Shown in pieces: positions 1-64,000 of a stretch of DNA of 64,000 nt. The translations under genes and the position numbers were made by a program. How positions within the stretch are numbered: position 1 is the stretch's first letter; every line of letters starts with the position of its first letter. The notes beneath the pieces were generated by a model. It worked only from the letters and a program-made list of their open reading frames with translations. It had not been told where the DNA came from and did no database searches. Where the stretch lies: assembly GCA_002269645.1 (NCBI GenBank), contig NIVC01002325.1:62001-126000 (forward strand). The letters are read 5' to 3'. This DNA is from Macrostomum lignano (taxonomy: Eukaryota).

Positions 1-8
1 CTCCGCAG

Positions 9-70
9 GCGGAGCCGGTGGACGAGGAGGCCCCGCCCCGTGCTACGATGAGGCTGTGAACATGTGCTGA
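9..70 (+). CDS. Probable terminal exon of a gene starting left of the window (possibly another MS4A-like tail)
   Basis: Acceptor ccgcag at 3-8, then GC-rich codons ending PCYDEAVNMC-stop, resembling the PPxY-EA tails of downstream paralogs; reading frame ambiguous. Confidence 0.35.
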
Positions 71-415
71 CAGGTGAGCAGCTGCATCTGCGATGAGGCT
101 GTGAACATATGCTGACAGGTGAGCAGCTGCATCTGCGATGAGGCTGTGAACATGTGCTGACAGGTGAGCAGCTGCATCTGCGATGAGGCTGTGAACATGT
201 GCTGACAGGTGAGCAGCTGCATCTGCGATGAGGCTGTGAACATGTGCTGACAGGTGAGCAGCTGCATCTGCGATGAGGCTGTCAACATGTGCTGACAGGT
301 GAGCAGCTGCATCTGCGATGAGGCTGTCAACATGTGCTGACAGGTGAGCAGCTGCATCTGCGATGAGGCTGCGAACATGTGCTGACAGGTGAGCAGCTGC
401 ATCTGCGATGAGGCT
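47..415. repeat. 45-bp tandem array, about 8 copies
   Basis: Unit ATGAGGCTGTGAACATGTGCTGACAGGTGAGCAGCTGCATCTGCG. Confidence 0.95.
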
Positions 416-778
416 GCGCAGCGGGGAGTGAAACAAGTTTCACGCGCTTCGAAAGTACTGCTGTGTTGATCCAGCGCCAGGTGTAAAAATTACCTGTAAA
501 AAAATTAATGCTCTCCAATTAGTGCTTTTTTAAATCACAGCTAGATACAAATCGTATCTTATGCTTGCTGAGCTGAATAATGTTTTCACCGATTTGCTCA
601 GCAGTTTTTGCACAGAATCTTCCGGTTCAACATGGCTGTGCTGTCATTCACTTCAGTTCTGCCGACCTGTTGTTGCGGCATATTGTTACACATTCCAATT
701 ACACCAAATCTTACAGTTTACCTAGTCTCAGACTTTTACTGCCTTCATCAGTTTTTTTATGTTTTCAGTTAGGTAGCT

Positions 779-1572
779 AGGATTAAGCTTGTTAGATGCG
801 AACTCGCCACAGGTGTAGGATTCAGCTTGTTAGATGCGAACTCGCCACAGGTGTAGGATTAAGCTTGTTAGATGCGAACTCGCCACAGGTGTAGGATTAA
901 GCTTGTTAGATGCGAACTCGCCACAGGTGTAGTATTAAGCTTGTTAGATGCGAACTCGCCACAGGTGTAGGATTAAGCTTGTTAGATGCGAACTCGCCAC
1001 AGGTGTAGGATTAAGCTTGTTAGATGCGAACTCGCCACAGGTGTAGGATTAAGCTTGTTAGATGCGAACTCCCCACAGGTGTAGGATTAAGCTTGTTAGA
1101 TGCGAACTCGCCACAGGTGTAGGATTAAGCTTGTTAGATGCGAATTCGCCACAGGTGTAGGATTAAGCTTGTTAGATGCGAACTCGCCACAGGTGTAGGA
1201 TTAAGCTTGTTAGATGCGAATTCGCCACAGGTGTAGGATTCAGCTTGTTAGATGCGAACTCGCCACAGGTGTAGGATTGAGCTTGTTAGATGCGAACTCG
1301 CCACAGGTGTAGGATTAAGCTTGTTAGATGCGAACTCGCCACAGGTGTAGTAAGCTTGTTAGATGCGAACTCGCCACAGGTGTAGGATTAAGCTTGTTAG
1401 ATGCGAACTCGCCACAAGTGTAGGATTAAGCTTGTTAGATGCGAACTCGCCACAGGTGTAGGATTCAGCTTGTTAGATGCGAACTCGCCACAGGTGTAGG
1501 ATTCAGCTTGTTAGATGCGAACTCGCCACAGGTGTAGGATTCAGCTTGTTAGATGCGAACTCGCCACAGGTG
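779..1572. repeat. 38-bp tandem array, about 21 copies
   Basis: Unit GGATTAAGCTTGTTAGATGCGAACTCGCCACAGGTGTA. Confidence 0.95.
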
Positions 1573-2063
1573 TGACAAGTTCAGACAATCCCGGGCTCGA
1601 TAAAGCCAGAGTGACACTGGAAAAGCATATGGAAGCCACTGGCACACTGGAAAATCAGCTGTCTCTTAAAGGGTCATCAGCAGCAGCAACAGCACGGTGG
1701 GAAGCGTATTATAAAGCGGGCAGGGGTCTCTCATCAATAGTGGATTATCACTGAGACACTTCAGATTGGCTACTCAGACTCGTATATTCTCTTGTTATCT
1801 TGCAGTCCACGGCGCTTTTCATCAGCCATCATGCTGGAGGTTGCTCATTGATTGCTCATAATGACTGATCCAGCGCCAGTTGTGACCGATCCACCGAGCA
1901 CCGGACCGCCGCCTGCGCCCGAGCCGTCGGCACCGTTCTGGTTGGGCGTTTCGGAGACTCCAACTGTTGCTCTGTGAGCCGATTGGGACTTGCAAAGAGT
2001 TGCAAGGCTTCTGATTAAGCCAAGCTGCTCACCAACCCTCAGACCTCTCCGCAAACCCCTCCG

Positions 2064-2400
2064 CAAGCTACTTCAGCTCCTCATTCAGCCACTTCAGCTG
2101 CTTCAGCTCCTCATTCAGCCACTTCAGCTACTTCAGCTCCTCATTCAGCCACTTCAGCTACTTCAGCTCCTCATTCAGCCACTTCAGCTGCTTCAGCTCC
2201 TCATTCAGCCACTTCAGCTGCTTCAGCTCCTCATTCAGCCACTTCAGCTGCTTCAGCTCCTCATTCAGCCACTTCAGCTGCTTCAGCTCCTCATTCAGCC
2301 ACTTCAGCTCCTCATTCTGCTACTTCAGCACCTCATTCAGCCACTTCAGCACCTCATTCAGCCACTTCAGCTCCTCATTCTGCTACTTCAGCACCTCATT
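2064..2400. repeat. 30-bp tandem array
   Basis: Unit CTTCAGCTCCTCATTCAGCCACTTCAGCTG. Confidence 0.95.
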
Positions 2401-2447
2401 CATGCTCCTGCCCGTCTCTGGCCTACTTGAGGAAGAACTTCAAGCTG

Positions 2448-2867
2448 ATGAACTCAGAGCTGCACTTTCGCCTCCTGCGGCTTCTGTCCATTTTGTCAGC
2501 GGTCTGCTTCGTGTTGTGGGCGGCCTTCTTTGTTGGCTACTTGGCCAGCGTCCGGCCGACCCGCAACGGTACGGAAATAATTGTGGGCCCGGAAGTCCCG
2601 TACGAGACCTGCTTCTACAAGCAGCTGGTGGTCAGAGGCCTCACCTGCGTTGGCGTGGCCGCCTCGCTAGTTGGTGCCATCGCCTTCAACTGTGCCCGTT
2701 GCGCGGCGCAACGGCAGGCGGCCGAGACGGCGGCAGGCACTGGCGACCAATTAGCGACTGCTGCGCTCTACCCTCAGCCTGGCCCGCCTCCCCAGGCTGC
2801 GGCGGGCACTTTGACTGCTGAGACCGCATCTCAGGATGGGAGAGCGAATGGGGATGGGAGAGAGTGA
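2448..2867 (+). CDS. Two-TM membrane protein, probably the TM3-TM4 half of an MS4A-like paralog; 5' end uncertain
   Basis: Two hydrophobic helices; loop IVGPEVPYETCFYKQLVVR resembles YVGPEGSVSSPTAFRVLYIR of the 27536 paralog; Cys pair after the last TM and a Pro/Gln tail. Confidence 0.5.
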   Translation: MNSELHFRLLRLLSILSAVCFVLWAAFFVGYLASVRPTRNGTEIIVGPEVPYETCFYKQLVVRGLTCVGVAASLVGAIAFNCARCAAQRQAAETAAGTGDQLATAALYPQPGPPPQAAAGTLTAETASQDGRANGDGRE

Positions 2868-4340
2868 TTGGGGATGGATGAGAGTGATTGGGGATGAGAG
2901 AGGGTCAATGGAGATGGGAGAGAGTGATTGGGGATGGATGAGAGTGATTGGGGATGAGAGAGGGTCAATGGAGATGGGAGAGAGTGATTGGGGATGGGAG
3001 AGAGTGATTGGGATGGGAGAGAGTGATTGGGGATGAGAGAGGGTCAATGGTGATGGGAGAGAGTGAGTGGCGATGGGAGAGAGTGAATAGGGATGAGAGA
3101 GAGAGTGAATGGGGATGGGAGAGAGTGAATGGGGATGGAAGAGAGTGAATGGGGATGGGAGAGGGTGAATGGGGATGGGAGAGAGTGAATGGGGATGGGA
3201 GAGAGTGAATAGGGATGGGGGAGAGTGAATGGGGATGGGAGAGAGTGAATGGGGATGGGAGAGAGTGAATGGGGATGGGAGAGAGTGATTGGGGATGGAA
3301 GAGAGTGAATGGGGATGGAAGAGAGTGAATGGGGATGGAAGAGAGTGAATGGGGATGGGAGAGGGTGATTGGGATGGGAGAGAGTGATTGGGGATGGGAG
3401 AGAGTGATTGGGATGGGAGAGAGTGATTGGGGATGAGAGAGGGTCAATGGTGATGGGAGAGAGTGAGTGGCGATGGGAGAGAGTGATTGGGATGGGAGAG
3501 AGTGATTGGGGATGGAAGAGAGTGAATGGGGATGGAAGAGAGTGAATGGGGATGGGAGAGGGTGAATGGGGATGGGAGAGAGTGAATGGGGATGGGAGAG
3601 AGTGAATGGGGATGGGAGAGGGTGAATGGGTATGGGAGAGAGTGAATAGGGATGGGAGAGTGAATGGGGATGGGAGAGAGTGAATGGGGATGGGAGAGAG
3701 TGAATGGGGATGGGAGAGAGTGAATGGGGATGGGAGAGAGTGAATAGGGATGGGAGAGGGTGAATGGGTATGGGAGAGAGTGAATAGGGATGGGAGAGAG
3801 TGAATGGGATGGGAGAGAGTGATTGGGGATGGAAGAGAGTGAATGGGTATGGGAGAGAGTGAATGGGGATGGGAGAGGGTGAATGGGTATGGGAGAGAGT
3901 GAATAGGGATGGGAGAGAGTGAATGGGGATGGGAGAGAGTGAATGGGGATGGAAGAGAGTGAATGGGGATGGAAGAGAGTGAATGGGGATGGGAGAGAGT
4001 GAATGGGGATGGAAGAGAGTGAATGGGGATGGGAGAGAGTGAATGGGGATGGAAGAGAGTGAATGGGGATGGAAGAGAGTGAATGGGGATGGGAGAGAGT
4101 GAATAGGGATGGGAGAGAGTGAATGGGGATGGAAGAGAGTGAATGGGGATGGGAGAGAGTGAATGGGGATGGAAGAGAGTGAATGGGGATGGAAGAGAGT
4201 GAATAGGGATGGGAGAAAGTGACTAGGGATGGAAGAGAGTGAATAGGGATGGGAGAGAGTGAATAGGGATGGGAGAGAGTGAATAGGGATGGGAGAGAGT
4301 GAATGGGGATGGAAGAGAGTGAATGGGGATGGGAGAGGGT
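2836..4340. repeat. Purine-rich ~20-bp tandem array
   Basis: Unit GGGATGGGAGAGAGTGAATG with variants. Confidence 0.95.
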
Positions 4341-4702
4341 GTTTCCATGGTTGCGTTTGGGACTAAAACATAACTTCAAGTATTTATTTGTTTTTCAACC
4401 GCACTCTGCTTGCTTTTAATTCTAAATCTAGTCTAAATCTAGTATTTCGCTACTCCTAGCTTTCGATTGTCAGCTTCCTTTTTCATTTTCATGTACAGCC
4501 GTTTATGCCATGTTTATAAATTATTTCTGTCGCTCTGTGTGGCAGTCGAACTGTTGTTCACTAAATAAACCGGCCTGTCGCTGGATAATTGCGCCTAGCA
4601 AATAGCATAGTGAATTGTATTCGATTTCAAGTTCTACGGTTTGAAAGAAAATATATTGAAGGTTTAGGGCGAGGGCAGAGCAGGTTGTCATTGTGTCAGA
4701 TT

Positions 4703-5590
4703 GTGTGTCATTGTGTCAGCTCGTGTGTCAGATTGTCTCAGTTCATGTGTCATTGTGTCAGATTGTGTGTCATTGTGTCAGCTCGTGTGTCATTGTGTCA
4801 GTCCGTGTGTCAGATTGTCTCAGCCCATGTATCATTGTGTCAGCTCGTGTGTCAGATTGTCTCAGTTCATGTGTCATTGTGTCAGATTGTCTCAGCCCAT
4901 GTGTCATTTTGTCAGCTCGTGTGTCAGATTGTCTCAGCCCATGTGTCATTTTGTCAGCTCGTGTGTCAGATTGTCTCAGCCCATGTGTCATTTTGTCAGC
5001 TCGTGTGTCAGATTGTCTCAGCCCATGTGTCATTTTGTCAGCTCGTGTGTCAGATTGTCTCAGCCCATTTGTCATTTTATCAGCTCGTGTGTCAGATTGT
5101 CTCAGCCCATGTGTCATTTTGTCAGCTCGTGTGTCAGATTGTCTCAGCCCATGTGTCATTTTGTCAGCTCGTGTGTCAGATTGTCTCAGCCCATTTGTCA
5201 TTTTGTCAGCTCGTGTGTCAGATTGTCTCAGCCCATGTGTCATTGTTTCAGATTGTGTGTCAGATTGTCTCAGCCCTTGTGTCATTGTGTCAGCTCGTGT
5301 GTCAGATTGTCTCAGCCCATGTGTCATTGTGTCAGATTTTGTGTCAGATTGTGTGTCAGATTGTCTCAGCCCATGTGTCATTGTGTCAGCTCGTGTGTCA
5401 GATTGTCTCAGCCCATGTGTCATTTTGTCAGCTCGTGTGTCAGATTGTCTCAGCCCATGTGTCATTTTGTCAGCTCGTGTGTCAGATTGTCTCAGCCCAT
5501 GTGTCATTGTGTCAGATTTTGTGTCAGATTGTGTGTCAGATTGTCTCAGCCCATGTGTCATTGTTTCAGCTGGTGTTTCAGATTGTTTCA
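4703..5590. repeat. 42-bp tandem array with TGTCA sub-repeats
   Basis: Unit GTGTCAGATTGTCTCAGCCCATGTGTCATTTTGTCAGCTCGT. Confidence 0.95.
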
Positions 5591-5829
5591 ATAGCATTTC
5601 CTAGTCACATTATGTCATTCCATGTGCCAGGGTATATGACATCTGTGCGTCATGTTCTGTCAGCTGGCAAGTCAGATGTCAAAAGTCAGTGATAAATTGT
5701 GTCAGCTTATCGATTTCATTCCCAGAATGCAGGATTCGAGATTTGGGTCAGACAGAAATATTTTTGTCGTACTTTGTGTCAGCCCGTGTGTCAGGTCAGT
5801 TTTCCCGCACCAATCTCATGCCCCCGCAG

Positions 5830-7733
5830 GCCAGCCAATGAGCGGCAGTACCTACGCCAGCCGCGTGCCGAAGGCGGTGCTGCGGAGTCACGTGATAATG
5901 GGCATCATGCAGTTGGCGGTTGGCTGCCTGCTCATCGCCCTGACCATCGTAGGCGTGGCCACCAAGCAAACCTACTACCAGTCTGTGGGCAGCGGATTCT
6001 GGGCCGGCCCCTTCGTCGTCGCAGCTGGCATATCCGGCCTTCAAGCCGGCCGCGGCTCTTGCGGCACCCTCTGCTGCGTGGTCACCTGTCTGGTGTTCTC
6101 CATCATTGCCAGCTGCCTGGCCTTCCCTGGCCTCGTCCTCGATGCCATCATGGCCTCAAACAACCTCTACACGTTCAACTCGGCCACCGCCGGCAGCCGC
6201 GGCAGCGAGGTCCTCTTCCGCGTCACCTACGCCACCAATGTGATCTGCGCCCTGCTGTACGCCTTCGAGTTCGTGCTGGCCATCGTGCACTCGGTGTACG
6301 CCTGCCGCGCCTCCTGCTGCTGCGTGCCGGCTTCCCCGCCCATGCAGCCGGGCCACGGCCAGCAGGGCAACCCCTATGTGGTCAGTCAGCCCTTCTGTGC
6401 AATGGGGTGCAATGGGGTGAATGTGCAACACTCCACTTAGCTGTAGGGTCCCCTGTTGTAAAGAGCTGAAGAGTCCTTGCAAACAGCTCACCAGTGACTC
6501 TGGCGACTCAGGGGCGACTCTTGTGACTTTTAACGAGTCAACGGGCTGTAATGCGATGCAGAGGCGACTGTATAATCGTAAAAGAGTTGCGAAAATGTCG
6601 TTTAAGAGTCATTTTGTTAGTGCTCAACTTTCTACTAACTTGAGTAGACTAAAATAGAGTTGTTATAAATGCGAACTGCGATTATAATTCATAGAGTGAC
6701 GCAGATGCGCTTTAGGCGCAACTCAGGAATTTTACAACGACTTTCAAGTACGACTCAAACACGATCCCAGAGTGATTATAGAAGCGCCTCAGAGTTGTTT
6801 CAGAGTCGTAGACAACAAGGCGCCTTAAATTGACTCTTAGGCGACTCTTTCACGACTTTGTGGCGACTTGTACTGTGCACCTCGTCGTTTTAGGGTCGTC
6901 TAGAGACGCTTCTTTTCTATTTTACCTGTACGAGTCTGGAACACTTCTTGACCCAGTTGCCGTTTTCAGCAGGGTCAGCGGGAGGCTTCGCCGCCCATTC
7001 CGCTAAGAACCCCTGGTGACCTCGGACAGCTGATGCTTCGGTGTCGCTCAGGAAAGGCGTCGCTGGCTAAGGCCATGGCCCCATTTCCACAGTCGTTGTC
7101 AATAGTCAGGTCAAGCAGTGGGGGGTATCCAAGCACAGGGAGAGGTGGGCAAACCCCCCCCCCCCGGCTGCCTGACTCAACCACAGTGACCAGCTGGAGC
7201 AGTCATGCCTGCTTGGCTAAGCCTTGGTAGAAAATCCGTATTGAAGAATTGTCTATTCTTTCTCTTCAATATTGAGAATGCGGAGCACTTCATCTGTGAA
7301 TGCCCCGCCTATACTCGAGCAGGCTCGCCTACCACGGTGAAGTGGACTTTTGTGCGCGGTCACAGTACCTTGGGGCTCGTCCAGAAGAGTTTACCTGTAT
7401 CTTTCCGCGCGATGCTTGCCCATGGGGCCAGCCTCCCAAGGCAATTTGTGTCAGCTCATGTGTCAGATCGGCAAGCATATCGATTTGAGCCCGTGACCTC
7501 AGCTGAGATGCCGCCCCCTTACTTTCCCTGTCGCGCAGGTGGTCAACGTGGCCTCTCAGCAGCAGCAGCAGCAGCCGCACCCGCCCTACCACCCGTATCC
7601 TTCGCACCAGCCCGCCTTCAACCCAGGCTTACTGCCGCCGTCTCAGCCGGAGCAGCCGCCCTCCTACGACCAGGCCATGCAGGAAGCCGCAGCTGCCGGG
7701 CCTGCGGCTGCCAGCGCCCCGCCCAAGTTCTGA
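5830..7733 (+). CDS. MS4A/CD20-like tetraspan protein; exons 5830-6380 and 7539-7733, ATG at 5838 or in an upstream exon
   Basis: LRSHVIMGIMQLAVG, GFWAGPFVVAAG and [15 protein letters not shown] motifs; phase-0 GTCAGT...CGCAG intron joins a Q/P tail with PPSY. Confidence 0.85.
6465..6935 (+). repeat. Dispersed GAGTC/GACTC-rich repeat, copy 1
   Basis: Colinear similarity to 49667-50042 (GAGTCCTTGC.AACAGC, AGAGTTGCGAAAA, TAGACTAAA, TTGACTCTTAGGCGACT, TTACCTGT). Confidence 0.75.
7262..7430 (+). mobile_element. Non-LTR retrotransposon ORF2 C-terminal remnant
   Basis: ENAEHFICECPAY followed, after a frameshift, by RSQYLG, typical of the LINE C-terminal zinc knuckle. Confidence 0.55.
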
Positions 7734-7899
7734 GCCGAAAGTTCTGGCAAACCGGCAGTGCGCTGAAATCGCGTTATAAACTGACCTCTGCACCCGAAAC
7801 TGGACAACCGCTTCCTTGTTGTGTTTTTGTTTACTTAGGCGCTTCTTTTGGCACCGCACTGATGCACCTGGGTTGTTCTCGCTCGGGTCAATCTCATTG

Positions 7900-9170
7900 G
7901 AGTGTGTCAGGCTCGCTGTGGTGAGTACTTGTGTCAGTGTCACTAGAGTGTGTCAGACTCGCTGTGGTGAGTACTTGTGTCAGTGTCACTAGAGTGTGTC
8001 AGACTCGCTGTGGTCAGTACTTGTGTCAGTGTCACTAGAGTGTGTCAGACTCGCTGTGGTCAGTACTTGTGTCAGTGTCACTAAAGTGTGTCACACTCGC
8101 TGTGGTCAGTACTTGTGTCAGTGTCACTGGAGTGTGTCAGACTCGCCTGTGGTCAGTGTCAGTGGAGTGTGTCAGACTCGCTGTGGTCAGTGTCAGTGGA
8201 GTGTGTCAGACTCGCCTGTGGTCAGTGTCAGTGGAGTGTGTCAGACTCGCTGTGGTCAGTGTCAGTGGAGTGTGTTAGACTCGCCTGTGGTCAGTGTCAC
8301 TGGAGTGTGCCAGACTCGCCTGTGGTCAGTGTCAGTGGAGTGTGTGAGACTCGCTGTGGTCAGTGTCACTGGAGTGTGTCAGACTCGCTGTGGTGAGTAC
8401 TTGTGTCAGTGCTACTGGAGTGTGTCAGACTCACTGTGGTCAGTGTCAGTGGAGTGTGTGAGACTCGCTGTGGTCAGTGTCACTGGAGTGTGTCAGACTC
8501 GCTGTGGTGAGTACTTGTGTCAGTGCTACTGGAGTGTGTCAGACTCACTGTGGTCAGTGTCAGTGGAGTGTCAGACTCGCCTGTGGTCAGTGTCACTGGA
8601 GTGTGTCAGACTCACTGTGGTCAGTGTCAGTGGAGTGTGTCAGACTCGCTGTGGTCAGTGTCAGTGGAGTGTGTCAGACTCGCTGTGGTCAGTGTCAGTG
8701 GAGTGTGTCAGACTCGCTGTGGTGAGTACTTGTGTCAGTGTCAGTGGAGTGTGTCAGACTCGCTGTGGTCAGTGTCACTGGAGTGTGTCAGACTCACTGT
8801 GGTCAGTGTCAGTGGAGTGTGTCAGACTCGCTGTGGTCAGTGTCAGTGGAGTGTGTCAGACTCGCTGTGGTCAGTGTCAGTGGAGTGTGTCAGACTCGCT
8901 GTGGTGAGTACTTGTGTCAGTGTCAGTGGAGTGTGTCAGACTCGCTGTGGTCAGTGTCACTGGAGTGTGTCAGACTCGCTGTGGTCAGTGTCACTGGAGT
9001 GTGTCAGACTCGCTGTGGTCAGTGTCAGTGGAGTGTGTCAGACTCGCTGTGGTCAGTGTCAGTGGAGTTAGATAGACTCGCCTGTGGTCAGTGTCAGTGG
9101 AGTGTGTCAGACTCGCTGTGGTCAGTGTCAGTGGAGTTAGATAGACTCGCCTGTGGTCAGTGTCAGTGTT
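7900..9170. repeat. ~34-bp tandem array with 35- and 46-bp variants
   Basis: Unit AGTGGAGTGTGTCAGACTCGCTGTGGTCAGTGTC. Confidence 0.95.
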
Positions 9171-9599
9171 CCAGTGCTGCACTTTTGCACCAATATCTGC
9201 CGGTTGGCGCATGTTTCAGATGTAATTTCACTTCATTCGCAAAATTTTAAAACACTTTTTACTTAAATCCGAACTTCTCTGCACAGTTGTAGTGCGCAAA
9301 TTGGAAATTATTTACTCACCATTCCATGTTTATACTAGTAAAGCACAGCCAAAACTTTGTTTATGCTTATTCTGACTTATTTTATTGGACAATTTTAGCC
9401 AAAGTATTTCGATCGTTGCTTCTCAGCGCGCTTTTGCAACGCAAAATTTATTGTAATCACCATGTAATCACTAAATTTGCCGCTTCCCTGACCATATTGT
9501 TTTTTTCTCAAAGATTTTATTTTATTTTCATGCCCTACTCATAGCATCAACTGCAGATTTTTTGCTTCATTTTGTTTATGTGGGAAATAACTTTTTATA

Positions 9600-9770
9600 G
9601 ATGTTACAGTCAGCTGTAGTCATACACTACGTACAGTTAGCTGTGATCATAGACAGTGCAGTCAGCTGTGGTCATAGTGCAGTCAGATGTGCTCATAGTC
9701 AGTACAGTCAGATGTGCTCATAGTCAGTACAGTCAGATGTGCTCATAGTCAGTACAGTCAGATGTGCTCA
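9600..9770. repeat. 25-bp tandem array, homologous to 12100-12300
   Basis: Unit CAGTCAG(C/A)TGTG(G/C)TCATAG(A/T)CAGTA. Confidence 0.85.
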
Positions 9771-9879
9771 TAAAAAGGACAGGTTCAATATCTGACGGTA
9801 GGGTTCAAGTTCAGATGGTAGGGTTTAGGATCTAATGTATGGTTCAGGATCTAATGGTCGGACCACAGTCGGGCTTCAG

Positions 9880-10395
9880 GACGACAGCCAGGGTTCAGGC
9901 CACAGCCAGGGTTCAGGACCACAGTCAGGGTTCAGGACCACACAGCCAGGGTTCAGGACCACAGCCAGGGTTCAGGACCACAGCCAGGGTTCAGGACCAC
10001 AGTCAGGGTTCAGGACCACAGCCAGGGTTCAGGACCACAGCCAGGGTTCAGGACCACAGTCAGGGTTCAGGACCACACAGCCAGGGTTCAGGACCACAGT
10101 CAGGGTTCAGGACCACAGCCAGGCTTCAGGACCACAGCCAGGGTTCAGGACCACAGTCAGGGTTCAGGACCACACAGCCAGGGTTCAGGACCACAGCCAG
10201 GGTTCAGGACCACAGCCAGGGTTCAGGACCACAGCCAGGGTTCAGGACCACAGCCAGGGTTCAGGACCACAGCCAGGGTTCAGGACCACAGTCAGGCTTC
10301 AGGACCACAGCCAGGCTTCAGGACCACAGCCAGGGTTCAGGACCACAGTCAGGCTTCAGGACCACAGTCAGGGTTCAGGACCACAGTCAGGCTTC
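9880..10395. repeat. 19-bp tandem array
   Basis: Unit ACAGCCAGGGTTCAGGACC. Confidence 0.95.
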
Positions 10396-10446
10396 AGTAT
10401 CAGATTCGCATCTGTTGAAGCGATGAATTTTGATGCCATTCCTGCC

Positions 10447-11039
10447 ATGGCTGCAGAGCAACCTGAGCACAGCACGGACTCTGAGCTCACCGCCTACGCC
10501 AGGCTGGTGCCCAGCTGGGTGCTCAGAGGTCACGTGATCATGGGCGGCATCCAGCTGTGCATCGGGCTGCTGCTGCTGCTCCTGGCTGTCTATGGCCTTC
10601 TCGCCGCCGACCAGTCCGCCAGCACCAACACGTTCTCGGATTCTGGTCCGCCTTCTTCTTCATCCCCGCCGGTGCCACGGGCCTGGCCGGAGGCAGGGGC
10701 CGCGCCAACACGCTGTGCTGCATCGTGTCCTGTCTGGTGCTCAGCATCCTGGCCGCCTGTGTTGGATTCTTAGCGATTTTGGCCAACGCCCTGATGGCTT
10801 CGGGATCGGCGTATCGCTGTGACCGCAATATCTACTGGTGTGTGCGCTTCATGCCGTCCGACATCCTCTGGTTCCTGTTGTTTTTTACTGAGCTGGTGGT
10901 GGCCATCGTCCATGCCGCCTTCTCCTGCCGCGCCTGCTGCTGCGTCGACAAGAACCGTCAAGACCGTGAGGTGCTGGCGATCAGCTTTGCTGAAGGCGAG
11001 CAGCCGCCTGTTTATTCGCCGCCGCAGGCTGAAGTGTAA
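10447..11039 (+). CDS. MS4A/CD20-like protein with one -1 frameshift at ~10638 (assembly error or pseudogene)
   Basis: MAAEQ...VLRGHVIMGGIQLCIG continues as GFWSAFFFIPAG...AIVHAAFSCRACCC...PPVY if one G is restored (TCG GGA TTC, as in the 13229 paralog). Confidence 0.8.
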
Positions 11040-11229
11040 CTTCGGGTGCTGACCGTTCCGGCGCCCCGGCCCGGTAGACTCTTCCGGATTTCTATCTTGT
11101 AGCGGAATCTTAGCTTTCTCATTCTATTTTCTGTAGACGTTGAGTCTTCAAGCTTAAATATTCTGATACACATTTTCAAGCTATGATTTTCTTATGATTC
11201 GCTTATGACCTGATATGACTGCATGATCC

Positions 11230-11750
11230 GGATAAATTCTTTGTATGACCTCCGTATATGATTTGTGTATGATCTGGATATGATCTGTGTATGACCTCTG
11301 TGTATGACCTCTGTGTATGATCTGTGTATGGTTTGTGTATGACCTCGGTATGATCTGTGTATGACCTCTGTGTATGGTCTGTGTATGACCTCTGTGTATG
11401 ACCTCTGTGTATGATCTGTGTATGGTTTGTGTATGACCTCGGTATGATCTGTGTATGACCTCTGTGTATAGTCTGTGTATGACCTCTGTGTATGGTCTGT
11501 GTATGACCTCTGTGTATGGTCTGTGTATGACCTCTGTGTATGGTCTGTGTATGGTCTGTGTATGACCTCTGTGTATGGTCTGTGTATGACCTCTGTGTAT
11601 GATCTGTGTATGACCTCTGTGTATGATTTGTGTATACCTCTGTGTATGATCTGTGTATGGTCTGTGTATGGTCTGTGTATGACCTCTGTGTATGATCTGT
11701 GTATGACCTCTGTATGATTTGTGTATGACCCAGTGAATGATCTCTGTATG
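11230..11750. repeat. 11/13-bp TGTGTATGA array
   Basis: Units TGTGTATGACCTC and TGTGTATGATC. Confidence 0.9.
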
Positions 11751-12099
11751 AACGCTGTGCATGTTCTTCGCAAATTGGAATTAGGTGCTCAACATTCCAT
11801 TTTAATACTAGCAAAACACGGACAAACGTTATTTAAGCTTATTCAGACTGATTTTTCATCGATAATTTTTTGCCAATGTATTTCCATTGTTATTTTTCAG
11901 CGCGTTTTTGCAACGCAAGTTTTACGAGTACTGCAATCTACTGGTAATCACTTTGAAGTTGCCACTTCCCTAACCATTTTTATTTTCAAAGATTTTAGAT
12001 AGGATTAAAGATTTTGGTGTTGGTTTTTGTTGGTGTTGGAAAAGATGTTCGTTTTTTGCTTCATTTAAATTTTATGTAGGAAATAAATTTTATGAAAGA

Positions 12100-12300
12100 G
12101 TTGTGGTCATAGACAGTACAGTCAGATGTGGTCATAGACATTACAGTCAGCTGTGGTCATAGACAGTGCAGTCAGCTGTGGTCATAGACAGTACAGTCAG
12201 CTGTGATCATAGACAGTACAGTCAGCTGTGGTCATAGACAGTACAGTCAGCTGTGGTCATAGACAGTACAGTCAGCTGTGGTCATAGACAGTACAGTCAA
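12100..12300. repeat. 25-bp tandem array
   Basis: Unit CAGTCAGCTGTGGTCATAGACAGTA. Confidence 0.9.
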
Positions 12301-12369
12301 CTGTATGGTAGTCTGAGATGGTATGCTTCAGGACCACAGCCAGGCTTCAGGATCACAGTCGCTCTGCCC

Positions 12370-13035
12370 TGCCTTCTTAGCCTGGCCCTTACCCTTCCTT
12401 CTGGCCCTTACCCTGCCTTCTGGCCCTTACCCTCCCCTCTGGCCCTCACCCTTCTGACTCTCACCCTTCCTTCTGACTCTCACCCTGCTTCTGACCCTCA
12501 CCCTGCCTTCTGACCCTCACCCTGCCTTCTGACCCTTACCCTGTCTTCTGACCCTCACCCTGCCTTCTGACCCTCACCCTGCCTTCTGACCCTTACCCTG
12601 CCTTCTGACCCTCACCCTGCCTTCTGACCCTTACCCTGCCTTCTGACCCTTACCCTGCCTTCTGACCCTCACCCTGCCTTCTGACCCTCACCCTGCCTTC
12701 TGACCCTCACCCTGCCTTCTGGCCCTTACCCTGCCTTCTGACCCTCACCCTGCCTTCTGACCCTCACCCTGCCTTCTGACCCTTACCCTGCCTTCTGACC
12801 CTCACCCTGCCTTCTGACCCTTACCCTGCCTTCTGACCCTTACCCTGCCTTCTGACCCTCACCCTGCCTTCTGACCCTCACCCTGCCTTCTGACCCTCAC
12901 CCTGCCTTCTGGCCCTTACCCTGCCTTCTGACCCTCACCCTGCCTTCTGACCCTCACCCTGCCTTCTGGCCCTTACCCTGCCTTCTGACCCTCACCCTGC
13001 CTTCTAACCCTTACCCTGCCTTCTCACCCTGACCT
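12370..13035. repeat. 19-bp pyrimidine-rich tandem array
   Basis: Unit CCCTGCCTTCTGACCCT(C/T)A. Confidence 0.95.
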
Positions 13036-13228
13036 TCCTTCTCAGCTCCAGTCCCAGGGAGCCTTCGTAAGCTTAGGCCTCAGGAGCCCCAGACCGCCAT
13101 TCCGCACAAAATTAGCGACGCAAAGCTTTTGGAATGGGAGGCTTTACTTCAGTATAATTGATCCATTCAGAATCAAGCTGCTTTCTAGGAAAGCAAAATC
13201 TCGCCCCGCACCTCTTGCAGCTCCGGCC

Positions 13229-14553
13229 ATGTCTCAGAGCTCCGACTTCACCAGCTCCGTCAGGCAGCTGCCGCACAGGCTGCTCAGAGCTCACGTGATC
13301 ATGGGTGCCATCCAGATCACCGTGGGCTGCCTGGTGCTCTACTCAAACATCTACTCACTGCTTGCCGGGGATTTCACTGCCAGCAGCAGAAGGACCTTCT
13401 CGGGATTCTGGACTTTCCCTGTCTTCATCGCCGCCGGGGCCACCGGCCTGGCTGGCGGCCGCGGCCGCTCCAACACGCGCTGCTGTCTCATTGGCTGCCT
13501 GGTGCTCAGCAGCCTGGCCGCCATCGTGAGCGCTGGCGCCATCGCGGTGAACATCTTCATGTGCTTCCATCAGTTTGGCTTCGCCAGCTACGCAGATATT
13601 CTGTGGCTGCTGACCTACCTGCTTGAGACCGTGGTGGCCATCGTGCAGGTGAGCCCTTCTCTCTCGCCTGATCCCTGTGTCTGAGGCCCATCTGTCACAA
13701 GACTGTGTGAGTGACAGTTCTGAGAAGACATGTGGCAGTTAGTCTATATTCTCGTACAGGCCCGTGGCAGTCTGGTTCTTACAGGCTCTTACAGACTCTT
13801 ACAGACTTACAGACTCTTACAGGCTCTTACAGACTTACAGGCTCTTACAGGCTCTTACAGACTCTTACAGACTCTTACAGACTTACAGACCCTTACAGAA
13901 TCTTACAGACTCTTACAGACTCTTACATACTTACAGACTCTTACAGACTCTTACAGACTCTTACAGACTTACAGACACTCTTACAGACTTACAGACTCTT
14001 ACAGGCTCTAACAGACTTACAGACTCTTACAGACTTACAGACTCTTACCGACTTACAGACTCTTACAGGCTCTTACAGACTTACAGACTCTTACAGACTC
14101 TTACAGACTTACAGACTCTTACAGACTCTTACAGACTTACAGACTCTTACAGACTCTTACAGACTCTTACAGGCTCTTACAGACTTACAGACCCTTACAG
14201 ACTCTTACAGACTTACAGACTCTTACAGACTTACAGACCCTTACAGACCCTTACAGACTCTTACAGACTCTTACAGACTCTTACAGACTCCTCCAGACTC
14301 TTCCAGAATCTTACAGACACCTACAGTCAGTCCATTGCAATCACGTGACAGTCATCGTGCTGGTCATCGCCAGCCTTTTCTCATTTTCAAATCCAAAATT
14401 TCATCTCAGGTCGTCTTCGCCAGCCGCGCCGTCTGCTGCCGCTTCCCGCCTGCCGACAGTAGCGACGGTCGCCGCGGCCCCCTGGCGGTGCAGCTGGGCG
14501 ACTCGGGAGACGGCGCTGCCTACGCCACCAAAACTGGCAACAGCTACATGTAG
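13229..14553 (+). CDS. MS4A/CD20-like protein, 187 aa; exons 13229-13648 and 14410-14553
   Basis: LLRAHVIMGAIQITVG and GFWTFPVFIAAG; CAG|GTGAG donor and TCTCAG acceptor join in phase 0 to give AIVQVVFASRAVCC. Confidence 0.85.
13780..14310. repeat. Intronic 8/10-bp CTTACAGACT array
   Basis: Direct inspection. Confidence 0.95.
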
Positions 14554-14714
14554 GCGGCGGCAGCTGCGCAACGCCGAACTTCTTCAGCTGGAACTGGAGA
14601 CGGAAATTGAGGCACTTTCTGGTTTTAGTGACTCAGTTGCACTGGTGGATTGAGTGGATCGGTGTGCTCAAGCTGAACTGCTTTATTGCTTTTTTAAAAA
14701 CATTTTTTGAGTTT

Positions 14715-15240
14715 TTGAATCTGAAGCGCTACCGCATTCTGAATCACTGAAACTGAAGCGCTACCGCATTCTGAATCTCTGAATCTGAAGCGCTACCGCA
14801 TTCTGAATCTCTGAATCTGAAGCGCTACCGCATTCTGAATCACTGAATCTGAAGCGCTACCGCATTCTGAATCTCAGAATCTGAAGCGCTACCGCATTCT
14901 GAATCTCTGAATCTGAAGCGCTACCGCATTCTGAATCACTGAATCTGAAGCGCTACCGCATTCTGAATCTCTGAATCTGAAGCGCTACCGCATTCTGAAT
15001 CACTGAATCTGAAGCGCTACCGCATTCTGAATCTCAGAATCTGAAGCGCTACCGCATTCTGAATCACTGAAACTGAAGCGCTACCGCATTCTGAATCACT
15101 GAATCTGAAGCGCTACCGCATTCTGAATCTCTGAATCTGAAGCGCTACCGCATTCTGAATCTCTGAAACTGAAGCGCTACTGCATTCTGAATCTCTGAAT
15201 CTGAAGCGCTATCGCATTCTGAATCACTGAATCTGAAGCG
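14715..15240. repeat. 32-bp tandem array
   Basis: Unit CTACCGCATTCTGAATC(T/A)CTGAATCTGAAGCG. Confidence 0.95.
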
Positions 15241-15714
15241 AATTTTTTTCAATTTTAAGCTTGTAGTGTCATTATAAAAAATTCATTACACTAATTTTGA
15301 ATTTATAGTTCTGTTTTTATTGAGTAGCGAGTCGGTGCTAAAAATCTCAAGGCTCTGTTTGCGTAGACAATGATTTTTATTAGTCTGTTAAATCGTATTT
15401 ATTTAAGCTGCTGTTTTGGCCAACAATGAATTGCTTTGAACTTTTTTTGCTTTCTTTACATTCAATGAAGTCTCAGGAAAAGGTTGTTTTTGAAACGCAT
15501 TATTTGAAACGCAAAAAAAATTCATAATCAAGTTTATCAATATCAGCTTATAAACTTCGTGCTTTTATTAACTTCCATCACTTACCAATGACTTCATAAC
15601 AACTTCAATTTGCTGTGCCGCTCGAGTGTGTGCTGTAACACATCAATATTTATAAATTGTTTTAATCATTAGCTTGAGTAGGCTTTGCTCTGTCTCTTAT
15701 TTTCAATCATTTAC

Positions 15715-16395
15715 GGAGTCTAGTGGGGAATCTAATAGAGAATCTAGTGGGGTATCTAATGGGGAATCTAATAGAGAATCTAGTGGGGTATCTAATGGGG
15801 AATCTAATGGGGAATCTAGGGGGTATCTGGCGGAAAATATAGTGGGTAATCTAGTGGGAAGCTGTTGGGAAATCTATCGGGGAATCTGACGGGGAAAATA
15901 GCAGGGAATCTATTGAGTTTATCTAGTTGGAAATCCAGCAGGAAATCTGGTGGGAATCTCTGTGGGAATCTATTTGGGAATTTGGTGGGGAATCTAGCAG
16001 GGAATCTGGTGTGGAATCTGGTGGGGTATCTAGCAGGGAATCTGTTGGGGAATCTAGCAGGGAATCTGGTGGGGAATCTAGCAGGGAATCTGGTGTGGAA
16101 TCTAGTGGGTATCTAGCAGCAGCAGGGAATCTGGTGTGGAATCTGGTGGGGTATCTAGCAGGGAATCTGTTGGGGAATCTAGCAGGGAATCTGGTGTGGA
16201 ATCTGGTGGAGTATCTAGCAGGGAATCTGTTGGGGAATCTAGCAGGGAATCTGGTGGGGTATCTAGCAGGGAATCTGTTCGGGAATCTAGCAGGGAATCT
16301 GTTCGGGAATCTAGCAGGGAATCTGGTGGGGCATCTAGCAGGGAATCTGTTCGGGAATTTAGCAGGGAATCTGGTGGGGAATCTGGTGAGGAACC
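15715..16395. repeat. 12-bp-based GGGAATCT array
   Basis: Units GGGAATCTAGCA and GGGAATCTGGTG. Confidence 0.9.
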
Positions 16396-16474
16396 TGCTA
16401 TGAAACTTTACTGGGGAATTTTACTGGGAGCAGGCAGGGGCTGATCGCCATTGCCGCATTCACTTCAGTCCCGC

Positions 16475-16942
16475 ATGAAGGCGGCCGCAGCGGGCAGTGA
16501 CGTCATTCTCAGCAGCGAAGAACCCCCCGTCAGTCGGGCGCCCGGTGCAGGTCACGTGATTGCTGGGGTCTCCCAGATCAGCCTTGGCTGCCAGGTCGCC
16601 TTCGTGACTGCCGTCTGCCTGCTGGCCGGCATTCGCCCGGGCTTCGGAATCTGGACCGGCCCGCTCTTCATCACTGCTGGGGCGGTGGGGCTGCGGGCAG
16701 CAGGCGGCGGGCGCTGCGCCACTCGATTCGCCTGCGCCGCGCTTAGCGCCGGCGCTCTCTGCGCCTCCGCCTGCGCCATCGCCGCGAGCTCTGCGGCCAC
16801 CGCGGCTGGCTGCGGGCGCCAACCTGCCGATGTCCTCCTGCTGCTGCTGCACCTCGCCGAGCTGCCGGCTGCTGGCCTGCAGGCCGCGTCGGCCCTGAGC
16901 AGCTCGGAGCAGAGAGCGGAGCTCCGGCTTGGACTGCCCTGA
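16475..16942 (+). CDS. Divergent, Ala-rich MS4A-like protein, single exon
   Basis: GHVIAGVSQISLG, GIWTGPLFITAG and ADVLLLLLHLAE align with family TM1, TM2 and TM4; no Cys cluster or PY tail. Confidence 0.65.
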   Translation: MKAAAAGSDVILSSEEPPVSRAPGAGHVIAGVSQISLGCQVAFVTAVCLLAGIRPGFGIWTGPLFITAGAVGLRAAGGGRCATRFACAALSAGALCASACAIAASSAATAAGCGRQPADVLLLLLHLAELPAAGLQAASALSSSEQRAELRLGLP

Positions 16943-17414
16943 TTTATCAAACACTTCCAGTGCAGTTGGATTCGCTGATGTTGTTTGGCATTTTTCTTTT
17001 TGTACGCGCAGAATTTTTGATTGAAGAGCCTTTGATACTTGTAATGAAGTAGACTCTATATTTATGCGTACCCGCACCATCACCGAAACTTTTTAAGGCT
17101 TTCACTTTTCTACTCCGTGCCTTTTGTTAGCAAAACACTGCTTTCATCCGCATTGCCAGCTTTTGATAGATTTGTTGATTTGCTAGGTATAGCTTTTATA
17201 AATCTTGCGGGGCTTCTGCTGTCTTCTGTTATAGAGCCACCAAACCTTTTTGAGCCATCAGATACACCGTTGAGTAATCAGATACTCTGCTGAGTCATGC
17301 TGAGTCATGAAATTCTGGTTGCTTGTCAGATCTTTTGCCACAAGTACACACTCCCGAGTGTGCGACCGCTCTTGTTGGCACTCCAGTATGTTGGGAGCTT
17401 TCGATTTTTCATTT

Positions 17415-18308
17415 GATGAGATTAGGAGTTTGAGATAGTCTTGCAGGAGAGATTAGGAGTTTGAGATAGTCTTGCAGGAGAGATTAGGAGTTTGAGATGG
17501 TCTTGCAGGAGAGATTAGGAGTTTGAGATAGTCTTGCAGGAGAGATTAGGAGTTTGAGATGGTCTTGCAGGATAGATTAGGAGTTTGAGATGGTCTTGCA
17601 GGATAGATTAGGAGTTTGAGATAGTCTTGCAGGATAGATTAAGAGTTTGAGATGGTCTTGCAGGAGATATTAGGAGTTTGAGATAGTCTTGCAGGATAGA
17701 TTAGGAGTTTTAGATGGTCATGCAGGAGATATTAGGAGTTTGAGATAGTCTTGCAGGAGAGATTAGGAGTTTGAAATAGTCTTGCAGGATAGATTAGGAG
17801 TTTGAGATGGCCTGGTTGGAGAGATTAGGAGTTCGGGATGGCCTGGTTGGAGAGATTAGGAGTTCGGGATGGCCTGGTTGGAGAGATTAGGAGTTCGGGA
17901 TGGCCTGGTTGGAGAGATTAGGAGTTCGGGATGGCCTGGTTGGAGAGATTAGGAGTTCGGGATGGCCTGGTTGGAGAGATTAGGAGTTCGGGATGGCCTG
18001 GTTGGAGAGATTAGGAGTTCGGGATGGCCTGGTTGGAGAGATTAGGAGTTCGGGATGGCCTGGTTGGAGAGATTAGGAGTTCGGGATGGCCTGGTTGGAG
18101 AGATTAGGAGTTCGGGATGGCCTGGTTGGAGAGATTAGGAGTTCGGGATGGCCTGGTTGGAGAGATTAGGAGTTCGGGATGGCCTGGTTGGAGAGATTAG
18201 GAGTTCGGGATGGCCTGGTTGGAGAGATTAGGAGTTCGGGATGGCCTGGTTGGAGAGATTAGGAGTTCGGGATGGCCTGGTTGGAGAGATTAGGAGTTCG
18301 GGATGGCC
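17415..18308. repeat. 31-bp array with two variant domains
   Basis: GAGATTAGGAGTTTGAGATAGTCTTGCAGGA switches at ~17805 to GAGATTAGGAGTTCGGGATGGCCTGGTTGGA. Confidence 0.95.
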
Positions 18309-18669
18309 TACGAACGTTCAACCTGCGCACAAGTCGCTTTGTTTGTATTCCAGCGATGAAGGCGGCAGCTGGAAGACCTGACAGCTCAACCATCGGTGAC
18401 GTGTACTGGCCCGAGTTTTTACCGTGGTTACCTGATTCTCCACCGTAGCCAGCAACTTCGAGTCGAGCTGGAAATAATTCAGGTGAACTCCCGGATTTAT
18501 GTTAAAGTTTTCACCTGGTAAGAATTGTTTTTTTAACCCAATGGAAGATTGCTCATCCTGTGGTCCAGTGTCCGCACAGATTAGCAGTTGAAAGTGAAAA
18601 CTACGGTCGTAGTAAACAGTAATTGCGCTTGTTCATTTTAAGATCGTTAGGCCAAATTTATCGCTACCG

Positions 18670-19325
18670 CGTGCATCAGATTTCAAGCTTTTGCATCAGT
18701 TATCTAACATGTTGCATCAGATTTCAAGCTTATGCATCAGTTATCTAACATGTTGCATCAGATTTCAAGCTTTTGCATCAGTTATCTAACATGTTGCATC
18801 AGATTTCAAGCTTTTGCATCAGTTATCTAACATGTTGCATCAGATTTCAAGCTTATGCATCAGTTATCTAACATGTTGCATCAGATTTCAAGCTTTTGCA
18901 TCAGTTATCTAACATGTTGCATCAGATTTCAAGCTTTTGCATCAGTTATCTAACATGTTGCATCAGATTTCAAGCTTATGCATCAGTTATCTAACATGTT
19001 GCATCAGATTTCAAGCTTTTGCATCAGTTATCTAACATGTTGCATCAGATTTCAAGCTTATGCATCAGTTATCTAACATGTTGCATCAGATTTCAAGCTT
19101 TTGCATCAGTTATCTAACATGTTGCATCAGATTTCAAGCTTATGCATCAGTTATCTAACATGTTGCATCAGACGCCAAGCGCACGCACCAGACCCCAAGC
19201 GCACGCATCAGACGCCAAGCGCACGCATCAGACGCCAAGCGCACGCATCAGACGCCAAGCGCACGCATCAGACACCAAGCGCACGCACCAGACACCAAGC
19301 GCACGCATCAGACGCCAAGCGCGTG
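18670..19325. repeat. 41-bp array followed by a related 20-bp array
   Basis: GCATCAGATTTCAAGCTTTTGCATCAGTTATCTAACATGTT, then from ~19165 GCATCAGACGCCAAGCGCAC. Confidence 0.95.
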
Positions 19326-19615
19326 CATACAGACAGACGGTGAACGCGTGCTCAAAAAAGCACAGCTCGACTTTTTCATAGCGCATGTTTCTCCAATGGG
19401 GCAGCGCTATCAGGTGGATTGGCGCCCGAGTGGCACGAGTATTTCGCTCGTGTATTTAGCAACGGGGTCAAAGTCTTCTTCCCTGCCGGCCCGCTGCCGC
19501 ATGCCCGTTCTCTATAAGAAGCTGCGGCTTCTCCGACGACTACCAGTCGTCTCGCCCGTCTGCCGCCCAGCTTTCTTGCGCTCAGCCCAGTTGTTTTCAG
19601 CCACCACTTGCAGAA

Positions 19616-20433
19616 ATGATCAGATCGTCGCAGTCGCCCTCCAGCGTCCAGTCGCTGTCCAGCTTTGCCAAGCGGGTGCCCACCTGGGCGCTCAGAGGCC
19701 TGCTGTACACCGGCAGCTTCCAGTTGGTCTTCGGCTTCTTCACCGTCTGCGCGTCCTTCCACGCCCTCCGGAGCTGCGGCCAGCTCAGTTCCGAAGTCTT
19801 GTGCGGCTTCATATCGGGCTCGGTGTCCATCTCTGCTGGGGCCGCAGGGCTGGCCGCTGGCAGGGGCCGCATCAGCAGCTACTTCTACATGGTCACCAGC
19901 GCCATCCTCAGCGTCCTGGCTGCCTGCCTCGGCACCCTCGCCATCGCCCTCCTTGGCCTGACTTTTGCTCGAGGAGGCACCGACTCCGACTTCAGTGTTT
20001 CCGATGGGCTGCGCGTTGTGCTGTTCCTGCTTGAGCTGTGCGTGGCTGTCATGCAGGTGAGCCATGCTCTTATCAGTTGTCAGAATTCACTACTTTATAA
20101 ATAGTAGAGCTGCCTACCTTTCCAGGGGATTCCCCTGCCCCATTGTCTGGCGGTAACAGCTACACATTACTGTTAGTAGTAAGTTTAAATGATTTGATGC
20201 ACTTTAAATTGCAGACCGCCTTGGCCGGCCGCTACGCCTGCTGCCCTGCCAGCTCCGCCGTGGCCCCGAACGGTGGCGCCCAGGTGATGTCGGAGCTCGC
20301 CGTCACGGTGGAGTCGGGCCGCGCTCCGCCTGCCTACCCTGGCTGGGCCACAGCCAGCTGGAAGGTCAACGTGCCATCGCCGCCGACCTACGAGGAGGCG
20401 CTGGCCGGCCCAGCACTGAGCGCCCATCATTGA
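19616..20433 (+). CDS. MS4A/CD20-like protein, 219 aa; exons 19616-20056 and 20215-20433
   Basis: KRVPTWALRG...FQLVFG and LFLLELCVAVMQ; CAG|GTGAG...TTGCAG phase-0 intron; tail with YACC, PPAY and PPTY. Confidence 0.85.
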
Positions 20434-21702
20434 TTTCCTCCTGCCCGAATCTGCCTCAGTTTTTATGTAGAGCATCGCCCTCTGTTTTGGCTGAGTCTCC
20501 GGCAATGGCGGTTCCCGTTCGAGCTTAGCGACTCTGCTTTTACTTATGCTTACTTATGCTTACCTATGCTTACTTATGCTTACTGTATATGCCTTGTCTG
20601 CGACTGAGTACACTGTTCCACATTCAATCTAATATTCGCTTTCAATTTGGTTTTGTTCCAATTCTTCCAAAGTCAATCGCGGTGCTAAGCAGCTGTTGAA
20701 CAGAGCAAATAGATTCCAGAATATTCTGATGATTATAGTAAATTCTATTGGCTAAAGCAAAGATCAAAAAGCCTTAATGTCTTGTGACCGCTTGAGCGGT
20801 GAAGTGTCCTGCGACGTCGGCTGTGTGATCCTGCCGGTTTCCAGTGTATCAGCTAAGGTGTTGAGTGTCTTGCGACGTCGGTTGTTTGATCCTGCCGGCT
20901 TCAAGTGTATCTGCTAAGGTGGTGCCTGTGCAAATTTCCTTCTGTCATTAGATGATTAAAGCAACTTGCCCGCGCGCCTGACAGGCAAATGGCTTACTTA
21001 CAGCTAGGTCTACTCCAAGCATTGACATTTCAATAGTAATTTTTATAGTGCATTTAAAGCAAGACAAATTGGCCTTGACTTAATTGTATTAACTGTTCAC
21101 TTTGTAATCTTTTCACGGTTCCACTTGAACTTGCGCTCGTAAGTAGAGAGTGAAGTTGTAAAAATAACCTACAATACCGGTCATTCCATAGAAATAAAGG
21201 TTCTCCTTTCTGTCCATAGCGAGTACAGCAGTGTCCTTCCTTTGAAAAGTTCCCTGTAAGTTTGGCAACTATAGTGGTAAAAAATCTGTGCTAATGCTGG
21301 AGGGGAGGGGCAGTACGAAAGTTTTTAGCCACACATAAAAGGAAATGGATTTGTAGCTGAAACCCCGTCTGACGGTTGCTTATAAGGGAGCAGCAGCGGC
21401 GAAAGCTGCTAAGAGCGTTTCATTGCACTGGTAGCTATTAAGGCTGCTGAGATAATCGTAAAGTACTCGTGATTCCGTTCCATGAACTCAGCTGGAAAGT
21501 GAAGTACAGCTAGTGAGATTGCAAGAATATTATGAAAATTTAGAGCATTGAAATTTTTGACGTCATTGACGTCAGTGACCAGCTCAGTACAGTGACCTTC
21601 GATTTGTATAAATTTTATTTGAGCTACGAAGCGCCTATAGGCAGTGGCGGCCGGTCGTGAAGGCCAAAGCCCAAGACTTGACGGGTGTTGCTATGCTGTG
21701 CT

Positions 21703-22578
21703 CATGATCCCACAGTTGCTGAGCTCATGATCCCACAGTTGCTGAGCTCATGATCCCACAGTTGCTGAGCTCATGATCCCACAGTTGCTGAGCTCATGAT
21801 CCCAAAGTTGCTGAGCTCATGATCCCACAGTTGCTGAGCTCATGATCCCAAAGTTGCTGAGCTCATGATCCCAAAGTTGCTGAGCTCATGATCCCACAGT
21901 TGCTGAGCTCATGATCCCACAGTTGCTGAGCTCATGATCCCACAGTTGCTGAGCTCATGATCCCACAGTTGCTGAGCTCATGATCCCACAGTTGCTGAGC
22001 TCATGATCCCACAGTTGCTGAGCTCATGATCCCACAGTTGCTGAGCTCATGATCCCACAGTTGCTGAGCTCATGATCCCACAGTTGCTGAGCTCATGATC
22101 CCACAGTTGCTGAGCTCATGATCCCACAGTTGCTGAGCTCATGATCCCACAGTTGCTGAGCTCATGATCCCACAGTTGCTGAGCTCATGATCCCACAGTT
22201 GCTGAGCTCATGATCCCACAGTTGCTGAGCTCATGATCCCACAGTTGCTGAGCTCATGATCCCAAAGTTGCTGAGCTCATGATCCCACAGTTGCTGAGCT
22301 CATGATCCCACAGTTGCTGAGCTCATGATCCCACAGTTGCTGAGCTCATGATCCCAAAGTTGCTGAGCTCATGATCCCAAAGTTGCTGAGCTCATGATCC
22401 CAAAGTTGCTGAGCTCATGATCCCAAAGTTGCTGAGCTCATGATCCCACAGTTGCTGAGCTCATGATCCCACAGTTGCTGAGCTCATGATCCCAAAGTTG
22501 CTGAGCTCATGATCCCAAAGTTGCTGAGCTCATGATCCCACAGTTGCTGAGCTCATGATCCCACAGTTGCTGTACTCG
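21703..22578. repeat. 23-bp tandem array, about 38 copies
   Basis: Unit GCTCATGATCCCACAGTTGCTGA. Confidence 0.95.
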
Positions 22579-22756
22579 TGATCCCCACAAAGCTGCAGAA
22601 TGTTGCAAAGAGTATCAATTTTTTCGTATAGAAAATCATTGAAATTATGCATTTCTTAGTTTTTTAGTTTGTTTTTTATTTTCCGTTGCATTTAATTCTT
22701 CTCTCATTATTTCTGCTTGCCATTTTTTTAGATGACGGAAGCGACTCCAAAAGGCG

Positions 22757-23172
22757 AGGTTCTGACCGATAATTTGTCAGCATGGCGAGGTTCTGACCGA
22801 TAATTTGTCAGCATGGCGAGGTTTTGACCGATAATTTGTCAGCATGGCGAGGTTTTGACCGATAATTTGTCAGCATGGCGAGGTTTTGACCGATAATTTG
22901 TCAGCATGGCGAGGTTTTGACCGATAATTTGTCAGCATGGCGAGGTTTTGACCGATAATTTGTCAGCATGGCGAGGTTTTGACCGATAATTTGTCAGCAT
23001 GGCGAGGTTTTGACCGATAATTTGTCAGCATGGCGAGGTTTTGACCGATAATTTGTCAGCATGGCGAGGTTCTGACCGATAATTTGTCAGCATGGCGAGG
23101 TTCTGACCGATAATTTGTCAGCATGGCGAGGTTCTGACCGATAATTTGTCAGCATGGCGAGGTTCTGACCGA
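22757..23172. repeat. 31-bp tandem array
   Basis: Unit GGCGAGGTTTTGACCGATAATTTGTCAGCAT. Confidence 0.95.
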
Positions 23173-23500
23173 TTCAGTATGGCGAACTTCAGCATGGCGA
23201 GTGTTGGCGAGGTTTTTCACGTAGTGTTGAATGAATCGCAGCTGTTTGATTGTCCAATAGTACTTTGTCTACCATTGCGCACTGTAGTGAGCAATGTGTC
23301 CGAAGCAAAGCATACTCAGCGTTAATTTTGCCGAGGCAATTTCGCTTGACAGCGTCATCAGCTCGACTTTCGCCCCGAGGCCTCGCCTGCTGCGGCGGTC
23401 AGGCGGCACGTTTTAATCAATTTTCCTACTGAGCTCCGGCGCTGCGCTTTGAAGTCTGCTCTTCGGTCTTTTGGATCTGTTGAGTCTTTTCCAACATCGG

Positions 23501-24102
23501 ATGTCAGAGCTCACCGACTACGCCAGGCGGGTGCGGCCCGGTGGGCTCGGCGGCCTGCTGATCACTGCCACCGCCCAGCTCGTGTTTGGCTGCGTCGCCA
23601 TCTACGTTGCCGTGCGGGGCTTCCTGGGCGACCGGCCCGTCGCCATCGAGTCCGTCTTCGCGGCCGCTGCCGTCCCGGTGACCAGCAGACGGGGTACCCA
23701 GGCCAGCAGACGGCATACCCAGGCCAGCAGACGGGATACCCAGGCCAACAGACGGGATACCCAGGCCAACAGACGGGATACCCAGACCAGCAGACCGGAT
23801 ACCCAGGCCAGAAGACGGGATACCCAGGCCAACAGACGGGATACCCAGGCCAGAAGACGGGATACCCAGGCCAGAAGACGGGATACCCAGGCCAACAGAC
23901 GGGATACCCAGACCAGCAGACCGGATACCCAGGCCAACAGACGGGATACCCAGGCCAGCAGACGGGATACCCAGGCCAACAGACGGGATACCCAGGCCAG
24001 CAGACGGGATACCCAGGCCAGTCATCAGCGCAACAGCCGTCTCTGCCGCCGCCTTACGCTTGCGTTGCCGAGCACGGAGGACATGCGGTGGCGAAGCTTT
24101 GA
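23501..24102 (+). pseudogene. Internally deleted MS4A-like gene: TM1 joined to the end of TM4 and a 16-heptad tail, with a -1 frameshift at ~23665; pseudogene or single-pass variant
   Basis: [11 protein letters not shown]...AQLVFG...VAIESVFA, then in a shifted frame RCRPG-(GQQTGYP)x16-...LPPPY. Confidence 0.7.
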
Positions 24103-24544
24103 GTAGCGGCGATCGCTTCGGATTAAAAATAATCTTATAGACGAAAGTTAGCTTAGACATTCTTCAGGCTTGACGCCGATTCAGTTCGTTATCGCTACTC
24201 TTAGTAGACTAGTTAGCGTTCGGAATCGATTTTTTTGTTGTGTGAAGGCTTTATATTGTCCTACACCGGATCGCACAATCCCAAATTCTTTGCAGCGTTT
24301 CTTCATGCGATATTTTTGTCTGAGCTGGCTATTAACTAAATATTTTATTGCACCTTCATTTCTAGTCAGATCGCTGGAAAACTATTTTGGACGTTTTGTC
24401 TTCTACATTGAAGCTTCTTCTCCAGTTTTCTGCCTTTTTTCTACCGGTTTTGCAGCACCTTGCGGCGTTGTATCTGCCAGTATTTTGCTCCGCTATTGCA
24501 GAAATGTTCTTATCAGCAGCCAGCGCTTGTATGCATAGCTTTTA

Positions 24545-24765
24545 TGGCCAGTCCCAGCTTCCCTGCCTGAGTGCCAGCAGTGGTAGCCTGCCAGTCCCAG
24601 CTTCCCTGCCTGAGTGCCAGCAGTGGCAGCCCTGCCAGTCCCAGCTTCACTGCCTGAGTGCCAGCAATGGCAGCCTGCCAGTCCCAGCTTCCCTGCCTGA
24701 GTGCCAGCAGTGGTAGCCTGCCAGTCCCAGCTTCCCTGCCTGAGTGCCAGCAATGGCAGCCTGAG
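24545..24765. repeat. ~43-bp tandem array
   Basis: Unit GCCAGTCCCAGCTTCCCTGCCTGAGTGCCAGCAGTGGTAGCCT. Confidence 0.9.
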
Positions 24766-25164
24766 CCCTGCCTGAAGTCTGAGATAGACCGCATCTCTGT
24801 TTAAGTTAGCACACTGATGCTTGGCCAGTGACTAAGGAAATGAAGCCAATCTGTGGTATTGCAGCTTTTTTAACCAATATTTTTATCCATGATCTGCATT
24901 CCGTTTAGCGGCGATAATCACAAATTTTATCGGACAGTGTGTTGGTTTTTTATTCCAATTTAGCTTCATCTGTTCAGCTTTTTATAACGCTGCAGTTTAT
25001 TGCTGAATTTGAAATTCATTTTGCACTCGTCGGCCTTCGAGACTGGAGAATATTAACTATTAAACAGATCTTGGCATGCCAATCTATTTTGAGCTATCAT
25101 ACGCTCGTGTTTTATCTTTTCTGTTTAGACTTATTAATTTTTTCCGTTTTAGGTTGTTGCTTAC

Positions 25165-25960
25165 ACAGTCACATTTGAGTCAGTCCAGATTCACATTGCA
25201 GTCACATTTGAGTCAGTCCAGATTCACATTGCAGTCACATTTGAGTCAGTCCAGATTCACATTGCAGTCACATTTGAGTCAGTCCAGATTCACATTGCAG
25301 TCACATTTGAGTCAGTCCAGATTCACATTACAGTCACATTTGAGTCAGTCCAGATTCACATTGCAGTCACATTTGAGTCAGTCCAGATTCACATTACAGT
25401 CACATTTGAGTCAGTCCAGATTCACATTGCAGTCACATTTGAGTCAGTCCAGATTCACATTGCAGTCACATTTGAGTCAGTCCAGATTCACATTGCAGTC
25501 ACATTTGAGTCAGTCCAGATTCACATTGCAGTCACATTTGAGTCAGTCCAGATTCACATTGCAGTCACATTTGAGTCAGTCCAGATTCACATTGCAGTCA
25601 CATTTGAGTCAGTCCAGATTCACATTGCAGTCACATTTGAGTCAGTCCAGATTCACATTGCAGTCACATTTGAGTCAGTCCAGATTCACATTGCAGTCAC
25701 ATTTGAGTCAGTCCAGATTCACATTGCAGTCACATTTGAGTCAGTCCAGATTCACATTGCAGTCACATTTGAGTCAGTCCAGATTCACATTGCAGTCACA
25801 TTTGAGTCAGTCCAGATTCACATTGCAACATTCAAAGCACGCATGTTCCAATCTTCAAAGCACGCATGCTCCAATCTTCAAAGTACGCATGCTCCAATCT
25901 TCAAAGCACGCATGCTCCAATCTTCAAAGCACGCATGCTCCAATCTTCAAAGCACGCATC
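25165..25960. repeat. 33-bp array (about 20 copies) followed by a short 23-bp array
   Basis: CAGTCACATTTGAGTCAGTCCAGATTCACATTG, then AAAGCACGCATGCTCCAATCTTC from ~25830. Confidence 0.95.
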
Positions 25961-26057
25961 CACATGATCAAGCATTCAAGGCATGCAGCTCTGAATGTTG
26001 ATGCGGCTCTGAAGTGTACAGTTTCCCCGTTGCCCATCGGCTTTATGCCCGGCAGCC

Positions 26058-26651
26058 ATGGAAGCTCCATCGCCGAGCGGTCCCGCCCTCAGCCGCTACG
26101 CCAAGCTGCTGCCGGCCAGCGTCCTCAGAGCTCACGTGATCATGGGCGCCATCCAAATCACCGTGGGATGCCTGCTTATCTTTCTGAACATCTACAGCCG
26201 GCTGGCGCATGACTACTCGGTGAACCCGAACATGTACGCGGGGTTCTGGACCGGCGTGTTCTTCATCTCGGCCGGGACTTTCGGACTGCTGGCCGGCAAG
26301 GGCCGCGTGCTCACCTTCTGCTGCATCATCGGCTGTTTGGTGCTCAGTGTCATCTCCGCCATGGTGTCGGTGGTGGCCATCGTAATGGGCTCCGTGATGG
26401 CGGCGCAGGTCGGGGTCATGCCGGGGACTGTAACAGCAATGTTTCCGGTGTACTTCACGCTGGCCGATGTGCTCTGGTTCCTAGTGTTCCTGCTCGGCCT
26501 GGTGGTGGCCATCGTGCAGGCCGCCTTCGCCTGCCGCGCCTCCTGCTGCTGCGTGGCCGAGGAGCCCGACAGGCAGCCGCTGACGGACTTCCCTGACGCC
26601 GGGACGGAGCCGCAGGCGGACTCGGACGTGCGCTTGCTGCAGCCGGTGTGA
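26058..26651 (+). CDS. MS4A/CD20-like protein, 197 aa, intact, single exon
   Basis: [52 protein letters not shown]. Confidence 0.9.
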   Translation: MEAPSPSGPALSRYAKLLPASVLRAHVIMGAIQITVGCLLIFLNIYSRLAHDYSVNPNMYAGFWTGVFFISAGTFGLLAGKGRVLTFCCIIGCLVLSVISAMVSVVAIVMGSVMAAQVGVMPGTVTAMFPVYFTLADVLWFLVFLLGLVVAIVQAAFACRASCCCVAEEPDRQPLTDFPDAGTEPQADSDVRLLQPV

Positions 26652-27535
26652 CGCGGCGGCGCTGTCCGCTGCTAGCAGAAGCAACACCTGTCAACGAGTT
26701 CACCGTTTTTAGTGAATTGCTCGAACAAAGAACAGCGAATATCGATTTATTTATTATTAGAAATCTGACCGGAAACTTTTTAGTACTGCTGAGTGCCTGT
26801 CTGTCCGACTCTATTCGGCAGTGAGAATCTCTTATTACATCGCTACTCGGCACTTAAAATCAGCCATCTGTCTATTTCTGAGTGTCTTGCACATTCCGTG
26901 ATTCCGTTTAGATTTTAAATAGAAAAATCTTTTTTTTCGAATTTTAATTTTATTCTGATGTTAATGCATTAATATATAAGCGGTCCTAACTTTATTTATC
27001 GTTAGGCATGTACACTTCACTGTGCCTTGGTGGTTGGCCCTCTCAATGGCGTTAATTGCAGCCAACGCCATTAACAAGCTATATTATAACCTATAACCTT
27101 CTAGATAAAACTCTAGCACTGCTTTTTTTACCTATTATCAACAATAGGTTATAATTTGATGCTGCTTCATCAATTTTTACCTGCCCGTCAGAATCCTCTG
27201 TGCTAGATAGACAAAATGGTAAATAGATGACAAGGTAGAGAGCTAGATAGAGGAGTAGATGGAGTGGTTTGATGGGTAGAGTGGTAGTAGATAGAAATGA
27301 GTAGTAGATAGTGTTAGGCAGAGTGTAAGATAGAGGAGGCCTTCAAGACAGAGTGCTAGAGGAGTGCTGTGCAGATAACTAGGTAGAGTCCCCAACAGAG
27401 TGCTGCATAGGTGCTAGGCAGAGTGCTAGATCGAGTGCCAGACAGAGTGCCGGGCAGAGTGCCAGACAGAGTGCCAGATAGAGTGCCAAGCAGAGTGCTA
27501 TCAAACATTACCCAACCATTCCAGCCCTGTCCAGC

Positions 27536-28212
27536 ATGGCTGAGGCCGACAACCCCACCGTGGAGATGCCGGAGAGGCCGACGGGCTCCCAGGCTCACGT
27601 GATCTGTGGCTCCATAGAGATCCTGGTTGGCTGTGTGCTGCTTCGCTGAGCCTCGGCAGCGTGTCGATGCGGCAGGACGAGCGCTACCTGTCCGCCTACA
27701 GCGGCTGCGTGTGCGGCCCCGCGGTGGTTCTGTCTGGCGCGGCGGCCATTGTGGCCGGACTGCGGCACACCTGCGTGCGTTGCAACTTCGTCGTCAGCGT
27801 CGCCATCAGCGGCATCGCCATCCTGCTGTGCTGCGGCGCCGCCTTCTGGCTGGTGCAGCTGTTCCCGGGCAAGAATGAGAAGAACTACGTAGGCCCCGAG
27901 GGCAGCGTGAGTTCGCCAACGGCATTCCGGGTGCTGTACATCCGCAGCGCAGTCCTGCTCTTGCTGGTCATCATTTCTTGCTTGCTGCAGCTGGCATTCG
28001 GTGTGAGTCACATCCGCACCGCCGCCGGCTGCGTCTCCCAGTCCGACCGGCCGCGGTACCAGGTGCAGCTCGTGCCCCATGACGGAGCCGCGACCCAGCA
28101 GCCGGCCTTCCAGGTGCAGCTGCAGCCTCTTGGCGGCTTCCAGCAGCAGCAGCCACTGATAAATTGTGGCGGGGACAGCAAGCAGCCTCCCCCAGCTACG
28201 TACTTGGTCTGA
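27536..28212 (+). CDS. Divergent MS4A-like protein with one -1 frameshift at ~27643
   Basis: MAEADN...AHVICGSIEILVGCVLL joins SLSLGSVSMRQ...SGCVCGPAVVLSG if one T is restored; four hydrophobic segments and a Q-rich tail. Confidence 0.7.
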
Positions 28213-28350
28213 GCTACTTGAGCTACCATCACGAGCATCACACACCTGAGCTATTATTATGAGCACCACACCTGAGCTACCATCATGAGCACCACACCTG
28301 AGCTACCATCATGAGTACCACACCTGAGCTACCACAACTGAGCTCAGAGC
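28213..28350. repeat. Short ~26-bp array starting at the stop codon of the preceding gene
   Basis: Unit CCTGAGCTACCATCATGAGCACCACA. Confidence 0.8.
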
Positions 28351-28359
28351 TACACCTAA

Positions 28360-28684
28360 GCGATACTCCGCTCGGGCATCGGCAACGGATGCTCGCTGGC
28401 GGCCGGTGGCGTCTGGTCTGACGTCAGACCTTCTTACTGCTGGCCGGCGTGCCGGCACAAAGTGCGGCGTGGTGGCCTGCCTGGTGCTGAGCTGCCTGAA
28501 CGCTCTCATGGCCTTCACCGCCATGATCGTCGAGTCGCTGCCTGCAACCAGCCTGATCTGCTCCCTGCTGCTAGCCTTCGGCCTGGTCATCGCCTTGGTG
28601 CACAGTTGCAACGTCTGCCGCGCCTCCTGCTGCTGCAAATACAGCCAGCCACGCAGCAGCAGCAGTGCATGCAGCAGCGGATGA
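28360..28684 (+). pseudogene. MS4A-like fragment covering TM2-TM4, frameshifted and 5'-truncated
   Basis: AGGVWS in one frame, then KCGVVACLVLS...IALVHSCNVCRASCCC in another. Confidence 0.7.
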
Positions 28685-29683
28685 ACCAGCCGCACATTGA
28701 TCTCATAACCTCATAAGGACGCAGCTTTGCTATCGCCCTATCAAGGCCTACTTTTCGGCCGCCAATGCGGCATCGGCTTCTCGAACTTACCAACAGGTTC
28801 AGCAGCATCAGCCAGAATCTCAACCTCTTCAGAAGGCAGTCTGAACTCTTACAGAGATGGATGTGTCCGAGTGTACATGAACGTGCATACTAGGCTGAAG
28901 CCTGAATGTTATTTTATACTGTGCATAATTGCATGTACTCTGAATAAGCCATTTCTTTTCATAAGTAAATCTATGTAGATGTAAAGAGTTTGGTCAACCT
29001 ATTTAGTTGATACGAGTGATTCGGAGTGGCGTCTTTACAACGGATCCCAATCACAACATTATGATTCAATATCTAAAATCGCAGCTATTGATGTTATTTA
29101 TCTAACGACAGACGAAAAAGACGTCTTTTGAGCATCTTGAGCCTAATGAAAGAAAGGAAAATATTTCTTGTGTGAATAGCTTGCAGTGCATTGTATCGTT
29201 TCTTTCTGTAGTACATTTGTAGATGTAGATCCAATGTTTATTTGATGCTCTTCAGTGCTTGATTGCTTCTGGTGCAGATGTTATACGCTCGCATGGGGTT
29301 TTGTAATAACTCGATATTTATTTAATTACTGTTATTTATCATCATACTTGATATGAATACTGTACAAACAATACCAAGTGTAGAATGTTTTACTGTACTC
29401 AAATAATTTAGAAATTTCCGGAAGGCCAAAAATAAATGATAAGTACGCAGCAGCTGGCTAGCATTTTCTCTCGCTTACCCTCTTCTACACTCAAGACAAC
29501 TCAAGCAATAAAAGAAGCAAAGCGAAGGCAAACCACGGCGTGACTCTTCTTCATTGATTTAACACGAAACCCGTCTACAGTTTATTTAAACCTATCTAGG
29601 TTATCCAATATACTAAAATGTTTTTTCTACTTACTAAAGATGACACCTGCGTCTGTGGGATCGGGCGACCGCCGACCGGCCGT

Positions 29684-29803
29684 GTTTGTAACACATCTGA
29701 TTGCTATAAATAGACATACCACGTGTTTGTAACACATCTGATTGCTATAAATAGACATACCACGTGTTTGTAACACATCTGATTGCTATAAATAGACATA
29801 CCA
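29684..29803. repeat. 41-bp unit, 3 copies
   Basis: CGTGTTTGTAACACATCTGATTGCTATAAATAGACATACCA. Confidence 0.85.
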
Positions 29804-30151
29804 AACTAACTGAGCCTATTAGCAAGCAATTTATTCCTTGTTGGGAGAATCAAGCTGTTGAAGACTTGCTTTTTATTGTCTATGCTCCAAAAGGGGGTCT
29901 ATGGAGCAACCAATTTGAGAGTCTGGGCGCGCTATTAATCTTTTCCACAGTGCTCGTATATCCTTCACGAATAACTTCACTGAAATAACGTCTGCAAACA
30001 GATGGCATATCAAAAAACGATTGACATTAAGAATTTGATTTTAGAGAAACCAATCAAAACATGCGAATGCAAAACCATGGCATACAGTATAAGCCGAGAA
30101 CAATCGTTTCTCTCAAAACAGTGTTAAACAGATTAAAATCAAACCCGATCA

Positions 30152-30680
30152 ATGTGAGTAAGTGAGTGAATGAGTGAGTGAGTGAGTAAGTGAGTGAGTG
30201 AGTGAGTGAGTGAGAGAGTGAGTGAGTGAGTAAGTGAGTGAATGAGTGAGTGAGTAAGTGGGTGAGTAAGTAAGTGAGTGAGTAAGTGAGTGAGTGAGTG
30301 AGCGAGCGAGTGAGTGAGAGAGTGAGTGAGTGAGTGAGAGAGTGAGTGAGTGAGTGAGTGAGTGAGTGAGTGAGCGAGTGAGTGAGTAAGTGAGTGAGCG
30401 AGTGAGTGAGAGAGTGAGTGAGTGAGTGAGAGAGTGAGTGAGTGAGTAAGTGAGTGAGTGAGTAAGTGAGTGAGTGAGTGAGTGAGTGAGTGAGTAAGTG
30501 GGTGAGTAAGTAAGTGAGTGAGTAAGTGAGTGAGCGAGTGAGTGAGAGAGTGAGTGAGTGAGTGAGAGAGTGAGTGAGTGAGCGAGCGAGTGAGTGAGAG
30601 AGTGAGTGAGTGAGAGAGTGAGTGAGTGAGTGAGTGAGTGAGTGAGCGAGTGAGTGAGAGAGTGAGTGAGTGAGTGAGTG
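30152..30680. repeat. (GAGT)n microsatellite
   Basis: Direct inspection. Confidence 0.97.
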
Positions 30681-30723
30681 GCTGTAGCTTTCATCTTTCC
30701 CTCGCTACTTCTCAGTTGCAGAG

Positions 30724-31628
30724 ATGGTGGCCACCAGGACCTACATGATAAGAAGCATGTTTTGGTACGGGCAGCAGTTTATCGTGGCTTGGGTCCTGTT
30801 CGCCGCGTGCATCTGGTGCGCGACTGACGGCTCTGGCGTTCCGGCCGTCTACTGGAGCAGCCCCGTCATCGCGGTGACTTCGGCCTTGGGCATCGCGGCT
30901 GCGTGGCGAGTTTTGAAGCAGCGCAGCTCCATCCCCGGCTTACTGGGTCTGCGGCCTGCTGCTCAACCTGCCGGCTATCGGAGTCTGCCTACCTGGCGTT
31001 GTCGGCCGGGGAGACTTAAGCGAGGTCCCTGCTGCGCTCTCTTTTGGATGCGGCCTGTTTCTGCTGCTTTCTGCTTTTTTCATGGTAATTTGCCTTGATG
31101 TTGCCGCCGCCCCAGCAACTCAGACAGCACAAGTAGATCGAATAGAGCAGAGCAGTAGTTAATGCGTCTGAATCTGGAGTACCCAGGTTCAATTCGACCC
31201 AGGGATTTTTGGGATCCTCGCACATCAGGGGGGGGGGGCGCCACACACCCTCAATTACCCCAGCTAATGCTGGCACCCATTTTACAGCTGAGTGAACTGA
31301 AGCAATGCAGACTTAAGTGTCTTGCTCATGGACACACTCTGTTCCAGTGGGATCGGGAATCGAACCCCTCACCTTCAAGTCGGGAGTCCGACACTGTAAC
31401 CGCTAGGCTGGCATGGAGGCAGGGTTCACTTGAGGTCACTGGCCAGAGCTAAATTGTGAATCGAGTTCTGTCCGCACCCCCCTGCAGAGCCTCATATTTG
31501 CCATTTTCCTCTTGCTGCACTTCGCCTGCGGCTCCGAGTTTCTGCGGCTCTTCAGCGGCCAGCTGGCTGGCGAGGCCGAGGAGCGCCGGGGGCTGCTGGC
31601 CGGAGATGACGGCAAGCCGCCGAACTGA
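30724..31628 (+). CDS. Highly divergent four-TM (MS4A-like) protein with a +1 frameshift at ~30937; probable exons 30724-31084 and 31488-31628
   Basis: YWSSPVIAVTSALG aligns with the TM2 motif; removing one G gives IPAYWVCGLLLNLP...GCGLFLLLSAFFM; ATG|GTAATT donor and CTGCAG acceptor join SLIFAIFLLLHF...KPPN-stop in phase 0. Confidence 0.5.
31245..31418 (-). mobile_element. tRNA-derived SINE with a CORE-like central domain
   Basis: Minus strand: A-box-like CAGCCTAGCGG, B-box GGTTCGATTCC, then CATGAGCAAGACACTTAAG...CTTCAGTTCACTCAGCTGTAAATGGG, resembling the MIR/CORE consensus. Confidence 0.75.
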
Positions 31629-31929
31629 GCCGGGCTGCTGAATCTGCACATTTTTAGCCGTGCGAATGAGACACGACCGTGGCGACTCCAGCTCTGGTAT
31701 ATTTCTCTTCACTTGAAATATAGTAGCTGTGCGCATGCAGTGTCTGCATCTTCAAACCAGCTTCGGTGCTCATTTTTACCTGTTTCTGCAGTTACTGCGG
31801 CTCACTAAGAAATTTCGCGCTTGCTAAGAAACTTGCAACCGATTCCCGCTATGCTAGGGGAAATCAGCCCTCAGTCAGTCAGGTTTTTTCACTGCTTTCC
31901 AATCCAAAAGTCTCTTAATAGACCCAAAA

Positions 31930-33850
31930 GTCTATGATAGATCCCCAAGTTCCATGATAGATCCCCAAGTTCCATAATAAATCCCCAAGTTCCATAATAG
32001 ATCCCCAAGTTCCATAATAGATCTCCAAGTTCCATAATAGATCCCCAAGTTCCATAATAGATCCCCAAGTTCCATGACAGATCCCCAAGTTCCATAATAG
32101 ATCCCCAAGTTCCATAACAGATCCCCAAGTTCCATAATAGATCCCCAAGTTCCATGACAGATCCCGAAGTTCCATAATAGATCCCCAAGTTCCATAATAG
32201 ATCCCCAAGTTCCATAATAGATCCCCAAGTTCCATGACAGATCCCGAAGTTCCATAATAGATCCCCAAGTTCCATGAAGATCCCGAAGTTCCATAATAGA
32301 TCCCCAAGTTCCATAATAGATCCCCAAGTTCCATAATAGATCCCCAAGTTCCATAATAGATCCCCGAGTTCCATGATAGATCCCCAAGTTCCATAATAGA
32401 TCCCCAAGTTCCATAATAGATCCCCAAGTTCCATAATAGATCCCCGAGTTCCATAATAGATCCCAAGTTCCATGACAGATCCCGAAGTTCCATAATAGAC
32501 CCCCAAGCCATAATAGATCCCCAAGTTCCATAATAGATCCCCAAGTTCCATAATAGATCCCCGAGTTCCATGACAGATCCCCAAGTTCCATAATAGATCC
32601 CCAAGTTCCATGACAGATCCCGAAGTTCCATAATAGATCCCCAAGTTCCATGACAGATCCCAAGTTCCATAATAGATCCCCAAGTTCCATGACAGATCCC
32701 GAAGTTCCATAATAGATCCCCAAGTTCCATGACAGATCCCGAAGTTCCATAATAGATCCCCAAGTTCCATAATAGATCCCAAGTTCCATAATAGATCCCC
32801 AAGTTCCATAAGATCCCGAAGTTCCATAATAGATCCCCAAGTTCCATAATAGATCCCGAAGTTCCATAATAGATCCCCAAGTTCCATAATAGATCCCGAG
32901 TTCCATAATAGATCCCAAGTTCCATGACAGATCCCGAAGTTCCATAATAGATCCCCAAGTTCCATAATAGATCCCCAAGTTCCATAATAGATCCCCAAGT
33001 TCCATAATAGATCCCCGAGTTCCATGACAGATCCCCAAGTTCCATAATAGATCCCCAAGTTCCATAATAGATCCCGAAGTTCCATAATAGATCCCCAAGT
33101 TCCATGACAGATCCCAAGTTCCATAATAGATCCCGAAGTTCCATGACAGATCCCGAAGTTCCATAATAGATCCCCAAGTTCCATGACAGATCCCGAAGTT
33201 CCATAATAGATCCCCAAGTTCCATGACAGATCCCGAAGTTCCATAATAGATCCCCAAGTTCCATGACAGATCCCGAAGTTCCATAATAGATCCCCAAGTT
33301 CCATGACAGATCCCAAGTTCCATAATAGATCCCCAAGTTCCATGACAGATCCCGAAGTTCCATAATAGATCCCCAAGTTCCATGACAGATCCCGAAGTTC
33401 CATAATAGATCCCCAAGTTCCATGACAGATCCCGAAGTTCCATAATAGATCCCCAAGTTCCATGACAGATCCCGAAGTTCCATAATAGATCCCTAAGTTC
33501 CATAATAGATCCCCAAGTTCCATAATAGATCCCCAAGTTCCATGACAGATCCCGAAGTTCCATAATAGATCCCCAAGTTCCATGACAGATCCCGAAGTTC
33601 CATAATAGATCCCCAAGTTCCATAATAGATCCCGAAGTTCCATAATAGATCCCCAAGTTCCATAATAGATCCCGAAGTTCCATAATAGATCCCCAAGTTC
33701 CATAATAGATCCCTAAGTTCCATAATAGATCCCCAAGTTCCATAATAGATCCCCAAGTTCCATTATAGATCCCCAAGTTCCATAATAGATCCCTAAGTTC
33801 CATTATAGATCCCCAAGTTCCATTATAGATCCCCAAGTTCCATAATAGAT
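31930..33850. repeat. 20-bp tandem array, about 95 copies
   Basis: Unit AGTTCCATAATAGATCCCCA. Confidence 0.97.
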
Positions 33851-34094
33851 GCTAAGATCGTGAAGTCCTGTTTACAGATTCTAAATTCCCTCATGGAGCC
33901 TGAAGTCTTTCAATAGACTCAGAGATTTCAATAGTTCTCACCCCCCCGGCAGACTCTGTGGGCCTGCTGCAGCCGGTGTGACGCTTTTTCCGATTTTACC
34001 GTTTAGCGGCTTTTTTGTTTTTATATGATTTAAATATAAAATAAAAGTTTCAACATTTTCGAATGGCTAAAGTTGAGTTTGGTATTAATGTGGT

Positions 34095-34808
34095 AATATA
34101 TTATAACCTTCTAGGCTTCTACCCGACACTCTAGCAGTGCCACGCGATGCTGCTTCAGCAATTTTACCTGTCCGTCAGAATCGTCAGTGCTAGGTACGAG
34201 TAGTCAGAATGGTAGATAGACGACCCGGTAGAGAGCTAGATAGAGGGTAAAATAGAGGGGTAGATAGAAGGCTAGATAAGGAGCTAGATAGGGGGTGTAT
34301 AAAGGGCTAGATAGGGGTAGATTGAGGGGTAGATAGAAGGGTGGATAGTGCTAGGCAGAGGGCAAGATAAGGGGGCCTACAAGACAGAGTGCTAGATAAG
34401 TGCTGTGCAGATAACTAGATAGAGTCCCCAACAGAGTGCCAGGTAGTGCGTTAGACAGTGTGCTAGAACGAGTGCCAGGCAGAGTGCTAGACAAAGTGCC
34501 AGGCAGTGTGCTAGACAGAGTGCCAGGTAGTGTGTTAGGCAGTGTGCTAGACAGAGTACCAGGCCTGTGCTAGACAGAGTGCCAGGTAGTGTGTTCGATA
34601 GTGTGCTAAACAGAGTGCCAGACAGTGTGCTAGACAGAGTGCCAGGCAGTGTGCTAGACAGAGTGCCAGGCGGTGTGCTAGACGGAGTGCCAGGCAGAGT
34701 GCCAGGCAGAGTGCTATCAAACATTACCCAATCATTCCAGCCCCGTCCAGAATGGCTGAGGCCGGCTCCTCTATCGCGGAGATGCCGGAGAGGCCGACGG
34801 GCTCCAAG
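34095..34808 (+). pseudogene. Partial duplicate of 27080-27592: upstream region plus the first ~18 codons (ATG 34752) of the 27536 gene, truncated
   Basis: Colinear identity including GTGCTATCAAACATTACCCAA..ATTCCAGCCC.GTCCAG.ATGGCTGAGGCCG and GAGATGCCGGAGAGGCCGACGGGCTCC. Confidence 0.85.
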
Positions 34809-35087
34809 ACTGCATTTTTGAAATTTGAATCTCCTTTGGCAGCTGAACCAAGAAAATTGGACCGTATTCCGAGGTTTCTTCAACCTCTTATCACCAGCAA
34901 TAATATTTTAAAAGCAATCGGTTGTGTTGCTGAACTAAGTTTATTTAGTTCAGGTAACTGGCTAAAGCCATGGCAAGTTCAGGTTAAAGTCATATTCAAG
35001 TTGCTCGCTTAATTTTCCGTTTTCAAATGACACTTGAGATAGTACAATCGTTTGCTTATTTATATTGAGTGTTTCGTTCAATGATAA

Positions 35088-35135
35088 AATATACCCTGAC
35101 GACGGCCCTAGTGGGTTGAAACGCGTTGGTTTTCG
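35088..35135 (+). ncRNA. Minimal type I hammerhead ribozyme-like motif (Penelope-like-element type)
   Basis: ACC-CTGACGA-C-GGCCC TAGT GGGTT-GAAA-CGCG-TT-GGT: catalytic core, stem II, palindromic stem III (AACGCGTT) and short stem I (ACC/GGT). Confidence 0.5.
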
Positions 35136-35384
35136 CCATAAATGTTGATCTTAAGCTTTATTTATTAGCTGCAGGATGTTGCAGTGCGCATCGTTTATGA
35201 TTATTCCTTTAACTTTTCTGCTTATTTGCTGTCACTCCATGACGGCCCAGATTAATCTGCTTTCCTTTGCCAGCGTATGATGCGGCGCAATGCTTTGCCT
35301 TTCAGCTGCTGGAATATTTGCCATTTTATGCAGTAAATACTCCAGCAAATGCTATTGCCGTCTAGCTCACAAATCGCTGTTGGC

Positions 35385-35682
35385 AGCTGAGAGAATTGGC
35401 GATTGCAGTTTTGTGATGGCAGAGCCGGGCTTTGAGAATTGGCGATTGCAGTTTTGTGATGGCAGAGCCGGGCTTTGAGAATTGACGATTGCAGTTTTGT
35501 GATGGCAGAGCCGTGCTTTGAGAATTGGCGATTGCAGTTTTGTGATGGCAGAGCCGGGCTTTGAGAATTGGCGATTGCAGTTTTGTGATGGCAGAGCCGG
35601 GCTTTGAGAATTGGCGATTGCAGTTTTGTGATGGCAGAGCCGGGCTTTGAGAATTGGCGATTGCAGTTTTGTGATGGCCTTT
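35385..35682. repeat. 43-bp tandem array
   Basis: Unit GAGAATTGGCGATTGCAGTTTTGTGATGGCAGAGCCGGGCTTT. Confidence 0.95.
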
Positions 35683-35724
35683 GAGACTATACACTATAGC
35701 AATCCGGTCCGCTGAAGGTTTGTG

Positions 35725-36070
35725 CCTTCTCAGCTCTCCTCTCCCCTCTCTTCTCTTCTCTCGTCTCCCCTCCTCTCCTCTCTTCTCCTCTCCTCTCCTC
35801 TCCTCTCCTTTCCTCTCATCTCCTCTCCTCTCCTCTCCTCTCCTCTCCTCTCCTCTCCTCTCTCTCTCTCATCTCCTCTCCTCTCCTCTCCTCTCCTCTC
35901 CTCTCCTCTCCTCTCCTCTCATCTCCTCTCTTCTCTTCTCCTCTTCTCTCCTCTCCTTTCCTCTCATCTCCTCTTCTGTCCTCTCTTCTCTTCTATTTTA
36001 TTCTCGTCTCTTCTCTTCTCCTATTTCGTCTCTCTTCTCTCGCCTCTTTTTTCTCCTCTCTGCCCTCCTC
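35725..36070. repeat. (CTCCT)n microsatellite
   Basis: Direct inspection. Confidence 0.95.
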
Positions 36071-36129
36071 TGGCCCGCAGTCATGCGTTAGGTTACTTAT
36101 CTGGCCCTTTAGGTAAAATGTTTGCCGAT

Positions 36130-36890
36130 CCCTAGCCTAAGCCTATCCATAGGTAGCATATCCGGTCTCTGGTAAATGAAAGGTAAAAGAAAGAGCAGTG
36201 GCAGACAATGTTGCTGAGCATCTTCGTTGCCGTAATCAAAAAAGGGCAAAGTTTACTCTCGAGGTCGCCTCGGAGGAAGCAGTACCTGTCGAGGTAGCAA
36301 CTATGGCCCGTAAAAGTCATAACAAGGGTGCGAATATCCTTCCGCTTTGGTTAGGAAGGACTGAACCGCAGTGTGTGATTGCTGACGATCTGACGATTGA
36401 TGACCGTAGAAGGGATATGGGCCATGGGCTCAGGGCCAAGGAAAGAGCCAAAGCCGAAATTTTTGGCGAGGGTGTCTGCCAGCTCGTTCCCCGGAAACCC
36501 TGCATGCGTACTATGGGATCCACTTCGGATGACAGTATTATTGCTACTGGCCATATAGGTTGAGCTGCCCGAGCGCAGCGACTTTCCGAGAGTTCTTAGT
36601 GGTGTGGCAAAGGCCGCCTAAAGCCGCTTGGCTGTCAGAATGGATGACGATAGTCTCTCCTCTCATACCCTTGGCATTCAGCTCTGCGGCGCAGGAGCTG
36701 ATATAATAAGGACTTCTTTCTAGAAGACGGTGGAGAGTCCGCCAGTGTGCTGTGCTGGACTCCGAAAGCTGGCGTTGTAGCTGTCTTTGATGGATCCGTC
36801 CGTGTAACAATTTGAACCTCACAGCATCCCATAATGGGATATGGAGACCCCTGTAAGCACTGAAAGAGGTTGAGAGTGTGGGCTTCAAAT
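36130..36890 (-). mobile_element. Degraded non-LTR retrotransposon 3' part: RNase H plus C-terminal zinc knuckle (I/LOA/R1-type architecture)
   Basis: Across frameshifts: YTDGS, AAELNA, IVIHSDSQAAL, HAGFPGNELADTLAK, GPEP and TGH...LCPF. Confidence 0.85.
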
Positions 36891-38066
36891 ATTGATAAGA
36901 TCATAGCATCAAACATCATAAAAATGAGTAAAATTTCCGAATGTGAGTTTCATGCGCAAAGCAATGTTTAGTGTCGAATATCTCAGTATCACTGTATCAG
37001 AGCCGTATTTTGCGGTGACTGAGGTGTTATTTAAAGCTAAGACATGCGAATATAGACATGACTAGAATTTGACGAGATTCTGATGAAAAACAAGGACACA
37101 GCAGCTCAACAAATATTGATAAAAAATAAGTAAAATTTCCGAATGTGAGTTTGCGCTAAGCCATTGTTTAGTGTCGAAAATTCCGGATTCGGAGCCGTTT
37201 TTTTGCGGTGGCTGAGGTGTCATTTAAAAGCTGAGACATGCGTAAAAAGTTAATCGAGGCATTTTTTAATCCAGCATCTGCTTTTAGGCTGCTGCTACGG
37301 TTGAAAAAACTTTAAGTCAACGGTAAAGCGATGTCTAATCAGAGTGTTACTAAGCAATTTTTGAATCAATGTATCTTCAAAAGATTTTTACTTCAGTACA
37401 TTGAATTAAAGCTCATTCGACGCCCAACAATTGCGTAAATATATGCTTAAAGATGGTTGAAGCAGGTCAATTTTGTTAAGTTACACACGATCGTTTTGAA
37501 TGTACTGTCTGAATACATAAAACTATTGGGAAACCGAAACCGCGGCGGGGCCCTCACATACTTATGCATGAATATTTCTTTCTAGGCCTACTCTTGAATT
37601 TTTATTAAACATTGACATATACTGGCCAAACAGGCTTCCTGCCTGAGCCAAACTAACTACTAGTCTACTACTACTTCTTCATTCTTACGTCTAAAGTTTT
37701 TAATGGACCTCCGACTGACCGACCTATGCTGAACTCTTTGTGCTGAGGTCATGCTAGAAATTATTTAATCTAATGTCAATGAATAGGCCTATATTGTATG
37801 TGCTGTTCTGTCTCAGACTGTCTGATGTATAGGATAGGTCGTAGGTCACTAGGCCTAGTGTAGGTGGGCTTTGTAGCCTTTGATAGAATTAGCTACCTGT
37901 CCTAGGCCTATAGTATGTCATGGCGATAGAACTATTTCTATTTATTTATATTGATAGGCCCCTAGGCATTGAAGCCAGTCAATTTTTTGAGTTTGAGTTT
38001 GTCCTTTTGCTCTTTTCTGCTATGGCCTATTTATATTTTTAAATCTAAAGAAGCATAGCCAATTCT

Positions 38067-38641
38067 CCATAGTCCTGATCATGGCAGGGTGTATGCCAAA
38101 CTAAAACTTGATGGATCCACAGTTTGTACGCCAATGTACGCCAAATTTTTTCTTCCTTCCCTAACTGTACGCCACTTTTACAGGTACAAATTTCCTACTT
38201 CAAAACTATTCAATGAAAAATTAACGAAACGAAAAATATAAGTTAACGAAAAATGGAGCATATCGCAATTTAAATACAGTTACACCTATGTTATATATAT
38301 CCCTGTTATACTGCAAGCAAGTAAAATATATATTATGCCTCTAGCAGCAGGTTTATTAGAATATTAAAATTATTCAATAGAACAATAGATGGGAATATAT
38401 TTTGTTAAAGTAAATGTATTTCTAACAAAAATTCCATTTTTTAAATTATAGTGCAAATTCCTAAAAAAACGATGTTTATGTACATTACATTGCAAGTTGC
38501 AACAGCAACAGCGTGTATGCCACTCACGCCAATAGGTAGAGCCCAATTTTTTGGTTGTACGCTAATGTACGCCAATAGGGTTAGCAAGGGGTGACTGTAC
38601 GCCAAATTAATTTGGCGTATAGGCCATGATCCAGACTATGG
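38067..38641. mobile_element. 575-bp non-autonomous DNA transposon (MITE)
   Basis: 19-bp TIRs CCATAGTC(CT/TG)GATCATGGC and perfect 8-bp TSD CCAATTCT at 38059-38066 and 38642-38649. Confidence 0.8.
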
Positions 38642-38687
38642 CCAATTCTGTATGGCCTAATCTTATTAAATGGTCATAACATATTTT

Positions 38688-38797
38688 GGCTATCCTGTAG
38701 TTTCGCACGTTTAATTCCAACCCCCACCCCCACCACCCTTGAATAGAGGGCGAAATAATTCCGGAAATAATTAAACGTGCGAAACTACAGGATAGCC
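38688..38797. mobile_element. 110-bp MITE with perfect 29-bp TIRs
   Basis: TIR GGCTATCCTGTAGTTTCGCACGTTTAATT; 8-bp TSD CATATTTT at 38680-38687 and 38798-38805. Confidence 0.85.
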
Positions 38798-39360
38798 CAT
38801 ATTTTTTACTGTCAATTCAATAACTTTGAGGTACTAATGTATTAAAAATATAATAGATTATATAGTCACTAATGTTTTTATCTGATTATTCAAGTACTAT
38901 AATTTTATCTATAGTTTGTTTCAACCTTCCAAAGCTTTCTATTTGTTTTTAAAAGTACACAAACTTAATGATGTCTTTTGCTTAGAAAAATGTCTGAATT
39001 TTTACAAAAATGACTTTTTGCCAATTGATAACATACTAATTTAACATTTTCCCATTCATTTATTCTTAGATTGTATATTACAAATTTAAAAAATTTGCCA
39101 TTGGCAAAAAATGGCTAATAAGGCAATGAATGGCAAGCAAAAATATTGACTTTTTTCTATTTTCTAAATATATCTATCTTATCTAGAATGAGCCTATGCT
39201 AGGGCCTAGCTTGTTTTTAAGGCAATGCTTATTTAACCAGCATTAATATTTTTCAAACAAGCTTGATATTATTTAGCTAAGGCCTAGTAGTCTAACCCTA
39301 TTATTAGTCAAACATTTTTTGGACTAAAAATGTTTTTACTAGGGGGCCTGCCTATGTCAT

Positions 39361-39834
39361 CCACAGTCTGGATCATGCTAAGTGCATGCCCAAATAAAAA
39401 TTGAATAATTTCAAATGCATACCAAAAAAATTGAGTGCACATCTACACTCTCAAATCTAGGCCAATATAGTATTATGACAATTAATACCTTTTTTGTATG
39501 CAACAATGAATGACCTTTCTGTGTTGCATAAAGGACCCTTTTTGGCTCATAATTTCATCAATTTTTTTTTCATTTATGCTTATACTAATTTCAATGTAAA
39601 ATGCTATAGTTTGAATGATTTAAAACCAGAAAGCTTAAAATTTATACTTAAAAATGAATTTTTCATTGTTCTTTTAACTTAACTTAATACTAACTCCCAT
39701 GTGATTTTAGAAAGTGCATGCCAGGTATGCATATATACTACTTTCTTAAGAGTAATGTATGCCAATTGTGTACATCTAACTTTTGGCATGCTAGGCCAAT
39801 TTTTGGATATATATTACATGATCCAGAATGTAGG
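39361..39834. mobile_element. Degenerate relative of the 38067 MITE
   Basis: CCACAGTCTGGATCATG at 39361 and inverted CATGATCCAGAATGTAGG at ~39817; no TSD found. Confidence 0.4.
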
Positions 39835-40199
39835 GTATATATACCCAAAGTTAAATGCTTTTTTGTATTTGCATAATATATTTTAAGGCACATCATATAA
39901 CCTATACATATGTATCATATGCAGCATATATATCAGAATATACATTGATATATACTGAAAAAAATAAGTATCTCTATTGTATACTAGAAAATCTTAGCGT
40001 ATGTCACTTTCTAAACTATGGCATGCTACAAGTATACATACCAGTATAACATAAGTCATTATTATTTTAATGAACATAAAATATAGCAAAAATATATATT
40101 CATTATTCCATTTAAATTGTAAAAATATATTAAGTAAAAAGTAAACAAAGAATTAAAAATGGAGATTGATAAAGGTCATCTTAATATTATAAAAGCTAT

Positions 40200-40600
40200 A
40201 ATATTATAAAAGCTATAAAAGGGGCTATCCCAATTTACTAGTAAAAAGTGCCTTTGTGACCTCTGCTTGCTAGAATGGGCCTAGATTCAAGCCATAAGAG
40301 CAATAATAAGCTCTAGGGCATGGGGACCAAAGGTACCTAGAGTCTATACTGACCAGTTGGGAGCTGTGGTAGTTGCCTAGGTTAGTAATCAGTATACTTG
40401 GCTGATTTGTAAGCCTTGGCTAAAATAGCAGCTACACGGGAAGTGATAGCAGGGATATGCAGATGACTTGAGGTGTAGGTGTGCATGATTGTTGCATCCC
40501 AAGCTAATAGCAGCCTGTGTTCTACACTTAAGATCATGTCATTTATGCTAGAAATTTCTGGTAAACACTTGTGACAGCTGGTGTACATTTGGTACACCAT
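40200..40600 (-). mobile_element. Degraded C-terminal (restriction-like endonuclease region) remnant of a CRE-type non-LTR retrotransposon
   Basis: AWDATIMHTYTSSH...KSAKY, then TLGTFGPHALELI...R..HFL in shifted frames. Confidence 0.55.
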
Positions 40601-40789
40601 TTTTTTTAATCTTGTGGCACATATACTTGAATTTTGTTAGATTTAATTATGAAGTAACAATACATGCTATTCACCTATTCACTGCTTATATTGTCTGATG
40701 TTTCATTTGCTTAGAGTCAATTTTTAGTGCCATCATTTCATTTAAGTTACACTATCTTACCAACAGGCTCTCATTTCCTATAAATCTCT

Positions 40790-41885
40790 GCTACCCAGTA
40801 GTCTCAGTGCTGTTCTGTGAGCCCCAGTAGTCTCAGTGCTGTCCTGTGAGCCCCAGTAGTCTCAGTGCTGTCCTGTGAGCCCCAGTAGTCTCAGTGCTGT
40901 CCTGTGAGCCCCAGTAGTCTCAGTGCTGTCCTGTGAGCCCCAGTAGTCTCAGTGCTGTCCTGTGAGCCCCAGTAGTCTCAGTGCTGTCCTGTGAGCCCCA
41001 GTAGTCTCAGTGCTGTCCTGTGGGCCCCAGTAGTCTCAGTGCTGTCCTGTGGGCCCCAGTAGTCTCAGTGCTGTCCTGTGAGCCCCAGTAGTCTCAGTGC
41101 TGTCCTGTGAGCCCCAGTAGTCTCAGTGCTGTCCTGTGAGCCCCAGTAGTCTCAGTGCTGTCCTGTGAGCCCCAGTAGTCTCAGTGCTGTCCTTTGAGCC
41201 CCAGTAGTCTCAGTGCTGTCCTGTGAGTCCCAGTAGTCTCAGTGCTGTCCTGTGAGCCCCAGTAGTCTCAGTGCTGTCCTGTGAGCCCCAGTAGTCTCAG
41301 TGCTGTCCTGTGAGCCTTAGCAGTCTCAGTGCTATCCTGTGAGCCCCAGTAGTCTCAGTGCTGTCCTGTGAGCCCCAGTAGTCTCAGTGCTGTCCTGTGA
41401 GCCCCAGTAGTCTCAGTGCTGTCCTGTGGGCCCCAGTAGTCTCAGTGCTGTCCTGTGGGCCCCAGTAGTCTCAGTGCTGTCTTGTGGGCCCCAGCAGTCT
41501 CAGTGCTGTCCTGTGAGCTCCAGTAGTCTCAGTGCTGTCCTGTGGGCCCCAGTAGTCTCAGTGCTGTCCTGTGGGCCCCAGTAGTCTCAGTGCTGTCCTG
41601 TGGGCCCCAGTAGTCTCAGTGCTGTCCTGTGGGCCCCAGTAGTCTCAGTGCTGTCCTGTGAGCCCCAGTAGTCTCAGTGCTGTCCTGTGAGCCCCAGTAG
41701 TCTCAGTGCTGTCCTGTGGGCCCCAGTAGTCTCAGTGCTGTCCTGTGGGCCCCAGTAGTCTCAGTGCTGTCCTGTGAGCCCCAGTAGTCTCAGTGCTGTC
41801 CTGTGGGCCCCAGTAGTCTCAGTGCTGTCCTGTGAGCCCCAGTAGTCTCAGTGCTGTCCTGTGGGCCCCAGTAGTCTCAGTGCTG
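40790..41885. repeat. 29-bp tandem array, about 37 copies
   Basis: Unit GTCTCAGTGCTGTCCTGTG(A/G)GCCCCAGTA. Confidence 0.97.
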
Positions 41886-42024
41886 CACAAGTCCCACCCA
41901 AAGTCCTCAGATGCGCCATGCACTTCTGGCGGCCGTCTTGCTGACTGGGGATGGACGCATTCCCTTTTCCACTTCAGTTTTAGGGTTCGAAAAGATTGAA
42001 ATAGAAATGTGAATCTTGCTTTTG

Positions 42025-43017
42025 ATGCAGCAGCCACAGCAACAGCCTGGCCCCGGGGTGTCACCAGTGCCGCAGGTGGTGGCGCCACCCTCTGCCGCGG
42101 CCCCTGGCAGCTACGCGAGCCGCGTGCCGCCTTCGGTACTGCGGGCCCACCGCATCATGGGCTTCCTGCAGCTGCTGACTGGCGCTCTCGTCATCATCAT
42201 CAACATTGCGGGCCTGGCCGTCGGCTCTGGCGAGAAAATCATCACTCGGTACGGCCTGTCGACTCAGTTCAGCCTGGTCGGCGGCGGCGTCTGGTCCGGC
42301 CCGTTCTTCATCGCTGCCGGCATCTCCGGGCTCTCGGCAGGTCGTCCCGGTGGCGGCTGCACCCTGGGCTGCGTGGTCACCTGCCTGGTGTTCTCCATCA
42401 TCGCCTCGGTCTTGGCCTTCTCCGCCATGGTCACCGAGGCCATTGTGGCTGCTGAGAACCGCAGAATGTACGAGTACTCCAAGTCGTACTCAAGTAGCAG
42501 CTCTGAAGACGTCTTTCGGGCCGTGTACGGTACCGGCATCGCCTGTGTGCTGCTGTGCGCCTTCGAGTTCGTGCTGGCCATCGTGCACTCCGCTTTCGCC
42601 TGCCGCGCCTCCTGCTGCTGCGTGCCATCAGCTGTGAGCAACCAGCAGCAGCCGCACCAGCAGGTTTTCATGACCGGCCAGCGCGCCTACGTCACGGAGC
42701 ATGCAGGGCCCTACCCTGGCCAGGTCGTAGTCTACCCTGGCCAGCAGGTCATCTTTGCTCCTCAGTCAGGCCACCCACCGCCACCCGGGTATCCTGTCCA
42801 GCAGACCGGGTATCCGGGTCCGCAGGCTGGGTATCCGGGTCCGCAGGCCGGGTATACGGGTCAGCAGGCTGGGTATCCGGGTCAGCAGGCCGGGTATCCG
42901 GGTCCGCAGGCCGGGTATCCGGGTCCGCAGGCCGGGTATCCGGGTCCGCAGGCCGGCAGCAGCACAGCTCCGCCGCCCTATGAATCCAGCATTGAAGGTC
43001 ACGCGGTGAAATTTTGA
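42025..43017 (+). CDS. MS4A/CD20-like protein, intact, single exon, 8-heptad tail
   Basis: [53 protein letters not shown], (GYPGPQA)n, PPPY. Confidence 0.92.
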
Positions 43018-43639
43018 AACTGCTATCAAGGCGCGTACATTGGATCAGACGGTTGTTTAAAAGACACCTCCTACTTGAAAGCTGATCCGAATTCTAAGCC
43101 GTCAGCAAGATTCAGTGGGTCCAGACGCACTCTAATTGCCGAATATGGCGCGAACTTCTTGTTGCAATATTTTTCATTCTGTTTATTTCTGCAAGTTCTC
43201 TTTCTGCAGCCGCTGTGTACGACCTCCTATTGACAGCTGAAATCATGCTTTTCGTGTTGAACCAAATCAAGCGTGTCATCTCATGCGACTTCGGTCCTCA
43301 TTCACTTTAGTTGCGGAGATTGTGCTTTAATGGGCTTTTATGATCTGTCTCAGCTGAAGTTGACCGGCATGATGCGGGCTGCACGAATGCGCAATATTTT
43401 TTTTTAGCGTGCACAGCATCTTTCATACTACTATTAAAAACTATTTTTAAATAAAAAAATAAATTTCGATTCATACTACTATTAAAAACTACTTTTTAAA
43501 TAAAAAATGAAACTTCAAAACTTTTACCTACTCTCAAAGCATCCTGTAAAACTTTGTCGTCATTACCTTATTTGACTGGTTACCTTATTTAAATCTTCGT
43601 TTTAAATATCCCATATACTTAAAAATACTAAAGATCATC

Positions 43640-44165
43640 CTCTGCCCTCATCACACCAGCACCCTCTCAGCCTCATCACACCAGCACCCTCTCAGCCCCA
43701 TCACGCCAGCACCCTCTCAGCCCCATCACGCGAGCACCCTCTCAGCCCCATCACAACAGCACCCTCTCAGCCCCATCACGCCAGCACCCTCAGCCCCATC
43801 ACACCAGCACCCTCTCAGCCTCATCACACCAGCACCCTCTCAGCCCCATCACACCAGCACCCTCTCAGCCCCATCACGCCAGCACCCTCTCAGCCCCATC
43901 ACGCGAGCACCCTCTCAGCCCCATCACAACAGCACCCTCTCAGCCCCATCACGCCAGCACCCTCAGCCCCATCACACCAGCACCCTCTCAGCCTCATCAC
44001 ACCAGCACCCTCTCGTGCCCATCACACCAGCACCCTCTCAGCCCCATCACGCCAGCACCCTCTCAGCCCCATCACGCCAGCACCCTCTCAGCCCCATCAC
44101 GCCAGCACCCTCTCAGCCCCATCACGCGAGCACCCTCTCAGCCCCATCACAACAGCACACTCTCA
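43640..44165. repeat. 25-bp tandem array
   Basis: Unit CCCATCACACCAGCACCCTCTCAGC. Confidence 0.95.
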
Positions 44166-44211
44166 GCCCGCGAGATCAGGAAATGCTAGTATTTAACCAA
44201 TTCTTCGCTTC

Positions 44212-45213
44212 ATGCAGCAGCCACATCAGCTTCAACAGCCGGGCACGCGGGTGGCGACCCCCGGCAACTACCTGGACCGCGTGTCGGCTCGGGTGCTGCG
44301 CGGCCTCCGCATCATGGGCATCATTCAGGTGCTGGTCGGTATCTTCGCCATGGGCGTCAGCATCGCCGGTCTGGTCATCGGCACCGACAAGAAGATGGTG
44401 GACAAAGACAGCGGCGCCGAGAGCGAGCTGAGCCAGCTTGGCAGCGGCGTCAGGGCCGGCCCGTTCTTCATAGCCGCCGGCATCTCCGGCATCATCGCCT
44501 CCCGCCCAGGCTGCTGCTGCCCCCTGGGCTGCGTGGTCACCTGCCTCGTGCTGTCCATCCTCGCCGCCGTCTCCGCCTTCTCTGCCATCATCACGGAGGC
44601 GTTTGCGGTCGCGCAGAACCGCACCCTGTATGAGAATGCTGGCAGCGGCAGCGACTTCACCGCCTACCACGTCGTCTACAGCACCGGCATCGTGTGCGCG
44701 CTGCTCTGCGGCATCGAGCTGGCGGTGGCCAGCGTGCACTCCGCCTTCGCCTGCTGCGCCTCCTGCTGCTGTGTGCCATCGGCTGTGAGCAGCGAGACAC
44801 AGCAGCGGCAGCATCAGCAGCATGTGGTCACCAACCAGCCTGGAAGTTCCTCTGGCCCGCAGGCCGGGTATTCAGGTCCACAGGCCGGGTATCCGGGTCA
44901 ACAGGCTGGATATCCAGGTCCACAGACCGGTTATCAGGGTCCGCAGGCCGGGTATCCGGGTACTCAGACTGGGTATCCGGGTACTCAGACTGGATATCCG
45001 GGTCCGCAGACCGGGTATCCGGGTCCTCAGGCTGGGTATCCGGGTCCTCAGACTGGGTATCCGGGTCCTCAGGCTGGATATCCGGGTCCTCAGGCTGGAT
45101 ATCCGGGTCCTCAGGGCGGATATCCGGGTCCGCAGGGCAGCTCCACGGGCGGCCGGATCCCGGATGCGCCGCCATCGTACGAGGCCAGCATGGCAGACGC
45201 TGTTCGGAAGTGA
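44212..45213 (+). CDS. MS4A/CD20-like protein, 333 aa, intact, single exon, 13-heptad tail
   Basis: [40 protein letters not shown], (GYPGPQ[A/T/G])n, PPSY. Confidence 0.92.
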
Positions 45214-45809
45214 AGCTCTGAAGCGCCATCCTGTTTTGGACTTGTAGCTGTGATGTGAAACTTTTTCTACACGTTGTTTTACCTATCGCCAGTTTTTCTG
45301 CTGCAGGTCGGGCATGCATCTTGTGGTCTTAGTGGCAGCATTTTTTGCCCAACTTGCACACAAAGATGTTTTGTGTTCCGGCTTTAGTCCATGCACAAAT
45401 TTGCCACCAAATTTTTACATATTTTTTTCTGCTCCTTCGATCCGATATGCCCGGAAACTGCGGACTTTTTTATTGCAAAAATTTATTAAATAATTATTGA
45501 ATCCCGACTTTACATTCGCTCTGCCCATGCACTTTTATTCCTCTTGCCTTTGGCAAGCCTATAATTAATCTGTATATTTATCAGACACTGTTTCAGCAGA
45601 GCTTCTCAGCCTTGTTTGAGCTTTGATTAGCAAACTATAACATTCGTCTGGCCTCGTAACTGAATGTGTAACCGCGAAATTGAAAATCTCAGGCTCTCTT
45701 AACTGTTTGTGATGACTCGCCAGCTTAAAAGTTCAATAACTCAGAAATATAGATTTTTCTATGGAAGATTCTAAACAGTTTGGTTCAGAGGACTTTTTTA
45801 TTCTGAACC

Positions 45810-46735
45810 TGCAATAGCCTACTATCAGTAGCCCAATAGCTAGCACAGCTGCAATAGCCTACTATCAGTAGCCCAATAGCTAGCACAGCTGAAATAGCCT
45901 ACTATCAGTAGCCCAATAGCTAGCACAGCTGCAATAGCATACTATCAGTAGCCCAATAGCTAGCACAGCTGCAATAGCATACTATCAGTAGCCCAATAGC
46001 TAGCACAGCTGCAATAGCATACTATCAGTAGCCCAATAGCTAGCACAGCTGCAATAGCCTACTATCAGTAGCCCAATAGCTAGCACAGCTGAAATAGCCT
46101 ACTATCAGTAGCCCAATAGCTAGCACAGCTGCAATAGCCTACTATCAGTAGCCCAATAGCTAGCACAGCTGCAATAGCATACTATCAGTAGCCCAATAGC
46201 TAGCACAGCTGCAATAGCATACTATCAGTAGCCCAATAGCTAGCACAGCTGCAATAGCATACTATCAGTAGCCCCAAAGCTAGCACAGCTGCAATAGCAT
46301 ACTATCAGTAGCCCCATAGCTAGCACAGCTGCAATAGCATACTATCAGTAGCCCAATAGCTAGCACAGCTGCAATAGCATACTATCAGTAGCCCAATAGC
46401 TAGCACAGCTGCAATAGCATACTATCAGTAGCCCCATAGCTAGCACAGCTGCAATAGCATACGCTCGTACTATCAGTAGCCCCATAGCTAGCACAGCTGC
46501 AATAGCATACTATCAGTAGCCCCATAGCTAGCACAGCTGCAATAGCATACTATCAGTAGCCCAATAGCTAGCACAGCTGCAATAGCATACTATCAGTAGC
46601 CCAATAGCTAGCACAGCTGCAATAGCATACTATCAGTAGCCCAATAGCTAGCACAGCTGCAATAGCATACTATCAGTAGCCCAATAGCTAGCACAGCTGC
46701 AATAGCATACTATCAGTAACCCTATAGCTAGCACG
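45810..46735. repeat. 40-bp tandem array
   Basis: Unit GCAATAGCATACTATCAGTAGCCCAATAGCTAGCACAGCT. Confidence 0.97.
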
Positions 46736-46811
46736 CATCCATATTTCATTCCACCTCGGTGAGCACCATTATCCATCTGTCAGCAATGTTCCGTCCGTCT
46801 GTCTTCTTCAG

Positions 46812-47176
46812 GAGCAGCCTGCGCCGCGGGTTGTGATGGTGGCGCCCTCAGACACGGAGGCGTCCGGCAACAATAGGAGCATCATCACATGGGCATCATC
46901 CAGTTGGTGACCGGCGCCCTCACCATCATCTTCAGCGAGGTGGGCCTGAGCATCGGCACCGTCAAGAAGATGAAGCTCAAATACGCCGGAGGCGAGTTCA
47001 GCCTGTCCGGCGGCGGAATCTGGGCCGGTCCGTTCTTCATCGGCGCCAGCATCTCCTGATTCATGGCTTCAAGGCAGGCCTGCCGCTGCACCCTGGGCTG
47101 CGTGGTCACCTGCCTGGGGCTGTCCATTGTTGCTGCCTGTCTGACCGCCTTCTCCACCATGGCCTCTGAGGGGTGA
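46812..47176 (+). pseudogene. MS4A-like pseudogene with TM1-TM3 only
   Basis: MGIIQLVTG...GIWAGPFFIGASIS, in-frame TGA at 47057 where paralogs have Gly, [10 protein letters not shown], truncated at TGA 47174; 5' frameshift. Confidence 0.85.
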
Positions 47177-47569
47177 CCGCCGCAACACTTGAATGCACAT
47201 TCAATCATTCATGAGCAAGATGAGGGAACAAAAAGCAGTGAAGCTGGAGCCCAGTGGAAACTATTCTGGTTTTATGTTTCTTCAAGTTTTTAAATAGATA
47301 TCGCTTTGTCACAGCAGCCGAACCAGTCTAAGTGCATTCAATTAAAAGTACTTTTGCTACTGTAAGTCAGTTTCTGCTACATTTTTGTTCATAACTTTTC
47401 TTTCCATTGTCTGAATTTTAAAACATGTTAAAATGTGTATGGAGAAGAGAGTTGAAGCTATAAAATTCATCAGAAGCTATAAGATCATCAAAACGAGTTT
47501 GCTGAAAAGTAATACTACTTTTGAGACAGCCCTCGTAGAAGGGTCAAAGCTACGAGATATGCAGTTTTG

Positions 47570-47868
47570 CTTTATTGCATAATTGGGTGCTGCTGTTGAC
47601 ATCAGCTGATGTTTTATTGCATAATTGGGTGCTGCTGTTTACATCAGCTGATGCTTTATTGCATAATTGGGTGCTGCTGTTGACATCAGCTGATGTTTTA
47701 TTGCATAATTGGGTGCTGCTGTTGACATCAGCTGATGTTTTATTGCATAATTGGGTGCTGCTGTTGACATCAGCTGATGTTTTATTGCATAATTGGGTGC
47801 TGCTGTTGACATCAGCTGATGTTTTATTGCATAATTGGGTGCTGCTGTTTACATCAGCTGATGTTTTA
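47570..47868. repeat. 42-bp tandem array
   Basis: Unit TTATTGCATAATTGGGTGCTGCTGTTGACATCAGCTGATGTT. Confidence 0.95.
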
Positions 47869-48268
47869 CATTACACCGTATTACATTACATTCAAAGTTT
47901 CTCCCACTCTTCCGAAAGGCCCTGTTCTCGCATTATTTATTCGCATTCATTTTGCTCAGCTGCTTTTTAGCTGCGCCCAATTTTAACTTCATTTGCTTTG
48001 CTTTCTGTTTATCAATTAATATATCCTGTTTTCAGCTGTTACTTCGCTGTTCTCAAGCATCGTGTTCTACTAGACTCATTTGACTCATGTATTATGCGGT
48101 TGAGATCAAGTGCAACAATGAGATATGAGGTTTGATATAGTGAGGTTGGGTGAGGTTATTTGGGATTTTTACTTTAGACTGAGTCACTGAGTCCAGAGAG
48201 CGGGAGGCGGCAGTGCAGATTCACTCAGCAGGTCAGCACCGCTAGTAGCGAGCCAACCCAGTCTATCC

Positions 48269-49143
48269 ATGCTCCGCCCCAACTCCCGCAGCAGCAGCCA
48301 CAGAGTCAGGCGGTGCCTCTCGTGACGCCGCAGGTGGTGACTGGGGCACCGGCTGCCCCGAGCGGCCCCACAAACTATGCCAGCCGACTGCCGCCCTGGG
48401 TGCTGCGGGGCCACCGCATCATGGGCTTACTGCAGCTGCTGACAGGCGCTCTGCTCTTAGTCATCGGCATTTTTGGCCTGGCCGACAGCTTCAGCATTGT
48501 GATGAAGGGGCGCGATGAGTACCTGTATTACCACTTTCGGGTTTCCTCCGCCGGCCTCTGGACTGGCCCGTTTGTCATGGCCGCTGGCATCTCCGGAATG
48601 TCGGCTGCCCGCAATGGCTGCGGCTGCGCCCTGGGCTGCGTGATCACCTGCCTGGTGCTCTCCATCATCGCCTCTGTTGCGGCTTTCTTCGCCATGGTCT
48701 CTAGCTCTGTCACTTCGGTCTTCAATCAGCACCTGATGGATCAGTACACCGCGACCAGCGGCTCCCGCGATGACGTCGATGTCGCCTTCCGCAAGGCCTA
48801 CGCCATCAGCGTCGTTTGCGCGCTTCTGTGCGCCTTCGACTTCGTGCTGGCCATCGTGCACTCCGCCTTCGCCTGCCGCGCTTCCTGCTGCTGCGTGCCG
48901 CCCGTTGCAAGCTCCCAGCAGCCGCAGCAGGTCATCTATTTGGCTCAGCCCGGATATCCGGGTCAGCAGGCCGGGTATCCGGGTCAGCAGGCCGGGTATC
49001 CGGGTCAGCAGGCCGGGTATCCGGGTCAGCAGGCCGGGTATCCGGGTCAGCAGGCCGGCTCAAGCGCCTATCAATTCGCGGATTGTCCTCCACCGTACGA
49101 ACAGAGCGCTGGTGAGGCTGAAAAGGTCCGGCCGACTCCATAA
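48269..49143 (+). CDS. MS4A/CD20-like protein with 5-heptad tail; start uncertain (ATG 48269 needs one extra base, or an upstream exon splices to CCGCAG)
   Basis: [53 protein letters not shown], (GYPGQQA)x5, PPPY. Confidence 0.88.
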
Positions 49144-49666
49144 TGCTTTGCCGGTATAGCGTCCTCGGGTTGACCGCAGACCTCACTTAATCGTCTGCAT
49201 GCTAAGAAATTTATTAATTTTTTTAACTTCGGAATAATTTTATGCGAGCTTGGCAACTGCTCCCTGTGTTGCCTCTGCTTCAGCCTTGATATTGGCGCCA
49301 TGCTTCTTCAAGGATGCACTTTTTAAACGGAGTCTCTGGCAGTTCTGCCTTGTCTACATCGAATCTTTTCCCCCAATATTTTTGTTTGTCTTTAGCTGTC
49401 ATTTCAAGTCGCCGCTTCCAATGTTCCCTGTTACTCCGCTTGTCAATAGTTGCATTGTTTTGCTATTCATATTTACTGGCTCTGCATGCCGAATTCAAAT
49501 TAAGCTGATGTTTACTCAATATATGCTGATCTGTTTTGCAGCTTTGAATGCCATTCACTCCGCATCCTTGGCTGTTTCAATCTATTTTTATACATCATCC
49601 ATGCTCTTTGGCTTGTCTGCATCTCGCTTTCTTAGCTTTCTGCTCCCATTGAAAGCGAAAAGACAG

Positions 49667-50042
49667 GAGTCGCTAGAGTCCTTGCCAACAGCTGTGCCAC
49701 AGAGAGACGACTTTTACTCGTAGTCACGAGTGATGCAGTCTTAGAATCATAAAGAGAGTTGCGAAAAAGTCGTCCAAGAGTCGTTTTGTTATTACTAAAC
49801 TCTCTAATGACCTTAGTAGACTAAATAGAGTTGTTAAAATGTGAAATGTGATTGCAATTCATAAAGTGACGGCTCTCAAGTACGGCTCAGATACGACTCT
49901 ACGGGCCAAGAGTCATTATAGAAGCGCCAGAGTCACTTGGGTCACCCCAGAGTCGCAGACAATAAAAAAGCTTCGAATTGACTCTTAGGCGACTTTTTAG
50001 CGTCGTGTGGAGTCAATTCTTCCCTATCTTACCTGTGCAAGA
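49667..50042 (+). repeat. Dispersed GAGTC/GACTC-rich repeat, copy 2
   Basis: Colinear with 6465-6935. Confidence 0.75.
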
Positions 50043-50289
50043 TGGAATGAGTTTGAAACGAGTCTTGGGCGCTTCTTAGCCTTGGCACCGTTTTTATCGG
50101 GACTTGCTTCTGTCCAGCTGCTTACCCGTTTTAATTGAACAGTACTTTTGCTAAATAAACAGTTTGCCAATGCGCACTGCCGTATGGTTGTTGATTTTGA
50201 CCTGTCGTGCGGTTTCAAGCGGCTTCTTGTTTATCATTTACGAGTATGAACTTCCATGCCAGAAATATTCAGCTGCTTCCGCTTCGTTC

Positions 50290-51477
50290 ATGCCACCGCA
50301 GGGAGGTTCCGTCATGCTTGAGGAGCCTCAGTTCCCCGTCAGGCAGCGCAGCGCGCACAAGAATTTCGGCACCCTGGCGGTGCTCTGCGGCTGCTCGCTG
50401 GCCCTGCTGGAGGTCCTCGCCATCGTCATGCGCTCCGGCTACGCCATCCGCGGCACCGGACTTTGGTGCGGCGCCGTCCTGCTGCTGTCTGGCGGCCTCG
50501 CCGTCTCCGCCGCCACCGCCCGCCACCGGCTGCGCCGGCGCTGCCTGGCGGCCGGACTGGTCGCCGCTGCGGCCCTCCTGGTGACGACGGCTGCGGCCAC
50601 CGCTGAGGCGGCCACTCTGGCCGAAAATCGGCGCCTTTACGAGCGAACTCGCATGCGGATGCGGGAGCAGGTACGACTCGTTTTGTGCCTGTGACCTGCC
50701 GTTTTAACCTGATGTGATCTGCCGCTTGAGCCAGGTGTGATCTGCTTGAGCCAGGTGTGATATGCTTGAGCCAGGTGGGATCTGCTTGAGCCAGGTGTGA
50801 TATGCTTGAGCCAGGTGTGATATGCTTGAGCAGGTGTGATCTGCTGCTTGAGCAGGTGTGATCTGCTTGAGCAGGTGTGATCTGCTTGAGCAGGTGTGAT
50901 CTGCTTGAGCAGGTGTGATCTGCTTGAGCAGGTGTGATCTGCTTGAGCAGGTGTGATCTGCTTGAGCAGGTGTGATCTACTTGAGTCAGGTGTTACATAC
51001 GGCTTAATCCAGATGTGATCTGTCACATGAACCAGGTGTGACCTGCCGCTTGAACCTGGTGTAATCTGCCACGTCTCTTAAGTCGTCACTTAAGAGTTGT
51101 TTGGGTTTGGGTTTTGGCTGTTTGGGTCAAGTGTGATCTGCAGCTTGAAACAAATGTGACCTACCAATCTGGCATGTCTGCAGGCCTATCTGGCGGTGTT
51201 CTACCTGGGCGTGGCCAAGACGGTCGTGGAGTGCCTGTCGCTGCTGCTGTCCACTGCGCAGCTCGTCTGCCTGCTCGGCTTCTACCGGCGGCTCCTCTCT
51301 GAACGGCGGGCTGGCGGCCTCAGCCTGGCGGCCGTCACGGAGGCCTCGGCCGAGCCGCTGTCGCTGCGAATCCCGCAGCCCCGACCGCTGGAGCCGCCGC
51401 CGTACTCGCCTGTTGCCGACCCGCTGGAGCCGCCGCCGCCGCCGCCGCCCTACTCCGAAGTGGCTGATGAAAAATGA
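50290..51477 (+). CDS. Divergent MS4A-like protein; exons 50290-50670 and 51184-51477
   Basis: GLWCGAVLLLSG and AENRRLYE (compare AENRRMYE in the 42025 gene); CAG|GTACG...CTGCAG phase-0 intron; two PPPY motifs. Confidence 0.8.
50725..51060. repeat. Intronic 19/20-bp array
   Basis: Unit GTGTGATCTGCTTGAGC(C)AG. Confidence 0.9.
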
Positions 51478-52074
51478 GAAGCTGTCAGCAAACTGAGCTG
51501 TGTGCATTCGGGCTGCCATTCGGGCTGCATCAGTGATATAAGATAGGCCTACTGTATGAGATATCGCCTACTTATGAGTAGCAAGTCAAGAATATGAAGC
51601 AAATTTCTTTGTGTGTGCAAAAATGTTGCGAGCGTGTGTCCGCGGATTCCAATGGCATTCCAGCTTTAATTAATAATTTCGTGTCCAGCTGTACAAATAT
51701 CGCCTTGCTCGCTTTTTTGTAACTTCACTCCATTTTTACCATTCGCTTCACGCGTCAATTTTAATACCTTTGTTGTTTGTGATTTTCTATGCCAACCGCT
51801 TTTTATCTGGTAAGAGCGAATACCACTAAATTGGCTGTGATTTTTTTTAATTTTATGTCTGTTGCTGTAGGCACTAATTAAACCTGGTCTTCCACGACCT
51901 CACTGGTTGCTAACCGGATGTCTGCTCAGCGCTCAGCGAATCAGTTATAACAAATTTTGAAACTGACAGTAAATTGAAAAATATATATATTTACAGGCTG
52001 TTGCCATTGTGCCCAATAAGACCGCCTTCTCCGCCTCTTTGCTTCAAAACTCGCACCTGATATAGCGTAATTGC

Positions 52075-52372
52075 CTCAGCCACCTCCTGGCCAACTCAGC
52101 CAACCCCTGACCAACTCAGCCATCCCCTGACAACTCAGCCAACCCCTGGCCAACTCAGCCACCCCCTAGCCAACTCAGCCAACCCCTGACCAACTCAGCC
52201 ATCCCCTGACAACTCAGCCAACCCCTGGCCAACTCAGCCACCCCCTAGCCAACTCAGCCAACCCCTGACCAACTCAGCCACCCCCTGACCAACTCAGCCA
52301 CCCCCTGACAAACTCAAGCCATCCCTTGGCCAACTCAGCCACCCCCTGACCAACTCAACCATCCCCTGACCA
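52075..52372. repeat. 20-bp tandem array
   Basis: Unit CAACTCAGCCA(A/C/T)CCCCTGAC. Confidence 0.9.
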
Positions 52373-52399
52373 ACTTATCTACCTGACCATTGCTGCCAG

Positions 52400-54316
52400 A
52401 TGACAACTGAAGGAGACGCGGAGCAGCAGCAGGACGCAGAGGGCAGTGATGACGAGGAGATGCTGGACGACGAGGCAGAAGAGGAGCCGCAGGAGCCGGC
52501 GCGGCCCTACCTGCCGAACAGCGGCGACCCGCAGCCCGGGCCGGACGAGGAGCTGGTGATGGACCGCACGGCCTACAAGCTGTACTACCAGATGAGCGTG
52601 GAGTGGCCCTGCCTGAGCATCGATGTGCTGCCCGACCCGGAGAACGCAGCCAGTGGCGCCGCCTTCGACTTTGACGACGCCGAGCGGTCGCTGAGCTGCT
52701 TCCTGGTGTGCGGCACGCAGGCCCCCGAGGCCGGCCGCAACGCCGTCTGTGTGATGCGCGCCGCCGGCCTGTTCCCCATGCGGCGCCGGCGCGCCGGCGA
52801 GGACGGCGAGGACGGCGAGGACTCCGACTCAGAAGACGACTCGGACGAGGAGGAGGCGGACCGACGCGGCGACGTGTCCGTGGCGCAGCTCCGCCACAAC
52901 CAGACGATCAACCGGATTCGAGCCTCGGACGTTACGGGCCGGCCGCTGGCGGCCACCTGGTCTGAGGCGGGCGCTGTGTACATCTTCGACCTGACCGAGG
53001 CCCTGACCGCCGTGGCCGACCACCACCTGCTGACCGAGTTCACCCGCCGGCCAGAGTCGCCCGCGCCGCTGTTCGCCTTCCGCGGCCACTCGGCCGAGGG
53101 CTTCGGGCTGGACTGGAGCCGCCTGGTGCCCGGCCGCCTGGCCAGCGGCGACTGCGCCGGCGCCATCCACGTCTGGCAGCCGGCCGAGGGCGGCGCCGGC
53201 TGGCGGGTGGACCCGCGGCCGCTGGCCGGCCACAGCGGCTCGGTGGAGGACCTGCAGTGGTCGCCCACCGAGGCCAGCGTGCTGGCCGGCTGCTCCGTCG
53301 ACCGCAGCCTCCGCGTGTTCGACGTGCGCGCCAAGCCCGACAAGGCCTGCATGCTGACCCGGCCGGACTGCCACGGCAGCGACGTGAACGTCATCGCCTG
53401 GAACCGGCTGGAGTCCCAGTACATCGTCAGCGGCGGCGACGACTGCGCTCTGCGCGTCTGGGACCTGCGCCGCTTCGCCAGCGAGGCGCCGCCTGCCTGC
53501 GAACTCAGGTGGGTGCAGCTTGGCTGCTGGAGTGCCCGAATCAGGCAGTGCCTCCCCAACATCAGGCAGTGCCTCCCCAACATCAGGCAGTGCCTCCCTA
53601 ACATCAGGCAGTGCCTCCCCAATATCAGGTAGTGCCTCCCCAATATCAGGTAGTGCCTCCCCAACATCAAGTTGTGCCTCCCCAACATCAGGTAGTGCCT
53701 CCCCAACATCAGGTAGTGCCTCCCCAACATCAGGTAGTGCCTCCCCAACATCAGGCAGTGCCTCCCCAACATCAGGTAGTGCCTCCCCAACATCAGGTAG
53801 TGCCTCCCCAACATCAGGTAGTGCCTCCCCAACATCAGGTAGTGCCTCCCCAGCATCAGGTAGTGCCTCCCCAACATCAGGTAGTGCCTCCCCAACATCA
53901 GGTAGTGCCTCCCCAACATCAGGTAGTGCCTCCCCAGCATCAGGTAGTGCCTCCCCAATGTCAGGTAGTGCCTCCCCAATATCGGGTTGTGCCTTCCCAA
54001 TATCAGGTAATGCTGCTTATCCCTGGCTACCGACATGTACCGCCCCACCCGCAGCTACCACAAGGGCCCGATCACCTCGGTGCAGTGGCACCCCACGGAC
54101 AGCTCGGTGTTCCTGGCCACCTCCGAGGACAACCAGCTGACGCTGTGGGACCTCGCCTGCGAAGGCGTCTCGACAGCCGGCCTGCCGCCGCAGCTGCTGT
54201 TCATCCATATGGGCCAGCAGGAGATGAAGGAGGGCCACTGGCACCCGCAGCTTCCCGGCTTGGTGCTCAGCACCGCGCTGGACGGCCTCAACATCTTCAA
54301 GACCATCAGCATTTAA
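52400..54316 (+). CDS. GRWD1: Glutamate-rich WD repeat protein 1 (yeast RRB1 ortholog), 456 aa; exons 52400-53508 and 54055-54316
   Basis: ELVMDRTAYKLY...WPCLSID, acidic tract, GHSAEGFGLDWS, GHSGSVEDLQWSPTE, DVNVIAWN, C-terminal PPQLLFIHMGQ...HWHPQLPG...FKTISI; phase-2 GT-AG intron restores ELSYHKGP. Confidence 0.95.
53540..54008. repeat. Intronic 21-bp array
   Basis: Unit CCCCAACATCAGGTAGTGCCT. Confidence 0.95.
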
Positions 54317-54587
54317 CTGGCCTTAGTGGGGTGTTCTTATCAGTGCCTGCCCACCTGGAGTAAGCTGTGAATACACTTGACCGCCTCTGGACTGACGCCC
54401 AGCATTTTTCAACTGATTGGAGAATTTCTATTGAAGTTTGCCGCTGCATTTACGGATCTTTGTTAATTTGGCTTTAGGTGGCGATTTCTCTAGTCAGCCG
54501 GGCTCACAGAACTGCCTGGGCCACAAAGATGCTGCTGCTCAATGGTGATGGTCACGGCTCGTGAAATGAGCAAACGACTCATGAATT

Positions 54588-54875
54588 AAGCATCATTCAC
54601 AAATTGAGCATCATTCACAAATTGAGCATCATTCACAAATTGAGCATCATTCACAAACTGAGCTTCATTCACAAATTGAGCATCATTCACAAACTGAGCA
54701 TAATTCACAAACTGAGCATCATTCACAAACTGAGCATCATTCACAAACTGAGCATCATTCACAAACTGAGCTTCATTCACAAATTGAGCATCATTCACAA
54801 ACTGAGCATCTTTCACAAACTGAGAATCATTCACAAATTGAGCACCATTCACAAATTGAGCATCATTCACAAATT
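54588..54875. repeat. 18-bp tandem array
   Basis: Unit AAA(C/T)TGAGCATCATTCAC. Confidence 0.95.
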
Positions 54876-55570
54876 TGGAATAATTCACAAAAAAATTGAT
54901 TGTGGCTCACAACTGCCACCCTGCACGCACAAGCCGACGGTTTTTCGCACTTCATACTGCGAGTGACGCACAATTTACGGCACACCGAAGTGGTTGCGCA
55001 ACCAGTGGGTTGAGTTGGGAGTGAGAAGTGGTCTCTTAACTTATCGCACGATATGCGCGGGTGGCAATTGTGACTGTTGCTAAGCGTAGACCCGTCAAAT
55101 GATAGAGACTAACAATAAATAGACTTACAGAATGCAGAGCAGCGATCGCTAAGCGAGCAGGTGCAACTACACTAGAGTGACCTGCTGTTGAAGTTTCTCG
55201 TAAAAGTTCTTCAATTTGTGATATCAGCGCGATTGCGAGAGTTAAAGGTGTTGGTGGCAATAAGAGTGAAGCCATTCGTTGTTTCTGCTCGGAGTTGCGC
55301 ATTTACAGAAAATATCGAATCAAACAGCAGTTTTAGCGAAATGTTTTTGCAGCATCGATCGAGTCAGCTTGCAATTAAAACGAGGTCGAACACTCGACAC
55401 GCGGGGCCGAAAGCCCGCTATTGTATTTCCGTGCCACTGATTAAAACTTAAAACCAAATTAAAACACAAACTGGCTGTGGCTCCCAGGGGGACTGGCAGC
55501 AAGTGCGTCACGGCTAAATAAGTCTCTTTAAAAATAAAAAAATTGCTGTCAGAATGGCAGATGGTCCGCG

Positions 55571-56420
55571 TCACGGCAGAGCCTGTTTCACCTGGGGGGC
55601 TCCGGAGACGGCCGCCGCATCCGGCTCTTCGTAGCCCGGCGGCTGCTGCGCATAAGAATGCGGCAGCACCTGCTGGAAGCTCGGCAGCTGCTGCTGGAAG
55701 CTCGGGTTGAAGGCCGGCTGAGGCTCGAAGTCGGAGGCGGTCTGCAGGAACACGATTTCGTGCTGCTGCTGCTGCCCGTCTGGGGACACGATGGTGACGA
55801 TCTGAGGGCCCTGCGGCTGCTGCTCGCTGCTGCTGGCGGCTGCGGCGGATGGCACGCAGCAGCAGGAGGCGCGGCAGGCGAAGGCGCTGTGCACGATGGC
55901 CAGGAGGAACTCCGCGGCGAACAGCAGGCAGCAGAGGATGCCCATGGCGTGCGACACCTTGAAGTCGCGCTCGTAGCGGCAGCGGTTCGGCCTGGCCTGG
56001 AAAATCTCCCTGTTGGCTGACGTAACGACGGCCTCCTGAATGAGGGCCGAGGCGCTGAACACGGAGGCCAGGATGCTGAACACCAGGCAGGTGACCACGC
56101 AGCCCATGGTGCAGCGCCGCTTGCTCTTGCCAGCCACCAGGCCGGAGATGCCCGCCGCGATGAAAAACGGCGCTGACCAGACGCCGTTGGCGGTGACTTG
56201 CACTGCGGCGCCAACTCCCGAGACGGCGCCCGCGATGCTGAAAACGATGGCGAGCAACCCGACGCTGAGCTGCAGGGCGCCGAGGACCACGTGGGCGCGG
56301 AGCACCCTGGCGGGCACCCGGCTGGCGTAGGTTGCGGGCTTCTCCAGCTTGGCGGTCAGAGTTATCGTTGCTGGGATGTTGGGGCAGGACGGCCAGGTGG
56401 GCAGCAGTGACGTGTGCCAT
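55571..56420 (-). CDS. MS4A/CD20-like protein in inverted orientation; 5' end unresolved (ATG 56420 is out of frame; possible acceptor CCCAG)
   Basis: [71 protein letters not shown]. Confidence 0.88.
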
Positions 56421-56913
56421 CAATTCCAATTCTATTTTTATTCGCCTCGCAGAGTGAGCGGGGAGTTTGGTGTCTCCCCTTCTCTGATTGGCTGGCCGTG
56501 AGTGTACGGGCGTGTGGGACAAAGCTAGAGGCCAGAGTACATTGGGTTGCTGCGGCACAACTTAACAATAAAAGCTCACATCTACCTGCATGACTACACA
56601 GCCCCAGCTGCACCCCAGCAGTGCAGTTGGGTGTAGCTTATAGATGTGAGGCCCCCCACACCCTGTTTACTCCTGTCTTCACCCCACTACGTGCACTCAC
56701 TCAATTAAAGTCAACTAATTTAATTTGACCTAGCAGTTCGATTCCAACGTGCCTCTCAATGCTAGACGCAAGTCTGCTGGTTTTCAGTCGCCAGCGTGCA
56801 GGAATTGTCAGCAACAATTATCGCCCCTGTGCTCAGCCAGCCAATCAGCGCAGACCTCTGGTGCAATAAAACAAGTGGCGCCAACAGCCCACGAGCCGCC
56901 AGAAAGCACTGAA

Positions 56914-57345
56914 ATGCTGCAAGCCCTCGTCGCTGCCGCCATCGCCCTTCTCTGCCTCGCGGGCCGAGCGGCGGCCGCCGGCATCGAGTGGAATCCCGAG
57001 GGCTGGGCCCGGCGCTGCGACTTCAGCACTGGGGACATCGAAGTCCTTGATGTGTTGCTGATAAATTGTCCTCGGTACTGCGCCCAGAAGAGCGGCTGCA
57101 CCCACTACACCTTCAAGATCAGGAACACAGAGTACGGCAAGCGTTACGGCCGGTGCCATCTCAAAGCGGGCCCCCGCGCCAAGTCTGACGCCATCTTCAC
57201 CAGCCGGGCCTCTGACGTCTGCGGCCTGCTGCCTGGTGCAGCCGAAGTAAGCGAGTGCTCGGCGGTCTCCCAGAACGCCCGGCTGCTCACCATTGTGGCC
57301 TGCGCTGTAGTGGCGAATCCGCTGATGTTGTCCCTGCTGCTCTGA
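56914..57345 (+). CDS. Secreted, probably GPI-anchored PAN/apple-like domain protein, 143 aa
   Basis: Signal peptide; W..RCDF..GDI, C...C....CTHYTF, G.CHLK.G...KSDA, VCG; hydrophobic C-terminus. Confidence 0.8.
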   Translation: MLQALVAAAIALLCLAGRAAAAGIEWNPEGWARRCDFSTGDIEVLDVLLINCPRYCAQKSGCTHYTFKIRNTEYGKRYGRCHLKAGPRAKSDAIFTSRASDVCGLLPGAAEVSECSAVSQNARLLTIVACAVVANPLMLSLLL

Positions 57346-57524
57346 TGCACTGAAATTAGTTTCATGCTGTTTTAAAACTGTTTTATCACGAATAATAAAA
57401 TTAATAAGCTGCTGAGTATTTTTACAACTCGCCTTGTAGCAATAAATTGTCGGCCCTACAAACCTGCGGCAACTGCCTTCTTCAAACTGTTTGCAATTTT
57501 CCTGTACTTTATACTGACAGATCT

Positions 57525-57795
57525 TCAATTCTTTACTGACAGATCCTCAATTCTCTACTGACAGATCTTCAATTCTCTACTGACAGATCCTCGATACTTT
57601 ACTGACAGATCCTCAATTCTCTACTGACAGATCCTCAATTCTCTACTGACAGATCCTCGATACTTTACTGACAGATCCTCAATTCTCTACTGACAGATCC
57701 TCAATTCTCTACTGACAGATCCTCAATTCTTTACTGACAGATCCGCAGTTCTTTACTGACAGATCCTCAATTCTCTACTTACAGATCCTCAATTC
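57525..57795. repeat. 22-bp tandem array
   Basis: Unit TACTGACAGATCCTCAATTCTC. Confidence 0.92.
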
Positions 57796-58284
57796 TTTTC
57801 AGGGGAATCATCACCAGGCTCGGGGTGGGGGGGGGGTTGGCACACCCCCCTGACCCCTGGCTTCACTGGCGCTCGGTTATCTTCAACGAGAGCAAGCGAG
57901 CAGAAGTTCGAAAATAAATTTAGCTGCGGGTGCGGGCGAACTTCTCTTTTCTAACTCAAATACCCTTTTTGTGTACGAGAGACCCGCAGCCGGTCTTTTT
58001 TGGGGCAGAGTTGCAAAGGCAGCTCGAGAATGAGTCAGAGAAACTTGCTTGTGGGTGAGACTCGTTAGAATGTCTCATTGATAATTCTGTATAATGGGTA
58101 AGTCTGTATTCTGTGTTAGAGCGACTTATAAAATGAAGCTTAATGCGGATGGAATTGGTTGATTTAGAAGAATGTACAAAACTATGAAATTAAAAATTCA
58201 CTAAAACATGAGCATGGCGCTTTACATTGAGTTAAAAGTGACAAGATAAACGGGAAATCCCTTGAAAGCGGCAGGCAGCGCGGC

Positions 58285-58947
58285 TCAGTAGTGATAGTCC
58301 AGCGGGTTGCGGTAGCCGTCGCCGTACATCCAGTTGGACGTTCGCTGCAGCCAGTGCTTTCGCCATTCGTATTCTCGCCGCTTGCCCAGCCTCCGCTCCA
58401 ACCCGCTGTCGAAGTAGCTGTACTCGCTGTCTTCGTAAACAGACGAGCTGGAGGTCCTCCTGCGCCTGCCAACCTCGAACAAGTCCACGTCCTTCTGGCG
58501 CAGGCTGAGCTCCTCCTCTCTCTGCTTCTCCTGCAGCTCCTCAGCTTCCAGACAGTCCGCCACCCACAGAGCTTGGTAGGTGCGGCTCTGCTCCCGCAGC
58601 AGAGCGAATTTGATGCCGATGAGGTGCCGCTCGCTGTTGCTCAGCTGCTGGGCTTCCCGCCTCTCCGCTGCGGCTGCCTCCTCTTCCACCGCTTCCTCCT
58701 CCGCGTTGTCGGCGCCGAACTCCTCCAGCTCGTCGTGGCTGGGCAGCCTCGGCAGGCTTTGCTGCGACGCCTCGTCACTGCCGGCGGTTCCGTCCAAGCT
58801 GTCGCGTCGCTGATCGTCGCTGCTGTAGCCGGAGTCGCTGCGAACCAGCCGGAGCTGCCGCAGCATCCTGGCGGTTGAGTCCGACAGCCGCCTCAGCCGA
58901 GAGCTCCGCCTGCCGTTCTCCTGACCTTGCTTCTCATGGCTGGACAT
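58285..58947 (-). CDS. Hypothetical acidic/charged protein, 220 aa, no recognised family
   Basis: ATG-initiated, non-repetitive, GC-rich ORF with E-rich helical segments and a DSGYSS motif. Confidence 0.6.
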   Translation of the reverse strand: MSSHEKQGQENGRRSSRLRRLSDSTARMLRQLRLVRSDSGYSSDDQRRDSLDGTAGSDEASQQSLPRLPSHDELEEFGADNAEEEAVEEEAAAAERREAQQLSNSERHLIGIKFALLREQSRTYQALWVADCLEAEELQEKQREEELSLRQKDVDLFEVGRRRRTSSSSVYEDSEYSYFDSGLERRLGKRREYEWRKHWLQRTSNWMYGDGYRNPLDYHY

Positions 58948-59149
58948 TCCGGATTGCCTGTGCTCTGCTGCCTGCGGTTGGGTGTCTGCTGTCTGCCTGC
59001 GGTTGGGTGTCTGCTGTCTGCCTGCGGTTGGCTGTCTGCTGTCTGCCTGCAGCCGGCATTCATTTTCTTGTTTTTATCGCTTAGCTGTGCGCAAGCGCAC
59101 AAATAGGGAACTTGCCTAACAGACGGCACTATGCTGATGTCAAGTCTAT

Positions 59150-59150
59150 T

Positions 59151-59238
<88 letters not shown>
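59150..59238. repeat. (CT)n microsatellite; a short ~22-bp repeat lies at 58965-59050
   Basis: Direct inspection. Confidence 0.95.
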
Positions 59239-59240
<2 letters not shown>

Positions 59241-61019
59241 CTGCTTTGTTCGCGCTCAGCACAATGTAGCTGGCCCAGTCATGGCATTTTGGCAGCCGCT
59301 GTTGCACACAGGTGAATGCAGGACTGAAAAGTTGAGTCATCCGCCTGCACTAAACTCGAGCTGCGTGGGGCCGAGTTTGCTTTGGATTATGACAGCTAGC
59401 TGACACAAGCAGCAAAAGTTCGGCTTTGTTCGAATGTAACCGTCAAAAGACTGCAGAAACTTATCATTTCATGAACTTTGCGAGTGAGACTTGCCTGCAT
59501 GACAAAGAACTTCTTTGGTATCGCAGCTGTAAATCAAAGGCCGAACAAATTTGTCAATAATTTCAAAATAATTTGAGTTCAGCTTATCAGCCTTTTTGAG
59601 TGTATTGAAAATCATCCTGAAAAAGATCGACGTTTTCCGTTCCGCTTCCAGCTCAGGCAGCTACAGAGGTCCTTGGTGTTACTATAAATAGCCTAGATCA
59701 GTAATTACGTGACAAGCGGAATCGAGAGTGGGCAGCACCATCCTGTTATTAGCTGACATTTTGGTGAAAAACAGGGACAACTAAAACACTCATTTGGTAT
59801 TTTATAAAGTTGTACTTTGGGTGAAAAATAGCACAAAAATTTTCGTTTTGTCTCCTCTCGGAGATTTTATGCACCTGACAGCTAGCTGCCACTCGGCTAG
59901 CGAATTTTTTGGACTAAAGACATGCATCAGTTTTATTCTCATCGTCTGCTTTCTGATCAAATTAAAGCAAATTTGTCAGCAATATTTGATTACTTAGATT
60001 ATGACCAGATGGAAGCAAAAAAGTTTTTCTAAGACGTAGTCTGTAAGCACCGGCGATCTTGCACAGTTGCAGGGAAAGATTAAGTATTACGCATGCAGAA
60101 GTACAGTATGAGCAGAAAATATCTAAACGGCATCCTGTGGTTCAAGTGCCGAATGCTGCAGGGCTTTAGTACTGAAAATTGTTGCAAATTTCCTGTGTTT
60201 AAATACATAGAAGAAACAGCGTAACTTCAGATGGATGTTGCTGTAGTACATGTTAGCTGCAGCTCAACAGATCATGATGGATTGGAGACTGCAGATTTGC
60301 CTATAACATGCGGACAAAGTAGGCTAAGAAATTTTGTACCTCCTATACATGTATCTACGTTCGTACCCAAATTATTAAGACTGATTTATACATTTTATAG
60401 TGGTAGCTCAAGCGAACGGTATCGCGGTTAAGTGCGGTATTTTAGTTTATTTGCAATAAAAAATGAGTGACATATAAGAAAGGGATCATTGGGGGTGAGT
60501 AACAGTGGCTTGAGTCACTGTCAACCCAGACAGATAGCGCCCACACCCAGCCAGCAAGCTGAGGGAAGGAATTGGACGCCTCGACCAGGCTCGCACACCC
60601 CTGCAATGACCGCGACAATATCAATTTTATTAGATCCTTCAAACGGTCATTTACGTCATTTACAACGGACTGACAAAAATCGATTTAGGTGACAAGTAAA
60701 ATTTATTTTCAACTTTGGTGGCCAATTTAAAACTGTCTTTGACACATATACTTGTCGAGGTCCTTAAGTCGTCCTATTTAAGTCGATGACACATGCATGT
60801 AGCTTCAACCCGGCACACTTTTGATTTTTGCACTTGGTAAAAAATAAACAAAACAAAAAACAATTGATTACTTTTAATTTCCTCGGTTTCTTTTACAGGG
60901 CGATCTCGGACAGCTTTAACTGTTATTATAATTGACGCAAATCTTTCTAATAGATTTTGTCGAAAATAAAAGTCGCAGTTTCTTTTTTTCAAAAAGGTTG
61001 TTAAATTCGCTGAAAAAAT

Positions 61020-61712
61020 TTGCTAGCAAAATTTGCTAGCAACAGTGTGATATCATCAGAACTTGAGCTTACTCCAATCTCTCAACGAATCGCTAAAACC
61101 TACCTCATCTATTGGCTGAAGATTAGACACAAAAAACTCTGCCAAACGACTCTAGAAATTTTCTACTCAAACACCGGCCAGAAAAATCCATGGAAAATGA
61201 ATGTACTAAAGAAACTGGAAAGTATAGACCTAAAAGCACTAACTGAAGATAAACTTTCCCAAAGCTTTAGTAACGAGAAATACCTAGTGAAAAAGCACCT
61301 CAAGATACACAGAGAAAGAGAACTTAGCCAAAAGCTAGAGAATCAGCAACATATTAAACTCTACAAAAACGCCTATCTCTACAAAAAAATCTGCAGGCCC
61401 GACCTTTCAGATTACTTTCCATGCACATTTAGAAACAAAAAATTCTTAACAACCCTCCTAAAACTGAAATGCGAGATTACACCCAACTTTTTTTCTCAAG
61501 AACCATGTAAAATGTGTGGAGCGCAAAATGGTTCTGACATCCTGCACTACTTGACCGAATGTCCACAAACTGAAGAGATCAGGAAAAAATACTTCTGCCA
61601 ATACCTCTTAAATGGCAATCAAATACACAAGATAGGATATGCTACAAATGAAAAAAGAGTCAGAAAAGAACTAACTGGTGTAGCTAAAATATTTGAAGTC
61701 ATGAATAGCTAA
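61020..61712 (+). mobile_element. Non-LTR retrotransposon ORF2 3' fragment with C-terminal zinc knuckle
   Basis: AT-rich ORF with CKMC...DILHYLTECP....IRKKY. Confidence 0.6.
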
Positions 61713-62989
61713 AACAGTTAAACAAACTGACTCAGATACATCAGCAGTGTAACAAACCCGCTTTTCAGTCATTTATTCATTTACTGTCTTTTTTAATTTC
61801 CTATTTAAATCGTCGTTAATCGTTAGACGTTAAGTTCGTTCGAAGTATGTTTATGTTCGTTTTTCACGCTTTGATATATTACGCGCTTTCAAAAATACTA
61901 CATGTCCTTTTACAAAAATCGCATAGTATTGAGAGCAATCCTTAATTATACTGATTATTTGTTATATTTGTTAAGATCTAACTACCTTTCCTGAATCGCA
62001 TTCTAGAAGAATCGTTTTGCTTTAAGGTCCAGCCGTGTCCCACTCGTGAGGCCATTCTATCCTCGGAAAACACGGCCTTGCAGCCCAGTAATGAATGCAG
62101 CGGTGTAGCGCTGCATGTATTTCTGGCTTTATTTTACGTTGTATTTAATACATTTGCGCACGTATGCACCAGCCGGTTCTATAAGCCACCGTGGGTGATA
62201 TTGGTAAACAAGTGTACAATTCAAATTGCATTTTAGCTAGCTATTAAAATAAGCCTGCCTATACATAAAATTTTACCACTTGCCAATTAGTTAGGCTTAG
62301 ATTTATTTATTGCTCTTTAGACTTTGGAATCATTTAAAATTTACATAACTATATCCTATTTTTTGTTTAGCCTAGGCAAAATGCATATTTAATAAGCTTT
62401 CTAGGCTTCTAAAATCTAATAGCAATAGATAAAAACTACCTACCTAGTAATTTTTTACCTAATAGTAATACAAAGCCAAGCCTTCTTTTGTGTTATAAAG
62501 CCTTTATGCTATGTTAGAATATGTTTTTTAATGATAATAAGATTAAGAATCTTTTTTTTCTTTGGATCTAAAATTCATTTGGTCCTTCTTTAATTTAAGT
62601 AGCTTAGGCCTATCTTTTTATAAGACCTAAGCCTAGCCTATGTTTATAATGTATTATATTAAAATGTTTTAATAATATTGTTTTATGGAAATCAAAAGTA
62701 GGAATATAACTATATAAGATAAAGCATGCCTAAAAATAAAATAAAAATCTTTTTGAAATAATTAGCCATAGTCTAATCAACTATAGACTAAGTAATAACT
62801 ATTCATTGCCACTATATAAAGTCATGATATCCCTCTAGTTGTGACCTTTTCTTCCCCTCTAATGCTAGGCCTTACCTTTTTCTTTCTAGCCCATATTCTC
62901 TTCTCTAAAGCCTCACCTTCTTTTCCCTTCAGTATTACCCTCCTCCCCAGTCCCACAATGTTTTCCCATTAAATTCTTACCCTTTTTTC

Positions 62990-64000
62990 ATAATCTCACC
63001 CTCTTACTCCTACCCTCTAGCCCCACCTTCCTAGCCTCTAGTCCCACTATCCTTCCCTCCAGCCCCACCCTCCTTCCCTCTAGCCCCGCCCTCCCTTCCA
63101 GCTTCCACCCTTTTCTCTCCTCTAGACCCATCCCTTCTCTCCAGCCCCACCCCTTCCTTCCAGCCCCACCCATTCCCTCCAGCCCTATCTCTTCCCTCCA
63201 GCCCCTCCCCTTCCCTCCAGCCCCACCCCTTTCCTCTAGCCCCAACCCTCGCCTCCAGCTTCCACCCTCTTCTCCCCTCTAGCCTAACCCTCCTACCCTC
63301 TAGCCCCACCCTCCTTCCCTCCAGCCCCACCCTCCTCTCTAGCCCCACCCTCCTTCCCTCCAGCCCCACCCTCCTACCCTCTAGCCCCACCCTCCTTCCC
63401 TCCAGCCCCACCCTCCTACCCTCTAGCCCCACCCTCCTTCCCTCCAGCCCCACCCTCCTACCCTCTAGCCCCTCTCCTTCCCTCCAGCCCCACCCCTTTC
63501 CTCTAGCCCCAACCCTCCCCTCCAGCTTCCACCCTCTTCTCCCCTCTAGCCCAACCCTCCTACCCTCTAGCCCCACCCTCCTACCCTCTAGCCCACCCTC
63601 CTTCCCTCCAGCCCCACCCTCCTACTCTCTAGCCCCACCCTCTTTCCCTCCAGCCCCACCCTCTTCTGTAGCCCCATCCCACCCCCTTCCCTCCAGCCCC
63701 ACCCTCCTACCCTCTAGCCCTGCCCTCCCCTCCAGTTTCCAACCTCTTCTCCTTTCTAGCCCCACCCTCCCCTCCAGCTTCCACCCTCTTCTCCCTCCAG
63801 CCCCACCCTCCTACCCTCCAGCCCCACCCTCCCCTCCAGTTTCCAACCTCTTCTCCCCTCCAGCCTCACCCTCTTCTCCCCTCCAGCCCCACCCTCCTAC
63901 CCTCTAGCCCCACCCTCCCCTCCAGCTTCCACCCTCTTCTCCCCTCCAGCCCCACCCTCCTTCCCTCCAGCCCCACCCTCCTACCCTCTAGCCCCACCCT
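62990..64000. repeat. Pyrimidine-rich ~21-bp array running off the window end
   Basis: Unit CCAGCCCCACCCTCCTTCCCT with variants. Confidence 0.95.

Follow-up and report, generated by a model that had tools for sequence, protein, structure and literature searches.

The window analysed here, 64,000 nucleotides of Macrostomum lignano (contig NIVC01002325.1:62001-126000), carries a lineage-specific tandem set of 15 old, mostly intact paralogs of a small four-helix membrane protein. We place these genes, with high confidence, within the CD20-like tetraspan superfamily (Pfam PF04103, clan TSPAN_4TM-like), on an invertebrate branch distantly related to vertebrate CD20/MS4A. The array is genuine, though as a lineage-specific expansion of a gene family it is nothing very unusual. 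The best explanation overall, a CD20-like tandem array whose products would act as palmitoylated adaptors, is in our view rather probable.

Composition of the array

Searching all six reading frames of the window with the family HMM identified 15 loci (E-values 1e-77 to about 0.1) that extend from 5.8 to 56.3 kb and are related far beyond chance; tblastn was concordant with this census. About ten of them are full-length, c10 misses full length by one G, and the remaining four survive as fragments or pseudogenes, a mix that is as birth-and-death evolution predicts. Well-preserved window copies share 38-59% amino-acid identity; c16 and c50 are divergent, though counted among the full-length or nearly full-length loci. 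A sequence-only reading of this DNA had proposed an invertebrate array of tandem four-TM genes shaped by birth and death, which is borne out here for a flatworm. Its estimate of roughly a dozen copies full-length or one base from full-length came close to the 10 + 1 found, and the three motifs that it quoted (LRxHxIMGxxQLxxG and GxWxGPFxxAAG among them) are all present in the copies. The relatedness of the loci also stands, but the count of 17-18 falls to 15 by family HMM, and the array that it placed at 2.4-56.4 kb has a supported extent of about 5.8-56.3 kb because the ORFs at 2448-2867 and 30724-31098 are not supported as members. Both are hydrophobic, but their homology to the family is undetectable (hhalign probability <1%). 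That reading knew of no description of the cluster, and our literature search likewise found none.

Individual loci

On the plus strand, c05 (5838..6437) is an intact single-exon CD20-like gene of 199 aa (HMM E 1.4e-74; Pfam CD20 18.9 bits) with the CRASCCC box, no PPxY and a dN/dS of 0.16-0.20 versus L004 and L006. c10 (about 10453-11036), recovered as two HMM pieces in different frames, is full-length bar one G lost near 10638 (GGG to GG); it also has a 3-bp deletion within the Cys box and a PPVY tail, and its counterparts on L004 and L006 are intact at 198 aa (PAA89752, PAA58835). Splice sites could be read in the two-exon genes c13 (13229-13648 + 14410-14550; HMM E 1.2e-25) and c19 (19616-20056 + 20215-20430; HMM E 2.5e-10; Pfam CD20 16.1 bits), which share the same intron position. 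The c13 intron has GTGAGC...CAG borders with a 10-bp minisatellite inside, its splice is identical in database models P0008 and P0009, and the dN/dS of c13 is 0.14-0.33; c19 matches annotated protein P0012 and has PPAY and PPTY in its tail. Between them, c16 (16475..16939; HMM E 9.5e-6) is a divergent full-length ORF of 155 aa without Cys box or tail, whose status is uncertain; its dN/dS of 0.15 is based on few changes, and its L006 counterpart has lost 7 bp. c23 (23471..24090) is a remnant recognized from TM1 (HMM E 0.12), tblastn tail matches and frame reading, in which TM1 is followed by a deleted core and an out-of-frame GYPGQQT-repeat tail with terminal PPPY.

Further along the same strand, the intact single-exon gene c26 (26058..26648; 197 aa; HMM E 7.4e-63; GenBank gene call P0006) scores highest of all single copies against Pfam CD20 (26.4 bits, E 8e-6). 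c27 (27590..28212; HMM E 0.045-0.13; hhalign E 2e-4, probability 47%) is a divergent member with TM1 in a different frame (27590-27643) from the ORF that holds TM2-TM4 (27667-28212), annotated as a 181-aa gene by a gene call in L005. The C-terminal half gene c28 (28406..28684; HMM pieces E 8.5e-6 and 8.5e-8; frame reading) retains part of TM2, TM3, TM4 and CRASCCC, without TM1 or ATG. Two intact single-exon genes with gene calls have longer tails: c42 (42025..43014; 330 aa; HMM E 6.6e-77) with a GYPGPQA repeat and PPPY, and c44 (44212..45210; 333 aa; HMM E 1.1e-68; Pfam CD20 22.4 bits; P0003; dN/dS 0.17), where PPSY accompanies a long GYPGPQ repeat. c46 (46880..47170; HMM pieces E 2.3e-10 and 1.7e-9; frame reading) is a pseudogene that contains in-frame stops and ends after TM3, with a dN/dS of 0.63 and a stop also found in the orthologous copy on duplicated segment L003. 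c48 (48295..49140; HMM E 1.8e-73; gene call P0002; dN/dS 0.35) is a full-length ORF of 282 aa, annotated 5'-partial; the upstream sequence gave no in-frame genomic ATG, and the tail consists of five GYPGQQA repeats plus PPPY. Finally, the divergent c50 (about 50293-50670 + 51184-51474; HMM E 8.9e-7; Pfam CD20 16.9 bits; splice sites read) has two exons, a gene call of 223 aa and two PPPY motifs in its tail.

An unrelated GRWD1/RBBP4-like WD40 gene (52397..54316, plus strand; Pfam CAF1C_H4-bd and WD40; gene call of 457 aa) stands between c50 and c55. The latter (55574..56332, minus strand; HMM E 9.6e-76) is a full-length ORF with CTG in place of the ancestral ATG and, from the upstream sequence, no in-frame genomic ATG. 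It is nearest to the dispersed singleton Mlig018631 (P0004), a grouping with 99% NJ bootstrap.

Family assignment and predicted fold

PF04103 is the first-ranked Pfam match for most copies, although in this HMMER check, which the sequence-only reading had recommended, no single copy reached its gathering score (best 26.4 vs 27.9 bits). Searched against the PDB, a profile of the copies matched FcεRIβ (MS4A2) across TM1-TM4 (E 6.5e-6), with CD20 itself absent from the matches at E<=10. At E<=1e-3, the family profile retrieved 614 representative proteins; of the nearest relatives, i.e. the best 147 of these matches, 128 match PF04103 (best E 1e-58), and annelids, nemerteans, echinoderms, hemichordates and tunicates are represented. 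The earlier label "MS4A/CD20-like" is correct at superfamily level only. The copies are not vertebrate-type MS4A genes in the strict sense; Zuccolo et al. 2010 (PMC2826416) concluded that true MS4A genes are limited to jawed vertebrates and absent from invertebrates. The AlphaFold (AF2) model of c42 (pLDDT 88.8, pTM 0.85) contains four long helices, and its top three Foldseek matches are FcεRIβ chains (TM 0.61-0.71), followed by weaker matches to synaptogyrin (TM 0.44-0.47) and CD20 (TM 0.46-0.47). Foldseek E-values are modest (4e-3), which is usual for a simple bundle of four helices. In this model, the fold is a four-helix one with FcεRIβ/MS4A2 as the nearest known structure.

In an NJ tree, 11 Macrostomum copies cluster, with c50 and Mlig020832 outside the all-copy clade, and profile E-values are <=1e-42 for M. 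lignano proteins versus 7e-22 for the best protein of another phylum. The idea of an independent expansion is thus backed by the cluster and the large E-value gap, but the bootstrap of the all-copy clade is weak (0.13). On these sequence comparisons, the array looks lineage-specific.

Conserved regions and signs of function

Conservation extends to the N-terminal motif on the cytosolic side, the CRASCCC box and a PPxY at the C-terminus. Identity is 0.36-0.68 in the TMs, 0.56-0.63 in the N-juxtamembrane motif and 0.73-0.93 in the Cys box, and drops to 0.05-0.07 in predicted ECL1 and 0.14-0.18 in predicted ECL2, the two ectoloops being short (about 18 and about 28 aa) and variable in length. Across the wider family, the TM1 Gln, TM4 Glu and TM2 Trp are near-invariant. 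PPxY is found in 8/14 window tails and is not essential to every member, since six copies lack it (c05, c13, c16, c26, c27 and c28); among non-Macrostomum relatives, it occurs within the last 60 aa in 56/139, against 8.7 expected from shuffled tails. As loops are mostly the least constrained part of membrane proteins, the variable ectoloops are weak evidence of specificity, and their hypervariability fits a receptor-array function without demonstrating it. Judged from sequence, the cytosolic PPxY and Cys box point to a trafficking or adaptor role at least as much as to a receptor role.

Compared with the duplicated segments, the window copies have a pooled dN/dS of 0.28 (binomial P 8e-6) and are thus under purifying selection. 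A genome-guided transcriptome (PMC5730564) is the source of the assembly's GenBank genes, which cover seven window loci (c26, c27, c42, c44, c46, c48 and c50) as well as c10, c13 and c19 on sister segments. Because of these transcript-derived models and the pooled dN/dS, the array genes look functional.

Proposed mechanism and alternatives

Tentatively, we propose that the array encodes palmitoylated tetraspan adaptors recruiting Nedd4-type ligases. Each protein would serve as a small scaffold in the membrane, probably as an oligomer, with both termini in the cytosol, S-palmitoylated at the invariant juxtamembrane Cys cluster CRASCCC and able to recruit WW-domain (Nedd4-type) ubiquitin ligases through its C-terminal PPxY. 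This recruitment might control how the protein itself and its bound membrane partners are trafficked and turned over, while the two unconserved ectoloops might give each paralog a separate partner or ligand preference. Such control would resemble that exerted by vertebrate MS4A proteins, which act as chaperones for other receptors, and by LAPTM proteins, whose PY motifs bind Nedd4 and direct lysosomal sorting. The Mtp/LAPTM family is a member of the same Pfam clan (PMC13539156).

By analogy with mouse MS4A proteins, which sense ligands in necklace olfactory neurons, the copies could alternatively make up a repertoire of diversified surface receptors for chemosensation, immunity or self-recognition, in which ectoloops sense separate ligands per paralog. 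A tandem birth-and-death array of transcribed copies under purifying selection, with nearly unconserved ectoloops next to conserved TMs and cytosolic motifs, would suit such a repertoire. We nevertheless consider it unlikely: the ectoloops are short, the paralogs are too old at their level of identity for a dN/dS positive-selection test on the loops, and the same architecture in dispersed single genes (Mlig018631, Mlig020832) and many phyla suggests a housekeeping membrane role. The proteins might instead conduct cations as oligomeric channels or as subunits of channels, a function proposed for TMEM176B, MS4A12 and, in the past, CD20; superfamily membership and the nearly invariant buried polar TM residues would agree with it. 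This option appears improbable, since the model is a compact four-helix bundle without its own pore and no permeation path is known from the solved structures of CD20 and FcεRIβ.

The four TMs and cytosolic termini would also accommodate MARVEL-domain vesicle-trafficking proteins, and an automatic UniRef label "MARVEL domain-containing protein" is attached to Mlig018631, Mlig005671 and a Ciona relative. The Pfam MARVEL model is absent at E<=1 for 20 window ORFs and at E<=1e-3 among the 147 relatives, and synaptogyrin fits the fold less well than FcεRIβ; the label is largely refuted by the Pfam CD20 matches obtained instead and the poorer fold match, and this identity is very improbable. Besides, copy number could be inflated by a redundant hidden-polyploid assembly, leaving a mostly decaying or artefactual array of largely non-functional genes. 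Indeed, the M. lignano assembly is redundant (PMC5730564), partial duplicates of the array lie inverted on the same contig with a homeolog on another, four loci survive as fragments or pseudogenes, c10 carries a frameshift, and c48 and c55 lack an in-frame genomic ATG. However, the well-preserved window copies are not near-identical and are therefore true paralogs, gene order is kept across the duplicated segments, and the pooled dN/dS and transcript-derived gene models further make this scenario hardly probable.

Comparison with known systems

The preferred reading, a CD20-like tandem array of candidate adaptors, can be set against several known families. MARVEL proteins (synaptogyrin, MAL, CMTM) are alike in their four TMs and cytosolic termini, and differ by Pfam match and fold as described above. 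LAPTM4A/4B/5 (Pfam Mtp, PF03821; clan CL0347) are likewise small multi-TM proteins with C-terminal PY motifs and offer a functional analogy for the Macrostomum PPxY tails, but their TM motifs differ and membership is unsupported, as no copy matched the Mtp HMM at E<=1. Vertebrate MS4A proteins, represented by the FcεRI β subunit (MS4A2; PDB 8y81_B, 8k7t_B) and CD20 (MS4A1; 6y90_A), share the four-helix tetraspan fold, cytosolic termini, a tandem cluster with birth-and-death dynamics and ectoloops as the variable part. FcεRIβ is the best match by profile and fold, whereas CD20 is missed by the former and weakly matched by the latter; identity is 13-19%, and the Macrostomum genes have zero or one intron and encode no ITAM, with PPxY and the Cys box in the tails instead.

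The architecture is not new to this cluster, being common to many other invertebrate CD20-like proteins. Examples are Ciona intestinalis XP_018668375 "MS4A8", Ptychodera flava XP_070538158 "MS4A4D-like", Lineus longissimus XP_064644474, Owenia fusiformis CAH1786189 and proteins of Anneissia and Holothuria (profile E-values 1e-22 to 1e-9). They share the four-TM core with LGxxQIxxG (TM1), GIWxG..FIxxG (TM2), MVLSIxxA (TM3) and ExxxAIxxS (TM4), a Cys cluster directly after TM4 and a Pro/Gln/Tyr-rich tail, often with terminal PPxY. Several relatives have multi-domain gene models, a hint that tandem arrays also occur in other species. Their identity to the window copies is just 24-33%, and the Macrostomum copies differ by an N-juxtamembrane YASRVPxxVLRxH motif of their own, a fixed CRASCCC box and the arrangement in an array of 15 loci.

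Loci of the array

The array comprises 15 loci (c05 to c55, named by their approximate start in kb) that span 5.8-56.3 kb of the window and that were recovered alike by tblastn with 11 ORFs and by an HMM of seven well-preserved copies searched against the six-frame translation. A previous sequence-only reading had claimed 17-18 related loci between 2448 and 56420. It had recognized a real related array, at the correct location and with an essentially correct CD20-like class, and the motifs that it quoted are found in the copies, but its count and extent were too large. The hydrophobic ORFs at 2448-2867 and 30724-31098 were probably included in that count; hhalign gave them probabilities of 0.4% and 0.6%, respectively, and as they display no detectable homology to the family, both were rejected and the array is reduced to the number and limits reported here.

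Full-length copies are found at c05 (5838-6437), c13, c16 (divergent), c19, c26 (26058-26648), c42 (42025-43014), c44 (44212-45210), c48 (48295-49140), c50 (divergent) and c55 (55574-56332, minus strand). GenBank annotates a gene for c26 at window 26052-26651, which corresponds to contig positions 88052-88651. The c10 locus is one base short of full length, since a GGG run near 10638 has lost one G, and it also carries a 3-bp deletion; two sister segments carry this gene in intact form (198 aa), and the G may have been lost by true mutation or through a homopolymer error. Remnants make up the rest of the array: c23, in which TM1 runs into an out-of-frame repeat tail, c27, with TM1 in another frame (hhalign E 2e-4), c28, which is a C-terminal half, and c46, whose in-frame stops are common to the duplicated segment. 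A single-exon structure is present in seven copies. The two-exon copies have their single intron after TM4 (c13 and c19) or before TM4 (c50). In c13 and c19, the intron occupies an identical position, directly after the Gln that ends TM4, with GTGAGC donors and CAG acceptors, and both splices match database models (P0012, P0008 and P0009).

Membership in the CD20-like superfamily

On the basis of profile and fold results, the array proteins genuinely belong to the CD20-like superfamily, as distant members. The sequence-only reading had called the genes MS4A/CD20-like. Pfam lists PF04103 as the best or sole match for 8 of the 11 copies matched and as the second or third match for c10, c42 and c48, but with scores of 10.6-26.4 bits (E down to 8e-6) no single copy reaches the gathering threshold of 27.9 bits, the best being c26 at 26.4 bits. 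For c44, a weak precomputed PF04103 match is also on record. A word-indexed protein search, with either a single copy or a 30-sequence profile, returned almost nothing outside the window, so an exhaustive profile search was needed. The ten-copy profile searched against 1.84 billion representative proteins detected 614 representatives at E<=1e-3, of which 71 reach E<=1e-10. Among the best 147 of these 614 relatives, 128 match PF04103 at E<=1e-3, with a best E of 1e-58. Named relatives belong to Owenia (annelid), Lineus (nemertean), Anneissia and Holothuria (echinoderms), Ptychodera (hemichordate) and Ciona (tunicate), and several of these are labelled MS4A-like by NCBI. Against all PDB sequences, the same profile found the FcεRI β subunit (MS4A2) at E 6.5e-6, across TM1-TM4, while CD20 was not found among them at E<=10.

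The AlphaFold2 model of c42, computed from a 30-sequence alignment, is a confident one and displays four long helices (residues 8-40, 59-77, 86-124 and 130-170) with a pLDDT of 88.8 and a pTM of 0.85. FcεRIβ chains occupy the first three ranks of the Foldseek search of the PDB with this model (TM-score 0.61-0.71, E 4e-3), whereas CD20 (6y90_A) scores 0.46-0.47 and the MARVEL protein synaptogyrin 0.44-0.47. Basic residues are concentrated in the N-juxtamembrane motif, in the TM2-TM3 loop and after TM4; in the predicted topology, four helices cross the membrane, and both termini as well as the short TM2-TM3 loop face the cytosol.

Duplicated segments and surroundings of the array

Contig NIVC01002325.1 is 183,586 bp long, and the window within it (62001-126000, plus strand) is free of N's, with a GC content that varies from 31 to 66% along its length. 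Inverted partial duplicates of the array lie on this contig at both sides of the window, at 17953-38549 (L006, reversed) and 156629-177618 (L003, reversed); one corresponds to 5-21 kb of the window at 92-95% identity and the other to 32-52 kb at 94-99%. A third version (L004) is located on the 643-kb contig NIVC01000140.1. The assembly is redundant because the sequenced M. lignano line is a hidden polyploid (PMC5730564; PMC10468722). The origin of these segments is either real, by segmental duplication or as homeologs within that polyploid, or lies in a palindromic haplotype mis-join. The state of individual copies varies between segments: the c13 orthologue on L004 (about 12.8-13.9 kb) carries a stop, the c16 orthologue on L006 (about 16.0-16.2 kb) has a 7-bp deletion, and the frameshift of c10 is seen only in the window copy.

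Besides the family members, the ORF at 2448-2867 (plus strand) encodes 139 aa with two predicted TM segments and is ~98% identical to the homeologous contig, with flanks at 88-91%, which suggests a conserved gene for a small membrane protein unrelated to the array; GenBank annotates another frame there (2402-2821). The array is interrupted by a GRWD1/RBBP4-like WD40 gene (52397-54316, plus strand; 457 aa in GenBank), whose intron is largely a 21-bp minisatellite (53540-54013). Adjoining c55, an ORF at 56749-57345 (plus strand) displays a signal-like N-terminus and a weak PAN/apple match (PF14295, E 1.3e-4). Nearly every intergenic spacer contains a different high-copy minisatellite, with periods of 19-45 bp and up to 96 units (for example 778-1573, 2840-4341, 8117-9168, 21694-22585, 31937-33850, 40794-41885 and 45809-46734), and the c13 intron houses a further one (13777-14326). 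Peptide motifs that resemble those of retroelements (HFICECPAY, SDSQAAL and HYLTECP) occur in ORFs at 7205-7924, 36198-36919 and 61020-61712, for which Pfam gave no match. The 31-41 kb gap of the array is filled by an AT-rich block at 38-40 kb (GC 0.31) and retroelement-like ORFs, and a transposable-element origin of this block and these ORFs is only an impression. No tRNA or Rfam features are present in the window.

History, expression and maintenance of the copies

Neighbour-joining on a 167-column core unites 11 Macrostomum copies, which split into two subclades, one with c10, c13, c16, c19 and c26, and the other with c05, c42, c44, c48, c55 and the dispersed gene Mlig018631. Outside this group are c50 and a second dispersed gene, Mlig020832; the singletons Mlig018631 and Mlig020832 each stand alone between unrelated genes. 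Since bootstrap values are weak (0.13-0.40, except 0.99 for c55 with Mlig018631), monophyly of the grouped copies is no more than suggested by the sequences. Identity is 38-59% between well-preserved copies within the array versus 24-33% to other phyla; c19 is the most divergent, with 28% identity to c42. In addition, profile E-values fall sharply beyond M. lignano. Both the identity and the E-value gap fit with an old expansion in the Macrostomum lineage, by tandem duplication and losses.

The GenBank annotation of assembly GCA_002269645.1 is derived from a genome-guided transcriptome (PMC5730564). It includes models for c26, c27, c42, c44, c46, c48 and c50 in the window, and for c10, c13 and c19 on sister segments; an exact look-up of the c05 model gave no annotated gene. 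Expression data by gene ID were not found in paper texts or supplements. As synonymous sites are saturated between paralogs at 38-59% protein identity, dN/dS was computed between window copies and their counterparts on the 92-99% identical segments L003, L006 and L004, across which gene order is kept. Most genes have ratios of 0.14-0.35, and the pseudogene c46 has a ratio of 0.63. Pooled changes amount to 28 synonymous and 22 non-synonymous, with an ω of 0.28 (binomial P 8e-6 versus neutrality).

Two copies, c48 and c55, are devoid of an in-frame genomic ATG, yet they retain long intact ORFs. The ancestral ATG is replaced by a Leu codon in both (at 48295 in c48 and at 56350, minus strand, in c55), with an in-frame AG acceptor directly upstream. 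The spliced leader of M. lignano ends in ATG (PMC8629364), and it would be possible that it donates the start codon of these two genes. In c42, c44 and c50, the annotated 5'-partial CDS starts directly after a genomic ATG with no AG, which leaves spliced-leader trans-splicing unproven as an account of the 5'-partial GenBank starts.

Conserved plan and putative function

The alignment with 24 relatives of other phyla reveals a plan common to the array and these proteins: TM1 contains a Gln, TM2 has Gly, Trp and small residues, TM3 a Ser and TM4 a Glu, and TM4 is followed directly by a Cys cluster and then by a Pro/Gln/Tyr-rich tail. Of 139 non-Macrostomum relatives, 56 carry a PPxY motif within their final 60 residues, versus 8.7 (maximum 18) in shuffled tails, and the motif is also present in 8 of the 14 window tails. 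Identity within the array is as low as 5-7% in predicted ectoloop 1 and 14-18% in predicted ectoloop 2, and increases to 36-68% in the TM helices, 56-63% in the N-juxtamembrane YASRVPxxVLRxH motif and 73-93% in the CRASCCC box. The tails of c23 (23682-24021), c42 (42.75-42.98 kb), c44 (44.85-45.17 kb) and c48 (48.97-49.07 kb) consist of a 21-bp coding minisatellite (GYPGQQA/T). The number of units, from 5 to about 16 among paralogs, indicates that tail length evolves by slippage.

The predicted anatomy would be variable outside and conserved inside. A juxtamembrane poly-Cys box is the usual context for S-palmitoylation, and PPxY is the canonical ligand of the WW domains of the Nedd4 family. 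From these motifs, we tentatively propose that the array proteins may act as palmitoylated tetraspan adaptors, whose ubiquitin-dependent trafficking would control the adaptor itself as well as its bound partners. Analogues would be the LAPTM proteins, which share the Pfam clan of the array proteins and whose PY motifs are linked to Nedd4, and vertebrate MS4A proteins in their receptor-chaperoning role. The diversified receptor array put forward in the sequence-only reading accords with the variability of the loops and with the birth-and-death pattern, and we consider it unlikely. A channel role, for which the conserved polar TM residues are the sole basis, seems very unlikely. A combined scheme is also quite improbable, in which the array would be an independently evolved flatworm repertoire of tetraspan receptors sensing ligands or self/non-self, with paralog-specific ectoloops linked to one shared cytosolic module (PPxY and palmitoyl) for signalling or trafficking. 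If true, such a repertoire would be an invertebrate equivalent of the chemosensor and immune MS4A cluster in mammals and would imply repeated recruitment of the CD20-like fold for diversified surface recognition. The free-living marine flatworm Macrostomum lignano is transparent and tractable by transgenesis, which makes the function of this MS4A-like array testable in vivo and offers an entry point to invertebrate CD20-like biology.

Comparison with known families

Among four-TM families, MARVEL (PF01284) gave no Pfam match at E<=1 in 20 window ORFs, nor at E<=1e-3 in 147 relatives; the UniProt label 'MARVEL domain-containing' is unsupported, synaptogyrin being a poorer fold match than FcεRIβ. 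The LAPTM/Mtp family (PF03821) was rejected as well, with no Mtp HMM match in window ORFs or the 147 relatives at the same cut-offs, and a PY-motif tail is the only feature that LAPTM has in common with the array proteins. Tetraspanins (PF00335), which have a large EC2 with a CCG motif, are not supported either: c48 is the only copy that matches, weakly (E 0.13), ectoloop 2 of the array proteins is ~28 aa long and lacks CCG, and weak matches occur in 6 of the 147 relatives.

The array touches on an old disagreement. Zuccolo et al. (2010) limited true MS4A genes to jawed vertebrates, found none elsewhere, concluded that MS4A-like genes are missing from invertebrates and set aside invertebrate similarities as possibly convergent (PMC2826416), whereas our profile and fold results support a true, distant homology at the superfamily level. 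The cluster itself is a lineage-specific expansion of a gene family, a common event, and no categorically new system. It reveals that CD20-like tetraspans outside vertebrates can form sizeable tandem arrays that are transcribed and selectively maintained, and it defines an invertebrate branch by the cytosolic YASRVPxxVLRxH motif, the CRASCCC box and the PPxY tail. To our knowledge, vertebrate MS4A proteins are not known for any of these three features. Finally, the array does not belong to MS4A sensu stricto (vertebrate MS4A1-20), as its host is a flatworm and its gene structure differs: MS4A genes are multi-exon, with TM segments on separate exons, whereas seven array copies are single-exon and c13, c19 and c50 are interrupted by one intron.
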